A DNA stretch of 64,000 nt, taken from the IMG/VR virus record IMGVR_UViG_3300021442_000250, positions 24,031-88,030 of that record, one strand, 5' to 3'. This document shows, in pieces, positions 1 to 64,000 of this stretch. The position numbers and the translations under genes were made by a program. Each line of letters starts with the position of its first letter. Position 1 is the stretch's first letter. This DNA is from a virus. Its lineage: Duplodnaviria > Caudoviricetes. Below the pieces are notes generated by a model. It made no database searches and was not told where the DNA came from. It was given only the letters and a program-made list of their open reading frames with translations.

Positions 1-2
1 TA

Positions 3-3000
3 GTAATAACAATTAGTACCGTAGATGGTAGCGGAGCAATTTCTACTTTTACTGTAAATGGTACAGCGGTTGCTGGAACTAATGGTTTAGAAGCCGATCA
101 AGCTAAATGGCAAACAGTAATTGAAGGTATAGATTATATAGGCCATTGGGCAGAAGGAACAAAATATAATAAAGGTTCATTAGTATCTTGGAGTCCGGGA
201 ATTTGGAAAGTAACAACTGATCACTGGTCAACAACTCCACACATGAATGAAACTAATTTTTCATTGTGGGTACCAGGTGCAGAATATGAAGGTTCTTGGG
301 ATTCTAATACATATTATCAAAAAGGTGATGTTGTACAATTTGGTGGATACAGTTATTCTGCTTTATTAAGCAATACAAATATTCAACCAGGTGTAACAGA
401 TAGTACAAATACTTGGGAATTATTAGCCGCAGGTTATAACCATCGTGGTGAATGGGATAGTACAGCTTCATATAAAACTGGAGATATAGTTAGAGCAGGT
501 GGTAATTTATTCATAGCAGTACAAGTTAACACAAATCAAGATCCAATTACAACTTTTGTTTATGATCCAGGTAGTGATGCTCCTGATCCTTGGCAATTAT
601 TAGTAACAGGTAAAGCATTTAAAGGTCCTTGGAAAGAAAGTGATACTAATGGAGCAATTACTTACTATGTAGGTGATGTAGTTACAGAAAAAGCAGACTT
701 ATATGCTTGTATAGAAACTCATGTTGCAACTTCTTCAGATGCTAAACCAACTTTAGACGAAGAAAGTGACGAGGTTGGACCACTTTGGATTAGATTGGCA
801 CAAGGTGCTACAGGTAACATATTAGAAATAGATGGAGATTTAAAATCTCATTCTGGATCTGACGCAACAAGAATTGCAATAGGAACTTTTGGACAATTAT
901 TCAAAGTTAATGACGCTAATGATTATGGAATATGGGGAGATCATGATGTAGTTGCTAAAGTATTTTATGTTTCACCTTATGGAACAGATACACTAACAAG
1001 TGGTAAAAGTGTTGCAGGTCCATTTAGAACAATCAAATATGCTTGTGATTTTGTTCAACAAGATTTGGCAAATAGAACACCAGCTACTATAATTGTTAAA
1101 ACAGGTGTTTATGAAGAAATTTTACCTATAACAGTTCCAGCAAAAGTTCATATTTGGGGAGACTTTACAAGACGTGGTGCAAACGTTAGACCTAAAACAG
1201 GTTACGAAGGAACAGATATGTGGCGTTTACGTGATGCAACAGGACTTGCAAATATAACAATGCAAGGTTTAACTGGTTCTTTAGGTTCTGAAAATCAATA
1301 TGGAACAAAAAGACCAACAGGTGGAGCATATGTTTCTTTAGATCCAGGAAGTGGACCAGGTGATGGAACAGTTTGGATTACTTCTAAATCTCCTTATATT
1401 AAAAATTGTTCAATATTTGGGACAGGTTGTACAGGATTAAAAGTAGATGGTGACTTACATAATGGCGGATATAAATCTTTTGTTGCAAATGATTGTACAC
1501 ACTTTATTGAAAATGGTGTTGCGGCTTGGGTTAATGGAGATGCTAGAGTAGAATTTGTTTCAGTATTTGCTTATTGGGCCCATATAGGATATCTAGCAAC
1601 AGCTGGTGGAAAATTTAGAGCAACAAATGGTAACTGTTCATATGGAGATTTTGGTGCAGTTGCAGAAGGACTTTTAGCAAGTGAAAGTCCTTTAACAGGA
1701 AAAGTTAATAACCAATCACAAGAAGCACACATAGACAAAGTATATAATGATGAAAATGAAATTTTTGCTTTTGCTTTTGATCACGCTGGACAAAATTATA
1801 CTTCAGCAAGTATAACAATTTCAGGATCAGGTGAAGGTGCGGCAGGAGCCATACGTTGGCCACAAATAAGAAATGGTGCAGTAAACAAAATTAGAGTTAC
1901 AGGTAATAATGATTCTACAACACCAGGTGGTACAAATTATACCGAAGTATTAGGAAATGCTCAAATTGGTACAAGTAAAGAAATTACGTTAGCACCTCAA
2001 TATGCCGGAACAACAAATAATACTGTTGGACAAAGAATTTATATTTGGGAAGGTGCAGGTAGAGGACAATACGGATATATTTCTGGTTACAATTCTACAA
2101 CAAAAGTTGCAACTGTTAAAAAAGAATTTGACGATACAGATGGTTGGCAACACTTCATGGGTGGTTACCCAATTGAAAGAATATTAGATGCATCTACAAA
2201 ATATTCAATAGAACCTAGAATTACTATTTCTCCTACAGCTGGAAGTAGAAGTAATGTTAGCTATGGTTCAACAGGAGAAATGCTATTAGGTGCTTCAGGA
2301 AAAATTGGAGCATCGGATATTACAACTGTAATAGGAAATGGTGTAGGTAATAGAACTACTGATGGTACAAGTTGGCTTGCCGCAGGTGGTATTCCTTCTA
2401 AAGATTGGAATAGTATTACTAAAACAAATAATTATTTTATAGCAACCGCGGCTGATGGAACAGTAATTAGATCAGCTGATGGACAAAACTGGACAGATAT
2501 TAGTGCAAATATTCCTTCAGATGTATTAAGAGCATCTGCTTGGGACGTTACTGAAGAAATTTTAATTATAGCATCTGAAACAGGAATGATATACAGATCA
2601 ACAGATGAAGGTGCTACATTTAATTCAATTCAAGTTGAACTTTATGATGGTTCAACTCAAGTGTTTACACAACTTGCTTGTGGTAATGGATTATTCATAG
2701 CCGCAAATGCATCAGGACAAACTTGGGAAAGTATGGGTGGTGGAACAACTTGGACTAAAGCCTCTAATATGGGTGACTTTTTAATGGATACTAATTCTGG
2801 TTTACAAACAGTTCATAGATATAATTTGAAAAAATTAATGTTTGGTGGTGGTAAATTTATCGCATCAGTACAAGATGCACCTGGTGATGAAAGTACAGTT
2901 GCTAATAAATTTTTAATATCAAATGCTAACGCGGCACAATCACAAACGTCATCTTCTTATAGTTGGTCAGAAAGTGATACGCCTCCACACGCAGGACCAT

Positions 3001-4328
3001 ATAATGATGTTGCATATTCTCAAGGAGTTTATGTTGCAATAACTGATGGTGGTGACCATGCATATAGTTTTGATGCATTTTCTTGGAAACAATTAGATTC
3101 AGCATTGGCAGGATCTTATAATGGTATAGTAGCTGGAAGAAATTCTACAGGCGGATACTTTATTCCATTACGAACTGGTTCTCAGTCTGGTGCAGAAAAA
3201 ATTCTAAAAGGTGCTACACCTTTAGCTAAAGTAGTTACAAATTCTTCAGCAATTAATAATATACAAATTTTAGATCCAGGTAGTGGATATTCTTCAGAAC
3301 CTACAGTTACTATTACTGATAATTTAAACACTGCTGACGCAACATTTAAATCATTTGTACATAATGGAGTACTTTCTCAACCAGAATTTACAAACAGAGG
3401 TACAGGATTTATAAATGTAACTGCAACTTTAAGTGGTGATGGTTTTGCAGATGAATATCAAACTGGAAGTTATTTAGAAGTTAAAGAAATGACAGGCAAA
3501 CCAGGACCAGGAGCAATTTTATATATAGATGGAATTGATGACCAAGTTTATAGAATTACTCAGATTAATAAAATAACAGGAAGTTCTCCAAACATTGCCG
3601 CTCAGTTTAGAGTAACACCTAAAATAAAAGCAAATGAATCACCTGCTAATGATATAGCTATAACAATAAGAGAAAAATATTCTCAAGTTAGATTAACAGG
3701 TCATGATTTCTTAGATGTTGGAACTGGTAATAAATCTACAACTAATTATCCAGGTTTATACACTAGTGGTTATACACCAGGTTATGAACTTAAACAACGA
3801 AATGAAACAGTATCAAATGGAGGTGGAAGAGTATTTTATACTTCTACTGACCAAGATGGAAATTACAGAGTTGGAGAATTATTTGAAGTAGAACAGGCAA
3901 CTGGAATAGTAACTCTAAATGCTGATTTATTTGACTTATCAGGTTTAACTGAATTAAGTTTGGGTGGAATTGTAATAGGTGGAACTGAAGTTAGAATTGA
4001 AGAATTTAGTACTGATGGAACAATGGCGGCTAATAGTGATAGTGTTATTCCAACACAAAGAGCTATTTCTTTATACATAGGTTCTAAAGTTTCTGGCGGT
4101 GGAGCAAATCTTTCAACAAATGAAGTAAGAGCAGGACAAATTAAATTAAGAAATACAGAAATATTTAATGAAGCATATCCTACAAATGGAAAAGTTGTAT
4201 TTTCTGGAGCGGTTTCTATAGCGTCTGTAAGTGGTAGTATCGTAGCAACTTCGTACTTTTTAGGGGCAGGACCGGCTGAATTTTTAAATGAAGGTGGACC
4301 TGAAAGAGACGCATTATATGGTGAATAA
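3..4328 (+). CDS. Large virion structural/tail adhesin protein, 5'-truncated (CBM-like W..Y..GDVV.YGG repeats, pectin-lyase-like beta-helix, Asp-box propeller)
   Basis: Frame of ORF 243..4328 is open back to base 3 (VITISTVDGSG...). Repeats such as W.S...Y..GD.V..GG..Y; FYVSPYGTD/PFRTIKYA beta-helix lead-in; SxDGxxW Asp-boxes; C-terminus YSQVRLTGHDFLDVGTG shared with next gene. Confidence 0.7.
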   Translation, partial: VITISTVDGSGAISTFTVNGTAVAGTNGLEADQAKWQTVIEGIDYIGHWAEGTKYNKGSLVSWSPGIWKVTTDHWSTTPHMNETNFSLWVPGAEYEGSWDSNTYYQKGDVVQFGGYSYSALLSNTNIQPGVTDSTNTWELLAAGYNHRGEWDSTASYKTGDIVRAGGNLFIAVQVNTNQDPITTFVYDPGSDAPDPWQLLVTGKAFKGPWKESDTNGAITYYVGDVVTEKADLYACIETHVATSSDAKPTLDEESDEVGPLWIRLAQGATGNILEIDGDLKSHSGSDATRIAIGTFGQLFKVNDANDYGIWGDHDVVAKVFYVSPYGTDTLTSGKSVAGPFRTIKYACDFVQQDLANRTPATIIVKTGVYEEILPITVPAKVHIWGDFTRRGANVRPKTGYEGTDMWRLRDATGLANITMQGLTGSLGSENQYGTKRPTGGAYVSLDPGSGPGDGTVWITSKSPYIKNCSIFGTGCTGLKVDGDLHNGGYKSFVANDCTHFIENGVAAWVNGDARVEFVSVFAYWAHIGYLATAGGKFRATNGNCSYGDFGAVAEGLLASESPLTGKVNNQSQEAHIDKVYNDENEIFAFAFDHAGQNYTSASITISGSGEGAAGAIRWPQIRNGAVNKIRVTGNNDSTTPGGTNYTEVLGNAQIGTSKEITLAPQYAGTTNNTVGQRIYIWEGAGRGQYGYISGYNSTTKVATVKKEFDDTDGWQHFMGGYPIERILDASTKYSIEPRITISPTAGSRSNVSYGSTGEMLLGASGKIGASDITTVIGNGVGNRTTDGTSWLAAGGIPSKDWNSITKTNNYFIATAADGTVIRSADGQNWTDISANIPSDVLRASAWDVTEEILIIASETGMIYRSTDEGATFNSIQVELYDGSTQVFTQLACGNGLFIAANASGQTWESMGGGTTWTKASNMGDFLMDTNSGLQTVHRYNLKKLMFGGGKFIASVQDAPGDESTVANKFLISNANAAQSQTSSSYSWSESDTPPHAGPYNDVAYSQGVYVAITDGGDHAYSFDAFSWKQLDSALAGSYNGIVAGRNSTGGYFIPLRTGSQSGAEKILKGATPLAKVVTNSSAINNIQILDPGSGYSSEPTVTITDNLNTADATFKSFVHNGVLSQPEFTNRGTGFINVTATLSGDGFADEYQTGSYLEVKEMTGKPGPGAILYIDGIDDQVYRITQINKITGSSPNIAAQFRVTPKIKANESPANDIAITIREKYSQVRLTGHDFLDVGTGNKSTTNYPGLYTSGYTPGYELKQRNETVSNGGGRVFYTSTDQDGNYRVGELFEVEQATGIVTLNADLFDLSGLTELSLGGIVIGGTEVRIEEFSTDGTMAANSDSVIPTQRAISLYIGSKVSGGGANLSTNEVRAGQIKLRNTEIFNEAYPTNGKVVFSGAVSIASVSGSIVATSYFLGAGPAEFLNEGGPERDALYGE

Positions 4329-4376
4329 GGATTTAATAGTAATGATAAATAAAAGATATAAAAGGATTTAACAAAA

Positions 4377-7300
4377 ATGGCTGAGTTTAAACTAGGTAGA
4401 ATTAAGTTTGTTTGGAAAGGTTCCTGGGCAACTACTACAACTTATTATGTTGATGACGTAATAAGATATGGTGGTAGAACTTACAATTGCGTAACTAATC
4501 ACACATCTGGTACATTTCAAACTGATTTAGGTGCTGTAAAATGGCAACTAATGTCAGATGGTATAGAGTGGAAAAGTGAGTGGGTTGCAAATACAACTTA
4601 TAAACCAAATGATGTAGTAAAATACGGTGGTTACATTTATCTTGCTAACACTGGACATACCTCAGCGGCAACAGAAGCTTTAGGATTAGAAGCTGATCAA
4701 TCTAAATGGGATTTATTCATAGAAGGTTTTGATTGGAAATCTGATTGGACAATTTCTACAAGATATAAGAAAAACGATTTAGTAAAATATGGTGGTTCAG
4801 TTTATCTTTGTATAACAGAACACACATCAGATAACACAACAGCAGTTGGTCTAGAAGGTCAACAAGCTAAATGGGAAATTTTTGGAAAAGGTTTTGTTTG
4901 GTCAGGCGACTGGGCAATCAATTCTAGATATAAAGTTAATGACACCGTTAGATATGGTGGACAAATTTACGTTGCTATAACTGGACATACTTCAGCGGCA
5001 ACTGAAGCAGATGGTTTAGAAGCCAACCAAGGACAATGGCAAGCCTTACACAAAGGAATTGAATTCAAAGGTGACCATGCAACAGCAACAAGATATAAAG
5101 TAAATGATGTTGTAAAATATGGTGCAAACATTTGGATTTGTATAACACAACATACATCATCAGGAATTTTATCAGCCGACGAAGCAAAATGGAATGTTTT
5201 AATTCCAGGTATTGAATTTGAAGATACTTGGAGCAACTCTACAAATTATCAACCAGGTGACTTTGTTACTTACGGTGGATATAGTTATGTTGCAGATAGA
5301 AATAATATTAATAAACTTCCACCTGATGAATCAGACGACTGGACTTTATTCGTAACAGGATTTAATTTAAGAGGTGACTATAATGGCGCAACTGCATACA
5401 AACAAGGTGACGTTGTTAGAGTTGGCGGTTTCACTTACCTTGCAATTGCAGATACTACAGGTAATAGACCACCTAATGTAACTAAATGGGACAAACTTAA
5501 CGAAGGTTTATATTGGAAAGGTGCTTGGACAAATGCAACTGACTATGACAAAGGAGATATAGTAAGAGGTACAACAAACACTACTACAAGTTATCTTTGT
5601 ATAACAGAAAACACATCAAATAATGTTGGTCCATCAACAATTAATCAACCAGACTATCCACCAGGAGCAGGTGTTGATACTAGTGCATGGCAATTATTGT
5701 CAGGTGGAGCAGAAACTACTGTATTATCTACAAAAGGTGACATTTTAATTTATGGTCAATCAGGTCCAGCAAGATTACCAATTGGTAAAGCAGGACAAAC
5801 TTTAGTTGTAAACTCAGCAGGTGACTTACCTGAATGGGGATACTTTGGTTCAATCGATCAAGTTTATTATGTAGGACCTGCTGGACAAGACAAACCTTCT
5901 CCAGATGCAGGAACAACTCTTGATAAACCTTGGAAATCTTTAAGATATGCTTTACATGGCATTGAACAAGGACCAAGAAATCCTCAAGGAACTTATTTGT
6001 TAGAAAGAAACAAAGCATTCATTCAAGAAGAAACTTTAGCTTGGATTAATGCACAAATTTCAGGAAATACTTCACCATTTACAAATGCTTACACATACGA
6101 CGCTGTTAAATGTAGAAGAGATGCAGGATTTATGTTAGATGCACTTTTATATGATTTAAGACATGGTGGAAATGAAAAATCAAGATATGCAACAATTAAA
6201 ATTTCAACTCAAACTGAATTTGCAAATCATAAAGATGAATTAACAGCTTATCTTAATAGATTAGTTTATATTTCACAACAAGTTGTAGCCAATAATGCAG
6301 GCTACTCTGCTTTACAAGCCACAGTTCCTCATTATATTAATAATGATTATGTATCTGAAGCGGCTGTATCAGGTGAAATTGCAAGTTATGTAAAAATTGC
6401 AACAGATTGTCTTGCGGCAGGAAATATAGCAGGAGTACCTGCAGAAGAAGTTCCACAAACTACATTGTTTGCTAAAAGCGGAACATATGAAGAAGTATTA
6501 CCTCTTTCAGTTAAAAAAGGATTAGCAATTGTAGGAGATGAATTAAGATCAACAATTGTTAAACCAGCAGGTCAAGTTACAGGTTCAAGCGATACAGTAT
6601 TCACTTTAGCAGGTATTGGAAGAATGCAGGCTATTATATCTGATATAGTTACAAATGCTTCTGTAACACCAACACCAGTAGGCGGAGTTATATCTTTTAC
6701 AACACCAGCACCAGATTTAGGTTTTGTTAACGGAACTTATACTAACGTTGCATTAACAGGTGGTAGTGGTTCTGGATGTACAATGGATGTAACTGTATTA
6801 TCATACACAATTACATCTCTTACTATTAATAATCCAGGACAAAATTATGCAATTAATGATAACTTAACAATTCCAGCGGCAACAATTGGTGCAGATGGTA
6901 TAACAGTAGTTGGTAGTATTACAACAGGAAATAATTTAACACAAAATACATCCAACCCAGCAGGTTCAGGTGCGGCAGGAACAGCGGCGGCGGCAATTGC
7001 ACAAAATATTTACGATCATATAGATTTCAAAGTTAATGCAAATGGAGCCGATCCAACATTAACAGGTACAAATACTGCTCAAGCAGATGCAGGTTATTCA
7101 GATGCAAGATTAAGATTATTAGCAAATATGGATTTTGTTGCATTAGAAGTTGCAGAATTTGTACAAAGAGCAAATCCATCTCATAGTAACTTTAAAACTA
7201 AATGTTTGGCAGATGTTAAAATTTATCTTCAAGCAATTATGGATGACTTACAATATACTGGAAATTACAAATCATTAAAAGCATCAGATGCCTATATTAA

Positions 7301-10300
7301 TTCTAGACTTTCTACTGGTTCAAGTGCAAGTGATATGTTCTATTGCAGAAATGCAACTGGAATTAGAAATATGACAGTTCAAGGTTTAATAGGAACATTA
7401 GGAACAGATCAATATAGCACATCAGCGGCAACATATACACCTGCAACAGGAGAAATGGTATTAACTATAGGAAGCCATAGTATTCCTGTAGGGGAATCTG
7501 TTATGATTGCATCAAATAGTTTAACATTTACTTGTGCTGAAGATAGTCATGCTACTCAACATAGCTATCCAAGATCATCTGATCCTTATTACAATAAAGC
7601 AATTTTAATTACGGCTGTAGCCGCAACAACAATTACAGTAAACGTTGGTATATCAAGTAATACAACAGCACATACTTTTGTAAATGCTACTGAGGAAAAT
7701 GTAACATTAGCTTCTGCAAATGAATTTGGTACAAAAAGACCAACAGGTGGTTCTTTTGTATCATTAGATCCAGGCTGGGGACCAACACACGAAGAAGTAT
7801 GGATTACTTCTAAATCACCTTATATTCAAAACGTAACAACATTCGGAACAGGATGTACTGGATTAAAAGTAGACGGTGCATTACACGATGGTGGTTTTGA
7901 TTCTGTTGTTGCAAATGACTTTACGCAATTATGCGATGATGGTATAGGTGCATGGATTACAAATTTAGGTAGAGTAGAACTTGTATCAGTATTTTCTTAT
8001 TACGCACACATTGGTTATCTATCAGAAAATGGTGGAAAACTTCGTGCTACAAACGGTAACTCATCTTATGGAGATTTTGGTTGCGTGGCAGAAGGAGTTG
8101 ATTCAGCAGAAACTCCTACAACAGCAACAATTGATAACCATAGTGAAGATGCAGATGTTGCCAATGTAATGACAGACGGTCAAGGAATATTAGCATTTGA
8201 ATATAAAAATGCTGGAAGACAATATTCTAGTGCTACACTTTCTATATCAGGAGATGGTTATGGAATTACAGGAGAAACTCCAACTTATAATACTGGTGGT
8301 GTTTATAAAATTAGATTATTAGAAACTAATACAGTAACAAGTAACCTTGGTGGTGCGACATATATGTCTGCTACTAACAATGGACAAACAGGTTCAGCTA
8401 CACAAATTACAATAGCTAACGCAGATAGTAATGCCAGTGGTGCATACACAGGTATGGCAATTTGGATTACAAAAGGTAAAGGAGTTGGTCAATACGCATA
8501 TATTGATGCTTATGATTCTGCAAGTAAAGTCGCAACTGTTAAAAAATATTCAGATGGTTTAGCAGGTTGGGAAAGACTTGGCGGATTATCAGTTGAAACT
8601 CTTTTAGATGCTACAACAGAATATACTATAGAACCTAGAGTAGTTATTGGTGCTCCACAAAACGATGGAAGTACAACAGTTAGACAAGCAGTTGCAAGAG
8701 CAATTGTAACTTCTGAAAAGATTTCTTCAATAAGAATTATAGATTGTGGTGCAAGTTATACTTCAGCACCAACAGTAACATTTACTGATCCTAATAATAC
8801 TATAGATGCTCCAGTACAATCATTCATAGATGATGGTGTATTAGGTCAACCTACTTTCTCTGCATATGGAACAGCTTATGATACTGCAAGTGTAACAATT
8901 ACAGAATCACCTACAGGTAAAAACATAACAGGTATTACACAAGGAACTGTTGCTGTTGTTACATCAGCAGGACACAATTTAGTTTCAGGAACTAAAGTAA
9001 CGTTTACAGGTGTTGTTGGAATGACAGAATTAAACACTGGTGTATGGTATTACATTAAAACATTAACAGTAGACACATTTGGAGTTTACACTAATGATGA
9101 TTTAACTGCTGGATTAAACACTACAAACTTTACAGCATATAGTTCAGGTGGAGTTGCAACACCACAAGGTGGATTTAGAGATGAATTCCAAACAGGAAGA
9201 TATATTCAAGTAGAAGGTATGTCAGATGTTCCACAAACAGGATCAAATGTAGAATTTGATGGAATTTCAACTACAACATATCCTTATGCATATACACTTT
9301 TAACTGCAAACAAAGAATACATGAAAGATGAAGTAATAGCATGGTTTAATACAACTTATCCAGGAATACACAACGCCGCTCAAAATACTAAATGCGAAAG
9401 AGATGTTGGATATGAAATTGATGCAATGGCATTCGATATAAAATATGGTGGTAATACAGAAACTATAAGAATTGCTAAAGCATACTGGCAAGGTGTTACT
9501 TCTCAATTAGCGGCAGGCGAACAAGTATACGCAGTTGCAGTTAATAATAAATTAAAAGAAATGATTAATGATTACATTATGGATAATGTAGCCTGGTCAA
9601 CAACACAAAGTCCAGTCGTTACATCACAAACAACTAATTCTAATAATGGTGAGTTAGGTGTAAAAGACAAATTTACAAATTTAACTAAAACTTTAAATGA
9701 TGTAATTGAAAATGGTTTAACTTCTGTACCAACTACACAAGGATTAAACAATCCTTACTTTAAATTAGTAAGTGTACAAAAATTACGAGGTACTCAAGCA
9801 CCATATTCAGCATTATTACAAATTAGTCCACAGATGTCAACAGCTCAAGCTCTAGCACATGGTACTGGGATAACAGTTAAACTTAGATATTCTCAAGTTA
9901 GATTAACAGGACATGACTTCTTAGATGTAGGAACTGGTAATCAAGCATTGACAAATTATCCTGGAACGCCAAACAGAACTAACGATCAAGAAAGAGAAAG
10001 TGTTGAAAGAGGTGGTGGTAGAGTATTCTTTACTGCAACTGATCAAGACGGTAACTTTAGAGTTGGTGACTTGTTCTCAGTACAACAGGCGACTGGTATT
10101 GCATCATTAAATGCAGATGCATTTAACATTTCAGGATTACAAGAACTTCAGTTAGGAGATTTAACATTAGGTGGAACTTCTGCCTCTGTTAACGAATTCT
10201 CTACTGACGGTACATTTGCGGCAAATAGTGACAAAATTGTACCAACACAAAGAGCGATAAGAACATATGTTTCTTCACAAATTGGTGGCGGAGCAAGTGC

Positions 10301-10457
10301 AATTAACGTAAATACTATTACTGCTGGTCAAATTGTGATCACAGCTAATACTATAAATACAACAACAGGTGCAAGTATTCAAATAAATAGTGGTGTGCAA
10401 TTCAAGAAAGGTGTTGCAGGAGCACCACTGGCAATGAATTACTTGATACATAGTTAA
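4377..10457 (+). CDS. 2026-aa virion structural/tail protein, paralogue of the preceding gene
   Basis: N-terminal MAEFKLGRIKFVWKG followed by about 8 W...Y...DVV.YGG repeats; blocks shared with 3..4328 (GTKRPTGG..VSLDPG.GP, WITSKSPYI, YSQVRLTGHDFLDVGTG); late promoter at 4344. Confidence 0.75.
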   Translation: MAEFKLGRIKFVWKGSWATTTTYYVDDVIRYGGRTYNCVTNHTSGTFQTDLGAVKWQLMSDGIEWKSEWVANTTYKPNDVVKYGGYIYLANTGHTSAATEALGLEADQSKWDLFIEGFDWKSDWTISTRYKKNDLVKYGGSVYLCITEHTSDNTTAVGLEGQQAKWEIFGKGFVWSGDWAINSRYKVNDTVRYGGQIYVAITGHTSAATEADGLEANQGQWQALHKGIEFKGDHATATRYKVNDVVKYGANIWICITQHTSSGILSADEAKWNVLIPGIEFEDTWSNSTNYQPGDFVTYGGYSYVADRNNINKLPPDESDDWTLFVTGFNLRGDYNGATAYKQGDVVRVGGFTYLAIADTTGNRPPNVTKWDKLNEGLYWKGAWTNATDYDKGDIVRGTTNTTTSYLCITENTSNNVGPSTINQPDYPPGAGVDTSAWQLLSGGAETTVLSTKGDILIYGQSGPARLPIGKAGQTLVVNSAGDLPEWGYFGSIDQVYYVGPAGQDKPSPDAGTTLDKPWKSLRYALHGIEQGPRNPQGTYLLERNKAFIQEETLAWINAQISGNTSPFTNAYTYDAVKCRRDAGFMLDALLYDLRHGGNEKSRYATIKISTQTEFANHKDELTAYLNRLVYISQQVVANNAGYSALQATVPHYINNDYVSEAAVSGEIASYVKIATDCLAAGNIAGVPAEEVPQTTLFAKSGTYEEVLPLSVKKGLAIVGDELRSTIVKPAGQVTGSSDTVFTLAGIGRMQAIISDIVTNASVTPTPVGGVISFTTPAPDLGFVNGTYTNVALTGGSGSGCTMDVTVLSYTITSLTINNPGQNYAINDNLTIPAATIGADGITVVGSITTGNNLTQNTSNPAGSGAAGTAAAAIAQNIYDHIDFKVNANGADPTLTGTNTAQADAGYSDARLRLLANMDFVALEVAEFVQRANPSHSNFKTKCLADVKIYLQAIMDDLQYTGNYKSLKASDAYINSRLSTGSSASDMFYCRNATGIRNMTVQGLIGTLGTDQYSTSAATYTPATGEMVLTIGSHSIPVGESVMIASNSLTFTCAEDSHATQHSYPRSSDPYYNKAILITAVAATTITVNVGISSNTTAHTFVNATEENVTLASANEFGTKRPTGGSFVSLDPGWGPTHEEVWITSKSPYIQNVTTFGTGCTGLKVDGALHDGGFDSVVANDFTQLCDDGIGAWITNLGRVELVSVFSYYAHIGYLSENGGKLRATNGNSSYGDFGCVAEGVDSAETPTTATIDNHSEDADVANVMTDGQGILAFEYKNAGRQYSSATLSISGDGYGITGETPTYNTGGVYKIRLLETNTVTSNLGGATYMSATNNGQTGSATQITIANADSNASGAYTGMAIWITKGKGVGQYAYIDAYDSASKVATVKKYSDGLAGWERLGGLSVETLLDATTEYTIEPRVVIGAPQNDGSTTVRQAVARAIVTSEKISSIRIIDCGASYTSAPTVTFTDPNNTIDAPVQSFIDDGVLGQPTFSAYGTAYDTASVTITESPTGKNITGITQGTVAVVTSAGHNLVSGTKVTFTGVVGMTELNTGVWYYIKTLTVDTFGVYTNDDLTAGLNTTNFTAYSSGGVATPQGGFRDEFQTGRYIQVEGMSDVPQTGSNVEFDGISTTTYPYAYTLLTANKEYMKDEVIAWFNTTYPGIHNAAQNTKCERDVGYEIDAMAFDIKYGGNTETIRIAKAYWQGVTSQLAAGEQVYAVAVNNKLKEMINDYIMDNVAWSTTQSPVVTSQTTNSNNGELGVKDKFTNLTKTLNDVIENGLTSVPTTQGLNNPYFKLVSVQKLRGTQAPYSALLQISPQMSTAQALAHGTGITVKLRYSQVRLTGHDFLDVGTGNQALTNYPGTPNRTNDQERESVERGGGRVFFTATDQDGNFRVGDLFSVQQATGIASLNADAFNISGLQELQLGDLTLGGTSASVNEFSTDGTFAANSDKIVPTQRAIRTYVSSQIGGGASAINVNTITAGQIVITANTINTTTGASIQINSGVQFKKGVAGAPLAMNYLIHS

Positions 10458-10493
10458 TAATATAAAAAAGTAAAAAAAAAGGAGATAAAACAC

Positions 10494-10811
10494 ATGGCTT
10501 CAGGAAGATTAGGTAAAGCAGACTTGGTAGCCAGTACCGATACCGTAGTTTACACGGTCCCTGCGGCGACTTTTACCGTAGCTACTGTGTCTATCTGCAA
10601 CAGAGGTAACCAAGTAGTCACTATCAAAATGGCAGTGGCAGATGCGGCAACTCCAGACGCTTCAGAATACGTTGAACATAACGTTGAAATTCTGTCAGCA
10701 GGAGTTTTAGAACGTTCAGGTTTAGTGATGTCAGCTGGTCAAAAACTAGTTGTATGGTCATCAGGGGCTAACGTAGCCGCGGTTGCAATGGGTATTGAAA
10801 CTGGAATATAG
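10494..10811 (+). CDS. Small virion/tail-associated beta-sandwich protein
   Basis: GGAG Shine-Dalgarno; T.VYTVPA...V..CNR pattern typical of small phage tail proteins; structural-gene context. Confidence 0.5.
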   Translation: MASGRLGKADLVASTDTVVYTVPAATFTVATVSICNRGNQVVTIKMAVADAATPDASEYVEHNVEILSAGVLERSGLVMSAGQKLVVWSSGANVAAVAMGIETGI

Positions 10812-10873
10812 ACTAAAACGAAAAACAGTCTAAAATGCATAAATAATTAAAATAAGGAAAAAAGGACAAAAAA

Positions 10874-11206
10874 ATGGGAAGATATATTTCAACAACTGGA
10901 ACTGCTGGAGTAGTAACAAAAGAAGTTTCTACTACTTACAGTGCCGCTGTTAATGATAGAATTCTTGCTGATTCTACTGGTGGAGCATTTACAATTACTC
11001 TACCATTAAGTACAGGTTTGTTAGTCAATGATACAATACAACTTATTGACGCAACATCTCAAGCAGGAACTAATAACATAACAGTTGGAAGAAATGGTGC
11101 TCTTATCCAAGGTTCAGCAGAAGATTTAACTGTCGATTTAGCAGGTGCTATCATGACATTAATCTATACTGGTGCGACTTATGGATGGATAGTAGGTGCT
11201 GTATAA
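10874..11206 (+). CDS. Small tail protein with T4 gp9/gp10-like DST.G.FT.TLP domain
   Basis: DSTGGAFTITLP...D.IQLID...NNITVGRNG..I.G...DL and LIY...GW motifs. Confidence 0.55.
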   Translation: MGRYISTTGTAGVVTKEVSTTYSAAVNDRILADSTGGAFTITLPLSTGLLVNDTIQLIDATSQAGTNNITVGRNGALIQGSAEDLTVDLAGAIMTLIYTGATYGWIVGAV

Positions 11207-11269
11207 TATTTTTATTATATAACACTTAACCATTAAAATTTTGTAAGGAGTTTTTAAAAAGGTAAAGGT

Positions 11270-12250
11270 ATGCCAGCAACAAGTCTAAGAGGATTATTGG
11301 GAACTAAACAAGACACGTTTGTCGCGTTCGGTGAAGAAAATCTTGAGAAAGGCAGAATATATGTTTACACTCAAGGAGCAAACTATTCGAGATTATGGTG
11401 CGGATTTTGTTTTCACCCAGGAGTGGCAGGAACGGCTACGATAGAAGTTTGGGGAGCTGGCGGTAGTGGCGCAAAAATGTGCTGTTGCGGTTTTGGCTTA
11501 CCAGGTAATTCTGCGGCATACGCCAAAAGAACTATATCATTAGCGGCTAATGGTTATGTTTGCGGATGTACTGGTCAATCATGTGGTAATGGAGATACAT
11601 TATGTCACAGAGGTTGCTCTGAACCAACTTTCATGAATATTTCCAAAGATGGCACAGCAGGTGGATGTACTTGTATTTGTGCTCAAGGTGGAGCAGGTGG
11701 AGTTTCTTATTGTTCTACAAACGAATCATTTTATTGTTGTTATAAAGCAAACGGTTTTTGTATTACAAAAACTGAAAACGATCACTGCGGTATTGTATGT
11801 AATATGTGTGATGGAAAACATATAGCTTCGGCATATTGCGGAAATGTAATGTGTCCAGGAAGAACTTCTTGTGTATCAGCATTTGGCTGTCACCCAAGTT
11901 GTCCTTGTCAATTTACTTGGCACAATCCAACTCCAGCAGGAATGTTTAGTGAAGACGGAGCATATATTACTTACAATACAGAAAATGGTAATGGATTTTC
12001 AGAATGGTCAGGCAACGGAGGTCACCAATTAGAAGCGGCACTAGGTGCTGGAAGATTTCCAACTGGTGGAATACCTTGGTCAACTTGCTGGGGAGCAAGT
12101 AAGGCTTGTAACTGTTATGAAGCAGATCCATGTATACCACACGTTCCAGTAGGAATGGGAGGTCACGGACCAATGCCTTGTGATGGAGTAAGAGATCACG
12201 GTAACAGAGGTGGCCATGGTGGAGTTAGAATTAAATGGATAACAGCATAG
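11270..12250 (+). CDS. Cys-rich Gly-rich-domain tail protein, paralogue 1
   Basis: IEVWGAGGSG, MCCCG, C-terminal GGHGGVRIKW; about 31 Cys in 326 aa by hand count. Confidence 0.6.
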   Translation: MPATSLRGLLGTKQDTFVAFGEENLEKGRIYVYTQGANYSRLWCGFCFHPGVAGTATIEVWGAGGSGAKMCCCGFGLPGNSAAYAKRTISLAANGYVCGCTGQSCGNGDTLCHRGCSEPTFMNISKDGTAGGCTCICAQGGAGGVSYCSTNESFYCCYKANGFCITKTENDHCGIVCNMCDGKHIASAYCGNVMCPGRTSCVSAFGCHPSCPCQFTWHNPTPAGMFSEDGAYITYNTENGNGFSEWSGNGGHQLEAALGAGRFPTGGIPWSTCWGASKACNCYEADPCIPHVPVGMGGHGPMPCDGVRDHGNRGGHGGVRIKWITA

Positions 12251-12258
12251 GATAAATT

Positions 12259-13263
12259 ATGGCATCATTAACAACATTATTGCAAACAAAATATGATGGG
12301 ATAGCGGCTGGAGAAACTAACCTGGAAAAAGGTACAATTTATACTTTTTATCCTGCCAACGATTATACAAACTTCCAATGTCACATATGTTGGAAACCAC
12401 CTGCCAACGGTACAGCACAATTAGAAGTGTGGGGAGCGGCTGGATCAGGTGCAGAAATGTGTTGTTGCGGTGGAGGATTACCAGGTAACCCAGGCGGTTA
12501 TGCTAAAAAACAACTAGCGGCTTTTGGTGCAAGTTGGACAGATTGTTTTGTTTGTTCAGTTATTGGTTTATCATGCGGTAACTCAGATACTTTAAGTCAC
12601 AGAGGACGTTCAGAACCAACTCAAGTTTGTTGGTTTGCCAACGACGCAGATGGATGTATTTGTTCTGAAGGTGGACAAGGAGGATGTTCTATTTGTTCTA
12701 CTGGTAATGCATTGTATTGTTGTTTTGTAGCACAAAATTATTGTCATACACAAGGTGGAAGCACTTATTGTGGAATAATTTGTAATTATAGAGATGATGG
12801 TGGAAACAGTTATGACGGTGCAGATTATTGTGCATTTGCTTATGGCGGAGATGTAAACTGTTATGGTGGATTTAGTTGTCATTACTTTAGAGGATGTCAA
12901 CCAAACTGTAACTGTAGATATATTACAGTAATTAAAGTTCCACCTGGAATGGTTTCAGAGTGCGGTGGAGAAGTTCAGTACGCACAAGATGAAGATAGTG
13001 AAAAAGTTTATCACTCAGGTTCAGGCGGAATTATGGGAGTTATGGAACCACTTAATTTAATGACAAGACAACCAACTCAAGGTTCACCTTATAATGCTTG
13101 TTGGACAGGTAATGACTCTTGTGGTTGTTATGATTTCCAAGGATGTACTCACTTCTTTCCAGGAGGAATACCAGGACAAGGACCAACACCGTGCGATGGA
13201 TATAGAGATCACGCATGGAGAGGTGGAAACGGAATATTAAGGATTAAATTTATAGCTTCATAA
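12259..13263 (+). CDS. Cys-rich Gly-rich-domain tail protein, paralogue 2
   Basis: LEVWGAAGSG, MCCCG, GGNGILRIKF; about 30 Cys in 334 aa. Confidence 0.6.
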   Translation: MASLTTLLQTKYDGIAAGETNLEKGTIYTFYPANDYTNFQCHICWKPPANGTAQLEVWGAAGSGAEMCCCGGGLPGNPGGYAKKQLAAFGASWTDCFVCSVIGLSCGNSDTLSHRGRSEPTQVCWFANDADGCICSEGGQGGCSICSTGNALYCCFVAQNYCHTQGGSTYCGIICNYRDDGGNSYDGADYCAFAYGGDVNCYGGFSCHYFRGCQPNCNCRYITVIKVPPGMVSECGGEVQYAQDEDSEKVYHSGSGGIMGVMEPLNLMTRQPTQGSPYNACWTGNDSCGCYDFQGCTHFFPGGIPGQGPTPCDGYRDHAWRGGNGILRIKFIAS

Positions 13264-13278
13264 GGAGTAAATAGTATT

Positions 13279-14250
13279 ATGGCATCATTAAAATCAATAT
13301 TGACAACAAGACAACCGGCAAGTATGTCAGAAGATAACCTAGAAAAAGGTTACATTTATGCATATTCTCCGGGTACTCAGTTTGCCAATTTTTGTAATGG
13401 TGTTTGTTGGACAGCCCTTGCAGATGGAAAAGCTATTATAGAAATTTGGGGAGCTGGTGGATCTGGTTCTCGTATGTGTTGTTGCGGAGATGGATTACCA
13501 GGTAATGCAGGAGCATATTCTAAAAAAACAATTCAAGTTAATCAAGGTGATACGTTGACAGGTACTTTAGGAATGGCTTGTAATGCTCACCCACTATGTC
13601 ACGTAGGATGTAGTGATCCAACTCAAATATGTTATATAACAACTACTGCAAGTACGCATGGTTGTATGTGTGCAAGAGGTGGATATGGTGGAAAATCTAT
13701 GTGTACAACTGGTACATCTTTCTACTGTTGTTACAATGCAGAAGGTTTTTGTACTGTAAGATGTAACAATGATAATTGTGGAATGACTTGTAACTGGTGT
13801 AATGGTGCATGGGAAGCCTTAGCATATGGTGGAGATATAAATTGTTGTGGAGAAATTGGCTGTACTAGTTGGTTCGGCTGTTGCCCTCACTGTAAATGTT
13901 TCTTCCAAAGACACGCTCCTGTACCTTCAGGACTTTTTGCAGAAAATGGAGCATTAATTACGTTCCAAACAGAATCAGATGGAACACCTATGTCGCAATG
14001 GTCAGGTAACCAATTATTCCAATATTATGCGGCTCTTAATTTGGCTACTAAATCACCAAGACAAGGTAACCCAAGATCTTATTGTTGGAGATCAGACAGA
14101 TCTTGCGGTTGTTATGAATCACAAGGATGTGCTAATTTCTTACCAACAGGATCAGGTGGACTACCACCAAATGCTTGTCCAGAAGTTAGAGACCATGGAA
14201 TCCGTGGAGGACACGGAGGAGTTAGAATTAAGTTTATAGCTTCGGCATAA
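13279..14250 (+). CDS. Cys-rich Gly-rich-domain tail protein, paralogue 3
   Basis: IEIWGAGGSG, MCCCG, GGHGGVRIKF; about 31 Cys in 323 aa. Confidence 0.6.
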   Translation: MASLKSILTTRQPASMSEDNLEKGYIYAYSPGTQFANFCNGVCWTALADGKAIIEIWGAGGSGSRMCCCGDGLPGNAGAYSKKTIQVNQGDTLTGTLGMACNAHPLCHVGCSDPTQICYITTTASTHGCMCARGGYGGKSMCTTGTSFYCCYNAEGFCTVRCNNDNCGMTCNWCNGAWEALAYGGDINCCGEIGCTSWFGCCPHCKCFFQRHAPVPSGLFAENGALITFQTESDGTPMSQWSGNQLFQYYAALNLATKSPRQGNPRSYCWRSDRSCGCYESQGCANFLPTGSGGLPPNACPEVRDHGIRGGHGGVRIKFIASA

Positions 14251-14296
14251 TAATTGCAGGAGTAGGATAAATAGTTAAAACAAAGGAACAAAGATT

Positions 14297-14950
14297 ATGA
14301 TAACAACAGCGTTTAACATAGCATTACCAAATAAACCATACGTGGACAACTTTTCAGATAATACTGTTCATGGTTCAAATTATGTTGGTTTTAAATTTAT
14401 TAAAGTAATAGTAGATGCTAATGGCTGGGTAGTAAATGCAGTTTCAGAAGCTGATACTATGGATGAAATAAACGCTCAAGCTAGTCCAGTTCCAGCAGGT
14501 TGCAGTGCAGTTGTAGTAGACGGTTCAGCAAATCCTTTTGAAGCGGCTTTTATTACAGGAAGATATACAACTGGTGCAGTTGCGGCTTATGAAGAATCAT
14601 TAGGAACAAATGATGCTAACGGTGACCCAGAAGTTTGGACATATACTTGGGGAGAAGATGGCGTTTTAAACCAAATTTATTTACATGGTACATTGAAATA
14701 CGTAGACGGGGCTTTCGTTGCGCCACAAATGAGAACACACGCACTAACTAGACAAATGTTCTTAGATTCATTAGCACCTATGTCACAAGGTTTAACAGAC
14801 GCTCTTACGGCAGATGATGCAAATACTGTTTATACAGCGGCTGAAAGACAAGCAATTGTTGATCATAAAACATACGTAGACAATATTTCTACAAAATATG
14901 CGGCAGTTGACCATTGGAAGATTCCATTCTTACCAATGCCTAAAATATAA
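14297..14950 (+). CDS. Putative tail fibre assembly chaperone-like protein
   Basis: Follows the fibre-like genes; C-terminal helix then HWKIPFLPMP resembles the Tfa-type W/FPxxP ending. Confidence 0.4.
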   Translation: MITTAFNIALPNKPYVDNFSDNTVHGSNYVGFKFIKVIVDANGWVVNAVSEADTMDEINAQASPVPAGCSAVVVDGSANPFEAAFITGRYTTGAVAAYEESLGTNDANGDPEVWTYTWGEDGVLNQIYLHGTLKYVDGAFVAPQMRTHALTRQMFLDSLAPMSQGLTDALTADDANTVYTAAERQAIVDHKTYVDNISTKYAAVDHWKIPFLPMPKI

Positions 14951-15032
14951 TAAACTAATACTTTTCAAATTATAACTCAAGAATTTTAGGTTACACTATT
15001 GGTACCTAATAAGTAATAGTGTTAATCTAACT

Positions 15033-16010
15033 ATGACTGAAAATAATCCTATAACAAGACCAAAAGCATTTTTTTTAAATGGGGGAATGGGTAGAATTAT
15101 CTGTGCTATTCCGGCCCTTGAAAAATACTATGAAGAATCTATCGACAAAGATTTTATAATAGTAGTAGAAGGTATTCAAAATATTTTAGATGGTCATCCT
15201 ACATTAGATTCTAAAACATTTGACTATGGTCATAAAAATTTATTCCACACTAAACTTGTAAAAATGGATGTGGTAAGTTTAGAACCATATAGAATATGGG
15301 AATATTATAATCAAAAATGTAATATAACTCAAGCGTTTGATATTTTAATTAATAATAAAGGTGTTAGAGAATTACCTAAACCTACAATTAATTTAAGTCA
15401 AGAAGAATTACTTGCAGGAAAAAAAGCAGTTAAAGATATTAAAGATAAACTTAAAAAAGAAAAAGTAATTGTTTTACAACCTTTTGGACGAGGGATTCAA
15501 CAAATAGACAATAGTTTTGTAGATAAAACTTGTCGAAGTATGGAATTTAAAAATATAAAAAACTTAATAAGAAAATTACAAGCAGAAGATTATGCAATTA
15601 TATTAATGGCAGAATTTGGAATTGATTTAAAAGGTGAAAAATATCCAGATGAAATAGCAATGCCTGAAGGAATTGACTTAAGAAAATGGTTAGCAATTAT
15701 AAAAAATAGTGATCATTTTTTAGGTTGTGATAGTGTAGGTCAACATTTAGCCTATATAGGTGAAACAGATGCAACAGTAGTAACTGGTGCAACGTTCCCA
15801 GTTAATACATCATATCCTAAAACAAAAGGAATTAATATTATAGATATGGGACAAATAGATAGAGAATATGATCCAATAAGAATAACAAACGATGAACAAG
15901 TTAGTAGACATAATGAAAAATTAATGTGGATGACAGATGAAGTAGAAAATTATATTATAAATGTTGTATTAGGAAAACAAAAAATTGACGAGGAAGATAA
16001 AGATGAGTAA
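15033..16010 (+). CDS. GT9-like (ADP-heptose heptosyltransferase-type, GT-B) glycosyltransferase
   Basis: N-terminal GGMGRIICAIPAL (cf. GT9 GD...PAL); HFLGCDSVGQHLA (cf. GT9 G.DSG..HLA). Confidence 0.6.
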   Translation: MTENNPITRPKAFFLNGGMGRIICAIPALEKYYEESIDKDFIIVVEGIQNILDGHPTLDSKTFDYGHKNLFHTKLVKMDVVSLEPYRIWEYYNQKCNITQAFDILINNKGVRELPKPTINLSQEELLAGKKAVKDIKDKLKKEKVIVLQPFGRGIQQIDNSFVDKTCRSMEFKNIKNLIRKLQAEDYAIILMAEFGIDLKGEKYPDEIAMPEGIDLRKWLAIIKNSDHFLGCDSVGQHLAYIGETDATVVTGATFPVNTSYPKTKGINIIDMGQIDREYDPIRITNDEQVSRHNEKLMWMTDEVENYIINVVLGKQKIDEEDKDE

Positions 16011-17814
16011 ATCAGGTTATATTGCGGCAATAGCCAGAGGACATAATGCAGGTATATGTCTATTAAAAGATGGAGAAATTGTTTTTGCAATAGAAGAAGA
16101 AAGATTATCTAGACACAAATACGATGGTGGTCCATATCGTTCAATGATGGAAATATTAAAATATACGGACAAAATAGATTATCTAGTTGTAGCTCATACA
16201 CAACCATTAGATGATCCTACTACTGGTAAAGTTGATTATACTCATGATGATGTATACACAGGGTTAGCAAGAAAATTAGGTTTAATAGATAGAAAAGCAG
16301 ATTTACAACAACACCCACAAGTAATTGACCTAAGTCATATCCATCATAAGTTACACGCCGGTTGTGCTTTTTATAGATCAGGATTTGATAAAGCCTGTTC
16401 AGTTATTGTTGATGGAGCAGGAACTTTTATGCCTGTTAATAATCAACTTACAGGAGATTTATGGATGTTTGAAATTGAATCTATTTTTGATTGCTCATAT
16501 CCTAATAATATAACAACTGTATGGAAACATTACGGTACTGGTTCTGCATCTCCAGGAGCATTTATAAAAAAACATCCTTCAGATAAAATGGGAGAACCAG
16601 GTAAAACTCATGAATGTTTATTTTCAGATGTAGCAGGAATTGTTAAAGTTTATGAAGCAATTACTCAATACTGTGGATTCTCTGCCATTGAAGCAGGAAA
16701 AACAATGGGATTATTTCCTTATGGAAAAGCTAATGATAGAATTCCTCCATTATTTCATGATGAAGTAAAATATATGTCTTTGTCTAATAGACATTTAATA
16801 ATTCCTACATATCCTAATGCGGCAATAGTAAATGAAGGCATTTATGATTACTTAGATGATACACCTGCAGATTGTCCTGATGTTACTAAACTAGATAATA
16901 GAAGAGATTTAGCATATTCTTGTCAAACAGAAACTCAAGCAGAAGTTTTAAAATTAATTTATAAAGCTGTAGAAATGACAGGTCAAAAAAATGTTGTATT
17001 ATCTGGTGGATATGGATTAAATTGTGTAGCAAATTATTGGTATCTTGAGTCTTTAAGAAAAGATGGAATTAATTTATTTGTTGAACCAGTATCAAATGAC
17101 GCCGGAACAGCCATTGGAGCGGCTCTTTTATTTTATTATGGTATAACAGAAGATATGACAAAAAGACCACTTACTACATTATGTCAAGGTCTAGAAAGAA
17201 AATATACATTAGAAGAAATAGAAAAATTAGCAAATAAATCAGGCATTGAATTAATGGACGCAAATGATAAAGATGTAGTTAAATTAATGATAGAAAAAAA
17301 TATTATTTCTATGTTTCAAGGAAAATCAGAAAGTGGTCCAAGGGCATTAGGTAACAGAAGTATTTTATTTGATCCTACATTTAAAGATGGTAAAGATTTT
17401 GTTAATATAGTTAAACGTAGAGAATATTTTAGACCTTTTGCAGGATCTATATTACATGAACACGTACACGAATGGTTTGATTTAAGAGGAATGGAAGAAA
17501 GTCCTTATATGATGTATGCTGTAAATTGTCAAGAAGGAATAGCAGAAAAAATTCCTAGTATTATACACGTAGATGGTACTTGTAGAATACAAACAGTTAA
17601 AGAAGAACAAAATCCATTGTATTATAAATTAATTAAAGAGTTTTATAATCAAACAAAAATACCAATTGTGTTTAATACGTCATTTAATTTGGCTGGAGAA
17701 CCACTTGTAGAAACATTAGAAGACGCTATATGGACTCTTGAAGAATCTCTTTTAGAATATTTGTATCTTCCAGAATATGGAAAAATGTTAAAGGTGAAAA
17801 ATGTCAAGAAATAG
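16003..17814 (+). CDS. Carbamoyltransferase (NodU/CmcH/TobZ family)
   Basis: EEERLSRHK, HHKLHA, VDGAG, GKTMGL, SGGYGLNCVAN, DAGTAIGAA, GPRALGNRS, KRREYFRPFA, HVDGTCRIQT, NTSFN; ATG at 16003 preferred over TTG at 15985. Confidence 0.93.
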   Translation: MSKSGYIAAIARGHNAGICLLKDGEIVFAIEEERLSRHKYDGGPYRSMMEILKYTDKIDYLVVAHTQPLDDPTTGKVDYTHDDVYTGLARKLGLIDRKADLQQHPQVIDLSHIHHKLHAGCAFYRSGFDKACSVIVDGAGTFMPVNNQLTGDLWMFEIESIFDCSYPNNITTVWKHYGTGSASPGAFIKKHPSDKMGEPGKTHECLFSDVAGIVKVYEAITQYCGFSAIEAGKTMGLFPYGKANDRIPPLFHDEVKYMSLSNRHLIIPTYPNAAIVNEGIYDYLDDTPADCPDVTKLDNRRDLAYSCQTETQAEVLKLIYKAVEMTGQKNVVLSGGYGLNCVANYWYLESLRKDGINLFVEPVSNDAGTAIGAALLFYYGITEDMTKRPLTTLCQGLERKYTLEEIEKLANKSGIELMDANDKDVVKLMIEKNIISMFQGKSESGPRALGNRSILFDPTFKDGKDFVNIVKRREYFRPFAGSILHEHVHEWFDLRGMEESPYMMYAVNCQEGIAEKIPSIIHVDGTCRIQTVKEEQNPLYYKLIKEFYNQTKIPIVFNTSFNLAGEPLVETLEDAIWTLEESLLEYLYLPEYGKMLKVKNVKK

Positions 17815-18748
17815 TGCTATCTTTTTAAATGGTGGAGCAGGAAGAATGATTAGTTCTATACCTGCATTAGAAAATTTTGCAAAAGAAAATCCCAATGATG
17901 ATTTTGTAATAATTTGTGAAGGCGGTACGGATGTTTTAAAAGGTCATCCAACATTATATTATAAAACATATGACAATTGGCATAAAGGACTTTTTAAAGA
18001 ATTAATAAAAGATAGAAATTGTATTAATCCTGAGCCATATAGAGTATGGGAATACTACACTCAAAAGTGTAGTCTTGCTCAAGCATATGATATTGCAATT
18101 AATAATAAAGGTATAAGAGAATTAAAAAAACCTACAATAAAATTAAGCAAAGATGAATTATTATATGCTCGAAAAATGTTATCAGAAGTAAAAGAAAAAT
18201 GCAAAAAAGACAAATTAATTGTTATTCAACCCTTTGGAAGAGGTGTTAGAAAAGAAGATAAAGACATAGTTGACATTACAGGTAGAAGTATGGAAACTAA
18301 AAATCTTTATAATATAGTAAGAAAGTTATCTAAAAAATATGCTGTAATGATTATGACTGAAACACCATTAGAATTTAATAAGCATATGTCAGCACCAGTG
18401 GCTACGCCACAAAATGTACATATAAGAATATGGATGGGTGTAATTAAACAATGTGATCACTTTTTAGGTTGTGATAGTGTAGGGCAACATATGGCTTATG
18501 TTTTCGACACAACTACAACATCAGTAATAGGATCTACATTTCCTATTAATGTATCATTCCCAAACAATGAAAAATTCAATATTATTGATTTAGGTAAAGA
18601 AGATCGTGTTTATAGTCCTATAAGAGTTACCGTAGATGAGTTCTCAGACCGTATAAATGAGGGTATTATGGAGATGGATGACCAACAAGAGCAACAAGTT
18701 ATTGCATCAGTCAATAGAATGATAAAACACGGTAAAAATACCCAATAA
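17801..18748 (+). CDS. GT9-like glycosyltransferase, paralogue of 15033..16010
   Basis: FLNGGAGRMISSIPAL, EPYRVWEYY, QPFGRG, HFLGCDSVGQH shared with the upstream paralogue. Confidence 0.6.
   Translation: MSRNSAIFLNGGAGRMISSIPALENFAKENPNDDFVIICEGGTDVLKGHPTLYYKTYDNWHKGLFKELIKDRNCINPEPYRVWEYYTQKCSLAQAYDIAINNKGIRELKKPTIKLSKDELLYARKMLSEVKEKCKKDKLIVIQPFGRGVRKEDKDIVDITGRSMETKNLYNIVRKLSKKYAVMIMTETPLEFNKHMSAPVATPQNVHIRIWMGVIKQCDHFLGCDSVGQHMAYVFDTTTTSVIGSTFPINVSFPNNEKFNIIDLGKEDRVYSPIRVTVDEFSDRINEGIMEMDDQQEQQVIASVNRMIKHGKNTQ
18356..18416 (+). repeat. 61-nt dispersed repeat, copy 1 (inside GT9-like gene)
   Basis: 57/61 identical to 56590-56650. Confidence 0.95.
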
Positions 18749-18814
18749 GCCCAATATCTACAGAAACTCTATCCTAATAAAATTGGTAAATACACTTAAA
18801 GAAGGAATCTTTAT

Positions 18815-19237
18815 ATGTTTGATGTATCAAAACTCTTTGGAAAAGGCGATAAAAATACGCTATTAATGAAAAATGGATTAAATTTTTCATACAATGGCCC
18901 ATCTGCCACTGTAGAAGAAGGATTAGTTTTAGACAGATTTCACCTTGCAACTTTTTGTTCTGCAGAATATACAATATCTATAGACTATGATACTAATAAT
19001 AAAGAAATTATTAGAGCATTAGTAGTAGGTGCTCCATTAAATAGTTCTGTTACAATTTACGGTAGATCAAATTTGGGAAATAATTTAGTAAAATTAACTA
19101 GTACAGTTACTGATTCTTTTGTAGAATTAAAACTAGATCCAGAAAATAAAACAGCAACAACAAAATATAACGGTTCAAAAGCTATCTTTAAGGCAACATA
19201 TTTTCAAACAATGAATGCTTTATTAGGTGGTGTATAA
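18815..19237 (+). CDS. Hypothetical virion protein
   Basis: ORF with Shine-Dalgarno and late promoter; D.F...F.SAEY motif seen in phage tail proteins. Confidence 0.45.
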   Translation: MFDVSKLFGKGDKNTLLMKNGLNFSYNGPSATVEEGLVLDRFHLATFCSAEYTISIDYDTNNKEIIRALVVGAPLNSSVTIYGRSNLGNNLVKLTSTVTDSFVELKLDPENKTATTKYNGSKAIFKATYFQTMNALLGGV

Positions 19238-19276
19238 TATGAAATTAAATTTTGATAAATATAGAGTATAGATAAA

Positions 19277-21133
19277 ATGGCAGTAAATTATAAACAGTTT
19301 GAAGCAAACTACGGATTTAAAAGCCCAGGATTTACGGTTGATAATCTTGGTAATGTATCTGTTAGAACAATTACTAATACATATACTCCGACTGCATCTG
19401 ATTCCATAGATTATACAGTTACAGAACAAACCAATAATTTTTCTATTGTAGATAAAGATAGTAATAATTTAGGATCAAACCCAGCTCTTGATTTAAAAAG
19501 AGGTACAACTTATGTTTTTGACCTTAATACTACATCTATTACATGGAATATTTTTTCACCAGATACAAATAATAATGCAGTTGCTGGAGTTTCTTATAGT
19601 ACTGGGTTATCGCATACTACAAGTATCAATGGACAAAACCTTGCAACTGATACATGGACAGTTGCACAAACTTGGCAACAAGAATCTTCATCTTATAGTA
19701 GACCTGTAACTGTTGTTGTTCCTAATACTACCGGAACACCATTACAAGGCAAACAAATTCCAGTAATTATAACTTTACACAATGCAAATCAATCGGCTGG
19801 AAATGCTATTACAAATTTAAATTATCTAACAGATAAAATTATAATTGCTCCTCAGGGTTACAGTAAAGAATGGAATACAGGATATACTACTACTAAAGCA
19901 GATGATATAGCATACCTTGATGCAATAATAGATAAGTTAGCGGATTATGACAATGTAGATTTAAGAGAAATTTCAATTCATGGTAAAGGACTTGGTGGAC
20001 AAATGGCACACCAATACGCTTTACAAACAACAAAAACAAATATTAAAAATGTAATCATTGAATCAGCATTATTCAATGAAGACCAATACAGAGAAAATAC
20101 AGGTATTTTTTACAAAATGGCTTTAGCTAATTTAGGAGATTCAACAGCAGTTTCTTGGGCACCAGTAACGCCTTTATCTAAAGCAAAAGTTATAATGTTT
20201 CATGGTGAAGAAGATTTAGCATATCCATTTAATGGTGGAGTTGTAGCTGGTCAAACTATTTTAACAGCGGCATCTACAATATATGGCTGGGCAAAAGCAA
20301 ATAGTACTATAGAAAATAAATTATTATCTGGTGTACTTCAATTAGATGGTTCTAATTTATATTCTTATAATTCAGGTAATGTGTCGCTATATGCTTATTC
20401 TAATGTAGCACAAACTTGGGAAGGAAGTGTATTAACAAGCGTTCAAACAAGAGTAAATGAGACAGCTACTCCTTCTTCATATGTAGATATTCCAACAGCT
20501 TCTACTGTAACTGGAGAAGATGCTTTAGCAAAATCTAAAGGACTTTTAAGTTTTGTAGTACCAATTGATGCTCCAGATAAACTATTTTATGGTGATGCAG
20601 ATAGAGTTCCTAGTGCGGCAATTAATATAACTAATCCTACAGTAACAGGAATTGGATCATTTAGTTCTATTCTTAATACAGGAAATTTAATAAGTTCAGG
20701 TGCAGATGCAATTATAACAATTAGTCCTACAGGTACTGGTACAGTAAATATTAATCCAGCTGGTGGTGGTACTATAAACAATGTAAATATTAATGCAACA
20801 AATTTAACAACATCTGGTGAAGTATCTATAACACCTAATTCAGATGTAACTATAAGCCCACAATTAAGTGGTACACTAACAGTAAACCCTTCAGCAACAG
20901 GATCTTTAAATAATGTGTCCGTTGGACAATCTGTTCCTAAAGCAGGAGCTTTTACTACTCTCATTTCGACGTCAGGAACGTTAAATAGTACTACAATTGG
21001 TACAACGACACCTGCCAATGCTGGATTTTTATCCGCAACGGGCGAAAGTACGCCTACAACAGGTAAACACTTGACCAATAAAACTTATGTAGACGCAACT
21101 AGTATGGCATATTCTATTGCGTTAGGGGTATAA
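19277..21133 (+). CDS. Tail-fibre-like protein with embedded degenerate alpha/beta-hydrolase (LpqC/PHB depolymerase-like) domain
   Basis: PVIITLH, IIIAPQGY, DDIAYLDAII, FHGEED hydrolase scaffold; ISP.GTG...INP fibre repeats; C-terminal NKTYVD...AYSIALG. Confidence 0.6.
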   Translation: MAVNYKQFEANYGFKSPGFTVDNLGNVSVRTITNTYTPTASDSIDYTVTEQTNNFSIVDKDSNNLGSNPALDLKRGTTYVFDLNTTSITWNIFSPDTNNNAVAGVSYSTGLSHTTSINGQNLATDTWTVAQTWQQESSSYSRPVTVVVPNTTGTPLQGKQIPVIITLHNANQSAGNAITNLNYLTDKIIIAPQGYSKEWNTGYTTTKADDIAYLDAIIDKLADYDNVDLREISIHGKGLGGQMAHQYALQTTKTNIKNVIIESALFNEDQYRENTGIFYKMALANLGDSTAVSWAPVTPLSKAKVIMFHGEEDLAYPFNGGVVAGQTILTAASTIYGWAKANSTIENKLLSGVLQLDGSNLYSYNSGNVSLYAYSNVAQTWEGSVLTSVQTRVNETATPSSYVDIPTASTVTGEDALAKSKGLLSFVVPIDAPDKLFYGDADRVPSAAINITNPTVTGIGSFSSILNTGNLISSGADAIITISPTGTGTVNINPAGGGTINNVNINATNLTTSGEVSITPNSDVTISPQLSGTLTVNPSATGSLNNVSVGQSVPKAGAFTTLISTSGTLNSTTIGTTTPANAGFLSATGESTPTTGKHLTNKTYVDATSMAYSIALGV

Positions 21134-21140
21134 AAATTAA

Positions 21141-24100
21141 ATGGCTAAAAAGAAATTAAACAATTATATATTTCAAACAGGAATTCCTAAAAACGGGAAT
21201 AATTATCCTGTAGCTCATAATCTTATCGATAAAAATAAAGAGTGGATTAAAGATGAAATGATGGGTTATATCGCTGAGAAAACATCTCAAGATACAGCCG
21301 CTGATTTATATCCTAATATATCTAACAGAATTACAAACAATAAAACTTTTATTAAAGATGAAGTATGGGCCTGGGTGGCGGCACAAGTTGCAGGTAACAT
21401 TGCTCCATTTGCCGGTTATACTAAAACTGAAGACACTGTAGAAACAGATGTAGAAGCAGTAGTAGAAGCTATTGCACGTGACGTTAGATATGGTGGAAAT
21501 GAAAATTTAAGACTTCAATCAGGTACATATTTTATAGATGGTGTACTCCAATTAGCTAACAGTGGAGATCCTGAAATCGCATATTGGGGTTATATGCGAA
21601 CACTTATAAAAGATTCTATTTTACCTGGAGGTGCATTTGGTACTTTACAAACTAGTACATCTTACACTCCTACAGGAGCAACATATACGCCAACAACTGG
21701 TGATATGATTTTAACTATTGGTGCTCACACTTTAACAGTTGGACAATCTGTTAGAATTAGTACACTTGGTTTAACTTTTACGTGTGCAATGGACAACAAT
21801 GCAACAAATCACAGTTATCCAAGAGCATCTGGTTCAGCCGCACCCGGTGGTGCTGATTTTTTTTATAATAAACCAGTTAAAGTTACAGCTAAAGATTCAG
21901 TATCAATTACTATAAACGTAGGAGTATCAAGTAATACAACAGCACATACTTTTGTAAGTGCTACTTCTGGTAGTGTACAAAGTGGAACAGTACAAGATTT
22001 AACAGGAACAAATGCTGAAAGTGCCGGTGTTACTGACTTTGATACAAAATTAGGACAATTAATTGAAACAGTTGACAATGGAATTGTTCAATTACCTGCT
22101 CTTACAAGTAGTTCTTATGTATTTGAAAATTTTACTTATAATTCAGATAAGTGCGATAGAGATTATGATTTTATTCTTGATGCATATCTTAATGATTTAC
22201 GTTACAATGGTAACAAACAAACAAGATTTATTGCTTCTAAATTCTGGGTAGGAACAACTCCTCAAATAGATGGAGATAGACAACCAGAAGTTGCCGCAAC
22301 AGATTGGGTTAGAGATTTATTAATTAATTACGTTTTACCAAATAAATCTGTAACTTTCACACCAACAAATGTAGTATACACTCCGACAACTGGAGTAATG
22401 GTATTAACTATTGGATCTCATCCTATGTTGGTTAATGAATATATTAGAATTAATACAAACAGTTTAACATTTACTTGTGCAATGGATAGTCATGCGACTA
22501 ACCATACATATCCTAGAGCGTCTGGATCAAATGCACCTGGTGGGGCTGACTATGCCTATAATGAACCAGTTAAAATTACATCAGTAAGTGCAACATCAAT
22601 TACTGTAAACGTAGGAACATCAACTAATACATCAGCACATACTTTTATAAGTGCTACTACAGGTGCAGTAACACAATCAAAACAAAATCCAGTTGTTACT
22701 ACTCAATTTACAGATGGAAATAATTCTGAATCAAACGCGACAAATAGAATAGTAACATTGTCAAATATTATTTCTGATGTAAAAGCAAATGGTTTAGATA
22801 ATTTACCAGCATTAGAAAAAAATGAAGTATCTAGTTTAAAAGTTGTTAATCCAGGTGGACAAATTAATCATGAAGATATTTTATTAATTACTAACACTAC
22901 AAGAAATACTGTATTATATAATTTTGCTGATGCAAGTCTTGGCTGTACAGTTGAATATGAAAAAGAAACTGACGATGATTTTAAAGCATTCTTACACGGT
23001 AGTGATACTGTAACTACAATATTTTTAAATGCTGATACTTCTAGCCATACAGTTGATGATGCAGTATCAATTTTTGTAGAAGGCGGCGAACTTAGAACAA
23101 GACCATTTGATTTTGGTACTGACGCAATTGAAAGATTTAGAATTGCAAAACCACAATCAATGATAGATGCTGACTTTGAATATGGTCTTCAGCCAACCAA
23201 GTGGCAAGCAATTGGAACACAAAGAGGTTATCCATCAATTTACGAAGTACCGGGAACAGATATAGATATCGCATCAGTAACAACTGACGCATCAACTGGT
23301 ACAGCAGGAATAGGTGCATCATTAATAACTGTAACAACAGTTGGCCCTCACGCCATGTTATCAGGTGATCCTTTAACTATTATAGGTTTTGCAGGATCAG
23401 GTGTAGAAGGGGCAGGTAGAGCACAAGGTTCATTTGTTGTAAATTCTGTAACATCTAATAAAATTTTTACTTACTATGCAAAAGCAAAAGTAGGAACAGC
23501 AAACGGTCAAACAATATCAACTAAATTTACTCAAATGCGTAAAGGTGCATTTTATACTGGAGCAGATTTAGGAGAACCATCGTTCTCTGTTGTATCACAA
23601 GGATCAAGTGGAGCAGTTGCAACTTCATTAAAAGTATTAGCAGGACAATCAATTGTTCCATTTACAGGAGCAACTCCTCCAACAGGAGCTCCAGTTACAG
23701 GAACAGGTATCGCAACAGGTACTCAAATTACAGCAATTACTGGTACAGGTGGAGCTTTAGTTAGTCCAAAAATTAAAGGAGATTATGCTTCAGGTGTAAC
23801 TCAAGTTGAAGTTGTAGATCCGGCAGGTATATTACAAAATTCTGTATTGGATAGAGGAGATGGTTTTGGTACAAATATTATAAACGTTAATGGAGCAGTA
23901 TTAACTTTATCAAGTCCTTTACAATCAAGTTTAGTAGGTGATCAAACAGTTTATTCAAATGTTGCTGGATTAAACAGATCACCAAATGGTACAAGTGCAA
24001 CTTGGCAAATAAGTTGGACAGGTGGTGCTTATACTGTTGTACAAGGAATAACTGGAACAAATTATCAACTTGGTGATGCAATAACAATTCTTGGAACGGC

Positions 24101-27100
24101 TTTAGGTGCATCATCTCCAGCAAATGATGTAACAATTAATATAGACAGTGTAGATACTGGAGGAGAAATTCTTACTTTCAGTTATTCAGGAACTGCATTT
24201 GATGGTACAGGATCAGCTTCAGACATTACTGGTAGCGTACCAGGTGGCGTAGGCACAGGTGGAGAATTTAATATTACTAAAACTAATACTTCATATGCGG
24301 TAGCATTAGCAAGTCAAACCTTTACACTTTTAAATCCTCAATATGCAGGTGGCGGTGGTACTGGATCTATTTGGGACATAACATTCACAAATGGTGTTTA
24401 TAATACTGTTACAATGTCAAACGGTGGATCTGGTTTTATTGTTAATGATACAATTAGAATTGCAGGAACAGAATTTGGTGGACAAGGCGATCTGAATGAA
24501 TTATTAATTAGAGTTACTGGTGTAAGTTCAGGAGTAATAACAAGTCATTCATCTGCAGGTACGGCTCCAGATGCAACAGTAATATATACAAATCCAGCAT
24601 TTACTACAAGTGGTTCAGGTACATTAGCAACATTTAGCGTAACTAGAACAGGAACGGCTTATACAGCAATTATTACAGCGCCAGGAACTAATTATGGAGT
24701 TTCTGATACTATAACAATTGATGGTGGAAATTTAGGTGGTGCATCAACAACAAATGACTGTACATTAACCGTTGCAACTATTGATGGTTCAGGTGGAATA
24801 ACAAGTGTAACTCCTACTGGTTTAGCTGTTAATACAAAGACTATTGCTGGAATAACATCAGGTAATAACTACGTAGGTTCAAATGCTCAATTTAGTGTTA
24901 CTAATCCAGTGGGTGGTAGCTATACTAGTATTACAGCAACAAATGTAGGACAACATTATACATTAGGTCAAGAATTAACAATATTAGGAACACAATTAGG
25001 AGGTTTATCTCCTACACACGATTTAACAATTACATTGGCAACAGCGTTAGGAGCCAATGATGCAATTGTACAAGGTAATTGGACTATTTCTGGTAATGCT
25101 ACAGATGGTCCCGGTACATTAAATTATGTAGCAAATGACATATTAAAAATTAACGGTACAGCATTAGGCGGAGCTAATATTACAAATGATGCATACGTTA
25201 GGGTGTCTAGCGTAGACGCAGAAGGGTCGATTACAGGAGTAGCTGTCACTGGAACCGGAACAGATGGTGATGTAACATATACAGAAGTACCAGAATGGGA
25301 TGGATCAACTATACCAGGATGGACTACAAGTTTAGCAGGAACAGGTGCAACATTTACAATTCAAAGAATAGGAACGGCTTATACAGCTACAGTAGTAGCA
25401 ACAGGTTCGGGATTTGTAGGGACAGAAGCAATAACAATTTTAGGAACACATTTAGGTGGTGCAACACCAGCCAATGATGCTTCATTTACAATTGATACTG
25501 TTAATGCAGGAGCAGTTGCTACTATAAGTGCAGTAACTGGAACAGCGGCTAATACTCAATTATACACAAACGCACCTACAGAAAAAAGAGTAGGTCAAGG
25601 TGAAGCATTTGATATTAGTATCACAGGTGGAAATTATACTGTAGATCAAATTTCACAGGCAGGTACAAATTTCTGGGTAGGACAAATAGTAGTAATTCCT
25701 GGAACATCTTTATTTGGTTCTTCACCAGCAAATGATTGTTCAATAGAAATTACATCAGTAGATGCAGTATCAACTGGTGGAATTACAGGTACAACTGTAA
25801 CTGGAAGTGCTAACACTGGTACAGGTGCCGCAGGAACAATGTTAATTGGTACTAATAGACCACAAACAGGTATTGGAGCAGTATTCTATATAACTAGATC
25901 ATACACAGACGATTCATCAACTACATATACAGAAGCAACAGTTTCTAGTTTAGGAACAGGTTATAATGTAGGAGATCAAATTGTTGTTAGTGGAACAGCA
26001 TTAGGCGGAGGAACTCCTGCACATGATTGTAATGTTACTGTTCAAGCTATAAATTCATCAGGTGGTATATCACAATGTACTCACTCAGGTAGTGCAGTAA
26101 CAGGAACAGGTGTAACAGTTTATTCATCTCTTACTTTATCAGATGTAACTACGCAAGTTTTACCAGCATCATCTACAATAACTTATAGTGCAATAGCAAC
26201 TATACAAGTACAATTTTTAACTCCACATGGTTTAGTTCCAGGAGATGGTTTCTTAGTAACTATTGGATCTGATGATGGAAGTAATAATCACTTATTAGCA
26301 TCAGGACCATTCCTTGTTACAGAACTTCCAGCAACTAATCAATTAAGATTTCAAGCTAGATCACCAGGACAAATTACAGATCTTAACTGGTCTGGATTCG
26401 TATATGTTAGACCAGATTCATTCTTTGTACATAGACCATTTGATGGAGGAGTACAATTAGGAACAGGTGGACCACAACACGGTGCACAGGCAATAAGACA
26501 ATCTAAAAAATATATTAGATATCAATCAGGTAAAGGTATCATGTATACAACAGGTGCCTTGTTTGCTCCATCTTATGATATTTTAAATGTTGTAGCAGAT
26601 GGTAAAACAGTTGGATCTGTAATATCTGTTACTACAGATGAAGTTGACCACGGATTACAAGTTGGTGCAACTATAACATTAATTGGAATAGCACAACAAG
26701 AATTTAATGATGATTATATAGTAATTCAAATTGTAAATGAAAGAACATTTAAAGTTACTGCTAATAGTTCTTTAAGTATGTTAACTCCAGAATTTAAAGA
26801 TCAACCACAAGTATCATTAAAATATTGGAATGGTGCAACTGTAAGATCAGGTATATTTGATGATCAAAATGGAATTTTCTGGGAATATGATGGTGTAAAC
26901 TTAAATCTTTGTCAAAGAACAGCTACAAGACAATTAGCAGGAACAATTTCAGTAAATCCTGATTCTAATACAATTACAGGACTAGGAACAAGATTTAGAG
27001 AACAATTAAAAGCAGGTGATAGAATAGTAATAAGAGGTATGACTCACGTTGTATCTAATGTTGCAGATAATTTAACAATGAATGTTACTCCAGACTATAG

Positions 27101-28853
27101 AGGAGTTAATCCAGCCGCTGGTGTTAAAAGTTGTTTAGTATTTGATAAAAAAGTTAAACAAGAAAATTGGAATTTAGACCCTGTCAATGGAACTGGACCT
27201 AGTGGATATGATTTAAATGTATCTAAGATGCAGATGATAGGTCTACAAATGTCCTGGTACGGAGCAGGATTTATCGATTACATGACAAGAGGTGGTGATG
27301 GTAACTTTATTTTCTGTCACAGAATGAGAAATTCTAACATTAATACAGAAGCATATATGAGAACAGGTAACCAACCTGTGCGTTATGAAGTTACTAATGA
27401 AGGTCCAAATGGTAAACTTTCAGATAATATAAATGCTGGAGATACAACAATAAGATTAGTAGATGCTTCTTTCTTTCCACCAAATGGCGGAACGCTTTAT
27501 ATAGATAATGAAATTATAACATACACAACTGTTACTGGTAATAAATTAACAGGTGTTACTAGAGCAACTCAATTAACTAACTTTTCTTCAGGAGCCACTA
27601 GATCATATACAGCAGGTCCGGCGGCTGAACACTATAGAAATACTGGAGTTGTATTAATTAGTAACACGGCAAGTCCAATTATATCTCACTGGGGATCATC
27701 TTACATAACAGATGGTGACTTTGATGAAGAACGTGGATATTTGTTTAGTTATGCGGCAACGAATACAGAATTAGAAACTACGAAAAAAACTGTGTTCCTA
27801 ATAAGATTAGCACCATCAGTTGCTAACGCTTTAACAGGAGACCTTGGAGATAGAGACTTGCTTAACAGAGCCCAGTTGCTACTTGAAGGTATAGAAATTA
27901 CAACAGAACCTATGGCTAGTAACCCAGGTTCACTGGTCTTACAAGGAGTGCTTAATCCTCAAAACTATCCATTAGATCCAAGTGATATAGGTTGGACGGG
28001 ACTGTCAGGAACTGCACAAGGTGGTCAACCATCGTTTGCTCAAATAGCGGCAGGTGGTTCGGTTAACTGGAACGGTGGAGCTACTCAGGTTACTGCAACA
28101 GCAGACACATCGGCGGCAATTTCAACTCAAGTTACAAACAACTGGTGGAATATGGGTAGTTGGTATAACAATTATTCATACTGGTTAAAAGAAGATGGTC
28201 CAGGAAACAACAATGGTTTTGATGGCAGAGATATTAAAGTAGGAGATTCAGTAAGTGGTGGTAGTTTCCCAGCAGGCACAATTATTACAGAGCTTTATGA
28301 ATATTCTTATTACTATCTAGCATACTACAGTAATAATCACGGTGGTATTCCGATGGGAACAGCAATTACGTTTTCTATGGGAGGTACATTAACTAATACA
28401 AACTACTTGTACATGGATCCAACTTCATGGGAAGCTTCAAATGCCACACAAGGTACAGAATTACAAGACACTAATTTTCCATCTGGTACATCTGTTATTA
28501 GTGTAGACCCATTAGGAAGATATGGTCCAGTTGCTACTGGTACAACTTATTATAAAGTAACGTTTTCACAAACATCAACAGCGGCTATTGCCGCAGGTGC
28601 AAGTGTAACGTTCTTATTTGGTAATCCACCATATGCACAACCAGGTGAAATGATCTTTTCATTCGTTGCACAACCAGGTGAAAGAGCAACATTATCTCTT
28701 GCTCCGATCAAGGAATTGACTAATACTACATTAGGTGGAAGAGGAACATTTCCTAATGGTCCAGATGTGTTAGCAATTAACGTATATAGAACAGGTGGAA
28801 CTGGAGCAGTTAACGGTACAGTTACACTGCGTTGGTCAGAAGCTCAAGCGTAA
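21141..28853 (+). CDS. 2570-aa giant virion structural protein
   Basis: Gly/Thr-rich beta repeats; DADFEYGLQPTKW and RQSKKYIRYQSGKG blocks; eight G.Y..GD.I.I.GT.LGG..P.ND repeats. Confidence 0.7.
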   Translation: MAKKKLNNYIFQTGIPKNGNNYPVAHNLIDKNKEWIKDEMMGYIAEKTSQDTAADLYPNISNRITNNKTFIKDEVWAWVAAQVAGNIAPFAGYTKTEDTVETDVEAVVEAIARDVRYGGNENLRLQSGTYFIDGVLQLANSGDPEIAYWGYMRTLIKDSILPGGAFGTLQTSTSYTPTGATYTPTTGDMILTIGAHTLTVGQSVRISTLGLTFTCAMDNNATNHSYPRASGSAAPGGADFFYNKPVKVTAKDSVSITINVGVSSNTTAHTFVSATSGSVQSGTVQDLTGTNAESAGVTDFDTKLGQLIETVDNGIVQLPALTSSSYVFENFTYNSDKCDRDYDFILDAYLNDLRYNGNKQTRFIASKFWVGTTPQIDGDRQPEVAATDWVRDLLINYVLPNKSVTFTPTNVVYTPTTGVMVLTIGSHPMLVNEYIRINTNSLTFTCAMDSHATNHTYPRASGSNAPGGADYAYNEPVKITSVSATSITVNVGTSTNTSAHTFISATTGAVTQSKQNPVVTTQFTDGNNSESNATNRIVTLSNIISDVKANGLDNLPALEKNEVSSLKVVNPGGQINHEDILLITNTTRNTVLYNFADASLGCTVEYEKETDDDFKAFLHGSDTVTTIFLNADTSSHTVDDAVSIFVEGGELRTRPFDFGTDAIERFRIAKPQSMIDADFEYGLQPTKWQAIGTQRGYPSIYEVPGTDIDIASVTTDASTGTAGIGASLITVTTVGPHAMLSGDPLTIIGFAGSGVEGAGRAQGSFVVNSVTSNKIFTYYAKAKVGTANGQTISTKFTQMRKGAFYTGADLGEPSFSVVSQGSSGAVATSLKVLAGQSIVPFTGATPPTGAPVTGTGIATGTQITAITGTGGALVSPKIKGDYASGVTQVEVVDPAGILQNSVLDRGDGFGTNIINVNGAVLTLSSPLQSSLVGDQTVYSNVAGLNRSPNGTSATWQISWTGGAYTVVQGITGTNYQLGDAITILGTALGASSPANDVTINIDSVDTGGEILTFSYSGTAFDGTGSASDITGSVPGGVGTGGEFNITKTNTSYAVALASQTFTLLNPQYAGGGGTGSIWDITFTNGVYNTVTMSNGGSGFIVNDTIRIAGTEFGGQGDLNELLIRVTGVSSGVITSHSSAGTAPDATVIYTNPAFTTSGSGTLATFSVTRTGTAYTAIITAPGTNYGVSDTITIDGGNLGGASTTNDCTLTVATIDGSGGITSVTPTGLAVNTKTIAGITSGNNYVGSNAQFSVTNPVGGSYTSITATNVGQHYTLGQELTILGTQLGGLSPTHDLTITLATALGANDAIVQGNWTISGNATDGPGTLNYVANDILKINGTALGGANITNDAYVRVSSVDAEGSITGVAVTGTGTDGDVTYTEVPEWDGSTIPGWTTSLAGTGATFTIQRIGTAYTATVVATGSGFVGTEAITILGTHLGGATPANDASFTIDTVNAGAVATISAVTGTAANTQLYTNAPTEKRVGQGEAFDISITGGNYTVDQISQAGTNFWVGQIVVIPGTSLFGSSPANDCSIEITSVDAVSTGGITGTTVTGSANTGTGAAGTMLIGTNRPQTGIGAVFYITRSYTDDSSTTYTEATVSSLGTGYNVGDQIVVSGTALGGGTPAHDCNVTVQAINSSGGISQCTHSGSAVTGTGVTVYSSLTLSDVTTQVLPASSTITYSAIATIQVQFLTPHGLVPGDGFLVTIGSDDGSNNHLLASGPFLVTELPATNQLRFQARSPGQITDLNWSGFVYVRPDSFFVHRPFDGGVQLGTGGPQHGAQAIRQSKKYIRYQSGKGIMYTTGALFAPSYDILNVVADGKTVGSVISVTTDEVDHGLQVGATITLIGIAQQEFNDDYIVIQIVNERTFKVTANSSLSMLTPEFKDQPQVSLKYWNGATVRSGIFDDQNGIFWEYDGVNLNLCQRTATRQLAGTISVNPDSNTITGLGTRFREQLKAGDRIVIRGMTHVVSNVADNLTMNVTPDYRGVNPAAGVKSCLVFDKKVKQENWNLDPVNGTGPSGYDLNVSKMQMIGLQMSWYGAGFIDYMTRGGDGNFIFCHRMRNSNINTEAYMRTGNQPVRYEVTNEGPNGKLSDNINAGDTTIRLVDASFFPPNGGTLYIDNEIITYTTVTGNKLTGVTRATQLTNFSSGATRSYTAGPAAEHYRNTGVVLISNTASPIISHWGSSYITDGDFDEERGYLFSYAATNTELETTKKTVFLIRLAPSVANALTGDLGDRDLLNRAQLLLEGIEITTEPMASNPGSLVLQGVLNPQNYPLDPSDIGWTGLSGTAQGGQPSFAQIAAGGSVNWNGGATQVTATADTSAAISTQVTNNWWNMGSWYNNYSYWLKEDGPGNNNGFDGRDIKVGDSVSGGSFPAGTIITELYEYSYYYLAYYSNNHGGIPMGTAITFSMGGTLTNTNYLYMDPTSWEASNATQGTELQDTNFPSGTSVISVDPLGRYGPVATGTTYYKVTFSQTSTAAIAAGASVTFLFGNPPYAQPGEMIFSFVAQPGERATLSLAPIKELTNTTLGGRGTFPNGPDVLAINVYRTGGTGAVNGTVTLRWSEAQA
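24000..26110 (+). repeat. Eight degenerate protein repeats (G.Y..GD.ITI.GT.LGG..PAND.TI.V) within the 2570-aa protein; boundaries approximate
   Basis: Seen in translation, e.g. GTNYQLGDAITILGTALGASSPAND, GTNYGVSDTITIDGGNLGGASTTND, GTGYNVGDQIVVSGTALGGGTPAHD. Confidence 0.8.
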
Positions 28854-29246
28854 TTATTTCTTTTCAGGATTGTCTTTTTTTGATTGGCTATCGCCTTTTA
28901 TAACTCTATAATTATCTTCGGAATGATCAGGTGTGCTAACTTCGGATACGCTACCATGATCAGATACTAATTCTAATTGGTGAGGCATTAATGGTGGATT
29001 ATACCAAGTTTCTCCTTCTTTAAAATCTTTAGTATATAAAGTTGCATCTTTAGTATCAATCCAATGTAATTTAAATGTTCCACTATTGCAAAACCATGTT
29101 TCATCTTTATCTTTATGAAAATGCATACTAAATTTTGCACCTTTTTTAGTAAACACCATAATTTTTCCACAGTATTTGTCGCTAGAAGCCCATATTAATT
29201 CATAGCCCCAACCCATTTCTCTTTTACCTAGTTTATTGATCATCAA
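28854..29246 (-). CDS. Cupin, sugar isomerase-like (mannose-6-P isomerase type II / lyxose isomerase-like)
   Basis: WGYELIW, KYCGK, SMHFHKDKDETW, PHQL, EVSTP. Confidence 0.75.
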   Translation of the reverse strand: MMINKLGKREMGWGYELIWASSDKYCGKIMVFTKKGAKFSMHFHKDKDETWFCNSGTFKLHWIDTKDATLYTKDFKEGETWYNPPLMPHQLELVSDHGSVSEVSTPDHSEDNYRVIKGDSQSKKDNPEKK

Positions 29247-30054
29247 TAAATTCCTTAATTGTTTTCCAATTAATGTTTATATGTTTATTTAATTTTGTTA
29301 AATCGGCGCAAGTATAAGTTTGATATTGTTTGCTTAAATTTAATGGCATAGGTATTGTTTCTAACTTGGCATTGTATTTTTCAGCAATAATTTTAGCTAC
29401 TCTTAAAAAACTAGTAGATTTACCAGTACCTACATTAAAAATACCACTAATATCTTGCTCTAACATTTGTTGATGTACTTTACATACATCACTAACACAA
29501 ACAAAATCTCTAAGATAATTTTCACTATTTTCAAAAATTTTAATTGATTTATTTTCTTTAGCTTGTTTTGTAAATTTAGTTATAGGAGATGCTTGATCTT
29601 TTTTATCTTCTTCATGATGACCATACACATTAAAATATCTAAATCCTTGTACAAGAATTTGAAATCCATCTTTATCTACAGATTCTATAAAACGATCAAA
29701 GAAATATTTGCTCCATGCATAAGCATTCATTGGGTACACAGGACCTTCTTCATTAAAATTACCTGTAGTTCCATATACACTAGCAGAGCTGGCATATTGA
29801 AAATTTGTTCCCATACTATCACATAATTGTAATAATCTCATACTGAAATCATAATTTTGTTTCATTATTTTGTTTACATCGGTTTCAGTAGTTGTAGAAA
29901 TTGCTCCTAAATGAATTATCCAATCATATTTTGATGGATCTGGAAAAGAATTTTCTATATAATCATAACCTTCTACAGTATGTCCTTTGGTTTGTAAATG
30001 TGCAAACAAATTACGTCCTATAAATCCTTTATATCCTGTTATTAAAATATTCAT
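29233..30054 (-). CDS. hldD: ADP-L-glycero-D-manno-heptose 6-epimerase
   Basis: ILITGYKGFIG, HLGAISTT, YASSASVYG, YAWSK (YxxxK), FRYFNVYG, RDFVCV, YQTYTCAD; start MNILITG at 30054; hldE nearby. Confidence 0.85.
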   Translation of the reverse strand: MNILITGYKGFIGRNLFAHLQTKGHTVEGYDYIENSFPDPSKYDWIIHLGAISTTTETDVNKIMKQNYDFSMRLLQLCDSMGTNFQYASSASVYGTTGNFNEEGPVYPMNAYAWSKYFFDRFIESVDKDGFQILVQGFRYFNVYGHHEEDKKDQASPITKFTKQAKENKSIKIFENSENYLRDFVCVSDVCKVHQQMLEQDISGIFNVGTGKSTSFLRVAKIIAEKYNAKLETIPMPLNLSKQYQTYTCADLTKLNKHININWKTIKEFIDDQ

Positions 30055-30653
30055 TAGTATCCGTCTGTTTGCCAATCTCTAGTTAATTTACATATTTCTT
30101 CTGGTATAGACAAATAAGAATATTTGCTATCTGGAATTGGTACAAAATTAATATTAATTGCTATTCTAACTTTTTCATCTGTACAAGTAGAACCTGAATG
30201 ATTTAGATAGCTAGGAAAAATAACCATTGAATTTGCAACACTAGGTATTTGTACACCATTTTTAAATTCAGTATATCCATTATTAGTATTAACATAAAAT
30301 ATTGCTGTAAGTGAGCAAGGATGAATAGTATCTACATGGTATCCGTGAACAACTACTTTATCGGCTTTTGGAACAAGATTAGCTTTAATTCTAACAAAGT
30401 TTATTGGATCTAAAACTGCAAAAATTGGCATTAAAATTTCCCAATTTTCTCCTTGTGTAACAATTTTACTAAATTCTTGAAATTGATGTACAAATTGTTG
30501 TTGATATTCTGATGTACCTGGTTTTGCAGTGGCCTCACCTACAACATAATCATAGTAATACCAAGGAAAACTTTTATCCATTATTCTATTTCTTAATTTT
30601 TCAAAATCTTCAGTACTTAATACATCATTAACAGTTATAATTTTATCTTTCAT
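30054..30653 (-). CDS. 2OG-Fe(II) oxygenase
   Basis: RIKANL, HVD (HxD), TAIFYVNTNNGYT, H.G.TCTD..RIAIN; typical marine-phage 2OG family. Confidence 0.85.
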   Translation of the reverse strand: MKDKIITVNDVLSTEDFEKLRNRIMDKSFPWYYYDYVVGEATAKPGTSEYQQQFVHQFQEFSKIVTQGENWEILMPIFAVLDPINFVRIKANLVPKADKVVVHGYHVDTIHPCSLTAIFYVNTNNGYTEFKNGVQIPSVANSMVIFPSYLNHSGSTCTDEKVRIAININFVPIPDSKYSYLSIPEEICKLTRDWQTDGY

Positions 30654-31884
30654 TTTTAATTTTCTCTATTATATCACTTGTAGAATGTCCTTCTATTCTT
30701 GAAAAAATTTTAACTTCTGCAAGTTCATTTCCTATTACTGTTTCTACAGTCCAATCACCACCTTTTACTATAATATCTGGCATAATTTCTTGCATAAGAT
30801 TGTGTGGATTATCTTCTTCAAAAACTTTAACTTCATCTACCCACGGTAACATCATTAATTGTTTAATTCTTTTATCAACATCATTAATAGGTCTATCAGG
30901 ACCTTTTATTTTTTTAACACTAGCATCACTATTAATTCCAACAATTAATTTTTTACCTAAACTTTTTGCATATTTTAATAACTCTAAATGACCTATATGT
31001 AAAATATCAAATACTCCATTAGTAAAAATAACTCCTTTTTGTAAATCATTTAAAGTAACAGGAACAACACCACGTTGTTCTACATTTCTAGCTGATGCCA
31101 TACACGCCAATTTACAACATTCAAATATATTAATATCTTTGGATATACCATAAGCTAATACACTTAAAAATGTATCTCCTGCGCCTGTAACATCAGCAAC
31201 ATCTTTTGCTTTTTCTTTTAATAATTGATATTCACCTGTAGTAGATAATACATGAGCACCATTACTACCATCTGTAACTATTAACCATGTCCATTGATGA
31301 TCTCGCATAAATTTAAGAGCATCACTAATTGAAAATACACCATTCCATTCTTTGTATTCTTTCATATTAGGTTTAACAATATAGGCACCATCATAGGTAT
31401 CTGCACTTTGTTTTGGATCTATTATTACATATTTTGTTTTTTCTAATAATTTAGATATTGTATCTTTTTTAATAACACCTTTACTATAATCACTAACAAT
31501 TACTATATCATTTTCATTACAATCAACGGTAATTTCATTAGAATAGTTTTCTTCTTTATCTAATCTTAAAACGTGTTTACCACCTTGACCTATTATTCTT
31601 GTTTTAGTAGTTGTAATAGAATGGTTATAATTTAATTTAGGATGTATATCTTTATTCAAAAATAATTTTATTAATTTTTTACCTGCTTCATCTTGCCCTA
31701 CTGCACCATATAATTCGCAAGGTACTTTTAAATTTGCAATATTAACTGCAACATTTCCAGCACCACCTATACTATATCTTTTATTATGTTCTTTTAAAAC
31801 TAATACAGGACCTTCAGGTGAAACTCTGTTAGCTTGACCTTCTATCCATACATCTAGCATAATATCGCCTATTATTTTAATCAT
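30643..31884 (-). CDS. hldE: Bifunctional heptose-7-phosphate kinase / heptose-1-phosphate adenylyltransferase
   Basis: GDIMLD, RVSPEGPV, GGAGNVA, SDYSKG, DVTGAGDT (PfkB) fused to FTNGVFDILHIGH, VGINSDASV, KGGDW. Confidence 0.92.
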   Translation of the reverse strand: MIKIIGDIMLDVWIEGQANRVSPEGPVLVLKEHNKRYSIGGAGNVAVNIANLKVPCELYGAVGQDEAGKKLIKLFLNKDIHPKLNYNHSITTTKTRIIGQGGKHVLRLDKEENYSNEITVDCNENDIVIVSDYSKGVIKKDTISKLLEKTKYVIIDPKQSADTYDGAYIVKPNMKEYKEWNGVFSISDALKFMRDHQWTWLIVTDGSNGAHVLSTTGEYQLLKEKAKDVADVTGAGDTFLSVLAYGISKDINIFECCKLACMASARNVEQRGVVPVTLNDLQKGVIFTNGVFDILHIGHLELLKYAKSLGKKLIVGINSDASVKKIKGPDRPINDVDKRIKQLMMLPWVDEVKVFEEDNPHNLMQEIMPDIIVKGGDWTVETVIGNELAEVKIFSRIEGHSTSDIIEKIKNER

Positions 31885-32315
31885 GTTATAAATTTAATCA
31901 TTTTAAAAACTGTTTCTAATTTTGTTTGATTAGTTTTATTTTGTAGTGTTTTTCTTAATCCTTGGTGCAAAGGTTTAGGCCATCTACCAAAAGTTACCCA
32001 AGAATAACCATCATGTTCTTGATTTAATTTAGGTATAAATTCATTTTTAACTAAACAGAGATATGTGTGATATAAGAAATTTTCATCATTACTGATAAAA
32101 GTTTCCATAGGAATTGTTTTAATAATTTTTTGATCGCCTATTTCTTCTTTAATTTCTCTTTTCAAACCTTCCCACGCATTAGAATCAGTAGTAGTTGTTC
32201 CACCAACTAAACCCCATACGTGATTTTGTTTACTTTGTGTTCTATGTAATAATAAAAAACGTTGGGTGTCTAAAGTATAGAAAAGTGCTCCGCAACCAAT
32301 TATTCTCTGGGTCAT
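31881..32315 (-). CDS. NUDIX hydrolase
   Basis: WGLVGG....AWEGLKREIKEEIG Nudix box; LNQEH. Confidence 0.85.
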   Translation of the reverse strand: MTQRIIGCGALFYTLDTQRFLLLHRTQSKQNHVWGLVGGTTTTDSNAWEGLKREIKEEIGDQKIIKTIPMETFISNDENFLYHTYLCLVKNEFIPKLNQEHDGYSWVTFGRWPKPLHQGLRKTLQNKTNQTKLETVFKMIKFIT

Positions 32316-32328
32316 GTAAATAATTATC

Positions 32329-33789
32329 TTAAAGAGAGATGTTCCAGGTTCCTTTACGATATTCGCCTTCGAAACTTAATAACCAATTTATACCATCCCA
32401 TTTATATTGAATACCTGTGTTGAGATTGGTAATATAGGTAGGTGAAAATGCTGTAGAATCGTCTAAATTATTAGCACTTGCATTAAAAATTATTGTCCAA
32501 TCTGTTCCATTCCATTCTATAATATCATTAGCTTGAGCTATCAAGTCTCCTGCACCACCTTTCCATGCATCTGGTCCGTCTGTATTTTCTGTATCGCCTA
32601 TAGGTCCTAATAACAATAATCTTTGACCTGCTACTTTTGTAGTTGATGGATTATAAGAAATAGGATCTATTACAAAATCTACTGTACCTCTTGCATCTGC
32701 ATAGCCTTGAATAACGGAATCAGTAGGAATAGAATCCGTGTCCCAATTTATAATTAATTGATTTTCATTTAAAGTGTTTACTGCAAACGTTCCAGTAATT
32801 CTTGTACTAACATCTTTTCTATTCAGATATATTGTACTAATTCCTGCTTGGTAACTACCTGGTAATCTTTCTAATAAAGAATTCCAATTCACATTTCCAA
32901 CAACACCTTTTTGTATTATTTGTGCAATATTATTCATTACAAGTATATCATATTGAATACCTGTAGTTCCTACAACACTATCAACATCTGCTTTGAAAGT
33001 TTCACTAGTATCAATTGTTCCATCTGCTGTTTTAACAATGTCTGCTTTAATACTTTTAGAATAATCGTCTTGATATGCTTGTAATTCAGGCATAGACTGA
33101 CTAAGGTCAATGTTACCTGTTTTTTCATTATATATACTAGTAATAATTTGTGTTACTACTCCTAATTTTTTAACCTTAGTTGGAGGACTTATCCAAATAG
33201 GCGTTGTAAATCCTAAAGTAGCTACATCTATTTCACTCTCTGTTCCAGTTGGAATTGTTCTTCCACTAAAAATAACACTTGTTAAATCTACTACACTTAA
33301 ACTAGTCCAATCAACATAATTGTCTGTAGTTTGTATTTCTAAACTTGGATTGAACAACATCATAACTTGTTCTAAAATTTGTAATTTTTGTTCTGTGTTT
33401 GTAGACCATATATCACAACTTACTCCTAATGTATAAGGTGTAGGCATTAAACGTTCTACTGTATAATTTTGTCCTTGTGTATTTAGGTATTCTTTTCCTG
33501 CTTCATCATATTGTCTTTCTCTTACATGAATTTTACTAATATAAGTAGCATCTGCTAATCTATCTCTAGCCATTTCTAAATTAGTAATGTATATTGCCAT
33601 TCTTGGAGCTGATGGAATTTTATTTTCTGAATTATCTCTAATAATATGAGCAACTTGTCTAGTCATATCACCGTACATAACAGGTATTTGTCTTAAAACA
33701 CCATCGCCATCTTTATAGCTAAAATTACTCATTAGTCTAATAATTTGAGTTATGTATCGTCTAATTTGTCCGTCGTAAAAAAATTGCAT
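32329..33789 (-). CDS. Tail sheath stabiliser/terminator, T4 gp15-like
   Basis: FFYDGQIRRY, IPVMYG, PRM, MPTPY, QILEQV...FNP; next to neck genes. Confidence 0.7.
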   Translation of the reverse strand: MQFFYDGQIRRYITQIIRLMSNFSYKDGDGVLRQIPVMYGDMTRQVAHIIRDNSENKIPSAPRMAIYITNLEMARDRLADATYISKIHVRERQYDEAGKEYLNTQGQNYTVERLMPTPYTLGVSCDIWSTNTEQKLQILEQVMMLFNPSLEIQTTDNYVDWTSLSVVDLTSVIFSGRTIPTGTESEIDVATLGFTTPIWISPPTKVKKLGVVTQIITSIYNEKTGNIDLSQSMPELQAYQDDYSKSIKADIVKTADGTIDTSETFKADVDSVVGTTGIQYDILVMNNIAQIIQKGVVGNVNWNSLLERLPGSYQAGISTIYLNRKDVSTRITGTFAVNTLNENQLIINWDTDSIPTDSVIQGYADARGTVDFVIDPISYNPSTTKVAGQRLLLLGPIGDTENTDGPDAWKGGAGDLIAQANDIIEWNGTDWTIIFNASANNLDDSTAFSPTYITNLNTGIQYKWDGINWLLSFEGEYRKGTWNISL

Positions 33790-33947
33790 TATTTCTTCTC
33801 TGTTTTTTCTAGTTTAGATGGATAATTTTTTTTCACTGGCTCATAAAAAGTTCTAACTTTACCCATCCAATTTCGAGTAACTTTTTTAAGTCCTACTGCT
33901 TTTTCTGTACCAGGTATAGGTATTCCAAAAAATTCTTTAATTCTCAT
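33789..33947 (-). CDS. Small basic 52-aa protein (MRIKEFFGIPIPG...EKTEKK), not in ORF track
   Basis: Translated by hand; fills the gap exactly with TAATG stop/start overlaps at both ends. Confidence 0.75.
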   Translation of the reverse strand: MRIKEFFGIPIPGTEKAVGLKKVTRNWMGKVRTFYEPVKKNYPSKLEKTEKK

Positions 33948-35104
33948 TAACCATCCGCCTTAGGTTTAAGTGCTTTAGATAAACTTTGTCTTTCAGTTAC
34001 ATCTTTTCCACCTATTGTATTAGTTGCTGTATTATTAACAAAACCAGTTTTCATAGTATTTCTTGTATCTGTATTTGTTAATGTCATACGTAATGAATCT
34101 TCCATTTTAACCCATCTAGCACCATCAAATCTAAATAATCTATTTGGTAAAAAGTCTGTTCTTAAATAATAGTCACCATTAATAGATCCTAATGGGAAAG
34201 TAATTCCATGACCAAACACTTCTCCGTTAGGTGCAAGTCCATCACCTATTAAGTATCCATCATATCCTTCTCTTTCAGGTGTTTGTTGTACTCTATCTGC
34301 TAATTCATTTTGTGTACTAGCATCTAGTGTATTTGTATCTGTTGTAACAAGTTCTGTTCTTCCTTGTTTATCTACTTGTAATGTATATAAATGGCTAGTT
34401 TCGTATCCGCTTTTTTTAGTATCTGCTTCTGCTTGAGCAACAACGGCAGTATTAATTTGCATTTCTGCTTCATAAGTGGATAATACATCTCTTAATGTTT
34501 GACTAGATCCTTCTTCTGCAGGTAAATCTAGTATACCTTTAAATTCTTGACTGTCTACTATTTGTTTTAATTTTACTCTATATAAATGAGGATACCACGA
34601 TACACTAAATCCTTCTGCCGCCCTACTTATATCTTCTACTACATAGTATCTTTTTAACGCTAAATTAAAATCATTAAGAGCGTGTTCATCTTTAAGATGT
34701 GGTAATTCGAATACATCTCCTGGCATGACTTTTCTACCTAAAGTTTCTACAGATGTAGATATAGGAATAGTCATAAACAACGTATCATTTTGTAAAAATA
34801 ATCCAAATTGACTCATATCAAAGTCAATATCTTGTACGTTGTAAATGCCTCTTAATTGATAAATGCTAGAATCATATTTTCTATCCCTATTTTCAAGGAA
34901 TAACATATCTTGAATATTTGTTTCTTTAACAGCATCATACCTTGGTTGGCTAGATGTTGCGTCTGCTTCTTCAGGATTCTTAGGACCAAGGTATTTGTGT
35001 ACAAATACGTCAGTACCTCCCACGGTAAACATCTCATTAACCGTCCTATCTAGAAACGCATAGTCATGACCCTTCTCTGGTTTATATAGACTTATTCTTG
35101 GCAT
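33947..35104 (-). CDS. Neck/head-closure protein, T4 gp14-like
   Basis: IQDMLFLENRDRKYD, SQFGLFLQND, GDVFELPHL; divergent from gp13-like gene and upstream of gp15-like gene. Confidence 0.6.
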   Translation of the reverse strand: MPRISLYKPEKGHDYAFLDRTVNEMFTVGGTDVFVHKYLGPKNPEEADATSSQPRYDAVKETNIQDMLFLENRDRKYDSSIYQLRGIYNVQDIDFDMSQFGLFLQNDTLFMTIPISTSVETLGRKVMPGDVFELPHLKDEHALNDFNLALKRYYVVEDISRAAEGFSVSWYPHLYRVKLKQIVDSQEFKGILDLPAEEGSSQTLRDVLSTYEAEMQINTAVVAQAEADTKKSGYETSHLYTLQVDKQGRTELVTTDTNTLDASTQNELADRVQQTPEREGYDGYLIGDGLAPNGEVFGHGITFPLGSINGDYYLRTDFLPNRLFRFDGARWVKMEDSLRMTLTNTDTRNTMKTGFVNNTATNTIGGKDVTERQSLSKALKPKADG

Positions 35105-35110
35105 ATGTTA

Positions 35111-35141
35111 TATTTATTCATAGGCAGGTACTTGATAAATA
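35111..35141. promoter_or_regulatory. Back-to-back late promoters for gp14-like (-) and gp13-like (+) genes
   Basis: AATAAATA on minus strand (35118-35111) and GATAAATA on plus strand (35134-35141). Confidence 0.7.
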
Positions 35142-35159
35142 TCTATAGAGAAGTATTAT

Positions 35160-35918
35160 ATGGCAGATTTAGCTACACAAAAACAGGAAATCTTTGACTA
35201 CGTATACAATATGCTAGGTGGTGGCATGGTAGAAGTAGAGCTAGATCCACCACATTATGAAACAGCTTTACAAGATTCTCTTGATAGATTTAGACAAAGA
35301 TCCGACAATTCAGTAGAAGAAAGCTATATGTTTCTCCCTACTGTAATAGACCAAAACGCATATACTTTAGGGCAAGAAGTAATAGAAGTTAAAAAGATAT
35401 ACAGACGATCAATTGGTTCTAGAACAGGCGGTGGAGACGGTGGTACATTATTTGAACCATTTAATTTAGCATATACAAATACCTACTTACTAGCAAGTAC
35501 AAATATGGGTGGGTTATCAACTTATAACTTGTTTACACAATATCAAGAACTTGTAGGAAGAATGTTTGGTAGCTTTATTGAATTTAAATGGAATACTACT
35601 ACTAAAGAATTAACATTACTACAAAGACCTAGAGCAGAAGAAGAAATTCTATTATATTGCTACAATTATAGACCAGCTACAGAATTATTAAGAGATTATC
35701 TTGCTAAAGAATGGCTTAAAAGATATACTCTAGCATTATGCAAAATGGCGCTAGGACAAGCAAGATCTAAATTTACCACAATTGCAGGCCCACAAGGTGG
35801 AGCCGCTTTAAATGGTACGGCACTAATCGCAGAAGGACAATCCGAAATAGAAAAACTTGACGAAGAACTTAAATTACAAGTTGCTGGCGGTCAAGGATAT
35901 CACTTCACAATTGGTTAA
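35160..35918 (+). CDS. Neck protein, T4 gp13-like
   Basis: LGGGMVEVEL, WLKRYTLALCK..LG..RSKF, GG..LNG. Confidence 0.8.
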   Translation: MADLATQKQEIFDYVYNMLGGGMVEVELDPPHYETALQDSLDRFRQRSDNSVEESYMFLPTVIDQNAYTLGQEVIEVKKIYRRSIGSRTGGGDGGTLFEPFNLAYTNTYLLASTNMGGLSTYNLFTQYQELVGRMFGSFIEFKWNTTTKELTLLQRPRAEEEILLYCYNYRPATELLRDYLAKEWLKRYTLALCKMALGQARSKFTTIAGPQGGAALNGTALIAEGQSEIEKLDEELKLQVAGGQGYHFTIG

Positions 35919-35927
35919 TAAAAACAT

Positions 35928-35956
35928 TTGACATTAGTACTATTATCCGTTATAGT
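35928..35956 (+). promoter_or_regulatory. Sigma70-type promoter for dNMP kinase
   Basis: TTGACA-17 bp-TATAGT; ATG follows 6 nt after the -10 box. Confidence 0.8.
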
Positions 35957-35962
35957 ATTAAA

Positions 35963-36556
35963 ATGATCATCGGTATTTGTGGATTAATGGGTAGTGGTAA
36001 AGATACAATAGCTAACCATCTTATTCAAAAACATCAATTTAAAAAAATTTCATTCGCAGATAAATTAAAAGAATCTGTTGCTACAATGTTTGATTGGGAT
36101 AGAACTATGCTTGACGGTCAAACAGATGAAAGTAGACAATGGCGAGAAAAACCAGATGAATATTGGTCTAAAGAAGTAGGTCAATCTATTACTCCAAGAT
36201 TTGTATTACAAAAATTTGGTACAGAATGTATGCGTGATAATTTTTATGACGGTATATGGGTTAGTATGACTAAAAAGAAAATTTTAGATAATCCTAATAC
36301 TAACTGGGTTGTTCCTGATGTTAGATTTGAAAATGAAGTTAAAATGATTAAAAGTATTAGTGGTCAAGTATGGTGGGTAAAAAGAGGTGAATTACCTACA
36401 TGGTTTAGAGTTTATCAAGACATAGGTGTTGAACCTAAAGACGTACATCCTAGTGAATGGTCTTGGGCAAAAGCTAATTTTGATAAAATTTTAGACAATG
36501 ATTCTACTGTAGATAATCTTAGAAATCAGGTACAAGATCACCTTGTTTCCATTTAA
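35963..36556 (+). CDS. Deoxynucleoside monophosphate kinase (T4 gp1-like)
   Basis: IIGICGLMGSGKDT P-loop, SFADKLK, TPRFVLQKFGTE, DVRFENE, HPSE. Confidence 0.9.
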   Translation: MIIGICGLMGSGKDTIANHLIQKHQFKKISFADKLKESVATMFDWDRTMLDGQTDESRQWREKPDEYWSKEVGQSITPRFVLQKFGTECMRDNFYDGIWVSMTKKKILDNPNTNWVVPDVRFENEVKMIKSISGQVWWVKRGELPTWFRVYQDIGVEPKDVHPSEWSWAKANFDKILDNDSTVDNLRNQVQDHLVSI

Positions 36557-36860
36557 ATCCATGTTTGTGTAAAGTTCTTTGACAGTTAGCACATACCGTT
36601 TTAAGGTTTTTAAAATTACAATTAGTTAAATGTCCGTCTATATGATAGACGTTAAACTGCTCTGATAGATCACTTTTATATCCACATTTATCGCATTTTG
36701 CTTTCATACGATATCCTGCATTAAACCATTTAGGCATTCCATGACTTGTTCCGCCATACCTAATACAAGCCTCACATTTTTTTCTATAAAACGTTATATC
36801 CTTTTTATGATAGTTAATTGCACAAGGATTCTTACGACAATGGTTACATAAAGGTCTCAT
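36519..36860 (-). CDS. Zn-finger/HNH-like protein
   Basis: Four CxxC pairs; VYHIDGHLTN...NLKTVCANC. Confidence 0.7.
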   Translation of the reverse strand: MRPLCNHCRKNPCAINYHKKDITFYRKKCEACIRYGGTSHGMPKWFNAGYRMKAKCDKCGYKSDLSEQFNVYHIDGHLTNCNFKNLKTVCANCQRTLHKHGFKWKQGDLVPDF

Positions 36861-36930
36861 ATAACGTATTTACCTGCCCTTTTCAGACCCTTTTGTAGAC
36901 TTAATTATAGCTTACATTTCTTTGATATAG

Positions 36931-36938
36931 TATAAATA
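36931..36938 (+). promoter_or_regulatory. T4-type late promoter TATAAATA for tail sheath
   Basis: Exact T4 gp55 consensus upstream of AGGAG and ATG 36975. Confidence 0.8.
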
Positions 36939-36974
36939 ACGTTAACAAAGGAATTATAAGCAGGAGATTATAAA

Positions 36975-39900
36975 ATGGCATTAGTTTCACCAGGAGTACA
37001 AGTAAGCGTAATAGACGAAAGTTTCTATACACCGGCCGAACCAGGCACGGTGCCAATGATATTTGTGGCAACAGCACAAGATAAAACATCAAGTTCAGGT
37101 ACAGGTACAGCACAAGGTACATTAGCCGCAAACAGTGGTACAGTTTATCTTATGACATCACAAAGAGAATTAGCTGAAACATTTGGTGATCCAATTTTCA
37201 AAAAAGATGCAAATAATAATCCTATACACGCAGGTGAACTTAACGAATACGGTTTACAAGCGGCTTACTCATACTTAGGTGTAGCCAATAGAGCATATGT
37301 AACAAGAGCGGCAATTAATACAGCTGAACTAGAAGCAAGTGCTACAACGGCAACTGCAAATCCTGAATCAGGAACTTACTGGATGGATACTGCAACTACA
37401 AAATATGGTATATTTACTTGGAATAGTAATGCATCATCTACTACAGGTGGTCAAACATTTACAAACATTATTCCAACAGTATTAACTGATACTACACATC
37501 TTTCAGGTGGAGCAGGTTCAATTCCTAAAACTTCATTTGGTGCACAAGGTGATTATGTAGTTAATGCTACAACTACGTACAATGATTTTTACTTCAAAGA
37601 CTATGATAATTCTTGGGTTAATATAGGATCAGCGGCTTGGAAAAAAGCCAATGCTACAGTAACAAGTACAATAGCAAATCCAACAGTTACAAATAGTAAA
37701 ACAATGCTTATTAACAATACTCCAGTAACATCAGGTGGTACAGATGTTGCGGCAGTTGTTACGGCAATTACTGGTAATGTTACAGGAATTACTGCTAGAG
37801 CAGTAGCAGGTAAATTAGAAATTTACAGTGACGGAACAGATGGTTCTTATGCAGATACAGTTGTTATAGCAAACGGTGGTGGTACTCCAGGATTAGAAAT
37901 AGAATTAGGAATTACAGCAAGTACTTACAATATGCCTCAATATAAAGATCAAGCTCATACTAGTGTTCCAGATTTCAAAAATCCAGCAGGTGGAAATGGT
38001 GCTTCAACAGGAAGACCAACAGGTTCTATTTGGCTTAAAACAACAACTCCTAATTTAGGAGCTGATGCAGAAATTAAAAAATTTAATGGTACTACTAAAT
38101 TATGGGAAGATATAACAGCAACTTTACATTCAAGTGGTAACAATGCTATCTACAATTTAGATAGATCTGGTGGCGGAAATAGTCTTGCTGTTGGTACAAT
38201 ATATTTAAATCATAATAATGGTACAACAGAATCAGACCTAAGACCATACAGAAGAGCAAATTCAGGTAACACATCAATTACTTCAAGTGTAATTGCAACG
38301 CAAGTAACAGGCGGTACATACGCATTTAATATTGCTGAATCAATAGTTGGTCAAGATGCAATGTCATCTGCGTCTACTATTTCAGTAACAACTACAGCGG
38401 CTACAACAGATGCTGATATTATTGCGGCAGGAATTAATGGTGCAGGAATGGTTAACGTTAGTGCAACTGTTGACAGTTTAAACAGAGTTGTAATTTCACA
38501 CAATGACGGTGGTGAAATGCATATTACTGATACTGGCGGAGTGTTAGCACTTGCTGGTTTCTCAAGCACAACAACTAATATGGAATATGAGCCAGGTACA
38601 GATGCGGCAACAAATCCTAAACAATGGAGAGCTTCTAACTGGAAAGTATTAACATATACAGCTTCAGCAACGGCTCCTACAGCACTTGCGGCAGATGGTC
38701 AACTTTGGTATTCTTCAATAATTGATTCCGTTGATATAATGGAACACACTGGTTCTAAATGGGATGGATATTTAACTGTAAATGCAGGAACAGATCCAGC
38801 AGGACCACAAGTAAAAGCTACAGCACCTACTACACAATCAGATGACACAGTACTTGTAGCAGGAGATATTTGGATTGATTCATCAGACTTAGAAAATTAT
38901 CCTAAAATTAATAAATGGAATACAACTTCTCTTAAATGGGTTGCAGTAGATAACAGCGATCAAACAACAGAAGATGGAGTAGTATTTGCAGATGCTAGAA
39001 GTTCAACTGCAGGTGCAGATACAACAGATGCTACAATTGTTGCTTTATTAACAAGTGATTATGTAGATACTGATGCTCCAGATCCAGCATTATATCCAAA
39101 AGGAACATTACTAGTCAACTTACGTAGAAGTGGATTTAATGTTAAGAGATTTGCAAGAAATTATGTAGATACTACAGCTAGTAACGTTAGAATGGCTAAC
39201 GCATCAATGAGTGGTTACTATGCTCACAGATGGGTTACAGAATCAGCTAATAATTCAGATGGTTCTGGTGCATTTGGACGACACTCACAAAGAAAAGTTG
39301 TTGTACAATCACTTCAAGCAATGGTTAATAGCAACCAAGATATTAGAGATGATGAATCTAGAATATTCAATTTAGTTGCGGCTCCAGGTTATCCAGAATT
39401 AATTGGAGAACTAGTTAGCTTGAATACTGACAGAGGATTATCAGCATTTATAGTTGGTGATGCTCCATTTAGATTATCTTCAGATTCAACATCATTAAGT
39501 AATTGGGCAACAAACATTAACTCAGCAACTGAAGACAACGACAAAGGTCTTGTAACTTCAAATGATTATCTTGGAGTATTTTATCCATCAGGATTTACAA
39601 GCGATAACTTCGGTAAAAATGTAACTGTTCCAGCAAGTCACATGATGCTTAGAACGATTGCTTTAAGCGATCAAGTTTCTTTCCCATGGTTTGCTCCAGC
39701 AGGAACTAGAAGAGGTACTATTACAAATGCTACTTCAACTGGTTATATTAATAGCGAAGGTGAATTTACTTCATCAGCATTAAATGAAGGTCAAAGAGAT
39801 ACATTATATTCTAATAATGTTAATCCAATTACTTTCATAACAGGTGCAGGTTTAGTTAACTATGGACAAAAAACTAGATCAGGTGCAACATCATCTTTAG

Positions 39901-40217
39901 ACAGAATTAATGTTTCAAGATTAGTAATTTACATTAGAAGTCAATTAAACAAATTGGCTAGACCTTTTGTGTTTGAACCTAATGATAAAATTACAAGAGA
40001 CGAAATTAAAGCTCAAGCAGACAGCCTATTACTTGAATTAGTAGGTAACAGAGCATTATACGACTTCTTAGTAGTGTGTGATGAATCAAATAACACACCT
40101 GCAAGAATAGACAGAAACGAACTTTATTTAGACATAGCAATAGAGCCAGTTAAAGCAGTGGAATTTATATACATTCCATTAAGACTTAAAAATACTGGTG
40201 AAATAGCAGGTTTATAA
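36975..40217 (+). CDS. Contractile tail sheath protein (gp18-like), 1080 aa
   Basis: MALVSPGVQV, PWFAPAGTRRG, RDTLYSNNVNPI, GQKT, DRINVSRL, FEPND, CDESNNTP, PVKAVEFI. Confidence 0.95.
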   Translation: MALVSPGVQVSVIDESFYTPAEPGTVPMIFVATAQDKTSSSGTGTAQGTLAANSGTVYLMTSQRELAETFGDPIFKKDANNNPIHAGELNEYGLQAAYSYLGVANRAYVTRAAINTAELEASATTATANPESGTYWMDTATTKYGIFTWNSNASSTTGGQTFTNIIPTVLTDTTHLSGGAGSIPKTSFGAQGDYVVNATTTYNDFYFKDYDNSWVNIGSAAWKKANATVTSTIANPTVTNSKTMLINNTPVTSGGTDVAAVVTAITGNVTGITARAVAGKLEIYSDGTDGSYADTVVIANGGGTPGLEIELGITASTYNMPQYKDQAHTSVPDFKNPAGGNGASTGRPTGSIWLKTTTPNLGADAEIKKFNGTTKLWEDITATLHSSGNNAIYNLDRSGGGNSLAVGTIYLNHNNGTTESDLRPYRRANSGNTSITSSVIATQVTGGTYAFNIAESIVGQDAMSSASTISVTTTAATTDADIIAAGINGAGMVNVSATVDSLNRVVISHNDGGEMHITDTGGVLALAGFSSTTTNMEYEPGTDAATNPKQWRASNWKVLTYTASATAPTALAADGQLWYSSIIDSVDIMEHTGSKWDGYLTVNAGTDPAGPQVKATAPTTQSDDTVLVAGDIWIDSSDLENYPKINKWNTTSLKWVAVDNSDQTTEDGVVFADARSSTAGADTTDATIVALLTSDYVDTDAPDPALYPKGTLLVNLRRSGFNVKRFARNYVDTTASNVRMANASMSGYYAHRWVTESANNSDGSGAFGRHSQRKVVVQSLQAMVNSNQDIRDDESRIFNLVAAPGYPELIGELVSLNTDRGLSAFIVGDAPFRLSSDSTSLSNWATNINSATEDNDKGLVTSNDYLGVFYPSGFTSDNFGKNVTVPASHMMLRTIALSDQVSFPWFAPAGTRRGTITNATSTGYINSEGEFTSSALNEGQRDTLYSNNVNPITFITGAGLVNYGQKTRSGATSSLDRINVSRLVIYIRSQLNKLARPFVFEPNDKITRDEIKAQADSLLLELVGNRALYDFLVVCDESNNTPARIDRNELYLDIAIEPVKAVEFIYIPLRLKNTGEIAGL

Positions 40218-40220
40218 TAA

Positions 40221-40228
40221 GATAAATA
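40221..40228 (+). promoter_or_regulatory. Late promoter GATAAATA for tail tube gene
   Basis: NNTAAATA motif followed by AGGAG and ATG 40244. Confidence 0.7.
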
Positions 40229-40243
40229 CTATAGGAGAAACAA

Positions 40244-40870
40244 ATGAGTATATCGACACTATCAAAGATCACAGTACCATTGAATTCTAGCCAATCAGCT
40301 AGTAATCAAGGTCTATTGATGCCTTAATTACAATATCGTTTTAGAGTATCATTAGAAAACTTTGGTGTATCAACTCCTACAACTGAACTAACAAAACAAG
40401 TTGTTGATGTTACAAGACCTAATTTAACTTTTGAAAACACAACAATAGATGTTTACAATTCTAAAGTATTTTTAGCAGGTAAACATACTTGGGAACCAAT
40501 TACTTTAACATTAAGAGAAGATGTTGCAAATAACGTTCAAAAATTAGTTGGAGAACAACTACAGAAACAATTTGATTTCTTTGAACAATCTGCGGCGGCT
40601 TCAGGTGCAGATTACAAATTTGTAACTAGAATAGAAGTAACTGATGGTGCAAATGGTGCCAATGTAGTTAATATTTTAGAAACATATGAATTATATGGTT
40701 GCTATGTTCAATCAGCAAACTATAATACTTTAGCATACAACTCTAGTGAACCAGTAACTGTTACGTTAGTAATGCATTATGATAATGCTATACAAACACC
40801 ACAAGGTACAGGAATAGGTACGTCAGTGGGCAGAACAGTTAATACTTTAATCACTGGTGGCGGTGCATAA
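40244..40870 (+). pseudogene. Tail tube protein (gp19-like) interrupted by in-frame TAA at 40325-40327 (real nonsense allele or consensus error)
   Basis: Hand translation MSISTLSKITVP...GLLMP*LQYRFRVSLENFG...VTRPNLTFE...YNSKVFLAGKHTWEPITLTLRED...ELYGC...YDNA; 209 codons, directly after the sheath gene. Confidence 0.85.
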
Positions 40871-40896
40871 TAACAAAATTTAAAATTCCACTAATA

Positions 40897-40924
40897 GAGG
40901 AGGCGCTATGGCGCCTTTTTTATT
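40897..40924 (+). terminator. Rho-independent terminator after tail tube
   Basis: AGGCGC-TATG-GCGCCT stem-loop followed by T-tract. Confidence 0.85.
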
Positions 40925-40959
40925 CTCTGCCCTGTTTTTCTACTCGATAAATACTGTAT

Positions 40960-42108
40960 ATGGCAAATTTACTAAACGGATTTTTGGATAACTTAAAAAG
41001 CGGTGTCCTGTCACCAAAAGGTAATCTTGGTGATTTCGCTCACGCGGCTAGATTATATGTAGACGATAGTTTTAGACTTGCTCCAAAAGTAAAATTTTTA
41101 TATCACGTAACATTTAATTTAAATAAGAATATTCCAATAGCAAATCCTCCAATATGGAAACACGGAACAGAATTGAATATGTTAGTAAAAGGTGTTGAAT
41201 TACCTAAATATTCTATTGATACAGACACAGTTTTTGCATATAATAAAAAAAGAAAAATTCACAAAAAAATTCAATATGATCCTATAAACGTTGTATTCCA
41301 TGATGACAATTATGGTGTAACAACTGCATTATGGGAATGCTATTTTAGATATTATTTTAAAGATGGTAATTATGGAGCTCTTAATACTATGGGGCATCCT
41401 GATGCAGGTATACCTAGAGAATTTAATAGAACACAAGGAGGTCCATTTAATAGAGGAAATTCTTATTTGTCATCCACACATAATAGATATAGATTTGGTT
41501 TAGATGCAGGATCTTATGAACCATTTTTTCATAGTATTCAAATATATCAAATGGCTAGAAAAACATTTACTTGTTTTACATTAGTTAATCCTATAATTTC
41601 TAGTTGGACACATGATTCACTTCAAAATGGAGAATCAGGTCCATTAACAAATATGATGGGCATAGAATATGAAACTGTATTTTATAGCAGAGGTAAAGTA
41701 GTTCAAGGTAGTGCACCTAAAGGATTTGCTTTAGAACATTACGATAAAACTCCAAGTCCTAATTCATTAAGTGGTGGCGGAACTACAAGTGTATTTGGTC
41801 AAGGAGGAATATTAAGTGGATTATTTAATGACGGTACAGGACCTAACACATACATAGGCAGTCAATTAGGTGCAGGTGGAGGTAAAATGACTTTAGGAAC
41901 TATTATAAGAACTGCTAATAGAATTAAAAATGCTAAAAATTTATCTAAAGGTGGATTAATGCAAGAAGGTTTTAATATACTAACAGGTGCAATTGGAAAA
42001 ATAGGTGGTACATCTGATTCTTCTTATGGTGTTGCTAATACTGTTATTGGTAGATCAGTACAAAATGTTAGAGGTGGAATAGTTAAAGCAATTAAAGGAT
42101 TAAAATAA
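40960..42108 (+). CDS. Tail-tube-like protein (gp48/gp54-type tube initiator)
   Basis: PKVKFLYHV.F, VKGVELPKY, YNKKR, YDPINVVFHDD tube-fold motifs; follows tube gene. Confidence 0.6.
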   Translation: MANLLNGFLDNLKSGVLSPKGNLGDFAHAARLYVDDSFRLAPKVKFLYHVTFNLNKNIPIANPPIWKHGTELNMLVKGVELPKYSIDTDTVFAYNKKRKIHKKIQYDPINVVFHDDNYGVTTALWECYFRYYFKDGNYGALNTMGHPDAGIPREFNRTQGGPFNRGNSYLSSTHNRYRFGLDAGSYEPFFHSIQIYQMARKTFTCFTLVNPIISSWTHDSLQNGESGPLTNMMGIEYETVFYSRGKVVQGSAPKGFALEHYDKTPSPNSLSGGGTTSVFGQGGILSGLFNDGTGPNTYIGSQLGAGGGKMTLGTIIRTANRIKNAKNLSKGGLMQEGFNILTGAIGKIGGTSDSSYGVANTVIGRSVQNVRGGIVKAIKGLK

Positions 42109-42109
42109 T

Positions 42110-42478
42110 ATGTCACAAAATATACCAAGTACTACTGAAAATAATTCAGAAACTTCAGTAAAACAATTTTTTAATAAATTTTTTACAGAGACTATAACAT
42201 TTCCTAGTAATCAAGTAGATGCAGTTGTAGGATTTTTTGAATCTAAAGGATTTGATAAAGTTGCTAGTATAAGCACAGCTACAATTTTATTGCAACAAGC
42301 AAAAATAGATAATGTAAATGTATTTCAATTAATTGATACATTAAAAGGATTAGAAACAGCTAGATTAAGTTACATGGTAACAGAAGTATTAAATCATAAT
42401 AGATCAAAAATTTCATCTTTAGGTTATAAAATAACCGATTCAAACGAGGCCACTCAAAAAAGAAATATAGTGGTATAG
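42110..42478 (+). CDS. Hypothetical protein
   Basis: Tightly packed ORF in structural operon. Confidence 0.6.
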   Translation: MSQNIPSTTENNSETSVKQFFNKFFTETITFPSNQVDAVVGFFESKGFDKVASISTATILLQQAKIDNVNVFQLIDTLKGLETARLSYMVTEVLNHNRSKISSLGYKITDSNEATQKRNIVV

Positions 42479-42481
42479 TCC

Positions 42482-42919
42482 ATGAAGCGTTATCTAAGTG
42501 GCAAATTCAATCCTAAAAATCCTGGCAAATACATAGGTAATAGATCTCCTTTATATAGATCAAGTTGGGAATTCGCTTTCATGAGATTCTGTGATGAAAG
42601 TCCTAGTATTAGTAAATGGGCCAATGAAGCAATTAAAATTCCTTACAAACACCCTTTCACAGGAAAGTTTTCAATTTATGTTCCTGATTTCTTTATAGCA
42701 TACACAGATAAAAAAGGAAAAAGCCACGCAGAAGTTATAGAAATTAAACCTGAAAATCAAACTAAAAAAGAAAGTTTAGGTGAAAGCAAAGCTAATAAAA
42801 TACACTATGTCATCAATCAAGCCAAATGGCATTCCGCTATAGCATGGTGTAAAAACAAAGGTTTTAGATTTAGAGTTGTTAATGAGAAAGACCTTTTCCA
42901 TACTGGAAGACGCGGATAA
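42482..42919 (+). CDS. Head completion nuclease, T4 gp4-like (TnsA-like)
   Basis: GKFNPKNPGKYIG, YRSSWE, IPY, YVPDF, EIKP, NQAKW..A..WC. Confidence 0.9.
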   Translation: MKRYLSGKFNPKNPGKYIGNRSPLYRSSWEFAFMRFCDESPSISKWANEAIKIPYKHPFTGKFSIYVPDFFIAYTDKKGKSHAEVIEIKPENQTKKESLGESKANKIHYVINQAKWHSAIAWCKNKGFRFRVVNEKDLFHTGRRG

Positions 42920-42949
42920 AATTCTAAATAAATATAGTAACATATAATT

Positions 42950-43459
42950 ATGACCAAAAAATTAGAAGAATTATTGGATTTGCCTGAATCTAAAGAAATA
43001 GTAGATGAAGAAAAAGCTAAAGAAGAAGAAAAAGCTGACATTAAAAAAGTAAAAATTGAAGACCACGAATCTACTAAAAGGAACATAGCAGAATTAGACA
43101 AAATAACATCCGCTTTACCTCAAGTAAAAGGACTAGGAGATATGACTGATACAGAGGTAAATGATATTAGTTCTAGAGCCATTGATGCATATGAAGATTT
43201 AATGGACTTAGGTATGAACGTAGAAAGTAGATATTCCTCTAGAGTATTTGAAGTAGCAGGACAAATGCTTAAAACAGCCCTAGATGCCAGGGTAGCTAAA
43301 ATAGATAAGAAGCTTAAAATGGTTGATTTACAGTTAAAGAAACAAAAACAAGACTCTAAACAGGGTGTTGATGACACTACTAACATAGTACAGGGCGAAG
43401 GATATGTCATTACTGACCGGAACAGTTTACTCGAGAAGTTGAAGAAACTGGCTAAATAA
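42950..43459 (+). CDS. Probable terminase small subunit
   Basis: Helical protein with R.FEVAGQMLKT and C-terminal DRNSLL..L, resembling gp16; upstream of large terminase. Confidence 0.5.
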   Translation: MTKKLEELLDLPESKEIVDEEKAKEEEKADIKKVKIEDHESTKRNIAELDKITSALPQVKGLGDMTDTEVNDISSRAIDAYEDLMDLGMNVESRYSSRVFEVAGQMLKTALDARVAKIDKKLKMVDLQLKKQKQDSKQGVDDTTNIVQGEGYVITDRNSLLEKLKKLAK

Positions 43460-43464
43460 TGCAT

Positions 43465-44013
43465 ATGAGCAAAAGTTTTAAAGAATATCTAGCTGAAAGT
43501 AAAAGAACTTACAATTTTAAAGTAGGTCTAGCAGGTGATCTTGCAGAAGGTACTGTTGACAAACTTGAATCAGCTATGCAGAAATACAGTGTAGTTAAAA
43601 TGAGTAATGGCAAAAAAACGCCTATTCAGAAAAAAGCATTAGATTTTCCTGCATTAGAAAATACAGAAGTTACATATTTTGATATTGAAGTTGAATATCC
43701 AACAACTACTTCTGTACTTGAAGAATATTTAAAACATACATTAGGTTTAGCTGAAAATCATATAGTAGTTAGAAAACCTGGTGACCCTTTAGTTGCTCAA
43801 CAAGAAGAGCCAAAAGCAGGTGACGGAAAAGCTAATTTAGAAAGTGAATATCCTAAAGCTGATCCTAAAGCACAACAAACAGTAGGCAGTTCTAGAGTAA
43901 TGGAATTACTTAAAGATTTAGAAAAAGCTAGAAAAGAAAGACCTAAAGAAGACGCGGCGGATGCCATTAAAGATATTAAGGCTCCTAAAGATGCAAAGAT
44001 AATGGAGAGATAA
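43465..44013 (+). CDS. Putative head-internal/scaffold-type protein
   Basis: N-terminal MSKSFKEYLAE resembles the T4 capsid-targeting sequence; late promoter at 43451. Confidence 0.45.
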   Translation: MSKSFKEYLAESKRTYNFKVGLAGDLAEGTVDKLESAMQKYSVVKMSNGKKTPIQKKALDFPALENTEVTYFDIEVEYPTTTSVLEEYLKHTLGLAENHIVVRKPGDPLVAQQEEPKAGDGKANLESEYPKADPKAQQTVGSSRVMELLKDLEKARKERPKEDAADAIKDIKAPKDAKIMER

Positions 44014-44016
44014 AAA

Positions 44017-44487
44017 ATGGATATTAGAGATTTTATAGGTAAAGTAAACAAGATTCAAAGCAAAGAAGAAAACAGAAAAGAAGCTAATAAAGAAACGATA
44101 AAAGAGTCAGTTCAGTTTTCTATGGTTGGTGACAATCTTGGTGACATTCAAAACTTTTTACAAATTTTTAAAAACGCAGGAGTAGAAGCACCAAAAATGG
44201 ATGCCGCTACTACTACACAAGACGTAGAAGATATAGTTCAACCTGAAACAGATGCTACTGAAGATAAAATTCCAGGAGATAATGAAACTAATTCACCTCA
44301 TCCAGAAGTTAAAGATACAAACTTTATGACAAAGGATATCGCAGGTGGTATTAATAAAGCTAAAAAGACTTATCCAAAAGTTTCATCTGGAGACAATCCA
44401 ATGGCTATGGAACAAGAAACTGTTGATTTTGTTGCAAAAGTTAAAGAAGATATAGCAAGTCAATACAAAGAATACAAAGCAAAGTAG
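44017..44487 (+). CDS. Acidic hypothetical protein (possibly head-associated)
   Basis: GGAG Shine-Dalgarno; GGINKAKK..P....GDNPM motif. Confidence 0.5.
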   Translation: MDIRDFIGKVNKIQSKEENRKEANKETIKESVQFSMVGDNLGDIQNFLQIFKNAGVEAPKMDAATTTQDVEDIVQPETDATEDKIPGDNETNSPHPEVKDTNFMTKDIAGGINKAKKTYPKVSSGDNPMAMEQETVDFVAKVKEDIASQYKEYKAK

Positions 44488-44532
44488 TTTTCAAAACATA
44501 TTCCACCCCCCAGTTTACTACTAAATATTAGT

Positions 44533-46125
44533 ATGTCAATGAAAAGTTTAGATGGTGTATTAACCAAAAAAGCACACCTTAAGGAAAAATTTACAGAAAA
44601 ACAACTAGCAGATCTCACTGAATGTACAGATCCAGAGCAAGGGTTTAGACATTTTGCTAAAAATTATTTTCATATTCAACATCCAGTAAAAGGTAAATTA
44701 CTATTCGTACCTTATGAATACCAAGATAGACTTTTAACAAGTTATCATAATTTTAGATTTAATATTAATATGCTACCGCGACAAAGTGGTAAAACTACTT
44801 CAGCCGCTTGTTATCTATTGTGGTATGCTATGTTTCATCCAGATCAAGTTATATTAATAGCCGCACATAAATTTGCAGGCGCTCAAGAAATTATGCAACG
44901 TATTCGTTATGGATATGAATTATGTCCTGATCATATTAGAGCAGGTGTAATAAATTATAACAAAGGTTCTATGGAATTTGAAAATGGAAGTAGAATAGTT
45001 AGCACAACAACAACTACAAATACTGGAAGAGGTATGGCAATATCATTATTATATTGTGATGAGTTTGCTTTCGTAAATGCCAATATAGCTAGAGAATTTT
45101 GGACTTCTATTTCACCAACATTAGCAACAGGAGGTAAAGCAATAGTTACATCAACTCCTAATTCAGATGAAGATATGTTTGCAACTTTATGGAAACAATC
45201 TCAAGATAAATTTGATGAACATGGTAATGAAGCAGAACTTGGGGCAAATGGTTTTCATGGTTATACTTGTATGTGGAATGAACATCCGGATCGTGATGAA
45301 GAATGGAAACAACAAGAATTAGTTAGAATAGGAGAAGAAAGATTTAGACGAGAATATGGTTGTGAATTTTTAGTTTATGAAGAAACTTTAATTAATAGTA
45401 TTTTCTTATCAACGTTAGAAGGAAAAGAACCTATATTGAATATGGGACAAACACGTTGGTATGAAAAAATTAATTCAGAAAGTATTTACGTAATAGCATT
45501 AGATCCTGCAATGGGTACCGGTGGTGACAATGCCGCAATCCAAGTTTATGAATTACCTAGTTACAAACAAGTCGGCGAATGGAAACATAATATGACTGGT
45601 ATACCACAACAAGTTAGAATTCTAAAAGACATTTCAACTTATATAAAAGATGAATCAAGAAATCCTAATGGTTCAAATATATATTGGAGTGTAGAAAATA
45701 ATACAATAGGAGAGTCAGCATTGTTAGTAATTCAAGACTTTGGTGAGGACACTATACCTGGTATGTTTGTAAATGAGCCTATTAGAAAAGGTCATATTAG
45801 AAAATTTAGAAAAGGATTTAATACAACACACAAAACTAAAATAAGTGCCTGTGCAAGATTAAAATCTATGATAGAAAGAAACAAAATGACAGTTCATAGT
45901 AAACCACTAATTAGTGAACTTAAATCTTATATAGCATCAGGTTCCTCTTATAGAGCTAAAACGGGTGAACATGATGACCTAGTTAGTGCATCTTTATTAG
46001 CTATGAGAATTATACAAGTATTAAAGGATTGGGATCCTAAAGTATATACGTCATTTAGCCAGGCAGACGAGGATACAACAGAAAGAGTTATACCACTGCC
46101 GGTGTTCGCAAGTTACACAGGTTGA
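44533..46125 (+). CDS. Terminase large subunit (T4 gp17-like)
   Basis: YEYQ Q-motif, PRQSGKTT Walker A, LLYCDEFAF Walker B, STPN, FRREYGCEF, ALDPAMG, HDDLV. Confidence 0.95.
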   Translation: MSMKSLDGVLTKKAHLKEKFTEKQLADLTECTDPEQGFRHFAKNYFHIQHPVKGKLLFVPYEYQDRLLTSYHNFRFNINMLPRQSGKTTSAACYLLWYAMFHPDQVILIAAHKFAGAQEIMQRIRYGYELCPDHIRAGVINYNKGSMEFENGSRIVSTTTTTNTGRGMAISLLYCDEFAFVNANIAREFWTSISPTLATGGKAIVTSTPNSDEDMFATLWKQSQDKFDEHGNEAELGANGFHGYTCMWNEHPDRDEEWKQQELVRIGEERFRREYGCEFLVYEETLINSIFLSTLEGKEPILNMGQTRWYEKINSESIYVIALDPAMGTGGDNAAIQVYELPSYKQVGEWKHNMTGIPQQVRILKDISTYIKDESRNPNGSNIYWSVENNTIGESALLVIQDFGEDTIPGMFVNEPIRKGHIRKFRKGFNTTHKTKISACARLKSMIERNKMTVHSKPLISELKSYIASGSSYRAKTGEHDDLVSASLLAMRIIQVLKDWDPKVYTSFSQADEDTTERVIPLPVFASYTG

Positions 46126-46139
46126 TAAATACAAGATAT

Positions 46140-48221
46140 ATGAATACAAAAGTAGTTGCAAACGATTTATTCAATAAAATTAGGGGACGATTTCCATCTG
46201 TCACTTTGGGCAATGATGCGGGAGAAGTTACTAATAACCCCGAAGAAGCACGTTATTTTGACTTCGATTTTAAGGAGGACGGAAAGCAACTAGGAAAGGT
46301 AAGTATTAGTATAGACGACAAAGATGGTCTAGTAGTACTACATAATACGGATTTTATAGAAAATGCCGATAGTGGAGTAAAGCATAAGTGGTTTGAGTTT
46401 CTTAAAGAACTAAGAACCTTTGCTAAAGCAAGAATGCTTAATTTTGATACAAGGGATATTACTAAAAGTAACCTTGAAAAAAGAGACTATCAGTTTTTGA
46501 GTCAAACACGGAGAGATGGCAAGGAAAATAATATGAGTGAGTCTAATATATACGGAACTACAAAAACTAGTTTTCAACCTATTGGAAATGCACGTTTAGT
46601 TATTAAACATTCTGCTCCAATAGATATGACAGTTGGTGGTGGTAGATCTCGAAGAATAGAATCTTTATTCATTGAAAGTCCTACAGGAGAAAGATTTAGA
46701 TATCCCCTTAAACATCTTAATGGTGCGAGAGCAATGGCACAACATATTTCAAATGGCGGTGTTCCTTATGATGATTTTGGGAAACACATAGCAGGATTAA
46801 GTGAAGAACTTTCAAAATTAAAACAATTTAAAACATATATTAATCGTTCAGCTGTAATGGCAGAAGGTCTTAAAGGTTATCTATCTATTGTAGATGAAAG
46901 AGTAGAAGAAATTAAAAGTACCTGCCAAAAATTACAAAAAAATTCATATTATTCAGAAGCAATTAAAGATTACAAAACAACAGAAATTAAAGAAGTACCA
47001 GAAGAAATTAAACAAAATTGGGTAGACGAATTAACAATTAAAACTTTTAAAGAAGAATTAAAAGATGTATTTCCTTACATTTATAATTTAGTTTCAGAAA
47101 AAACATCATCTACAGAAGTTACGCCAGAAGATTTTGAAGAAGCAGGAGGCTTTCAAGGAGAAACAGAACCTCATATGCTTCAGTATGATTTAGCAGGTGA
47201 CTACGATAGAGAAAGAGGCGTATCAGATCAAGACGCTGAAGCAATTAAAGCCAAATTAGCAGACGCTGGTATTACAGCAGAAGTACATCCAGATGAAATG
47301 CGTTATAATGGAGTTCATATTCATACATTATCATCTGCAGAAGAAGTAGAAAAAGTTTTAGGTGATATGATTGAACATATTGCTGACATAGGAGATTTTG
47401 ATCAAGCATTAGATTCTATTGTGGGCGAAGCAGAAAATGGTTTATTTTCATCTGATCCTGAAGAAGCTAAACAATCATTATCAACATTAAATAATTTAAT
47501 GGACAAACATTTCCCTGCAGGAGTAAATGGTGTTAATGGTTTAGAAAGTTTACAAGGTATTATCGACGATAAAGAATTAAACGATCAAATAGTGTCAATG
47601 GGTAAAGAAGATAGTGATACTTGTATAAGAGGTACAATAATGAATTATATTAAAAGCAAAAGACCAGATTTAGCTCAAAGTATTAATGTAGGCGATATGA
47701 GACCAGAAGGAGAAACATTAACTTGGGAAAATATTAAACCTTATGTATCTGTACAAAGAGACGCCGATAATAAAGTTCAATATCATGTATTAGACAAAGA
47801 TGAAAAAGACATATTTGTAACACATGATTCTAAAGAAGCAACACAATTTTTAAGAAACAATTTTAATGACTTAAGAAAAGGTACAGCAAAACCAGAAATG
47901 CCAGCAGGTTGGGAAGATGATTCCGGTAATGTTTCTATAATGAAAGGACCAGATGGCAAAATTAGTTTAGAACCAAAGAGTGATGGTCCAGGAAAAGAAG
48001 AAGAACCAAAACTTGATGATCCAAAAAATTTAGATGAATTTATTAAAAGCCATTTTGATTATACAACTAACAATTTTCCAAAAGGTGAAACAGGTCTTTT
48101 AACAGCAGTTGAAAAAAGATTTGGTGAAAAACACGTAAGAACTGCTGAAGCTATTATCCAAAAATTAATGACGGGCCAAGATAGAGAAATTAATAGAATA
48201 AAAAAATTGGCTGGCGTTTAA
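46140..48221 (+). CDS. Large acidic hypothetical protein (late gene)
   Basis: Long ORF; ATG at 46140 follows late promoter at 46124; ends RIKKLAGV. Confidence 0.6.
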   Translation: MNTKVVANDLFNKIRGRFPSVTLGNDAGEVTNNPEEARYFDFDFKEDGKQLGKVSISIDDKDGLVVLHNTDFIENADSGVKHKWFEFLKELRTFAKARMLNFDTRDITKSNLEKRDYQFLSQTRRDGKENNMSESNIYGTTKTSFQPIGNARLVIKHSAPIDMTVGGGRSRRIESLFIESPTGERFRYPLKHLNGARAMAQHISNGGVPYDDFGKHIAGLSEELSKLKQFKTYINRSAVMAEGLKGYLSIVDERVEEIKSTCQKLQKNSYYSEAIKDYKTTEIKEVPEEIKQNWVDELTIKTFKEELKDVFPYIYNLVSEKTSSTEVTPEDFEEAGGFQGETEPHMLQYDLAGDYDRERGVSDQDAEAIKAKLADAGITAEVHPDEMRYNGVHIHTLSSAEEVEKVLGDMIEHIADIGDFDQALDSIVGEAENGLFSSDPEEAKQSLSTLNNLMDKHFPAGVNGVNGLESLQGIIDDKELNDQIVSMGKEDSDTCIRGTIMNYIKSKRPDLAQSINVGDMRPEGETLTWENIKPYVSVQRDADNKVQYHVLDKDEKDIFVTHDSKEATQFLRNNFNDLRKGTAKPEMPAGWEDDSGNVSIMKGPDGKISLEPKSDGPGKEEEPKLDDPKNLDEFIKSHFDYTTNNFPKGETGLLTAVEKRFGEKHVRTAEAIIQKLMTGQDREINRIKKLAGV

Positions 48222-48248
48222 TCCTAAAATATTATCCAAAAAAAATAC

Positions 48249-48305
48249 TTGACTAAATAACAATGTTAATATAGTATTGACATTATGCTTGTCTTATGCT
48301 ACATT
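48249..48305 (+). promoter_or_regulatory. Tandem sigma70 promoters plus nested late motif upstream of ssb
   Basis: TTGACT-17-TAGTAT (48249-48277), TTGACA-17-TACATT with extended TG (48277-48305), ACTAAATA at 48252. Confidence 0.7.
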
Positions 48306-48352
48306 AACAATAAGGCACAATTAACAAAGGCTAAAAATAGGAGGCTTATATT

Positions 48353-49300
48353 ATGGCAACATTAGCAGACATTCGTGCAAAACTTAAAGAACAAGAAGCA
48401 CGACAAGGCGGCGGAAGCCGATCAGGCGGAGACAACGCCATTTTTCCATTTTGGAATCTGAAAGAAGGAGAGCAGGCAACTGTTCGTTTCTTGCCGGATG
48501 GAAATAAAGAAAACACTTTTTTCTGGAAGGAACGTTTAATGATTAAACTACCTTTCCAAGGTATTAAAAGTGATACAGACTCTAAACCGATACAGGTTCA
48601 AGTTCCATGTATGGAAATGTATGGAGAAACTTGTCCTATACTATCAGAGGTTAGAGGATGGTTTAAAGATCCCAAGTTAGAGGATATGGGAAGAAAATAT
48701 TGGAAGAAAAGATCTTATATCTTTCAAGGTTTTGTTGGAACAAATCCTTTAAATGAGGAAACTACACCAGAAAATCCAATTAGAAGATTTATAATTGGAC
48801 CACAAATTTTCCAAATTATCAAAGGTGCATTAATGGACCCAGACATGGAAGATTTGCCAACGGATTCAGTAAACGGTGTTGATTTTAGAATAATCAAAAC
48901 TAGCAAAGGTGGCTATGCAGATTATTCAACTTCGACTTGGTCAAGAAAATCAAGACCACTTTCTGAAGAAGAAACTAAAGCAGTTGAACAACATAGTTTG
49001 TGGAACTTGAGCGACTTTCTTCCAAAGAAACCATCTGAAGTAGACGTTAAAGTAATCAAAGAAATGTTTGAAGCATCTGTGGATGGCGAAGCATATGACC
49101 AAGAAAAATATGGTCAATACTTTAGACCAGCAGGTATTGGTGCAAGAACAGGTGATCCAGTAGCAACGCCAAAAGCGTCTACACCGGCTCCTAAAAAGGA
49201 TACGGTTCAGGAAACGCCAAAGTCTAATGCTGATACTACTAAACAGAATAGTAAAGCTGAAGACATTTTAGCGATGATTAGAGCAAGACAACAAAAGTAA
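48353..49300 (+). CDS. Single-stranded DNA-binding protein (T4 gp32-like)
   Basis: VRFLPDG, VPCMEMYGETCP, YWKKRSY, GVDFRI.K, GYADYSTS; upstream of uvsX. Confidence 0.85.
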   Translation: MATLADIRAKLKEQEARQGGGSRSGGDNAIFPFWNLKEGEQATVRFLPDGNKENTFFWKERLMIKLPFQGIKSDTDSKPIQVQVPCMEMYGETCPILSEVRGWFKDPKLEDMGRKYWKKRSYIFQGFVGTNPLNEETTPENPIRRFIIGPQIFQIIKGALMDPDMEDLPTDSVNGVDFRIIKTSKGGYADYSTSTWSRKSRPLSEEETKAVEQHSLWNLSDFLPKKPSEVDVKVIKEMFEASVDGEAYDQEKYGQYFRPAGIGARTGDPVATPKASTPAPKKDTVQETPKSNADTTKQNSKAEDILAMIRARQQK

Positions 49301-49309
49301 CTTAATTAA

Positions 49310-49336
49310 TATGGTGGGGATTAATTCCCCACTATA
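49310..49336 (+). terminator. GC-rich hairpin after ssb (terminator or mRNA stabiliser)
   Basis: TATGGTGGGGA-TTAAT-TCCCCACTATA; no clear U-tract. Confidence 0.55.
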
Positions 49337-49343
49337 CAATATT

Positions 49344-49442
49344 ATGAAAAAAGAAATTAAAAAGATAATAGACTGGATATTATACAAACAAATACCTGCT
49401 TGGATATTGTTATTAGTAATAATAATCTGGATCTTAATATAG
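49344..49442 (+). CDS. 32-aa single-pass membrane peptide (MKKEIKKIIDWILYKQIPAWILLLVIIIWILI), not in ORF track
   Basis: Hand translation; basic N-terminus and hydrophobic C-terminus; fills ssb-uvsX gap. Confidence 0.6.
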   Translation: MKKEIKKIIDWILYKQIPAWILLLVIIIWILI

Positions 49443-49450
49443 GATAAAAA

Positions 49451-50515
49451 ATGGCAAATAAGGCGTTTGACGTATCAAAATTCAGAAAAAGTATTACAAA
49501 AAACATTCAAGGATTAGGCATAGGGTTCAACGATCCAACAGATTGGATAAGCACAGGAAACTATGCGTTAAATTATTTAACAAGCGGTGATTTTAACAGA
49601 GGTATACCTTTAGGAAAAGTAACAGTATTAGCAGGTGAACCACAAGCAGGAAAATCTTATATAGCATCAGGTAACATTATTAAGTCAGCACAAGAACAAG
49701 GAATTTTTGTAATTTTAATAGATTCAGAAAATGCTTTAGATGAAAAATGGCTACAAGCACTTAACGTAGATACAGATGATAAGAAACTTTTAAAATTAAG
49801 TTTATCCATGATAGATGATGTAGCAAAAACTATATCAACATTTATGAAAGATTACAAAGAACAATATGCAGAAAATAAAATAGATGCACCAAAAATTTTA
49901 TTTGTAGTAGATAGTTTAGGTATGTTATTAACACCCACTGACGTTGATCAATTTGAAAGGGGTGATATGAAAGGTGATTTAGGTAGAAAAGCAAAATCTT
50001 TAACAGCACTTGTAAGAAATTGTGTTAATATGTTTGGTAGTTGGAATGTAGGACTTGTTGCAACAAATCATACTTACGCATCACAAGATATGTTTGATCC
50101 CGATGATAAAATATCAGGCGGACAAGGATTTGTATATGCATCATCTATTGTAATAGCAATGAAAAAATTAAAGTTAAAAGAAGATGAAGACGGTAATAAA
50201 ATAACAGATGTACGTGGTATTAGAGCGGCTTGTAAAGTTATGAAAACAAGATTTGCAAAACCGTTTGAGTCGGTACAAGTTAAAATTCCATATGATACAG
50301 GCATGGATCCATATAGTGGATTAGTAGACTTATTTGAGAAAAAAGGTATTTTAGTCAAATCGGGTAATAGATTAAAGTACGTCGGACCTGACGGAAAAGA
50401 GCACTTAGATTATAGAAAAGCATGGACCGGAGATAAATTAAAGATGTTAATGGATGATTTTGACCAGATGCAAGATAATCCAACAGCAAAAGAAATTGAA
50501 GAAGAAACGGAGTAA
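49451..50515 (+). CDS. uvsX: RecA-like recombinase UvsX
   Basis: WISTGNYALN, GEPQAGKS P-loop, IDSENAL, VVDSLG, NHTY, SGGQGFVYASS, KTRF. Confidence 0.93.
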   Translation: MANKAFDVSKFRKSITKNIQGLGIGFNDPTDWISTGNYALNYLTSGDFNRGIPLGKVTVLAGEPQAGKSYIASGNIIKSAQEQGIFVILIDSENALDEKWLQALNVDTDDKKLLKLSLSMIDDVAKTISTFMKDYKEQYAENKIDAPKILFVVDSLGMLLTPTDVDQFERGDMKGDLGRKAKSLTALVRNCVNMFGSWNVGLVATNHTYASQDMFDPDDKISGGQGFVYASSIVIAMKKLKLKEDEDGNKITDVRGIRAACKVMKTRFAKPFESVQVKIPYDTGMDPYSGLVDLFEKKGILVKSGNRLKYVGPDGKEHLDYRKAWTGDKLKMLMDDFDQMQDNPTAKEIEEETE

Positions 50516-50518
50516 TCT

Positions 50519-50752
50519 ATGCTAGATTCTAACAAAGTAATAGAACTATGGCAGTTCTTTAAAGAATATCTAGATCAAAAACAAATAGAAGTAATTGCAG
50601 AAAAATACGTTGATTTATTAGCAGACTACGGAGTTTCAGATGTAGAATTACAAGATGCAATAGGTCATGATGATATTTTAGATGATGCAATAAATTATTA
50701 TTTAGATGTAGATAATGAGGATAAACACGACGACGAATTAGAAGATTATTAA
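50519..50752 (+). CDS. Small acidic hypothetical protein
   Basis: ORF between uvsX and uvsY with GGAG Shine-Dalgarno; D/E-rich tail. Confidence 0.65.
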   Translation: MLDSNKVIELWQFFKEYLDQKQIEVIAEKYVDLLADYGVSDVELQDAIGHDDILDDAINYYLDVDNEDKHDDELEDY

Positions 50753-51210
50753 TGTCAAATTGGTATACAAAAATATCTAGAAGTACTGGAGAAATACCTG
50801 AAGCTATTAAGTATTTTGAAACTGAATTACAAAGTGCAAGAACTGAAATAAAAATTAGAGGTAATGTTGAAAAACAATCAGCAGAATTACCTGGTGTAGT
50901 TGAAAATAGATTCCATCAATTACAAGAAATAGAAGCAATATTAGAATACTTAAATATAGAATTAAGAAGATTAAGAAGCAAATTTTTCAAAAAATATTTA
51001 GAAAATTATCAAAGAGCATTGTCTAGTAGAGACGTAGAAAAATACGTAGATGGTGAACCAGACGTTGTTGACTACGAAAAAATTATTAATGAATTTGCAT
51101 TATTGCGTAATAAATGGTTAGCAGTAACCAAAGGATTAGACCAAAAACAGTGGCAAATAACTAATATAGTTAAGTTAAGAGTTGCTGGTATGGAAGACGC
51201 AACCGTTTAA
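50752..51210 (+). CDS. uvsY: Recombination mediator UvsY-like
   Basis: Helical; DVEKYVDGE, KQWQITNIVKLR.AG C-terminus; synteny with uvsX and uvsW. Confidence 0.75.
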   Translation: MSNWYTKISRSTGEIPEAIKYFETELQSARTEIKIRGNVEKQSAELPGVVENRFHQLQEIEAILEYLNIELRRLRSKFFKKYLENYQRALSSRDVEKYVDGEPDVVDYEKIINEFALLRNKWLAVTKGLDQKQWQITNIVKLRVAGMEDATV

Positions 51211-51233
51211 CACCTTCCACCAAACTTCCTCCA

Positions 51234-51241
51234 AATAAATA
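51234..51241 (+). promoter_or_regulatory. Late promoter at start of the glyco island
   Basis: AATAAATA 13 nt before ATG 51255; a second copy at 57294-57301. Confidence 0.6.
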
Positions 51242-51254
51242 TTACAAAATAACC

Positions 51255-52103
51255 ATGACTGAATTCAAATTGCCAAAATTGGAAGGTGACAAATCATCCG
51301 GATCACATATAATTTATTATAGTTGTGACCCTAATTATTGGAATGATTACGGAATATACTTGGCTAAAAGCACTACATTTTACAACCCCGATGTGTATTT
51401 GCACATACATATTTTATTCAATAACAAAGTTGAACATATTAATAAACTTAACGATCCAAAAATATCTTATTCTTACGAACTTGTAACTGATAAATTTTTA
51501 AATTCATTAAAGTTAACTAGCAACACATATTATAGAACAAGAAGTTATGATTTACTACATACAAAAGATGAAAAAATAGTTAAACAAAAAATATATTTTG
51601 CTAGTATAAGATTTATTAGAATAAAAGAACTTTTTAAAAATAGCCAACACGTATTACAACTAGATGCTGATGGACTTTGTCGCAAAAAATTTAATTTAAC
51701 AGACTTTGAAAAAATTACAAAATTGCCATCAGCAATGAGAAAACCAAAAGATCCTAATACATTAATTGCAAGTTGTATAACACCTGGTACAGGAATAGAA
51801 AGTTCTAAATTTAAAACTAATTTAGCTGTACAAATGACTACGGCTTTTGCTGGAGAAATTTATTGGTTCATAGATCAAGTTATATTAAAAAAAGTTTTTA
51901 GTAAATTTAAATTTGAATCTATTCCTTATCATTGGAATGCTTGGGGTTTTAAACCGGCAGATATATTCAGTACAGCAAAAGGTAAAAAGAAAAACAATTG
52001 GAGATACCTGGATGTAAGAGCAAATTGGTTAGATAAAAAAGCACGAAAAGAATATATTTTAAATTGTACAGAAGGTAGAAAGAGAAACTTACTTAACAAA
52101 TGA
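51255..52103 (+). CDS. GT-A fold glycosyltransferase-like protein
   Basis: Y.ASIRF, LQLDADG (DxD), YWFIDQ..L. Confidence 0.6.
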   Translation: MTEFKLPKLEGDKSSGSHIIYYSCDPNYWNDYGIYLAKSTTFYNPDVYLHIHILFNNKVEHINKLNDPKISYSYELVTDKFLNSLKLTSNTYYRTRSYDLLHTKDEKIVKQKIYFASIRFIRIKELFKNSQHVLQLDADGLCRKKFNLTDFEKITKLPSAMRKPKDPNTLIASCITPGTGIESSKFKTNLAVQMTTAFAGEIYWFIDQVILKKVFSKFKFESIPYHWNAWGFKPADIFSTAKGKKKNNWRYLDVRANWLDKKARKEYILNCTEGRKRNLLNK

Positions 52104-52675
52104 GAACGCAAGGTTACATAATTTATTTGCCACATCATAAAAATAGTGTCCTATGGAGTGATGAAGCATTAAAATCTGGAAAAAAATATAATTGGAATTT
52201 ACAATTATTTCCTGGCGTTGATGGCAAAAAAGAAACTCTTAAAGATTATGGTTTAACAATATATCAAAAAAATAAAAAATGTAAAAGATATATGTCTAGA
52301 CCAGGCACAGCCGGTTGCTTTTTAAGTCAATGGCAGTTATGGAATATGTGTTATAATACTAATAAAACTATAGCAATATATGAGCATGATGTAATTTTTA
52401 AAAAGCCAATGGAGCAACAATATAAATTTAATGATGTAATTAAATTAGAAGGATTTAATAAAGCTAAACCAGTTGCTGGACAGTGGTGGGAAGGTGCAAG
52501 AGCATATCTAATTAAACCAAAAGGTGCTAAAAAAATAATTGATTGGGTTACACTTAATGGTGCTATGCCGGCAGATTGGATGTTAAATGATGGTATAGTA
52601 GATGTTAAATTTGACGTAAACAAAGCAGTAACATATAAACAAAGAGCATTTAGCTTTACAAAGGATTTAAAATGA
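52100..52675 (+). CDS. Glycosyltransferase family 25-like
   Basis: FPGVDG, GCFLSQWQLW, IYEHD, GARAYLIKP.GAKK, PAD. Confidence 0.75.
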   Translation: MRTQGYIIYLPHHKNSVLWSDEALKSGKKYNWNLQLFPGVDGKKETLKDYGLTIYQKNKKCKRYMSRPGTAGCFLSQWQLWNMCYNTNKTIAIYEHDVIFKKPMEQQYKFNDVIKLEGFNKAKPVAGQWWEGARAYLIKPKGAKKIIDWVTLNGAMPADWMLNDGIVDVKFDVNKAVTYKQRAFSFTKDLK

Positions 52676-53451
52676 AACAACTAATATTTCAAGTTGCTGT
52701 TGGTAAACAAAATATATTATATGAAATTTGTATTAAAAGTGTAGCAAAGTATTGTAAAAAATTTAATATAGATCATATTGTATTAAGAGAACCTAAATTA
52801 AAAATTAGACCAGATTTAAATAGAACAGGACGCAGTAAAGAAGCAGTTGAAAGATTAGGATACCTTCCTATATTTGAAAAAGAAAATGCATTTGAATATT
52901 TAAAACCTTATGATCAAGTATGCATTGTGGATAGTGACATATACATTAAAGATACTGCACCTAATGTATTTGACGAACTACCGCAACAATATGATTTTGG
53001 TGGTTGTGTTGAAAGAGAAATGCCTTTAACTAAAAAATATTTTAACAAAATAAGAAAATATTCTAAAAATGCTTTTCAAAATTTGACAGATGTTGAGTGG
53101 GAGTGGACCGATAATGGAGCAAAATTTATTAATATGGGTTTAATGTTAATGAACAAAAGTATGTTAAAATACCTAAATAATGAAACGCCAAAACAATTTT
53201 TAACACGCCCAGAGTTTAAAGATTTTGTTGATGGAGTAGGTTTTTACAAATGGTCAACGGATCAAATGTTATTAAATTGGTGGGTTAAAAAATCTCAAAT
53301 GAATACTAAATTTTTAGATTGGAAATGGAATGCTTTATATACAGCAGTACACGATCATAAATTAAAAGAAGCATACTTTGTACATTTCTTTTTAAAAGAT
53401 TTATTACCTAATAAAGGAAACGAGATAGAAAGATTATTAAAATTAATATGA
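52672..53451 (+). CDS. Glycosyltransferase (GT8/GT34-like, GT-A)
   Basis: IVDSDIYI (DxD), INMGLML, DQMLLN, KWNAL, FVHFF. Confidence 0.7.
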   Translation: MKQLIFQVAVGKQNILYEICIKSVAKYCKKFNIDHIVLREPKLKIRPDLNRTGRSKEAVERLGYLPIFEKENAFEYLKPYDQVCIVDSDIYIKDTAPNVFDELPQQYDFGGCVEREMPLTKKYFNKIRKYSKNAFQNLTDVEWEWTDNGAKFINMGLMLMNKSMLKYLNNETPKQFLTRPEFKDFVDGVGFYKWSTDQMLLNWWVKKSQMNTKFLDWKWNALYTAVHDHKLKEAYFVHFFLKDLLPNKGNEIERLLKLI

Positions 53452-54227
53452 TACACATAGTAAACAGAATAATGAGTACTAGAATTCCTAACCTACGTTA
53501 TACAATGCCAGGGTTTGGAGATGCAATACATACAATTCTTTTAGCTCACTTGTATGGTAAAGCACATAACGATCAAGTTACAATGCATTTAGACAAAGAC
53601 AAATATAATAAAGATAAACCAGGAACTCTGGCTCAATGTATTTCTTTGTTTCCTAAAAATACAATTTTTGTAGAAGGACACGATAAGTGGTTTAAAGGAG
53701 ATATAGAGTTTGTAGATTATATTACAAAGTTAAAAGGAAAATGTATTGGACACTATTATAAAGATTTTCCTAATAGTCATAGAGTACAAAAAGTTGTTGA
53801 ACCTTTCTTTTGGGCTGATGACTATCTTAATAATGGCTATCCGTGTTTGTCAGCAGAAGATATGAGTCACGAAATAAAGTTACCTAAAAAGTTTATAACT
53901 GTTCAATGGGACGCAGGTTCTAAAAATAGAAAATTATCAGGAGAACAAATTAATGAAATACACAATTCTTTTAAAAATAAAGGGTGTGAAATTGTTGTAG
54001 TAGGTGGAGAAGCTCAAGGAAAATTAAGAAGATCATTAAAACATATAGGGTACGCAATGTCAAAAGCAGATTATCATGTAGGTGTAGATAGTGGTTATAT
54101 GCATTTAGCTCAGCTATATTTTAAACCAGAAAACATCTACATATATACTAATAAAAAAGGAAAATGGGAACATCATTTATTAAGATTTCATAAAAACGGT
54201 TCCAAAGTTAACGAAAAATTTGTATGA
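53448..54227 (+). CDS. GT-B (GT9-like) glycosyltransferase
   Basis: GFGDAIH and HVGVDSGYMHLA motifs. Confidence 0.6.
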   Translation: MIHIVNRIMSTRIPNLRYTMPGFGDAIHTILLAHLYGKAHNDQVTMHLDKDKYNKDKPGTLAQCISLFPKNTIFVEGHDKWFKGDIEFVDYITKLKGKCIGHYYKDFPNSHRVQKVVEPFFWADDYLNNGYPCLSAEDMSHEIKLPKKFITVQWDAGSKNRKLSGEQINEIHNSFKNKGCEIVVVGGEAQGKLRRSLKHIGYAMSKADYHVGVDSGYMHLAQLYFKPENIYIYTNKKGKWEHHLLRFHKNGSKVNEKFV

Positions 54228-54724
54228 GTATAGACACAATAAATCATAATGGTAATTCTTTTTATAGATTACAAGCCGAAGGTTTTGCTTCACAATTTGC
54301 ATTTTCATTTGCAAAAAAACTTTGTAAAGGTGAAGGATTAGACATTGGTTGTCATAAAAAAGAATGGGCTTTACCTGGAGCTACACCTATAGATAAAATA
54401 TTTGAAGACGAATGGTATGCAGAAAATCTTCCAAACAAAAAATATGATTATATTTTTTCTTCACATTGTTTAGAACATTTAGACGATTGGGTAGGAGCAT
54501 TAGATTATTGGACTGAACATTTAAAAGTTGGTGGAGTTATGTTTTTATATTTGCCTCATTATGAACAAACATATTGGCGACCATGGAATAATAGAAAACA
54601 TATTCATATACTAGAGCCTAAATATTTAAGAGACTATTTCAAAGCAAGACCTTTTCATAACATATGTGTAACTGATGGATACGATTTAAATTATTCTTTT
54701 TACGCTGTAGCGGAGAAAAAGTAA
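54224..54724 (+). CDS. SAM-dependent methyltransferase (type 11-like)
   Basis: GLDIGC, YDYIFSSHCLEH, LKVGG..FLYLP. Confidence 0.8.
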   Translation: MSIDTINHNGNSFYRLQAEGFASQFAFSFAKKLCKGEGLDIGCHKKEWALPGATPIDKIFEDEWYAENLPNKKYDYIFSSHCLEHLDDWVGALDYWTEHLKVGGVMFLYLPHYEQTYWRPWNNRKHIHILEPKYLRDYFKARPFHNICVTDGYDLNYSFYAVAEKK

Positions 54725-55296
54725 TGATGTTTGGTAGAAATCCAGGTACAGATAAAACCTGGATGAGAATTCCTAAAGATAGCATTGGTGCAGAATTAGG
54801 TGTATGGCGTGGAGATAGTTCTGCAAAGTTTCTAAACAATGCAAAACACATACATTTAGTAGATAGTTGGAGTACTATTACATATGAAAACTCAGATGAA
54901 TTTGGTAATTATCAAGCCTATCTTGATAGGTATTCTGTACTTGTAAAGTCTAATAATCCAGAAGATTTTCAAAAATACTATGACAAAATTTATAATAGTG
55001 TTGTAGAAAGATTTAAAAATAGTCCTGTAACAATTTATCGTATGTCAACTAAAGAATGGTTTGAAAGTTTTAAAGAAAAATTAGATTGGATATATGTAGA
55101 TGCTAGTCATAGCTTTGAAGGATGTTATTATGATTTAATAAATGCTGTAAAATTTATTAAGCCAGGTGGACTTTTATTTGGGGATGATTATGGAGATAAA
55201 AAACCTAATGTAAAGAAAGCTGTAGACAAATTTATTGCAGAAACATCTTATGAATTTAACAATTTTCATTTAGATCAATTTGAGGTTAAGATATAA
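54724..55296 (+). CDS. Class I SAM methyltransferase (Methyltransf_24-like)
   Basis: GAELGVWRG, LVDSW, LDWIYVDASH, KPGG...GDDY. Confidence 0.8.
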   Translation: MMFGRNPGTDKTWMRIPKDSIGAELGVWRGDSSAKFLNNAKHIHLVDSWSTITYENSDEFGNYQAYLDRYSVLVKSNNPEDFQKYYDKIYNSVVERFKNSPVTIYRMSTKEWFESFKEKLDWIYVDASHSFEGCYYDLINAVKFIKPGGLLFGDDYGDKKPNVKKAVDKFIAETSYEFNNFHLDQFEVKI

Positions 55297-55865
55297 TGCA
55301 CCCTACTTCAATGGAAAATATGCGTCTAGCAAAGACAAAAATACCTGATCTAGGAAACAAAATAACAATAGTAGATGTAGGTGGAAGAGGAACAAAACAA
55401 ATACCTGTTAGATCTTATCAAAAAGTTTTTAAAGACATATACAAACATTATTACGTTGCCGATATAAATGAAGGTCCAGGGGTTACTCATGTTATGCCAG
55501 CACCATACAAATTGCCATTTAAAAACGATTCAATTGATTTAATAGTATCTGGACAAACATTAGAGCACGTAAGAAATCCTTTTAAAATGGTAGCTGAAAT
55601 GAAAAGAATTTTAAAACCAAACAAATATATGATATTAATAGCACCTAGCACAGGACCTAATCATGATGATATAGATTGTTGGCGTTTCATGGCTAACAGT
55701 TTTGAATCAATAGCTCAGGAGTGTGATATTAAATTTATTGAATCTTGGATAACAAATGATGCTGTTTGTGATAAAAAAAGTTATAGATTTTCTAGTAGAC
55801 GACATATTTGGTCAGATCATACATTCATAGGACAAAAATATAGAAAGTATCAAATGGGAAAATAA
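55296..55865 (+). CDS. SAM-dependent methyltransferase (type 11-like)
   Basis: VDVGG, DLIVSGQTLEH, RILKP, DCWRF. Confidence 0.8.
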   Translation: MHPTSMENMRLAKTKIPDLGNKITIVDVGGRGTKQIPVRSYQKVFKDIYKHYYVADINEGPGVTHVMPAPYKLPFKNDSIDLIVSGQTLEHVRNPFKMVAEMKRILKPNKYMILIAPSTGPNHDDIDCWRFMANSFESIAQECDIKFIESWITNDAVCDKKSYRFSSRRHIWSDHTFIGQKYRKYQMGK

Positions 55866-56563
55866 TGGTAATGACAAACAAAGATGCGGCGGAATGGCAA
55901 AAACAATTAGACAATTTACAAACGTCTACTTTAAAAGAAGTGTTTTTAAAACATAAATGCACTAAAGGTATATTAAGTTATGATGAAATTTATGACGCTG
56001 ACTTTAAAAAATTAAGAAATAAACCAATTAATATATTAGAAATAGGTGTAGATCGCGGACGAAGTATAGCTGTCTGGTTAGATTATTTTCCTAATGCTAA
56101 AATTTATGCTATAGATATTTTTGTAAGAAAGCATGAATCTCATATTGAATCTCTTCAAGACAACAGAGTACAATATTTAAAAATAGACAGCACTGATCCA
56201 GATGTATACAATCAAGTTGCACAATGGAAAACTAAATTTGATATTGTAATAGATGATGGTAAACATACTCCTGAAGCAAATGCATTAACATTTAAAAACA
56301 TTATTCCTTTTTTAAAACCAAATGGCATATATTATATAGAAGATATTTTTCCTATAGACCAAGTAACTAGACCCGAACTTAAAAATTTAGGATTTGGTAT
56401 TAAAAAATTCTTGAAGAGGCATTTTCGAAAAACCAATAATGAATTTACACAAGACAAATGGAAAATATTTACTAATGCTCTTAAAGGATATAAAATTGAA
56501 AAATTTGATCATAGAAAAAAAAGCAATGTATTAAACAGTTACATTTACAAAATTACAAAATGA
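55865..56563 (+). CDS. Sugar O-methyltransferase-like (MycE/ElmM type)
   Basis: ILEIGV..G.S...W..YFPNA.I.AID, FDIVIDDG.H, LKPNG.YYIED. Confidence 0.75.
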   Translation: MVMTNKDAAEWQKQLDNLQTSTLKEVFLKHKCTKGILSYDEIYDADFKKLRNKPINILEIGVDRGRSIAVWLDYFPNAKIYAIDIFVRKHESHIESLQDNRVQYLKIDSTDPDVYNQVAQWKTKFDIVIDDGKHTPEANALTFKNIIPFLKPNGIYYIEDIFPIDQVTRPELKNLGFGIKKFLKRHFRKTNNEFTQDKWKIFTNALKGYKIEKFDHRKKSNVLNSYIYKITK

Positions 56564-57285
56564 AAGCATTTATAATAACAATATTAGATACTGAAACGCC
56601 ACTAGAATATAATAAGCATATATCAGCACCAGTGGCTACGCCACAAAATGAAAATAGTATTGCTTACAGTAATAATGTTATTAAATCTATTAAAGAAACA
56701 AATTCTGATTTAGAACCTATTCTTTATCCAGCTGTTACTCCTGCTACAATGTGGAACATTAATTGGACATGGCCCTGGCATAAAAAAAGAATTTGTGAAA
56801 AAACAAAATTATTATTAAAACCTTATAAAACATATGATATCAATAAAAGAATTGCCGCGGCAGGTAGCCATTATAACTTATGGAAAAAATGTGTAGAATT
56901 AAATGAACCAATAGTAATTTGTGAACATGATGCATACTTTACTAGAAAATTTACACCTTTTGATTTTGAAGGAGGTTGTTTAGGATTAAATGATCCTACA
57001 AATGCTACACCAAAAGCAGAACTTTTTCATGACACATTAAAAAATTTAGGTGAAGGAGTACACGATGCACCTTGGGTAATGAAAAAAGAAATACCACAAG
57101 GAATGGCAGGCAATAGTGCGTTTGTCATAAAGCCATGGGCCGCAAAAGAAATAATTAAAGCACAAGACGAAATTGGTTGGTGGCCTAATGATGCCATAAC
57201 TTGTAAACAACTTTTTCCATGGATTAAAGTTGTATATCCATACTATTCTAAAGTACAAAACATCAAATCAACTACGTCATTATAA
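56560..57285 (+). CDS. Glycosyltransferase family 25-like with foreign in-frame insert near the N-terminus
   Basis: SHYNLWKKC, ICEHDA, GNSAFVIKP.AAK, WPND. Confidence 0.7.
   Translation: MKAFIITILDTETPLEYNKHISAPVATPQNENSIAYSNNVIKSIKETNSDLEPILYPAVTPATMWNINWTWPWHKKRICEKTKLLLKPYKTYDINKRIAAAGSHYNLWKKCVELNEPIVICEHDAYFTRKFTPFDFEGGCLGLNDPTNATPKAELFHDTLKNLGEGVHDAPWVMKKEIPQGMAGNSAFVIKPWAAKEIIKAQDEIGWWPNDAITCKQLFPWIKVVYPYYSKVQNIKSTTSL
56590..56650 (+). repeat. 61-nt dispersed repeat, copy 2 (inside GT25-like gene)
   Basis: 57/61 identical to 18356-18416; final 28 nt identical. Confidence 0.95.
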
Positions 57286-57312
57286 AACTGGGCAATAAAT
57301 ATTGGTAGTACA

Positions 57313-58029
57313 ATGAAAATATTAATAACAGGTAATAAAGGTTTTATAGGTTCAGAACTTTCTAAAAGACTAGAAGAAAAAAATCATAAAATTTTTGGTA
57401 TAGACATTAAAGACGGAAAAAATATATTTACGGCAGAATTGCCAGAAGTAGAGTTAGTAATTCATTTAGCCGCTATAGGAGGAGTACGTGAATCAATGTC
57501 TGATCCTAAAAGATATTGGGATATGAATGTTGAAGGAACTAGAAAAATTTTAGAACATTATCAAAAAACAAGAGTGCTATATGCAGGTTCTAGTTCGCAA
57601 TATGAACCACATTTAAATCCTTATGCCGCTACAAAAAATGTAATAGAATACATACCTCATCCTAATTCAGTGTGTATGAGATTTCATACAGTTTATTCTA
57701 AAACACCAAGATTTAATATGTTCTTTGACAAATTATTAAATGGAAAATTAGAATATGTTACTAATCATAAAAGGGATTTTATTCATGTAGAAGATTTGTG
57801 TAGTGCAATATTATGTATTATAGACAATCCATTTTTTAAAGGATCACTTGATATAGGTACTGGACAAAATATTAGAATAAAAGATATAGCACCTAATTTA
57901 CCTGTAAGAGATATAACGCTGGGAGAACGAGAAGAAACTTTAGCTGACCTTACTAAAATAAAATCCTTAGGATGGGAACCTAAATGGACAGTACAAAAAT
58001 TTTTAAAAGAGGAGGGATTTGATTTATGA
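57313..58029 (+). CDS. NAD-dependent nucleotide-sugar epimerase/dehydratase
   Basis: ILITGNKGFIG, HLAA, GSSS, PYAATK, RDFIHVED. Confidence 0.85.
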   Translation: MKILITGNKGFIGSELSKRLEEKNHKIFGIDIKDGKNIFTAELPEVELVIHLAAIGGVRESMSDPKRYWDMNVEGTRKILEHYQKTRVLYAGSSSQYEPHLNPYAATKNVIEYIPHPNSVCMRFHTVYSKTPRFNMFFDKLLNGKLEYVTNHKRDFIHVEDLCSAILCIIDNPFFKGSLDIGTGQNIRIKDIAPNLPVRDITLGEREETLADLTKIKSLGWEPKWTVQKFLKEEGFDL

Positions 58030-58376
58030 AAGCAGGAAAAATATGGGGACAAACAGAATTAATACACGCCAATGGCGTATTAGAATTTCATAGAATAGAT
58101 TTTAAAAAAAATGGAGTTTGTTCTAAACATAGACACAAATATAAATGGAATGGCTTTTATGTTGTTTCAGGCAAAATGATTGTAAGGGTTTGGAAAGATG
58201 ATCAAGGTTTAGTAGATGAAACATTACTTAATGCTGGTGATTGGACAAGAATTAAACCTGGAGAATATCATCAATTCGAAGGTGTAGAAGACGGAATTGC
58301 ATTTGAATTATATTGGGCACAATTTGATCATAATGATATAGAAAGAGAAAACGCAGGATTTAAAAAGAATGATTAA
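58026..58376 (+). CDS. Cupin (sugar isomerase-like)
   Basis: GKIWGQT, CSKHRH, PGEYHQF, FELYW. Confidence 0.75.
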   Translation: MKAGKIWGQTELIHANGVLEFHRIDFKKNGVCSKHRHKYKWNGFYVVSGKMIVRVWKDDQGLVDETLLNAGDWTRIKPGEYHQFEGVEDGIAFELYWAQFDHNDIERENAGFKKND

Positions 58377-59046
58377 TATTTTTATAGGATATGATAACAA
58401 AGAAAAAGTAGCGTTCAATGTGCTATCATATAGTATATTAAAAAATAGTACCAGACCTGTTGCTATTACTCCTGTTAACTTACAAAATATAAAAGACAAT
58501 TTTACTAGGGAACGAAGTAATATAGAATCAACAGAATTTAGTTTTAGTAGATTTATTGTTCCACATTTAATGAATTATAAAGGTTGGGCATTGTTTATGG
58601 ACTGTGATCAATTAATGTTAACAGATGTAGCAGAATTATGGAGATTAAGAGATGAAAGATATGCTGTCCAAGTATGTAAACACGATTATATACCAAGAGC
58701 TGAACAAAAATTTTTAGGACAAGTACAAACAAAATATGAAAAGAAAAATTGGTCAAGTTTTATGTTAATGAATTGTGATAAATGTACAGCACTAACACCT
58801 GATTATGTTAATAGTGCAACAGGATTACAATTACATCAATTTAAATGGTTAGCAGATGAAAATCTAATAGGTGATTTACCTTTAGAATGGAATTGGTTAG
58901 TTGGAGAATATCCTCGTAAAGATGATGTTAAGAACGTTCATTTTACAGAAGGTGGACCTTGGTTTGTAGATTATTTGCAATGTGATTATGCAAATGAATG
59001 GCAACAATACTTTGATGAATCTAACAAAAGAAATTTAATAAAATAG
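58369..59046 (+). CDS. Glycosyltransferase (GT8-like)
   Basis: IFIGYD, STEFSFSRF, ALFMDCD, KKNWSS.ML, WNWLVG, HFTEGGPW. Confidence 0.8.
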   Translation: MINIFIGYDNKEKVAFNVLSYSILKNSTRPVAITPVNLQNIKDNFTRERSNIESTEFSFSRFIVPHLMNYKGWALFMDCDQLMLTDVAELWRLRDERYAVQVCKHDYIPRAEQKFLGQVQTKYEKKNWSSFMLMNCDKCTALTPDYVNSATGLQLHQFKWLADENLIGDLPLEWNWLVGEYPRKDDVKNVHFTEGGPWFVDYLQCDYANEWQQYFDESNKRNLIK

Positions 59047-59053
59047 GAATAAT

Positions 59054-59878
59054 ATGAATAAATGGTATGCAGTTGATCACAATGATGCTATCCTAAAAAA
59101 CTGGATGGCTGGGATTAAACAAGTTACAGGCTCACCAGACCCTAGTGAATATGACCATTGGGATAATATTAAAACAACACCTTTAGTTAATTCTATATCT
59201 ATCAGGGGAATGACTAATCATAAAATTATTAATGAATGTTGGAGGACTGGTAGAAGTTTTTATTACGTTGATACAGGATACATAGGTAATAATCAAAAAA
59301 GAAAAGAATGGCATAGAGTAATTCGTAATAATGTACAACATCAAAAAATAGTAGATGTTCCACCTAATAGACTATTTTCTTTACAATCTTCTCATCCAGA
59401 ACTTAAATGGAAAGGTTGGAGAACAGATGGTGAAGCAATATTACTTGTAACACCTAGTCCCAAACCTTGTAGATTTTATAATGTAGATCGAGACAAGTGG
59501 GTACAAGATACTATTGCAACATTACAAAAACATACTGATAGAAAAATTATTGTTAGAGATAAAGTAGAAAGACGTAAAAGAGTTGGTTCAGGTCATATAT
59601 TTTCTCAAATAAAAAATGACAACATTTTTGCTTTAGTCACTTATCAATCTATAGGAGCAATAGAAGGAATAATTGCTGGAGTTCCAGCATTTACAGGTGC
59701 ACCTACTGCCGCTGATCCAGTTAGCAATCATGATTTAACAAAAATAGAAAACCCTTGGTATCCAGATGAGGAACAAATTTGGAGATGGCAAAAATGGTTA
59801 GCATACTGTCAGTACACTTCGGGTGAATTATCAAATGGCAATGCATTAAAAATGTTACAAGAAATGGATTTACAATAA
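59054..59878 (+). CDS. Capsular-polysaccharide-type (KpsS/KpsC-like) GT-B protein
   Basis: YYVDTGY, IIVRDK, LVTYQS..AIEGII.GVP, LAYCQY...E. Confidence 0.55.
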   Translation: MNKWYAVDHNDAILKNWMAGIKQVTGSPDPSEYDHWDNIKTTPLVNSISIRGMTNHKIINECWRTGRSFYYVDTGYIGNNQKRKEWHRVIRNNVQHQKIVDVPPNRLFSLQSSHPELKWKGWRTDGEAILLVTPSPKPCRFYNVDRDKWVQDTIATLQKHTDRKIIVRDKVERRKRVGSGHIFSQIKNDNIFALVTYQSIGAIEGIIAGVPAFTGAPTAADPVSNHDLTKIENPWYPDEEQIWRWQKWLAYCQYTSGELSNGNALKMLQEMDLQ

Positions 59879-60828
59879 TGAAAAGAGTAGTTGCATATAT
59901 GAAAGTTATTCCGCCAGGAAACAAAAGTCCACAAAAGCCTTTAATTATAAAAAATTTTATAGAAGGTGTTAATGCAAGTGGAGATCAGGGTTTAGTTTCT
60001 AATGGTTGGTCAATCATAGACGCAGATGTATCTGTTATTCAAGGTTTTGTACATAAGGATTCAAAACAAACACGTCATTTACTTTTAAGAAAAAACGTTT
60101 ATGAAAATCAAATTAAAAAAGGAAATAGATGTTTAATCGTTGATAGTAGTTTATTTTTATGGGCTGATCCTAAACAAGAAAAAACATATTTAAGATATGG
60201 CTTTGATGGAATATTTCCTAATACAGCAGAATATTGTAACAAAGATCCTGATCCTAATAGATGGGAAATTATTAAAAAGAGTCTTAATGTAGACCTTAAG
60301 CCTTGGAGAACTACAAGTAGAGATGGCTTTATATTAATTTGTTGCCAAAGAGATGGTGGGTGGAGTATGGAAGGTATGCCTGTTATGAATTGGTTAAAAG
60401 ACGTCATGACTAAAATTAGAATGTATTCTGATAGACGTGTTAAAATTAGATTTCATCCTGGTGACAAAAATACTGCAAGACATCAAGCAATGATTAGAGA
60501 ATGGATAAAAGCACGAAACGTACAATTTCAAGGAGTAGAAGTTAGTTGGTCAAAAGATATTAGAGATGAATATGCTGGAGCATTTGCAGTTGTAGGACAT
60601 AACTCAAGTCCAACAGTGTCTAGTGTAATTGAAGGAATACCTACCTATATAACTGATCCTGTACGAGCTCAATCGGCTCCTGTAACACATCATTCATTTG
60701 CAGAAATAGAAAAACCTAGAGAGTTTGATAGAGAATTATGGGTTCGACAAATGGCACAAGTACATTGGACATTGGATGAATTAAAAGATGGTACTGCTTG
60801 GAAACATTTAAGGAAGTGGGTTAAATGA
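59878..60828 (+). CDS. KpsS/KpsC-like GT-B protein
   Basis: LKPWR, ILICCQ, IRFHPG, VVGHNSS...SVIEGIP, W..DE...G. Confidence 0.55.
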   Translation: MKRVVAYMKVIPPGNKSPQKPLIIKNFIEGVNASGDQGLVSNGWSIIDADVSVIQGFVHKDSKQTRHLLLRKNVYENQIKKGNRCLIVDSSLFLWADPKQEKTYLRYGFDGIFPNTAEYCNKDPDPNRWEIIKKSLNVDLKPWRTTSRDGFILICCQRDGGWSMEGMPVMNWLKDVMTKIRMYSDRRVKIRFHPGDKNTARHQAMIREWIKARNVQFQGVEVSWSKDIRDEYAGAFAVVGHNSSPTVSSVIEGIPTYITDPVRAQSAPVTHHSFAEIEKPREFDRELWVRQMAQVHWTLDELKDGTAWKHLRKWVK

Positions 60829-61664
60829 AAAATTACAAAGTAGTAACTACCTTTAATAAAAAAGGAATGGATTTGTATGGACAAAGATTTATAGATTCTT
60901 TTAATAAAAATGTAGATAAAAGTATACGACTAGATATATTTGCAGAAAATTGTAATCCACAAGGAGATGAAAGAACTACAATTCATAATAGTGAAGTTAT
61001 TACTAAACTAACAGCTTTTAAAAATAAATGGAAAGACGTTCCTAAAGCAAATGGTATATGTCCATTTCCTGAAAAGCGTCCACGTGACCATCATAAAAAA
61101 TTTAAATGGGACGCAATAAGATTTGCAAATAAAGTTTATTCTGTATTATATGGTGCAGAAGACGAAAGTGTAGATTGGTTAATATGGATAGATGCTGATG
61201 TTGTTGTACATAGTCCTTGGCCCGTCCATGACTTTACAAAATTATTTCCTGATACAAGATGGTTAACATTTGTTGGTAGAGGAAGAGGTTCACAAACATG
61301 GCCCGAGTGCGGATTTTATGGAATGAATTTAAAACATCCTTCCTGCAAAAAATTTTTAAAAGATTTTGAACGTGTATATGAAGATGCCGAAAATGGTATA
61401 TTTTTATTATCCGAATGGCATGACTCATATGTATTTGGACAGCTATTAAAAAGTGCAAGACTACAAGATGCAGATGTACTAGATTATAGCGAAAACATAT
61501 ACAATAAGACTGCAAAGACGGGCGGAGGCGGGCATCCTTTCATCAATTGCGTACTAGGTACCTGGCTTGATCATTTAAAAGGAGATTCTCGAAAACAAAA
61601 AGGAACTAGCTTAAAAACAGATTTAATGATAGGTCGTAACGAAGAGTATTGGAAAAATATATGA
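60825..61664 (+). CDS. GT-A glycosyltransferase-like protein
   Basis: WDAIRFANKV, IWIDAD, ECGF, EWHDSYVF, DHLKG. Confidence 0.65.
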   Translation: MKNYKVVTTFNKKGMDLYGQRFIDSFNKNVDKSIRLDIFAENCNPQGDERTTIHNSEVITKLTAFKNKWKDVPKANGICPFPEKRPRDHHKKFKWDAIRFANKVYSVLYGAEDESVDWLIWIDADVVVHSPWPVHDFTKLFPDTRWLTFVGRGRGSQTWPECGFYGMNLKHPSCKKFLKDFERVYEDAENGIFLLSEWHDSYVFGQLLKSARLQDADVLDYSENIYNKTAKTGGGGHPFINCVLGTWLDHLKGDSRKQKGTSLKTDLMIGRNEEYWKNI

Positions 61665-62509
61665 AGTTTAGTGTGTTTACAAATTTTGGTTCTTTAAATA
61701 GTGTTCCAGTTTTTAATGCAGTTAAACAAGGTTTATTAAAATTAGGACATGAAATAGTTGAAAACTCTTTAGATGCAGATGTGGCTGTTATATGGTCATT
61801 ACTGTGGCACGGAAGGATGTTGCCTAATAAAAGAATATGGTGGGAATACCATCAACAAAATAAAAAAGTATTAGTAATAGAAGTAGGAAGTATTAAAAGA
61901 AATATTACTTGGAAAGTTGGTGTTGATGGAATAAATCGAAGAGCTGACTTTGGTCCAATGGGTGCAGAATATAATGGTCCTGACAGAGCAAATAAATTTA
62001 ATTTAAAATGTAGTCCTTGGAGGACTGATGGTGAACATATATTAATATGTTCTCAACATGATAAAAGTGAACAATGGAAAGATATGCCACCATTAAATGA
62101 ATATTTGCATGAAACTATTGATAAAATTAGAAAATATTCAAAAAGAAAAATAATAATAAGAACTCATCCTAGATGTCCTGTTCGATTAAATCTAACACAC
62201 GAAAGTCAAGTAGGAATGCAAATTCCTAAACAAGTAGAAAACAGTTATGATGACTTTGACTTTGATTTAACAAATTGCTGGGCGGTAGTTAGTGAAAGTA
62301 GTAACCCAGGTATTACAGCAGTTCTTAAAGGAATACCAGCATTTGTAGGTAAAGACAGTCTTGCATATGACGTAGGAAATACTGATTTCTCCCACATAGA
62401 AGACCCAAAAATGCCCGACAGGCAACAATGGCTCCAAGATTATGCATATACGGAGTGGACTACAGAAGAAATAGCAGAAGGATTACCATTTTCTAGATTG
62501 ACTTTTTGA
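61661..62509 (+). CDS. KpsS/KpsC-like GT-B protein
   Basis: VIEVG, PWR, ILICSQ, IRTHP, VVSESSNPG..A...GIP, AYTEWT.EEI..G; ATG 61661 overlaps upstream TGA. Confidence 0.55.
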   Translation: MKFSVFTNFGSLNSVPVFNAVKQGLLKLGHEIVENSLDADVAVIWSLLWHGRMLPNKRIWWEYHQQNKKVLVIEVGSIKRNITWKVGVDGINRRADFGPMGAEYNGPDRANKFNLKCSPWRTDGEHILICSQHDKSEQWKDMPPLNEYLHETIDKIRKYSKRKIIIRTHPRCPVRLNLTHESQVGMQIPKQVENSYDDFDFDLTNCWAVVSESSNPGITAVLKGIPAFVGKDSLAYDVGNTDFSHIEDPKMPDRQQWLQDYAYTEWTTEEIAEGLPFSRLTF

Positions 62510-62526
62510 TAATACCAAAGTATAAT
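62498..62526 (+). promoter_or_regulatory. Near-consensus sigma70 promoter
   Basis: TTGACT-17 bp-TATAAT, with ATG 62533 six nt after the -10 box. Confidence 0.85.
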
Positions 62527-62532
62527 AAAGGT

Positions 62533-63816
62533 ATGCAACAAATCTCAATCGAATCTTGTTTGGAAATGATGATAGGTTTGAGTGACAAACCAGTTAATCC
62601 GCCATTTATTGTATTAGATAAAGACAAAAAAATATTAACTGACATTGCCAAAAAAGTTTATAGAGGTACTGCTTTAACTGATAGACAGTATGCAACTGTA
62701 AAAAGAATCTTAAAAACTAGTTATTCTACTCAATTTAAAAATAGAGACATTGATATTCATGCATCATCAACTATATTACGTAAAACATTAAGACAAATAG
62801 ACAGAAGTTCTTATATTAAAATTGGAAATTATAAAGAATTTGTTTACGATCCTTTTAGTTATTATGCATATGAACCAAATCATAGAGTCCTTGTAATAAG
62901 GTTTCCTTTTAATGTTACATATAGTAAACTTATGGGAGAAGTTAAAAAATGTTTTCCTTTTTATAGAACTCATAAACAAAAAGACAAAAACAAATATGTT
63001 CTTCCGTATAATGAACGTTTAGTTCATAAAGTAGTAGAGAAATTTAAAGGCAAAATAAAAGATATTGATCCAACATTATTGGAAGTTCATGAAAGATGTG
63101 AATACTTTTATGATAATAAACAAGAATTTCTACCAGGAATTTATGATTTCAAAATCAAAAATTGTTTACCAAAAATAGCTGAACACTATGTAAATAAGTT
63201 TGGGCAACCTAGTCCTAGTAACTTATTTTTATTTAAAGATAGAAGAGAATATTTAGGATTAAAATATTTTAGTGGACTACATTTAGAACAATCGTTAGCC
63301 GATCAAGATGAGTTTACTAAAAAACTTGTTCAACGTAAAGCATCTGTAGTTATTGTTGAAAAGAAAAAATGGGAATTAAAACAAGTAATAAAAACAATGT
63401 TTGATTTAAAAAGAATTCCTTTATTGGTAGTTTTACCAGTATTTCCAAAAAAAGATCCTGCTGAATCTTTAGAAGCATCACATAAAATTTTAAAAGACTA
63501 TGTGGACAATAAAGACATTTCGGTATTGTTTAGATTAGAAAACATGGAATCTGGTATCAAGTTTAACGAATATGTTCGAGAAAATGGACTTAATAATAGT
63601 CTTGCAAATAATACAAAAATAGTGTACATTAATAATAAGAAGATTCCAAAACCCTTATTAAGATTTAATTGGAAGCCTGAAGGCGTATTATGTCTTGATA
63701 CTACAAGGAATTACAGTAAAGTAAATTCTTTTGAAGAGGAGTTCGACTTGGTTGTTCAATATGCTACTGAAGAACATAGTCCTTGGAATCCATATTTTGT
63801 TATGGAAAATATATGA
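62533..63816 (+). CDS. Hypothetical protein upstream of uvsW
   Basis: Long ORF; start moved to ATG 62533 because the promoter overlaps the TTG start at 62506. Confidence 0.65.
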   Translation: MQQISIESCLEMMIGLSDKPVNPPFIVLDKDKKILTDIAKKVYRGTALTDRQYATVKRILKTSYSTQFKNRDIDIHASSTILRKTLRQIDRSSYIKIGNYKEFVYDPFSYYAYEPNHRVLVIRFPFNVTYSKLMGEVKKCFPFYRTHKQKDKNKYVLPYNERLVHKVVEKFKGKIKDIDPTLLEVHERCEYFYDNKQEFLPGIYDFKIKNCLPKIAEHYVNKFGQPSPSNLFLFKDRREYLGLKYFSGLHLEQSLADQDEFTKKLVQRKASVVIVEKKKWELKQVIKTMFDLKRIPLLVVLPVFPKKDPAESLEASHKILKDYVDNKDISVLFRLENMESGIKFNEYVRENGLNNSLANNTKIVYINNKKIPKPLLRFNWKPEGVLCLDTTRNYSKVNSFEEEFDLVVQYATEEHSPWNPYFVMENI

Positions 63817-64000
63817 GTTGTAAGATAGTAATTAATGATGAAGTCAATGTAAAAATTGAAGGGCTACCTGTTGATGTACGAAGAAAAATAGCAAATAGTT
63901 TAAAATGGGAAGTTCCATACGCAAGATACTTGCCTCAATATAAATTAGGAAGATGGGATGGTAAGATTGGTTTCTTTGGTTTAGGTGGTAGTGGTTTTGT
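63813..64000 (+). CDS. uvsW: UvsW-like SF2 DNA helicase, N-terminus (3'-truncated)
   Basis: MSCKIVINDEVNV...VPYARYLPQYKLGRWDGKI motif; ATGA overlap with upstream gene. Confidence 0.8.
   Translation, partial: MSCKIVINDEVNVKIEGLPVDVRRKIANSLKWEVPYARYLPQYKLGRWDGKIGFFGLGGSGF

Follow-up and report, generated by a model that had tools for sequence, protein, structure and literature searches.

Background

Phycobiliproteins (PF00502; for example CpcA and the ApcE domain) carry globin-type helices in the order A-B-E-F-G-H. In the alpha subunit of C-phycocyanin, helix E begins with a C-x-R-D motif and is followed by a Gly-Gly turn. The N-terminal X-Y hairpin of the family serves alpha-beta pairing and ring assembly, and the bilin-binding domain of ApcE tolerates a large insertion in its B-E loop. 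Relatives of the phycobiliproteins outside cyanobacteria, the BBAGs, have been described (Rockwell, Martin and Lagarias 2023; PMC10151467). According to that report, C-x-R-D is the bilin-binding motif of phycobiliproteins and BBAGs, and some BBAGs possess C-x-R-D, bind bilins lyase-independently and occur with bilin-synthesis genes. Photoglobins, or photocobilins, are described in PMC8717448 (see also PDB 8j2y and 8j2w) as cellular proteins with a C-x-Q-D motif, fused to B12-binding signalling domains. Tandem helical units of ~110 aa are also found in long proteins as fibre repeat rods and spectrin-type repeats, the latter being three-helix bundles.

Adsorption of the phages P-HM1, P-HM2 and S-PM2 has been published as light-dependent and photosynthesis-independent, and that of P-SSM2, P-SSP7 and P-GSP1 as proceeding in the dark. 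Another study states that the purpose of bilin-synthesis genes in phages of presumed non-phototrophs is unknown (PMC11480375).

The locus described here encodes a helical module with the predicted helix order of the phycobiliproteins and, as in C-phycocyanin alpha, C-x-R-D at the start of helix E and a Gly-Gly turn after it. In contrast to phycobiliproteins, the module is phage-encoded, is embedded singly, nested or in tandem in virion proteins of 1000-6000 aa, lacks the X-Y hairpin and scores below threshold against Pfam. BBAGs, as characterized in PMC10151467, are bacterial and linked to pre-PcyA and HO, whereas the modules are phage structural domains that usually lie far from HO and FDBR genes. 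Set against the photoglobins, the module differs in its C-x-R-D motif, in its virion-protein setting and in that no B12 domain was found with it. It resembles fibre repeat rods and spectrin-type repeats in forming tandem units of similar size in long proteins, but is predicted to be a six-helix globin with a conserved polar site. Our literature search found no published description of it. We propose, at what we judge to be an even chance for the explanation as a whole, that the module belongs to the phycobiliprotein branch within the globin fold, as a member not described before, and takes up bilin.

Results

Five motif copies in two giant proteins

The window analysed is a 64,000-nucleotide stretch of an 88-kb contig that represents about 25% of the genome (about 350 kb) of an uncultured, marine jumbo phage. 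The original prediction named five 22-residue helices resembling the bilin-attachment helix of phycobiliproteins, and all five were confirmed: at nt 6108, 7200 and 9390 in the open reading frame 4377-10457 and at nt 21435 and 22149 in the open reading frame 21141-28853. These two genes and a paralogue are as follows:

243..4328, + strand: P0003, paralogue of P0001; 1361 aa, with N-terminal repeats and a beta-helix-like core as in P0001, module-free
4377..10457, + strand: P0001, giant tail-fibre protein; 2026 aa, CBM5/12 repeats and a beta-helix-like core with three modules inserted
21141..28853, + strand: P0002, giant virion protein; 2570 aa, the N-terminal 570 aa being two nested modules and two beta inserts

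Since P0003 lacks the module and otherwise has a common core with P0001, it is usable as an internal comparison. A strict 18-residue pattern matched these five sites only in the six frames of the window, and the same pattern gave 0.0 matches per shuffle when residues of the three giant proteins were shuffled 2000 times; the five copies are not a product of chance. Matches to the module family profile were likewise confined to the P0001 and P0002 reading frames across all six frames of the whole contig. The motif reads C-x-R-D in three of the five copies and C-x-A-D in one, and the fifth is Cys-less. Megablast of 4.6 kb from the region against phages gave no match; related loci were sought with a degenerate DNA pattern of the motif.

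The modules of P0001 are:

5985..6479, + strand: Module 1, complete phycobiliprotein-like globin module; aa 537-701, K-C-R-R-D helix from nt 6108
7095..7307, + strand: Module 2, truncated or degenerate copy; aa 907-977, K-C-L-A-D motif from nt 7200
9279..9758, + strand: Module 3, complete; aa 1635-1794, K-C-E-R-D helix from nt 9390

Modules 1 and 3 score 132.5 and 156.5 bits, respectively, against the HMM; orthologues of Module 1 retain K-C-x-R-D, and those of Module 3 keep KCERD. The helix predicted at nt 7200 is present, but its motif has lost the Arg, and Module 2 covers only profile positions 2-72, which indicates truncation or rearrangement. Upstream of it are weak pieces resembling helices G and H (6582-6677 and 6921-7085).

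A module nested within a module

The N-terminus of P0002 is organized as follows:

21207..21290, + strand: outer module, helices A/B; aa 23-50, profile positions 3-30, model helices 23-31 and 33-50
21315..21653, + strand: inner module, helices A-G; aa 59-171, Cys-less, T-V-E-T-D at nt 21435
21654..22010, + strand: beta-rich insert 1 ('YTP...TFTC..D...H.YPR' domain), in the G-H loop of the inner module
22011..22115, + strand: inner module, H helix; profile up to position 154, model helix 291-313
22122..22394, + strand: outer module, helices E-G; aa 328-418, K-C-D-R-D helix from nt 22149
22395..22721, + strand: beta-rich insert 2, similar in type to insert 1; occupies the outer module's G-H loop
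22722..22832, + strand: outer module, H helix; profile up to position 156, model helix 528-550

The inner module thus sits in the B-E loop of the outer one, the place corresponding to the loop insertion of ApcE, where P0002 accommodates a whole nested module. Each motif helix had been said to be preceded by an L..NK.FI..E..AW helix. For the copy at nt 22149 this is not directly so: some 290 residues separate it from its N..FI..E helix upstream (aa 23-50), an entire Cys-less module and a beta domain being inserted between the two. Helices E-G of the outer module score 62.9 bits, and C338, R340 and D341 are invariant in all six aligned orthologues. The counterpart of the inner module carries K-C-K-R-D in one orthologue (G043) and is Cys-less in two others (G038 and G036). 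Beta-rich insert 1 matched no Pfam family and is missing from the G038 orthologue. An AlphaFold2 (AF2) model of P0002 residues 1-570, built on a 6-row alignment, was poor overall (mean pLDDT 53.7, pTM 0.45); its helices (pLDDT 70-85) follow the order expected for two nested modules, and both beta inserts fall below pLDDT 50, which makes the model unfit for judging packing.

Predicted fold and relationship to phycobiliproteins

Modelling of Module 1 from a 38-row alignment predicted a six-helix globin (pLDDT 88.5, pTM 0.84). Phycobiliproteins or phycobilisome chains made up 35 of 36 among the Foldseek matches listed against the PDB (TM 0.47-0.63 over 143-157 columns), and a sequence-blind structure aligner superposed 140 of 164 residues of the model on a phycobiliprotein at an rmsd of 2.7. 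Independent BFVD models of cyanophage tail proteins have the matching fold (TM up to 0.88). The predicted structure therefore bears out the globin-like fold that had been proposed, with phycobiliproteins as nearest relatives.

In profile searches of the PDB, our A2 profile returned C-phycocyanin alpha in 21 of 22 matches at E <= 10 (best E 0.032). Profile positions 4-58 (helices A, B and E) aligned to C-phycocyanin alpha residues 39-104, which placed the module Cys in register with the bilin-attachment Cys84, as anticipated, and the conserved Asn of the first helix, the one whose ISNRITNN stretch had been likened to phycocyanin beta, on an Asn of C-phycocyanin alpha. The A1 profile, made from five sequences, returned nothing beyond alpha-actinin spectrin repeats (E 0.007) and TAF2; a spectrin-like three-helix rod was considered and dropped after the model and fold searches. 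ESM Atlas returned unnamed viral clusters only, with scores of 0.79-0.80, below the trust level.

PF00502 was matched by 8 of 38 module copies (best E 5.7e-5), with matches covering as many as about 100 of the model's 155 positions; every other Pfam family matched at most one of the 38. Six-frame matches to PF00502 in related genomes fell on giant module ORFs only; the best scored 13-20 bits, below the gathering threshold (22.2 bits). A precomputed PF00502 label is present on 7 of 55 homologous giant proteins. The five modules of the window, searched in isolation, gave no Pfam match even at E <= 10, and the contig gave no PF00502 match at E <= 0.001. We are highly confident that the module adopts a phycobiliprotein-family fold, as the models predict.

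Module conservation and distribution

The module is helical, spans 110-165 aa and comprises helices A, B, E, F, G and usually H. Structure and sequence alignments place its start at about phycobiliprotein residue 36-39, so the X-Y hairpin is absent. It was found in 1287 representative giant proteins, all annotated as hypothetical, in up to 35 copies per protein. Among 1593 copies from 152 proteins, the C, R and D of C-x-R-D are conserved at 95%, 95% and 98%, respectively, upholding the predicted conservation across homologues; a second D (100%) and a Y (97%) are also conserved, and about 5% of copies lack the Cys. The C-x-R-D motif on helix E is under strong purifying selection. Three grounds for refutation set beforehand, namely fold, Cys register and conservation, were examined and none was found. 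His is the commonest residue at no column of the 1593-copy alignment and reaches 7% at most, at one position. Canonical haem ligation is consequently unlikely, as is the haem mimicry that had been suggested.

Modules occur singly, nested or in tandem (spacing 108-180 aa) in the proteins of baseplates and tail fibres of myoviruses, both marine and freshwater. Pfam domains on these giant proteins include CBM_5_12 and E1_FCCH, with the B12 domain absent. In two tblastn searches over 50,697 phage records, the module turned up in 42 and 210 of them, respectively; apart from one exception per search, these were Synechococcus or Prochlorococcus phages or entries named 'Cyanophage'. One scan of cyanobacterial genomes found no module.

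Bilin genes and genome context

The window had been reported to lack bilin genes. This holds for the whole contig, which covers ~25% of the genome and has no Fe_bilin_red, Heme_oxygenase or CpeT. Five better-covered module genomes (35-100% complete) were examined, and each has a plausible bilin source. Three of them (G025, G028 and G044) carry psbA and are thus cyanophages; in one, the complete genome G025, HO, FDBR and CpeT were all not found. The near-complete genomes G022 and G047 are psbA-negative and have adjacent HO and PcyA-like FDBR genes. The TerL of G022 is 61% identical to that of the phage studied; its HO and FDBR genes lie 150 kb from the modules, and CpeT, CpeS and a HEAT-type lyase (HEAT_2) were not found in it. 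The psbA and TerL tests were also run on 47 further contigs, which, all being fragments, gave no information on bilin genes. No additional near-complete genome occurs among the 80 best TerL relatives, so the co-occurrence with bilin genes in the jumbo clade is that seen in G022 alone.

Among FDBR-bearing viral contigs, the module is present in 8 of 20, and in 5 of 6 once completeness of at least 60% is required, counts that are not independent because G047, G056, G057 and G058 represent one phage type. Conversely, FDBR is found in only 3 of the 48 module-bearing contigs that reach 40 kb, most of which are fragments. In G066, the tail gene cluster includes cpeT and FDBR, which lie 3 kb upstream of a module-bearing giant gene.

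Light-dependent adsorption

K-C-x-R-D modules number five in P-HM1, five in P-HM2 and nine in S-PM2, and the module was not found in P-SSM2, P-SSP7 or P-GSP1. Module presence agrees with the adsorption phenotype in 6/6 phages, a match that amounts to about two independent positive and two to three independent negative lineages, the podoviruses differing throughout. P-SSM2 carries ho1 and pebS. Its freedom from modules was counted against bilin binding, as were the Cys-less and Arg-less copies, the contig without bilin genes, the Pfam-negative modules of the window, the lyase not found in G022, the low FDBR count among module contigs and the complete genome G025 with HO, FDBR and CpeT all not found.

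Discussion

We propose that the Cys-bearing modules would take up a linear tetrapyrrole inside the infected cell, supplied by a cyanobacterial host or by phage HO and bilin reductase. Thioether attachment could be autocatalytic, as in BBAGs, or could proceed via a CpeT-type lyase. The finished virion would thus be pigmented on its host-recognition apparatus, and phage particles may carry light-absorbing bilin pigments. We know of no report of coloured cyanophage particles, which counts against this. Whether the modules bind bilin is, in our estimation, evenly poised. For the tetrapyrrole binding, light sensing and photoprotection put forward originally, what support there is comes from circumstantial context: the confinement to cyanophages, HO and FDBR cassettes in psbA-negative relatives, and the adsorption match.

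The most speculative step is that the pigment might act as a light sensor gating adsorption, which we regard as unlikely. That bilin-loaded module arrays on myovirus baseplates and fibres form a virion photoreceptor, permitting adsorption only in light, is distinctly unlikely. If true, it would account for the light-dependent adsorption of S-PM2, P-HM1 and P-HM2, and would explain bilin-making (by cassettes of HO with a PcyA/PcyX-type enzyme, perhaps with phage CpeT) in psbA-less phages possibly infecting non-cyanobacteria, the client being the phage's own virion. An arrangement of 35 copies in one protein looks more like a structural repeat than a sensor, which counts against a bilin sensor.

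The modules might instead be apo structural units, phycobiliprotein-derived or sister globins serving as rigid spacers or decorations of fibres and baseplates, with C-x-R-D, the invariant Asp and the Tyr retained for folding or inter-module contacts and nothing bound. Tandem arrays in which copies recur every 108-180 aa, as many as 35 in one protein, would fit this explanation, as would shuffled, nested, truncated and beta-domain-interrupted copies like those of structural repeats, the persistence of Cys-less and Arg-less copies, the contig without bilin genes and G022 without a lyase. Retention of polar Cys, Arg, Asp, Asp and Tyr residues, described as buried, at 95-100% among copies of 20-33% identity would be unusual for a spacer, and these residues correspond to bilin contacts of the homologous family as given in PMC10151467. 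Apo modules would also leave it unexplained why the module is confined to cyanophages and phages with HO and FDBR, and we consider them rather unlikely, if a serious contender.

Very unlikely, in our view, is a globin for another ligand or partner: a different small molecule, as in haem sensors or the RsbR non-haem globins, a metal bound through Cys and Asp, or a host protein that recognises phycobiliproteins, such as a lyase, a linker or NblA, in which case the module would be a mimic. One face of helix E is lined by the Cys and three acidic positions, and the closest likeness, C-phycocyanin alpha, is a host protein. Against this, the missing His column makes canonical haem ligation improbable, the motif is C-x-R-D as opposed to the C-x-Q-D of photoglobins, and fibres would be expected to contact the host surface, not the cytoplasmic phycobilisome machinery. 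Convergence, in which a generic helical bundle with a chance C-x-R-D drew AlphaFold2 and the profiles to phycobiliproteins, is highly improbable, given that five partly independent methods (Foldseek, the sequence-blind aligner, the PDB profile, the Pfam PF00502 model and precomputed Pfam labels) agree on family and register, that the PDB profile alignment spans helices A, B and E beyond the motif, that the A-B-E-F-G-H order agrees and that independent BFVD models have the same fold.

Conclusions

If the modules bind bilin, this would be the first case of a virion structural protein that bears a pigment and potentially senses light. Both the way in which cyanophage adsorption depends on light (Liu et al.) and the purpose of phage bilin-synthesis genes would become directly testable. 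Small, lyase-independent bilin binders would also be candidate fluorescent tags. Even if the modules are apo, the phycobiliprotein lineage extends to viruses, where its domain family is very large and unannotated (1287 representative proteins) and where globin domains serve as nested and tandem building blocks of fibres.

Helical modules in the giant open reading frames

The first 29 kb of the window is dominated by three giant plus-strand ORFs, assigned by PHROGs to tail fibre or virion structural proteins. The only Pfam matches in them are CBM_5_12 repeats and an E1_FCCH domain.

Giant ORFs of the window (nt).
243-4328, plus strand: P0003, module-free paralogue of P0001
4377-10457, plus strand: P0001, giant ORF with three motif copies (nt 6108, 7200 and 9390)
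21141-28853, plus strand: P0002, giant ORF with nested modules

The original prediction placed five 22-residue helices resembling the bilin-attachment helix of phycobiliproteins in P0001 and P0002. All five were found exactly where predicted, and the copy at nt 21435 does lack the cysteine. The strict motif pattern has no further match in the six frames of the window, and 2000 residue shuffles of the three giant proteins gave zero matches. Alignment of the copies revealed a larger unit. It opens at the N terminus with two helices (L..N+.FI..E..A[WY]), continues with the K-C-x-R-D...D-A...D-L-x-Y-G-G-N helix and ends with three to four more helices. The copy at nt 7200 has C-x-A-D as its motif and matches no more of the 166-position profile than its first 72 positions. 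From the order of profile matches in P0002, the copy at nt 22149 belongs to the latter half of a module that is split in two.

Profile matches along P0002 (residues).
aa 23-50: outer A/B helices
aa 59-171: whole inner module, followed by a beta insert
aa about 296-325: inner H helix
aa 328-418: outer E-G helices with K-C-D-R-D, followed by a second beta insert
aa about 530-564: outer H helix

This order implies that the B-E loop of one module houses a second module, which is itself interrupted by a beta domain. Comparison of orthologous sequences from related viral contigs supports such nesting: in G038 these segments directly adjoin one another, with no beta inserts, and in G027 and G048 the inner module is replaced by a beta domain. 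An AF2 model of P0002 residues 1-570 has the expected helix order, with helices at pLDDT 70-85; the model is poor overall (mean pLDDT 53.7, pTM 0.45) and its predicted packing is uncertain.

A beta-rich domain of ~110 aa is present in three copies, at 21654-22010 and 22395-22721 in P0002, where the globin modules hold it in their G-H loops, and at about 7340-7640 in P0001. It has the conserved signature 'Y-T-P-x-T-G ... T-F-T-C-x-x-D ... H-x-Y-P-R' and matches phrog_1276 and no Pfam family. P0003 and P0001 have in common their CBM5/12 N-terminal repeats, a beta-helix-like core (with stretches such as '...GTKRPTGG.[FY]VSLDPG...WITSKSPYI.N...FGTGCTGLKVDG') and a similar C-terminus, and P0001 looks like a P0003-type fibre that has received helical and beta module insertions.

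Phage and gene neighborhood

The source contig (88 kb, viral, IMG/VR) has an estimated completeness of 25% (CheckV), which would place the genome at ~350 kb. It encodes T4-type tail sheath, tube, neck, terminase, gp32-like and UvsX-like proteins. The large terminase is nearest to that of the Pseudomonas jumbo phage PA5oct group (53% identity), not to those of cyanomyoviruses, and a related terminase occurs in at least 594 IMG/VR contigs.

Between two of the giant fibre genes, at nt 11270-14250, lie three paralogous ORFs in tandem (326, 334 and 323 aa). Each of them matches phrog_4205 (function unknown), and local G+C reaches 0.40. Also within the fibre gene cluster, a Nol-like carbamoyltransferase gene (15985-17814) has phrog_8954 paralogues on either side (15033-18748); this cassette may serve to modify glycans or fibres. 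Immediately upstream of P0002, a 618-aa ORF (19277-21133) has sub-cut-off alpha/beta-hydrolase matches (Peptidase_S9, E 0.0017; Chlorophyllase, E 0.0026).

Family size and conservation

Searched against 1.84 billion cluster representatives, a profile built from the five copies matched 1287 proteins at E <= 1e-3, 433 of them at E <= 1e-30. The matching proteins are 830-6382 aa long and contain up to 35 matched stretches each; none of these giant proteins has a name in any source checked. In the best 150 of the 1287 matches together with the window proteins, we counted 1593 module copies in 152 proteins. Copies are mostly spaced 100-180 aa apart and so make up tandem arrays, in which the module has a short form (~110 aa) and a long one (~160 aa).

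Although these copies are only 20-33% identical overall, the cysteine is kept in 95%, the arginine at +2 in 95%, the aspartates at +3 and +14 in 98% and 100%, and the tyrosine at +30 in 97%, with G-G-N at 73/66/80% and the first-helix asparagine at 83%. The predicted conservation of the cysteine and the +3 aspartate among homologues is thus borne out. A haem globin is unlikely, since no histidine column is conserved in the 1593 aligned copies. Of the window's modules, module 1 (nt 6108) keeps K-C-x-R-D in P0001 orthologues down to 47% identity and module 2 (nt 7200) keeps the cysteine and not the arginine. For the outer module of P0002, all three motif residues (C, R and D) are retained in 6/6 aligned orthologues.

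Predicted fold and relation to phycobiliproteins

A long-form alignment of 38 rows, with module 1 first and including 36 stretches from 36 different matching proteins, gave a confident AF2 model (pLDDT 88.5, pTM 0.84) with helices at 2-9, 11-27, 41-61, 65-75, 78-102 and 127-146 and the cysteine at residue 44. Foldseek searches of the PDB with this model returned nothing at E <= 0.001; among the 36 matches listed (best E 0.011, TM 0.47-0.63), 35 belong to the phycoerythrins, phycocyanins, cryptophyte biliproteins or phycobilisome chains. Residues 1-145 of the model correspond to 36/38-159/184 of these chains, which makes the module a globin core that lacks the X-Y hairpin. Independently predicted cyanophage tail protein models in BFVD share this fold, at TM values of up to 0.88.

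When the 38-row profile was searched against all PDB sequences, 21 of the 22 matches at E <= 10 were C-phycocyanin alpha (best E 0.032). Profile positions 4-58 align with C-phycocyanin alpha residues 39-104, placing the module cysteine on the alpha-84-site cysteine. The modelled fold and this register agree with the proposal of a globin-like domain aligned on the phycocyanin alpha chromophore cysteine. Scanned row by row, 8 of the 38 rows match PF00502 (best E 5.7e-5), and no other Pfam family is matched by more than one row. The precomputed PF00502 label is found on 7/55 homologous giant proteins. In a six-frame search of five related phage genomes, PF00502 matches fell solely within giant module ORFs, covering up to ~100/155 positions, all below Pfam's cut-off; the copies in the window itself have diverged too far to match. 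These sequence results are individually marginal and together agree on the phycobiliprotein family and register. In Rockwell et al. 2023 (PMC10151467), C-x-R-D is described for phycobiliproteins and some bilin biosynthesis-associated globins (BBAGs), and photoglobins have C-x-Q-D, unlike the C-x-R-D of the module.

Distribution

A degenerate DNA pattern of the motif found at least 158 stretches in IMG/VR, and all 158 of those listed were true by profile. In 596 Gb of prokaryote genomes it found 97 stretches, 36 of them true. The 29 of these 36 that were checked by title are all from metagenome bins of many phyla; none of the 29 is labelled a cyanobacterium or comes from an isolate, and they look like phage DNA binned with cells. 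One true match lies on a contig of 335,231 bases (PBPT01000016.1) binned as a Neomarinimicrobiota MAG, which has the size of the jumbo-phage clade and may be a near-complete, mis-binned phage genome.

In tblastn searches of 50,697 phage records, module 1 matched 42 (39 Synechococcus phages, 2 'Cyanophage' and 1 marine single-cell virus) and a module from the related phage G022 matched 210 (204 Synechococcus phages, 3 'Cyanophage', 2 Prochlorococcus phages and 1 marine virus); neither search found a phage of any other cultured host. Module carriers in isolates are annotated as gp7 baseplate wedge, tail fibre, short tail fibre or structural protein.

Bilin supply

Bilin genes had been reported absent from the window, and this extends to the whole contig (25% complete), which has no Fe_bilin_red, haem oxygenase (HO), CpeT, CpeS or HEAT_2 gene. 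A bilin reductase of the ferredoxin-dependent type (FDBR) is encoded on 3/48 module-bearing contigs of at least 40 kb and on 2/3 of those at least 90% complete. The five better-covered module-bearing genomes form two groups. Three of them, G025 (100% complete), G028 and G044, carry psbA, which marks them as cyanophages whose hosts make bilins. In the other two, G022 and G047, psbA is missing, and HO and PcyA-like FDBR genes lie side by side. G022 (328 kb, 92% complete) has a terminase 61% identical to that of this phage and 19 modules within a single 3849-aa ORF; G047 (271 kb, 100% complete) also encodes CpeT. Conversely, modules occur on 8/20 FDBR-bearing viral contigs and on 5/6 of those at least 60% complete, four of these six being one phage type. 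In G066, cpeT and a PebS/PebA-like FDBR gene lie inside the tail gene cluster, between a gp5-like hub gene and the module-bearing giant gene, with tail-collar fibre genes following.

Several cases speak against a strict coupling of modules to bilin genes: G025, which lacks HO, FDBR and CpeT; G022, which has no known lyase; and P-SSM2, which encodes ho1 and pebS and has no module. Gene absence says little, since most contigs are fragments.

The HO/FDBR cassette of G022 (162639-166202) has HSP20 and ClpS upstream and CsgF and CsgG downstream. The latter are curli secretion components, unusual cargo for a phage, and the flanking genes are a possible clue to a non-cyanobacterial host. The large terminase of G022 (26682-29246) matches in two pieces within one 862-aa open frame, which suggests a ~300-aa insertion, perhaps an intein; that of another relative, G011 (12249-15255), is likewise in two pieces, in two frames or ORFs.

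Light-dependent adsorption

In the dark, P-HM1 and P-HM2 fail to adsorb, but adsorption of P-SSM2, P-SSP7 and P-GSP1 still takes place (Liu et al. 2019). Adsorption of S-PM2 is likewise reported to depend on light. The module profile finds 5 copies in P-HM1, 5 in P-HM2 and 9 in S-PM2, and none in P-SSM2, P-SSP7 or P-GSP1; the S-PM2 and P-HM2 copies have the K-C-x-R-D motif. Module presence agrees with phenotype in 6/6 phages, of limited independence because P-HM1 and P-HM2 are one species and the two podoviruses differ from myoviruses throughout, leaving P-SSM2 as the sole like-for-like negative. We regard this match as a lead.

In the RefSeq record copy used for S-PM2 (NC_006820.1), 165928-177267 is one uninterrupted 3792-aa open frame with four module matches. 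The same stretch lists 15 tRNA features, whose coordinates look misplaced.

Discussion

In full-text searches of the open literature, no paper joined 'phycobiliprotein-like' with phage, PF00502 with phage, or globin-like, tail fiber and cyanophage. The word globin is absent from the cyanophage baseplate cryo-EM papers among the matches listed, and phages are not mentioned in the photoglobin survey. A paper from 2024 on tetrapyrrole genes of phages does not settle what phage HO and PcyA do, and suggests that their clients could be phytochromes or BBAGs (PMC11480375).

The main rival to a pigmented module is an apo structural repeat that carries no pigment, which is favoured by the high copy number per protein and by the degenerate copies. 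The host-recognition apparatus of these myoviruses contains a phycobiliprotein-type globin module whose bilin-site motif is intact and strongly conserved. On the likeliest reading, its cysteine-bearing copies would acquire bilin inside the infected cell and the virion would then carry it. More speculatively, such a pigment might act as a light sensor that gates adsorption; alternatively, it might screen or quench light, or do no more than stabilise the fold.
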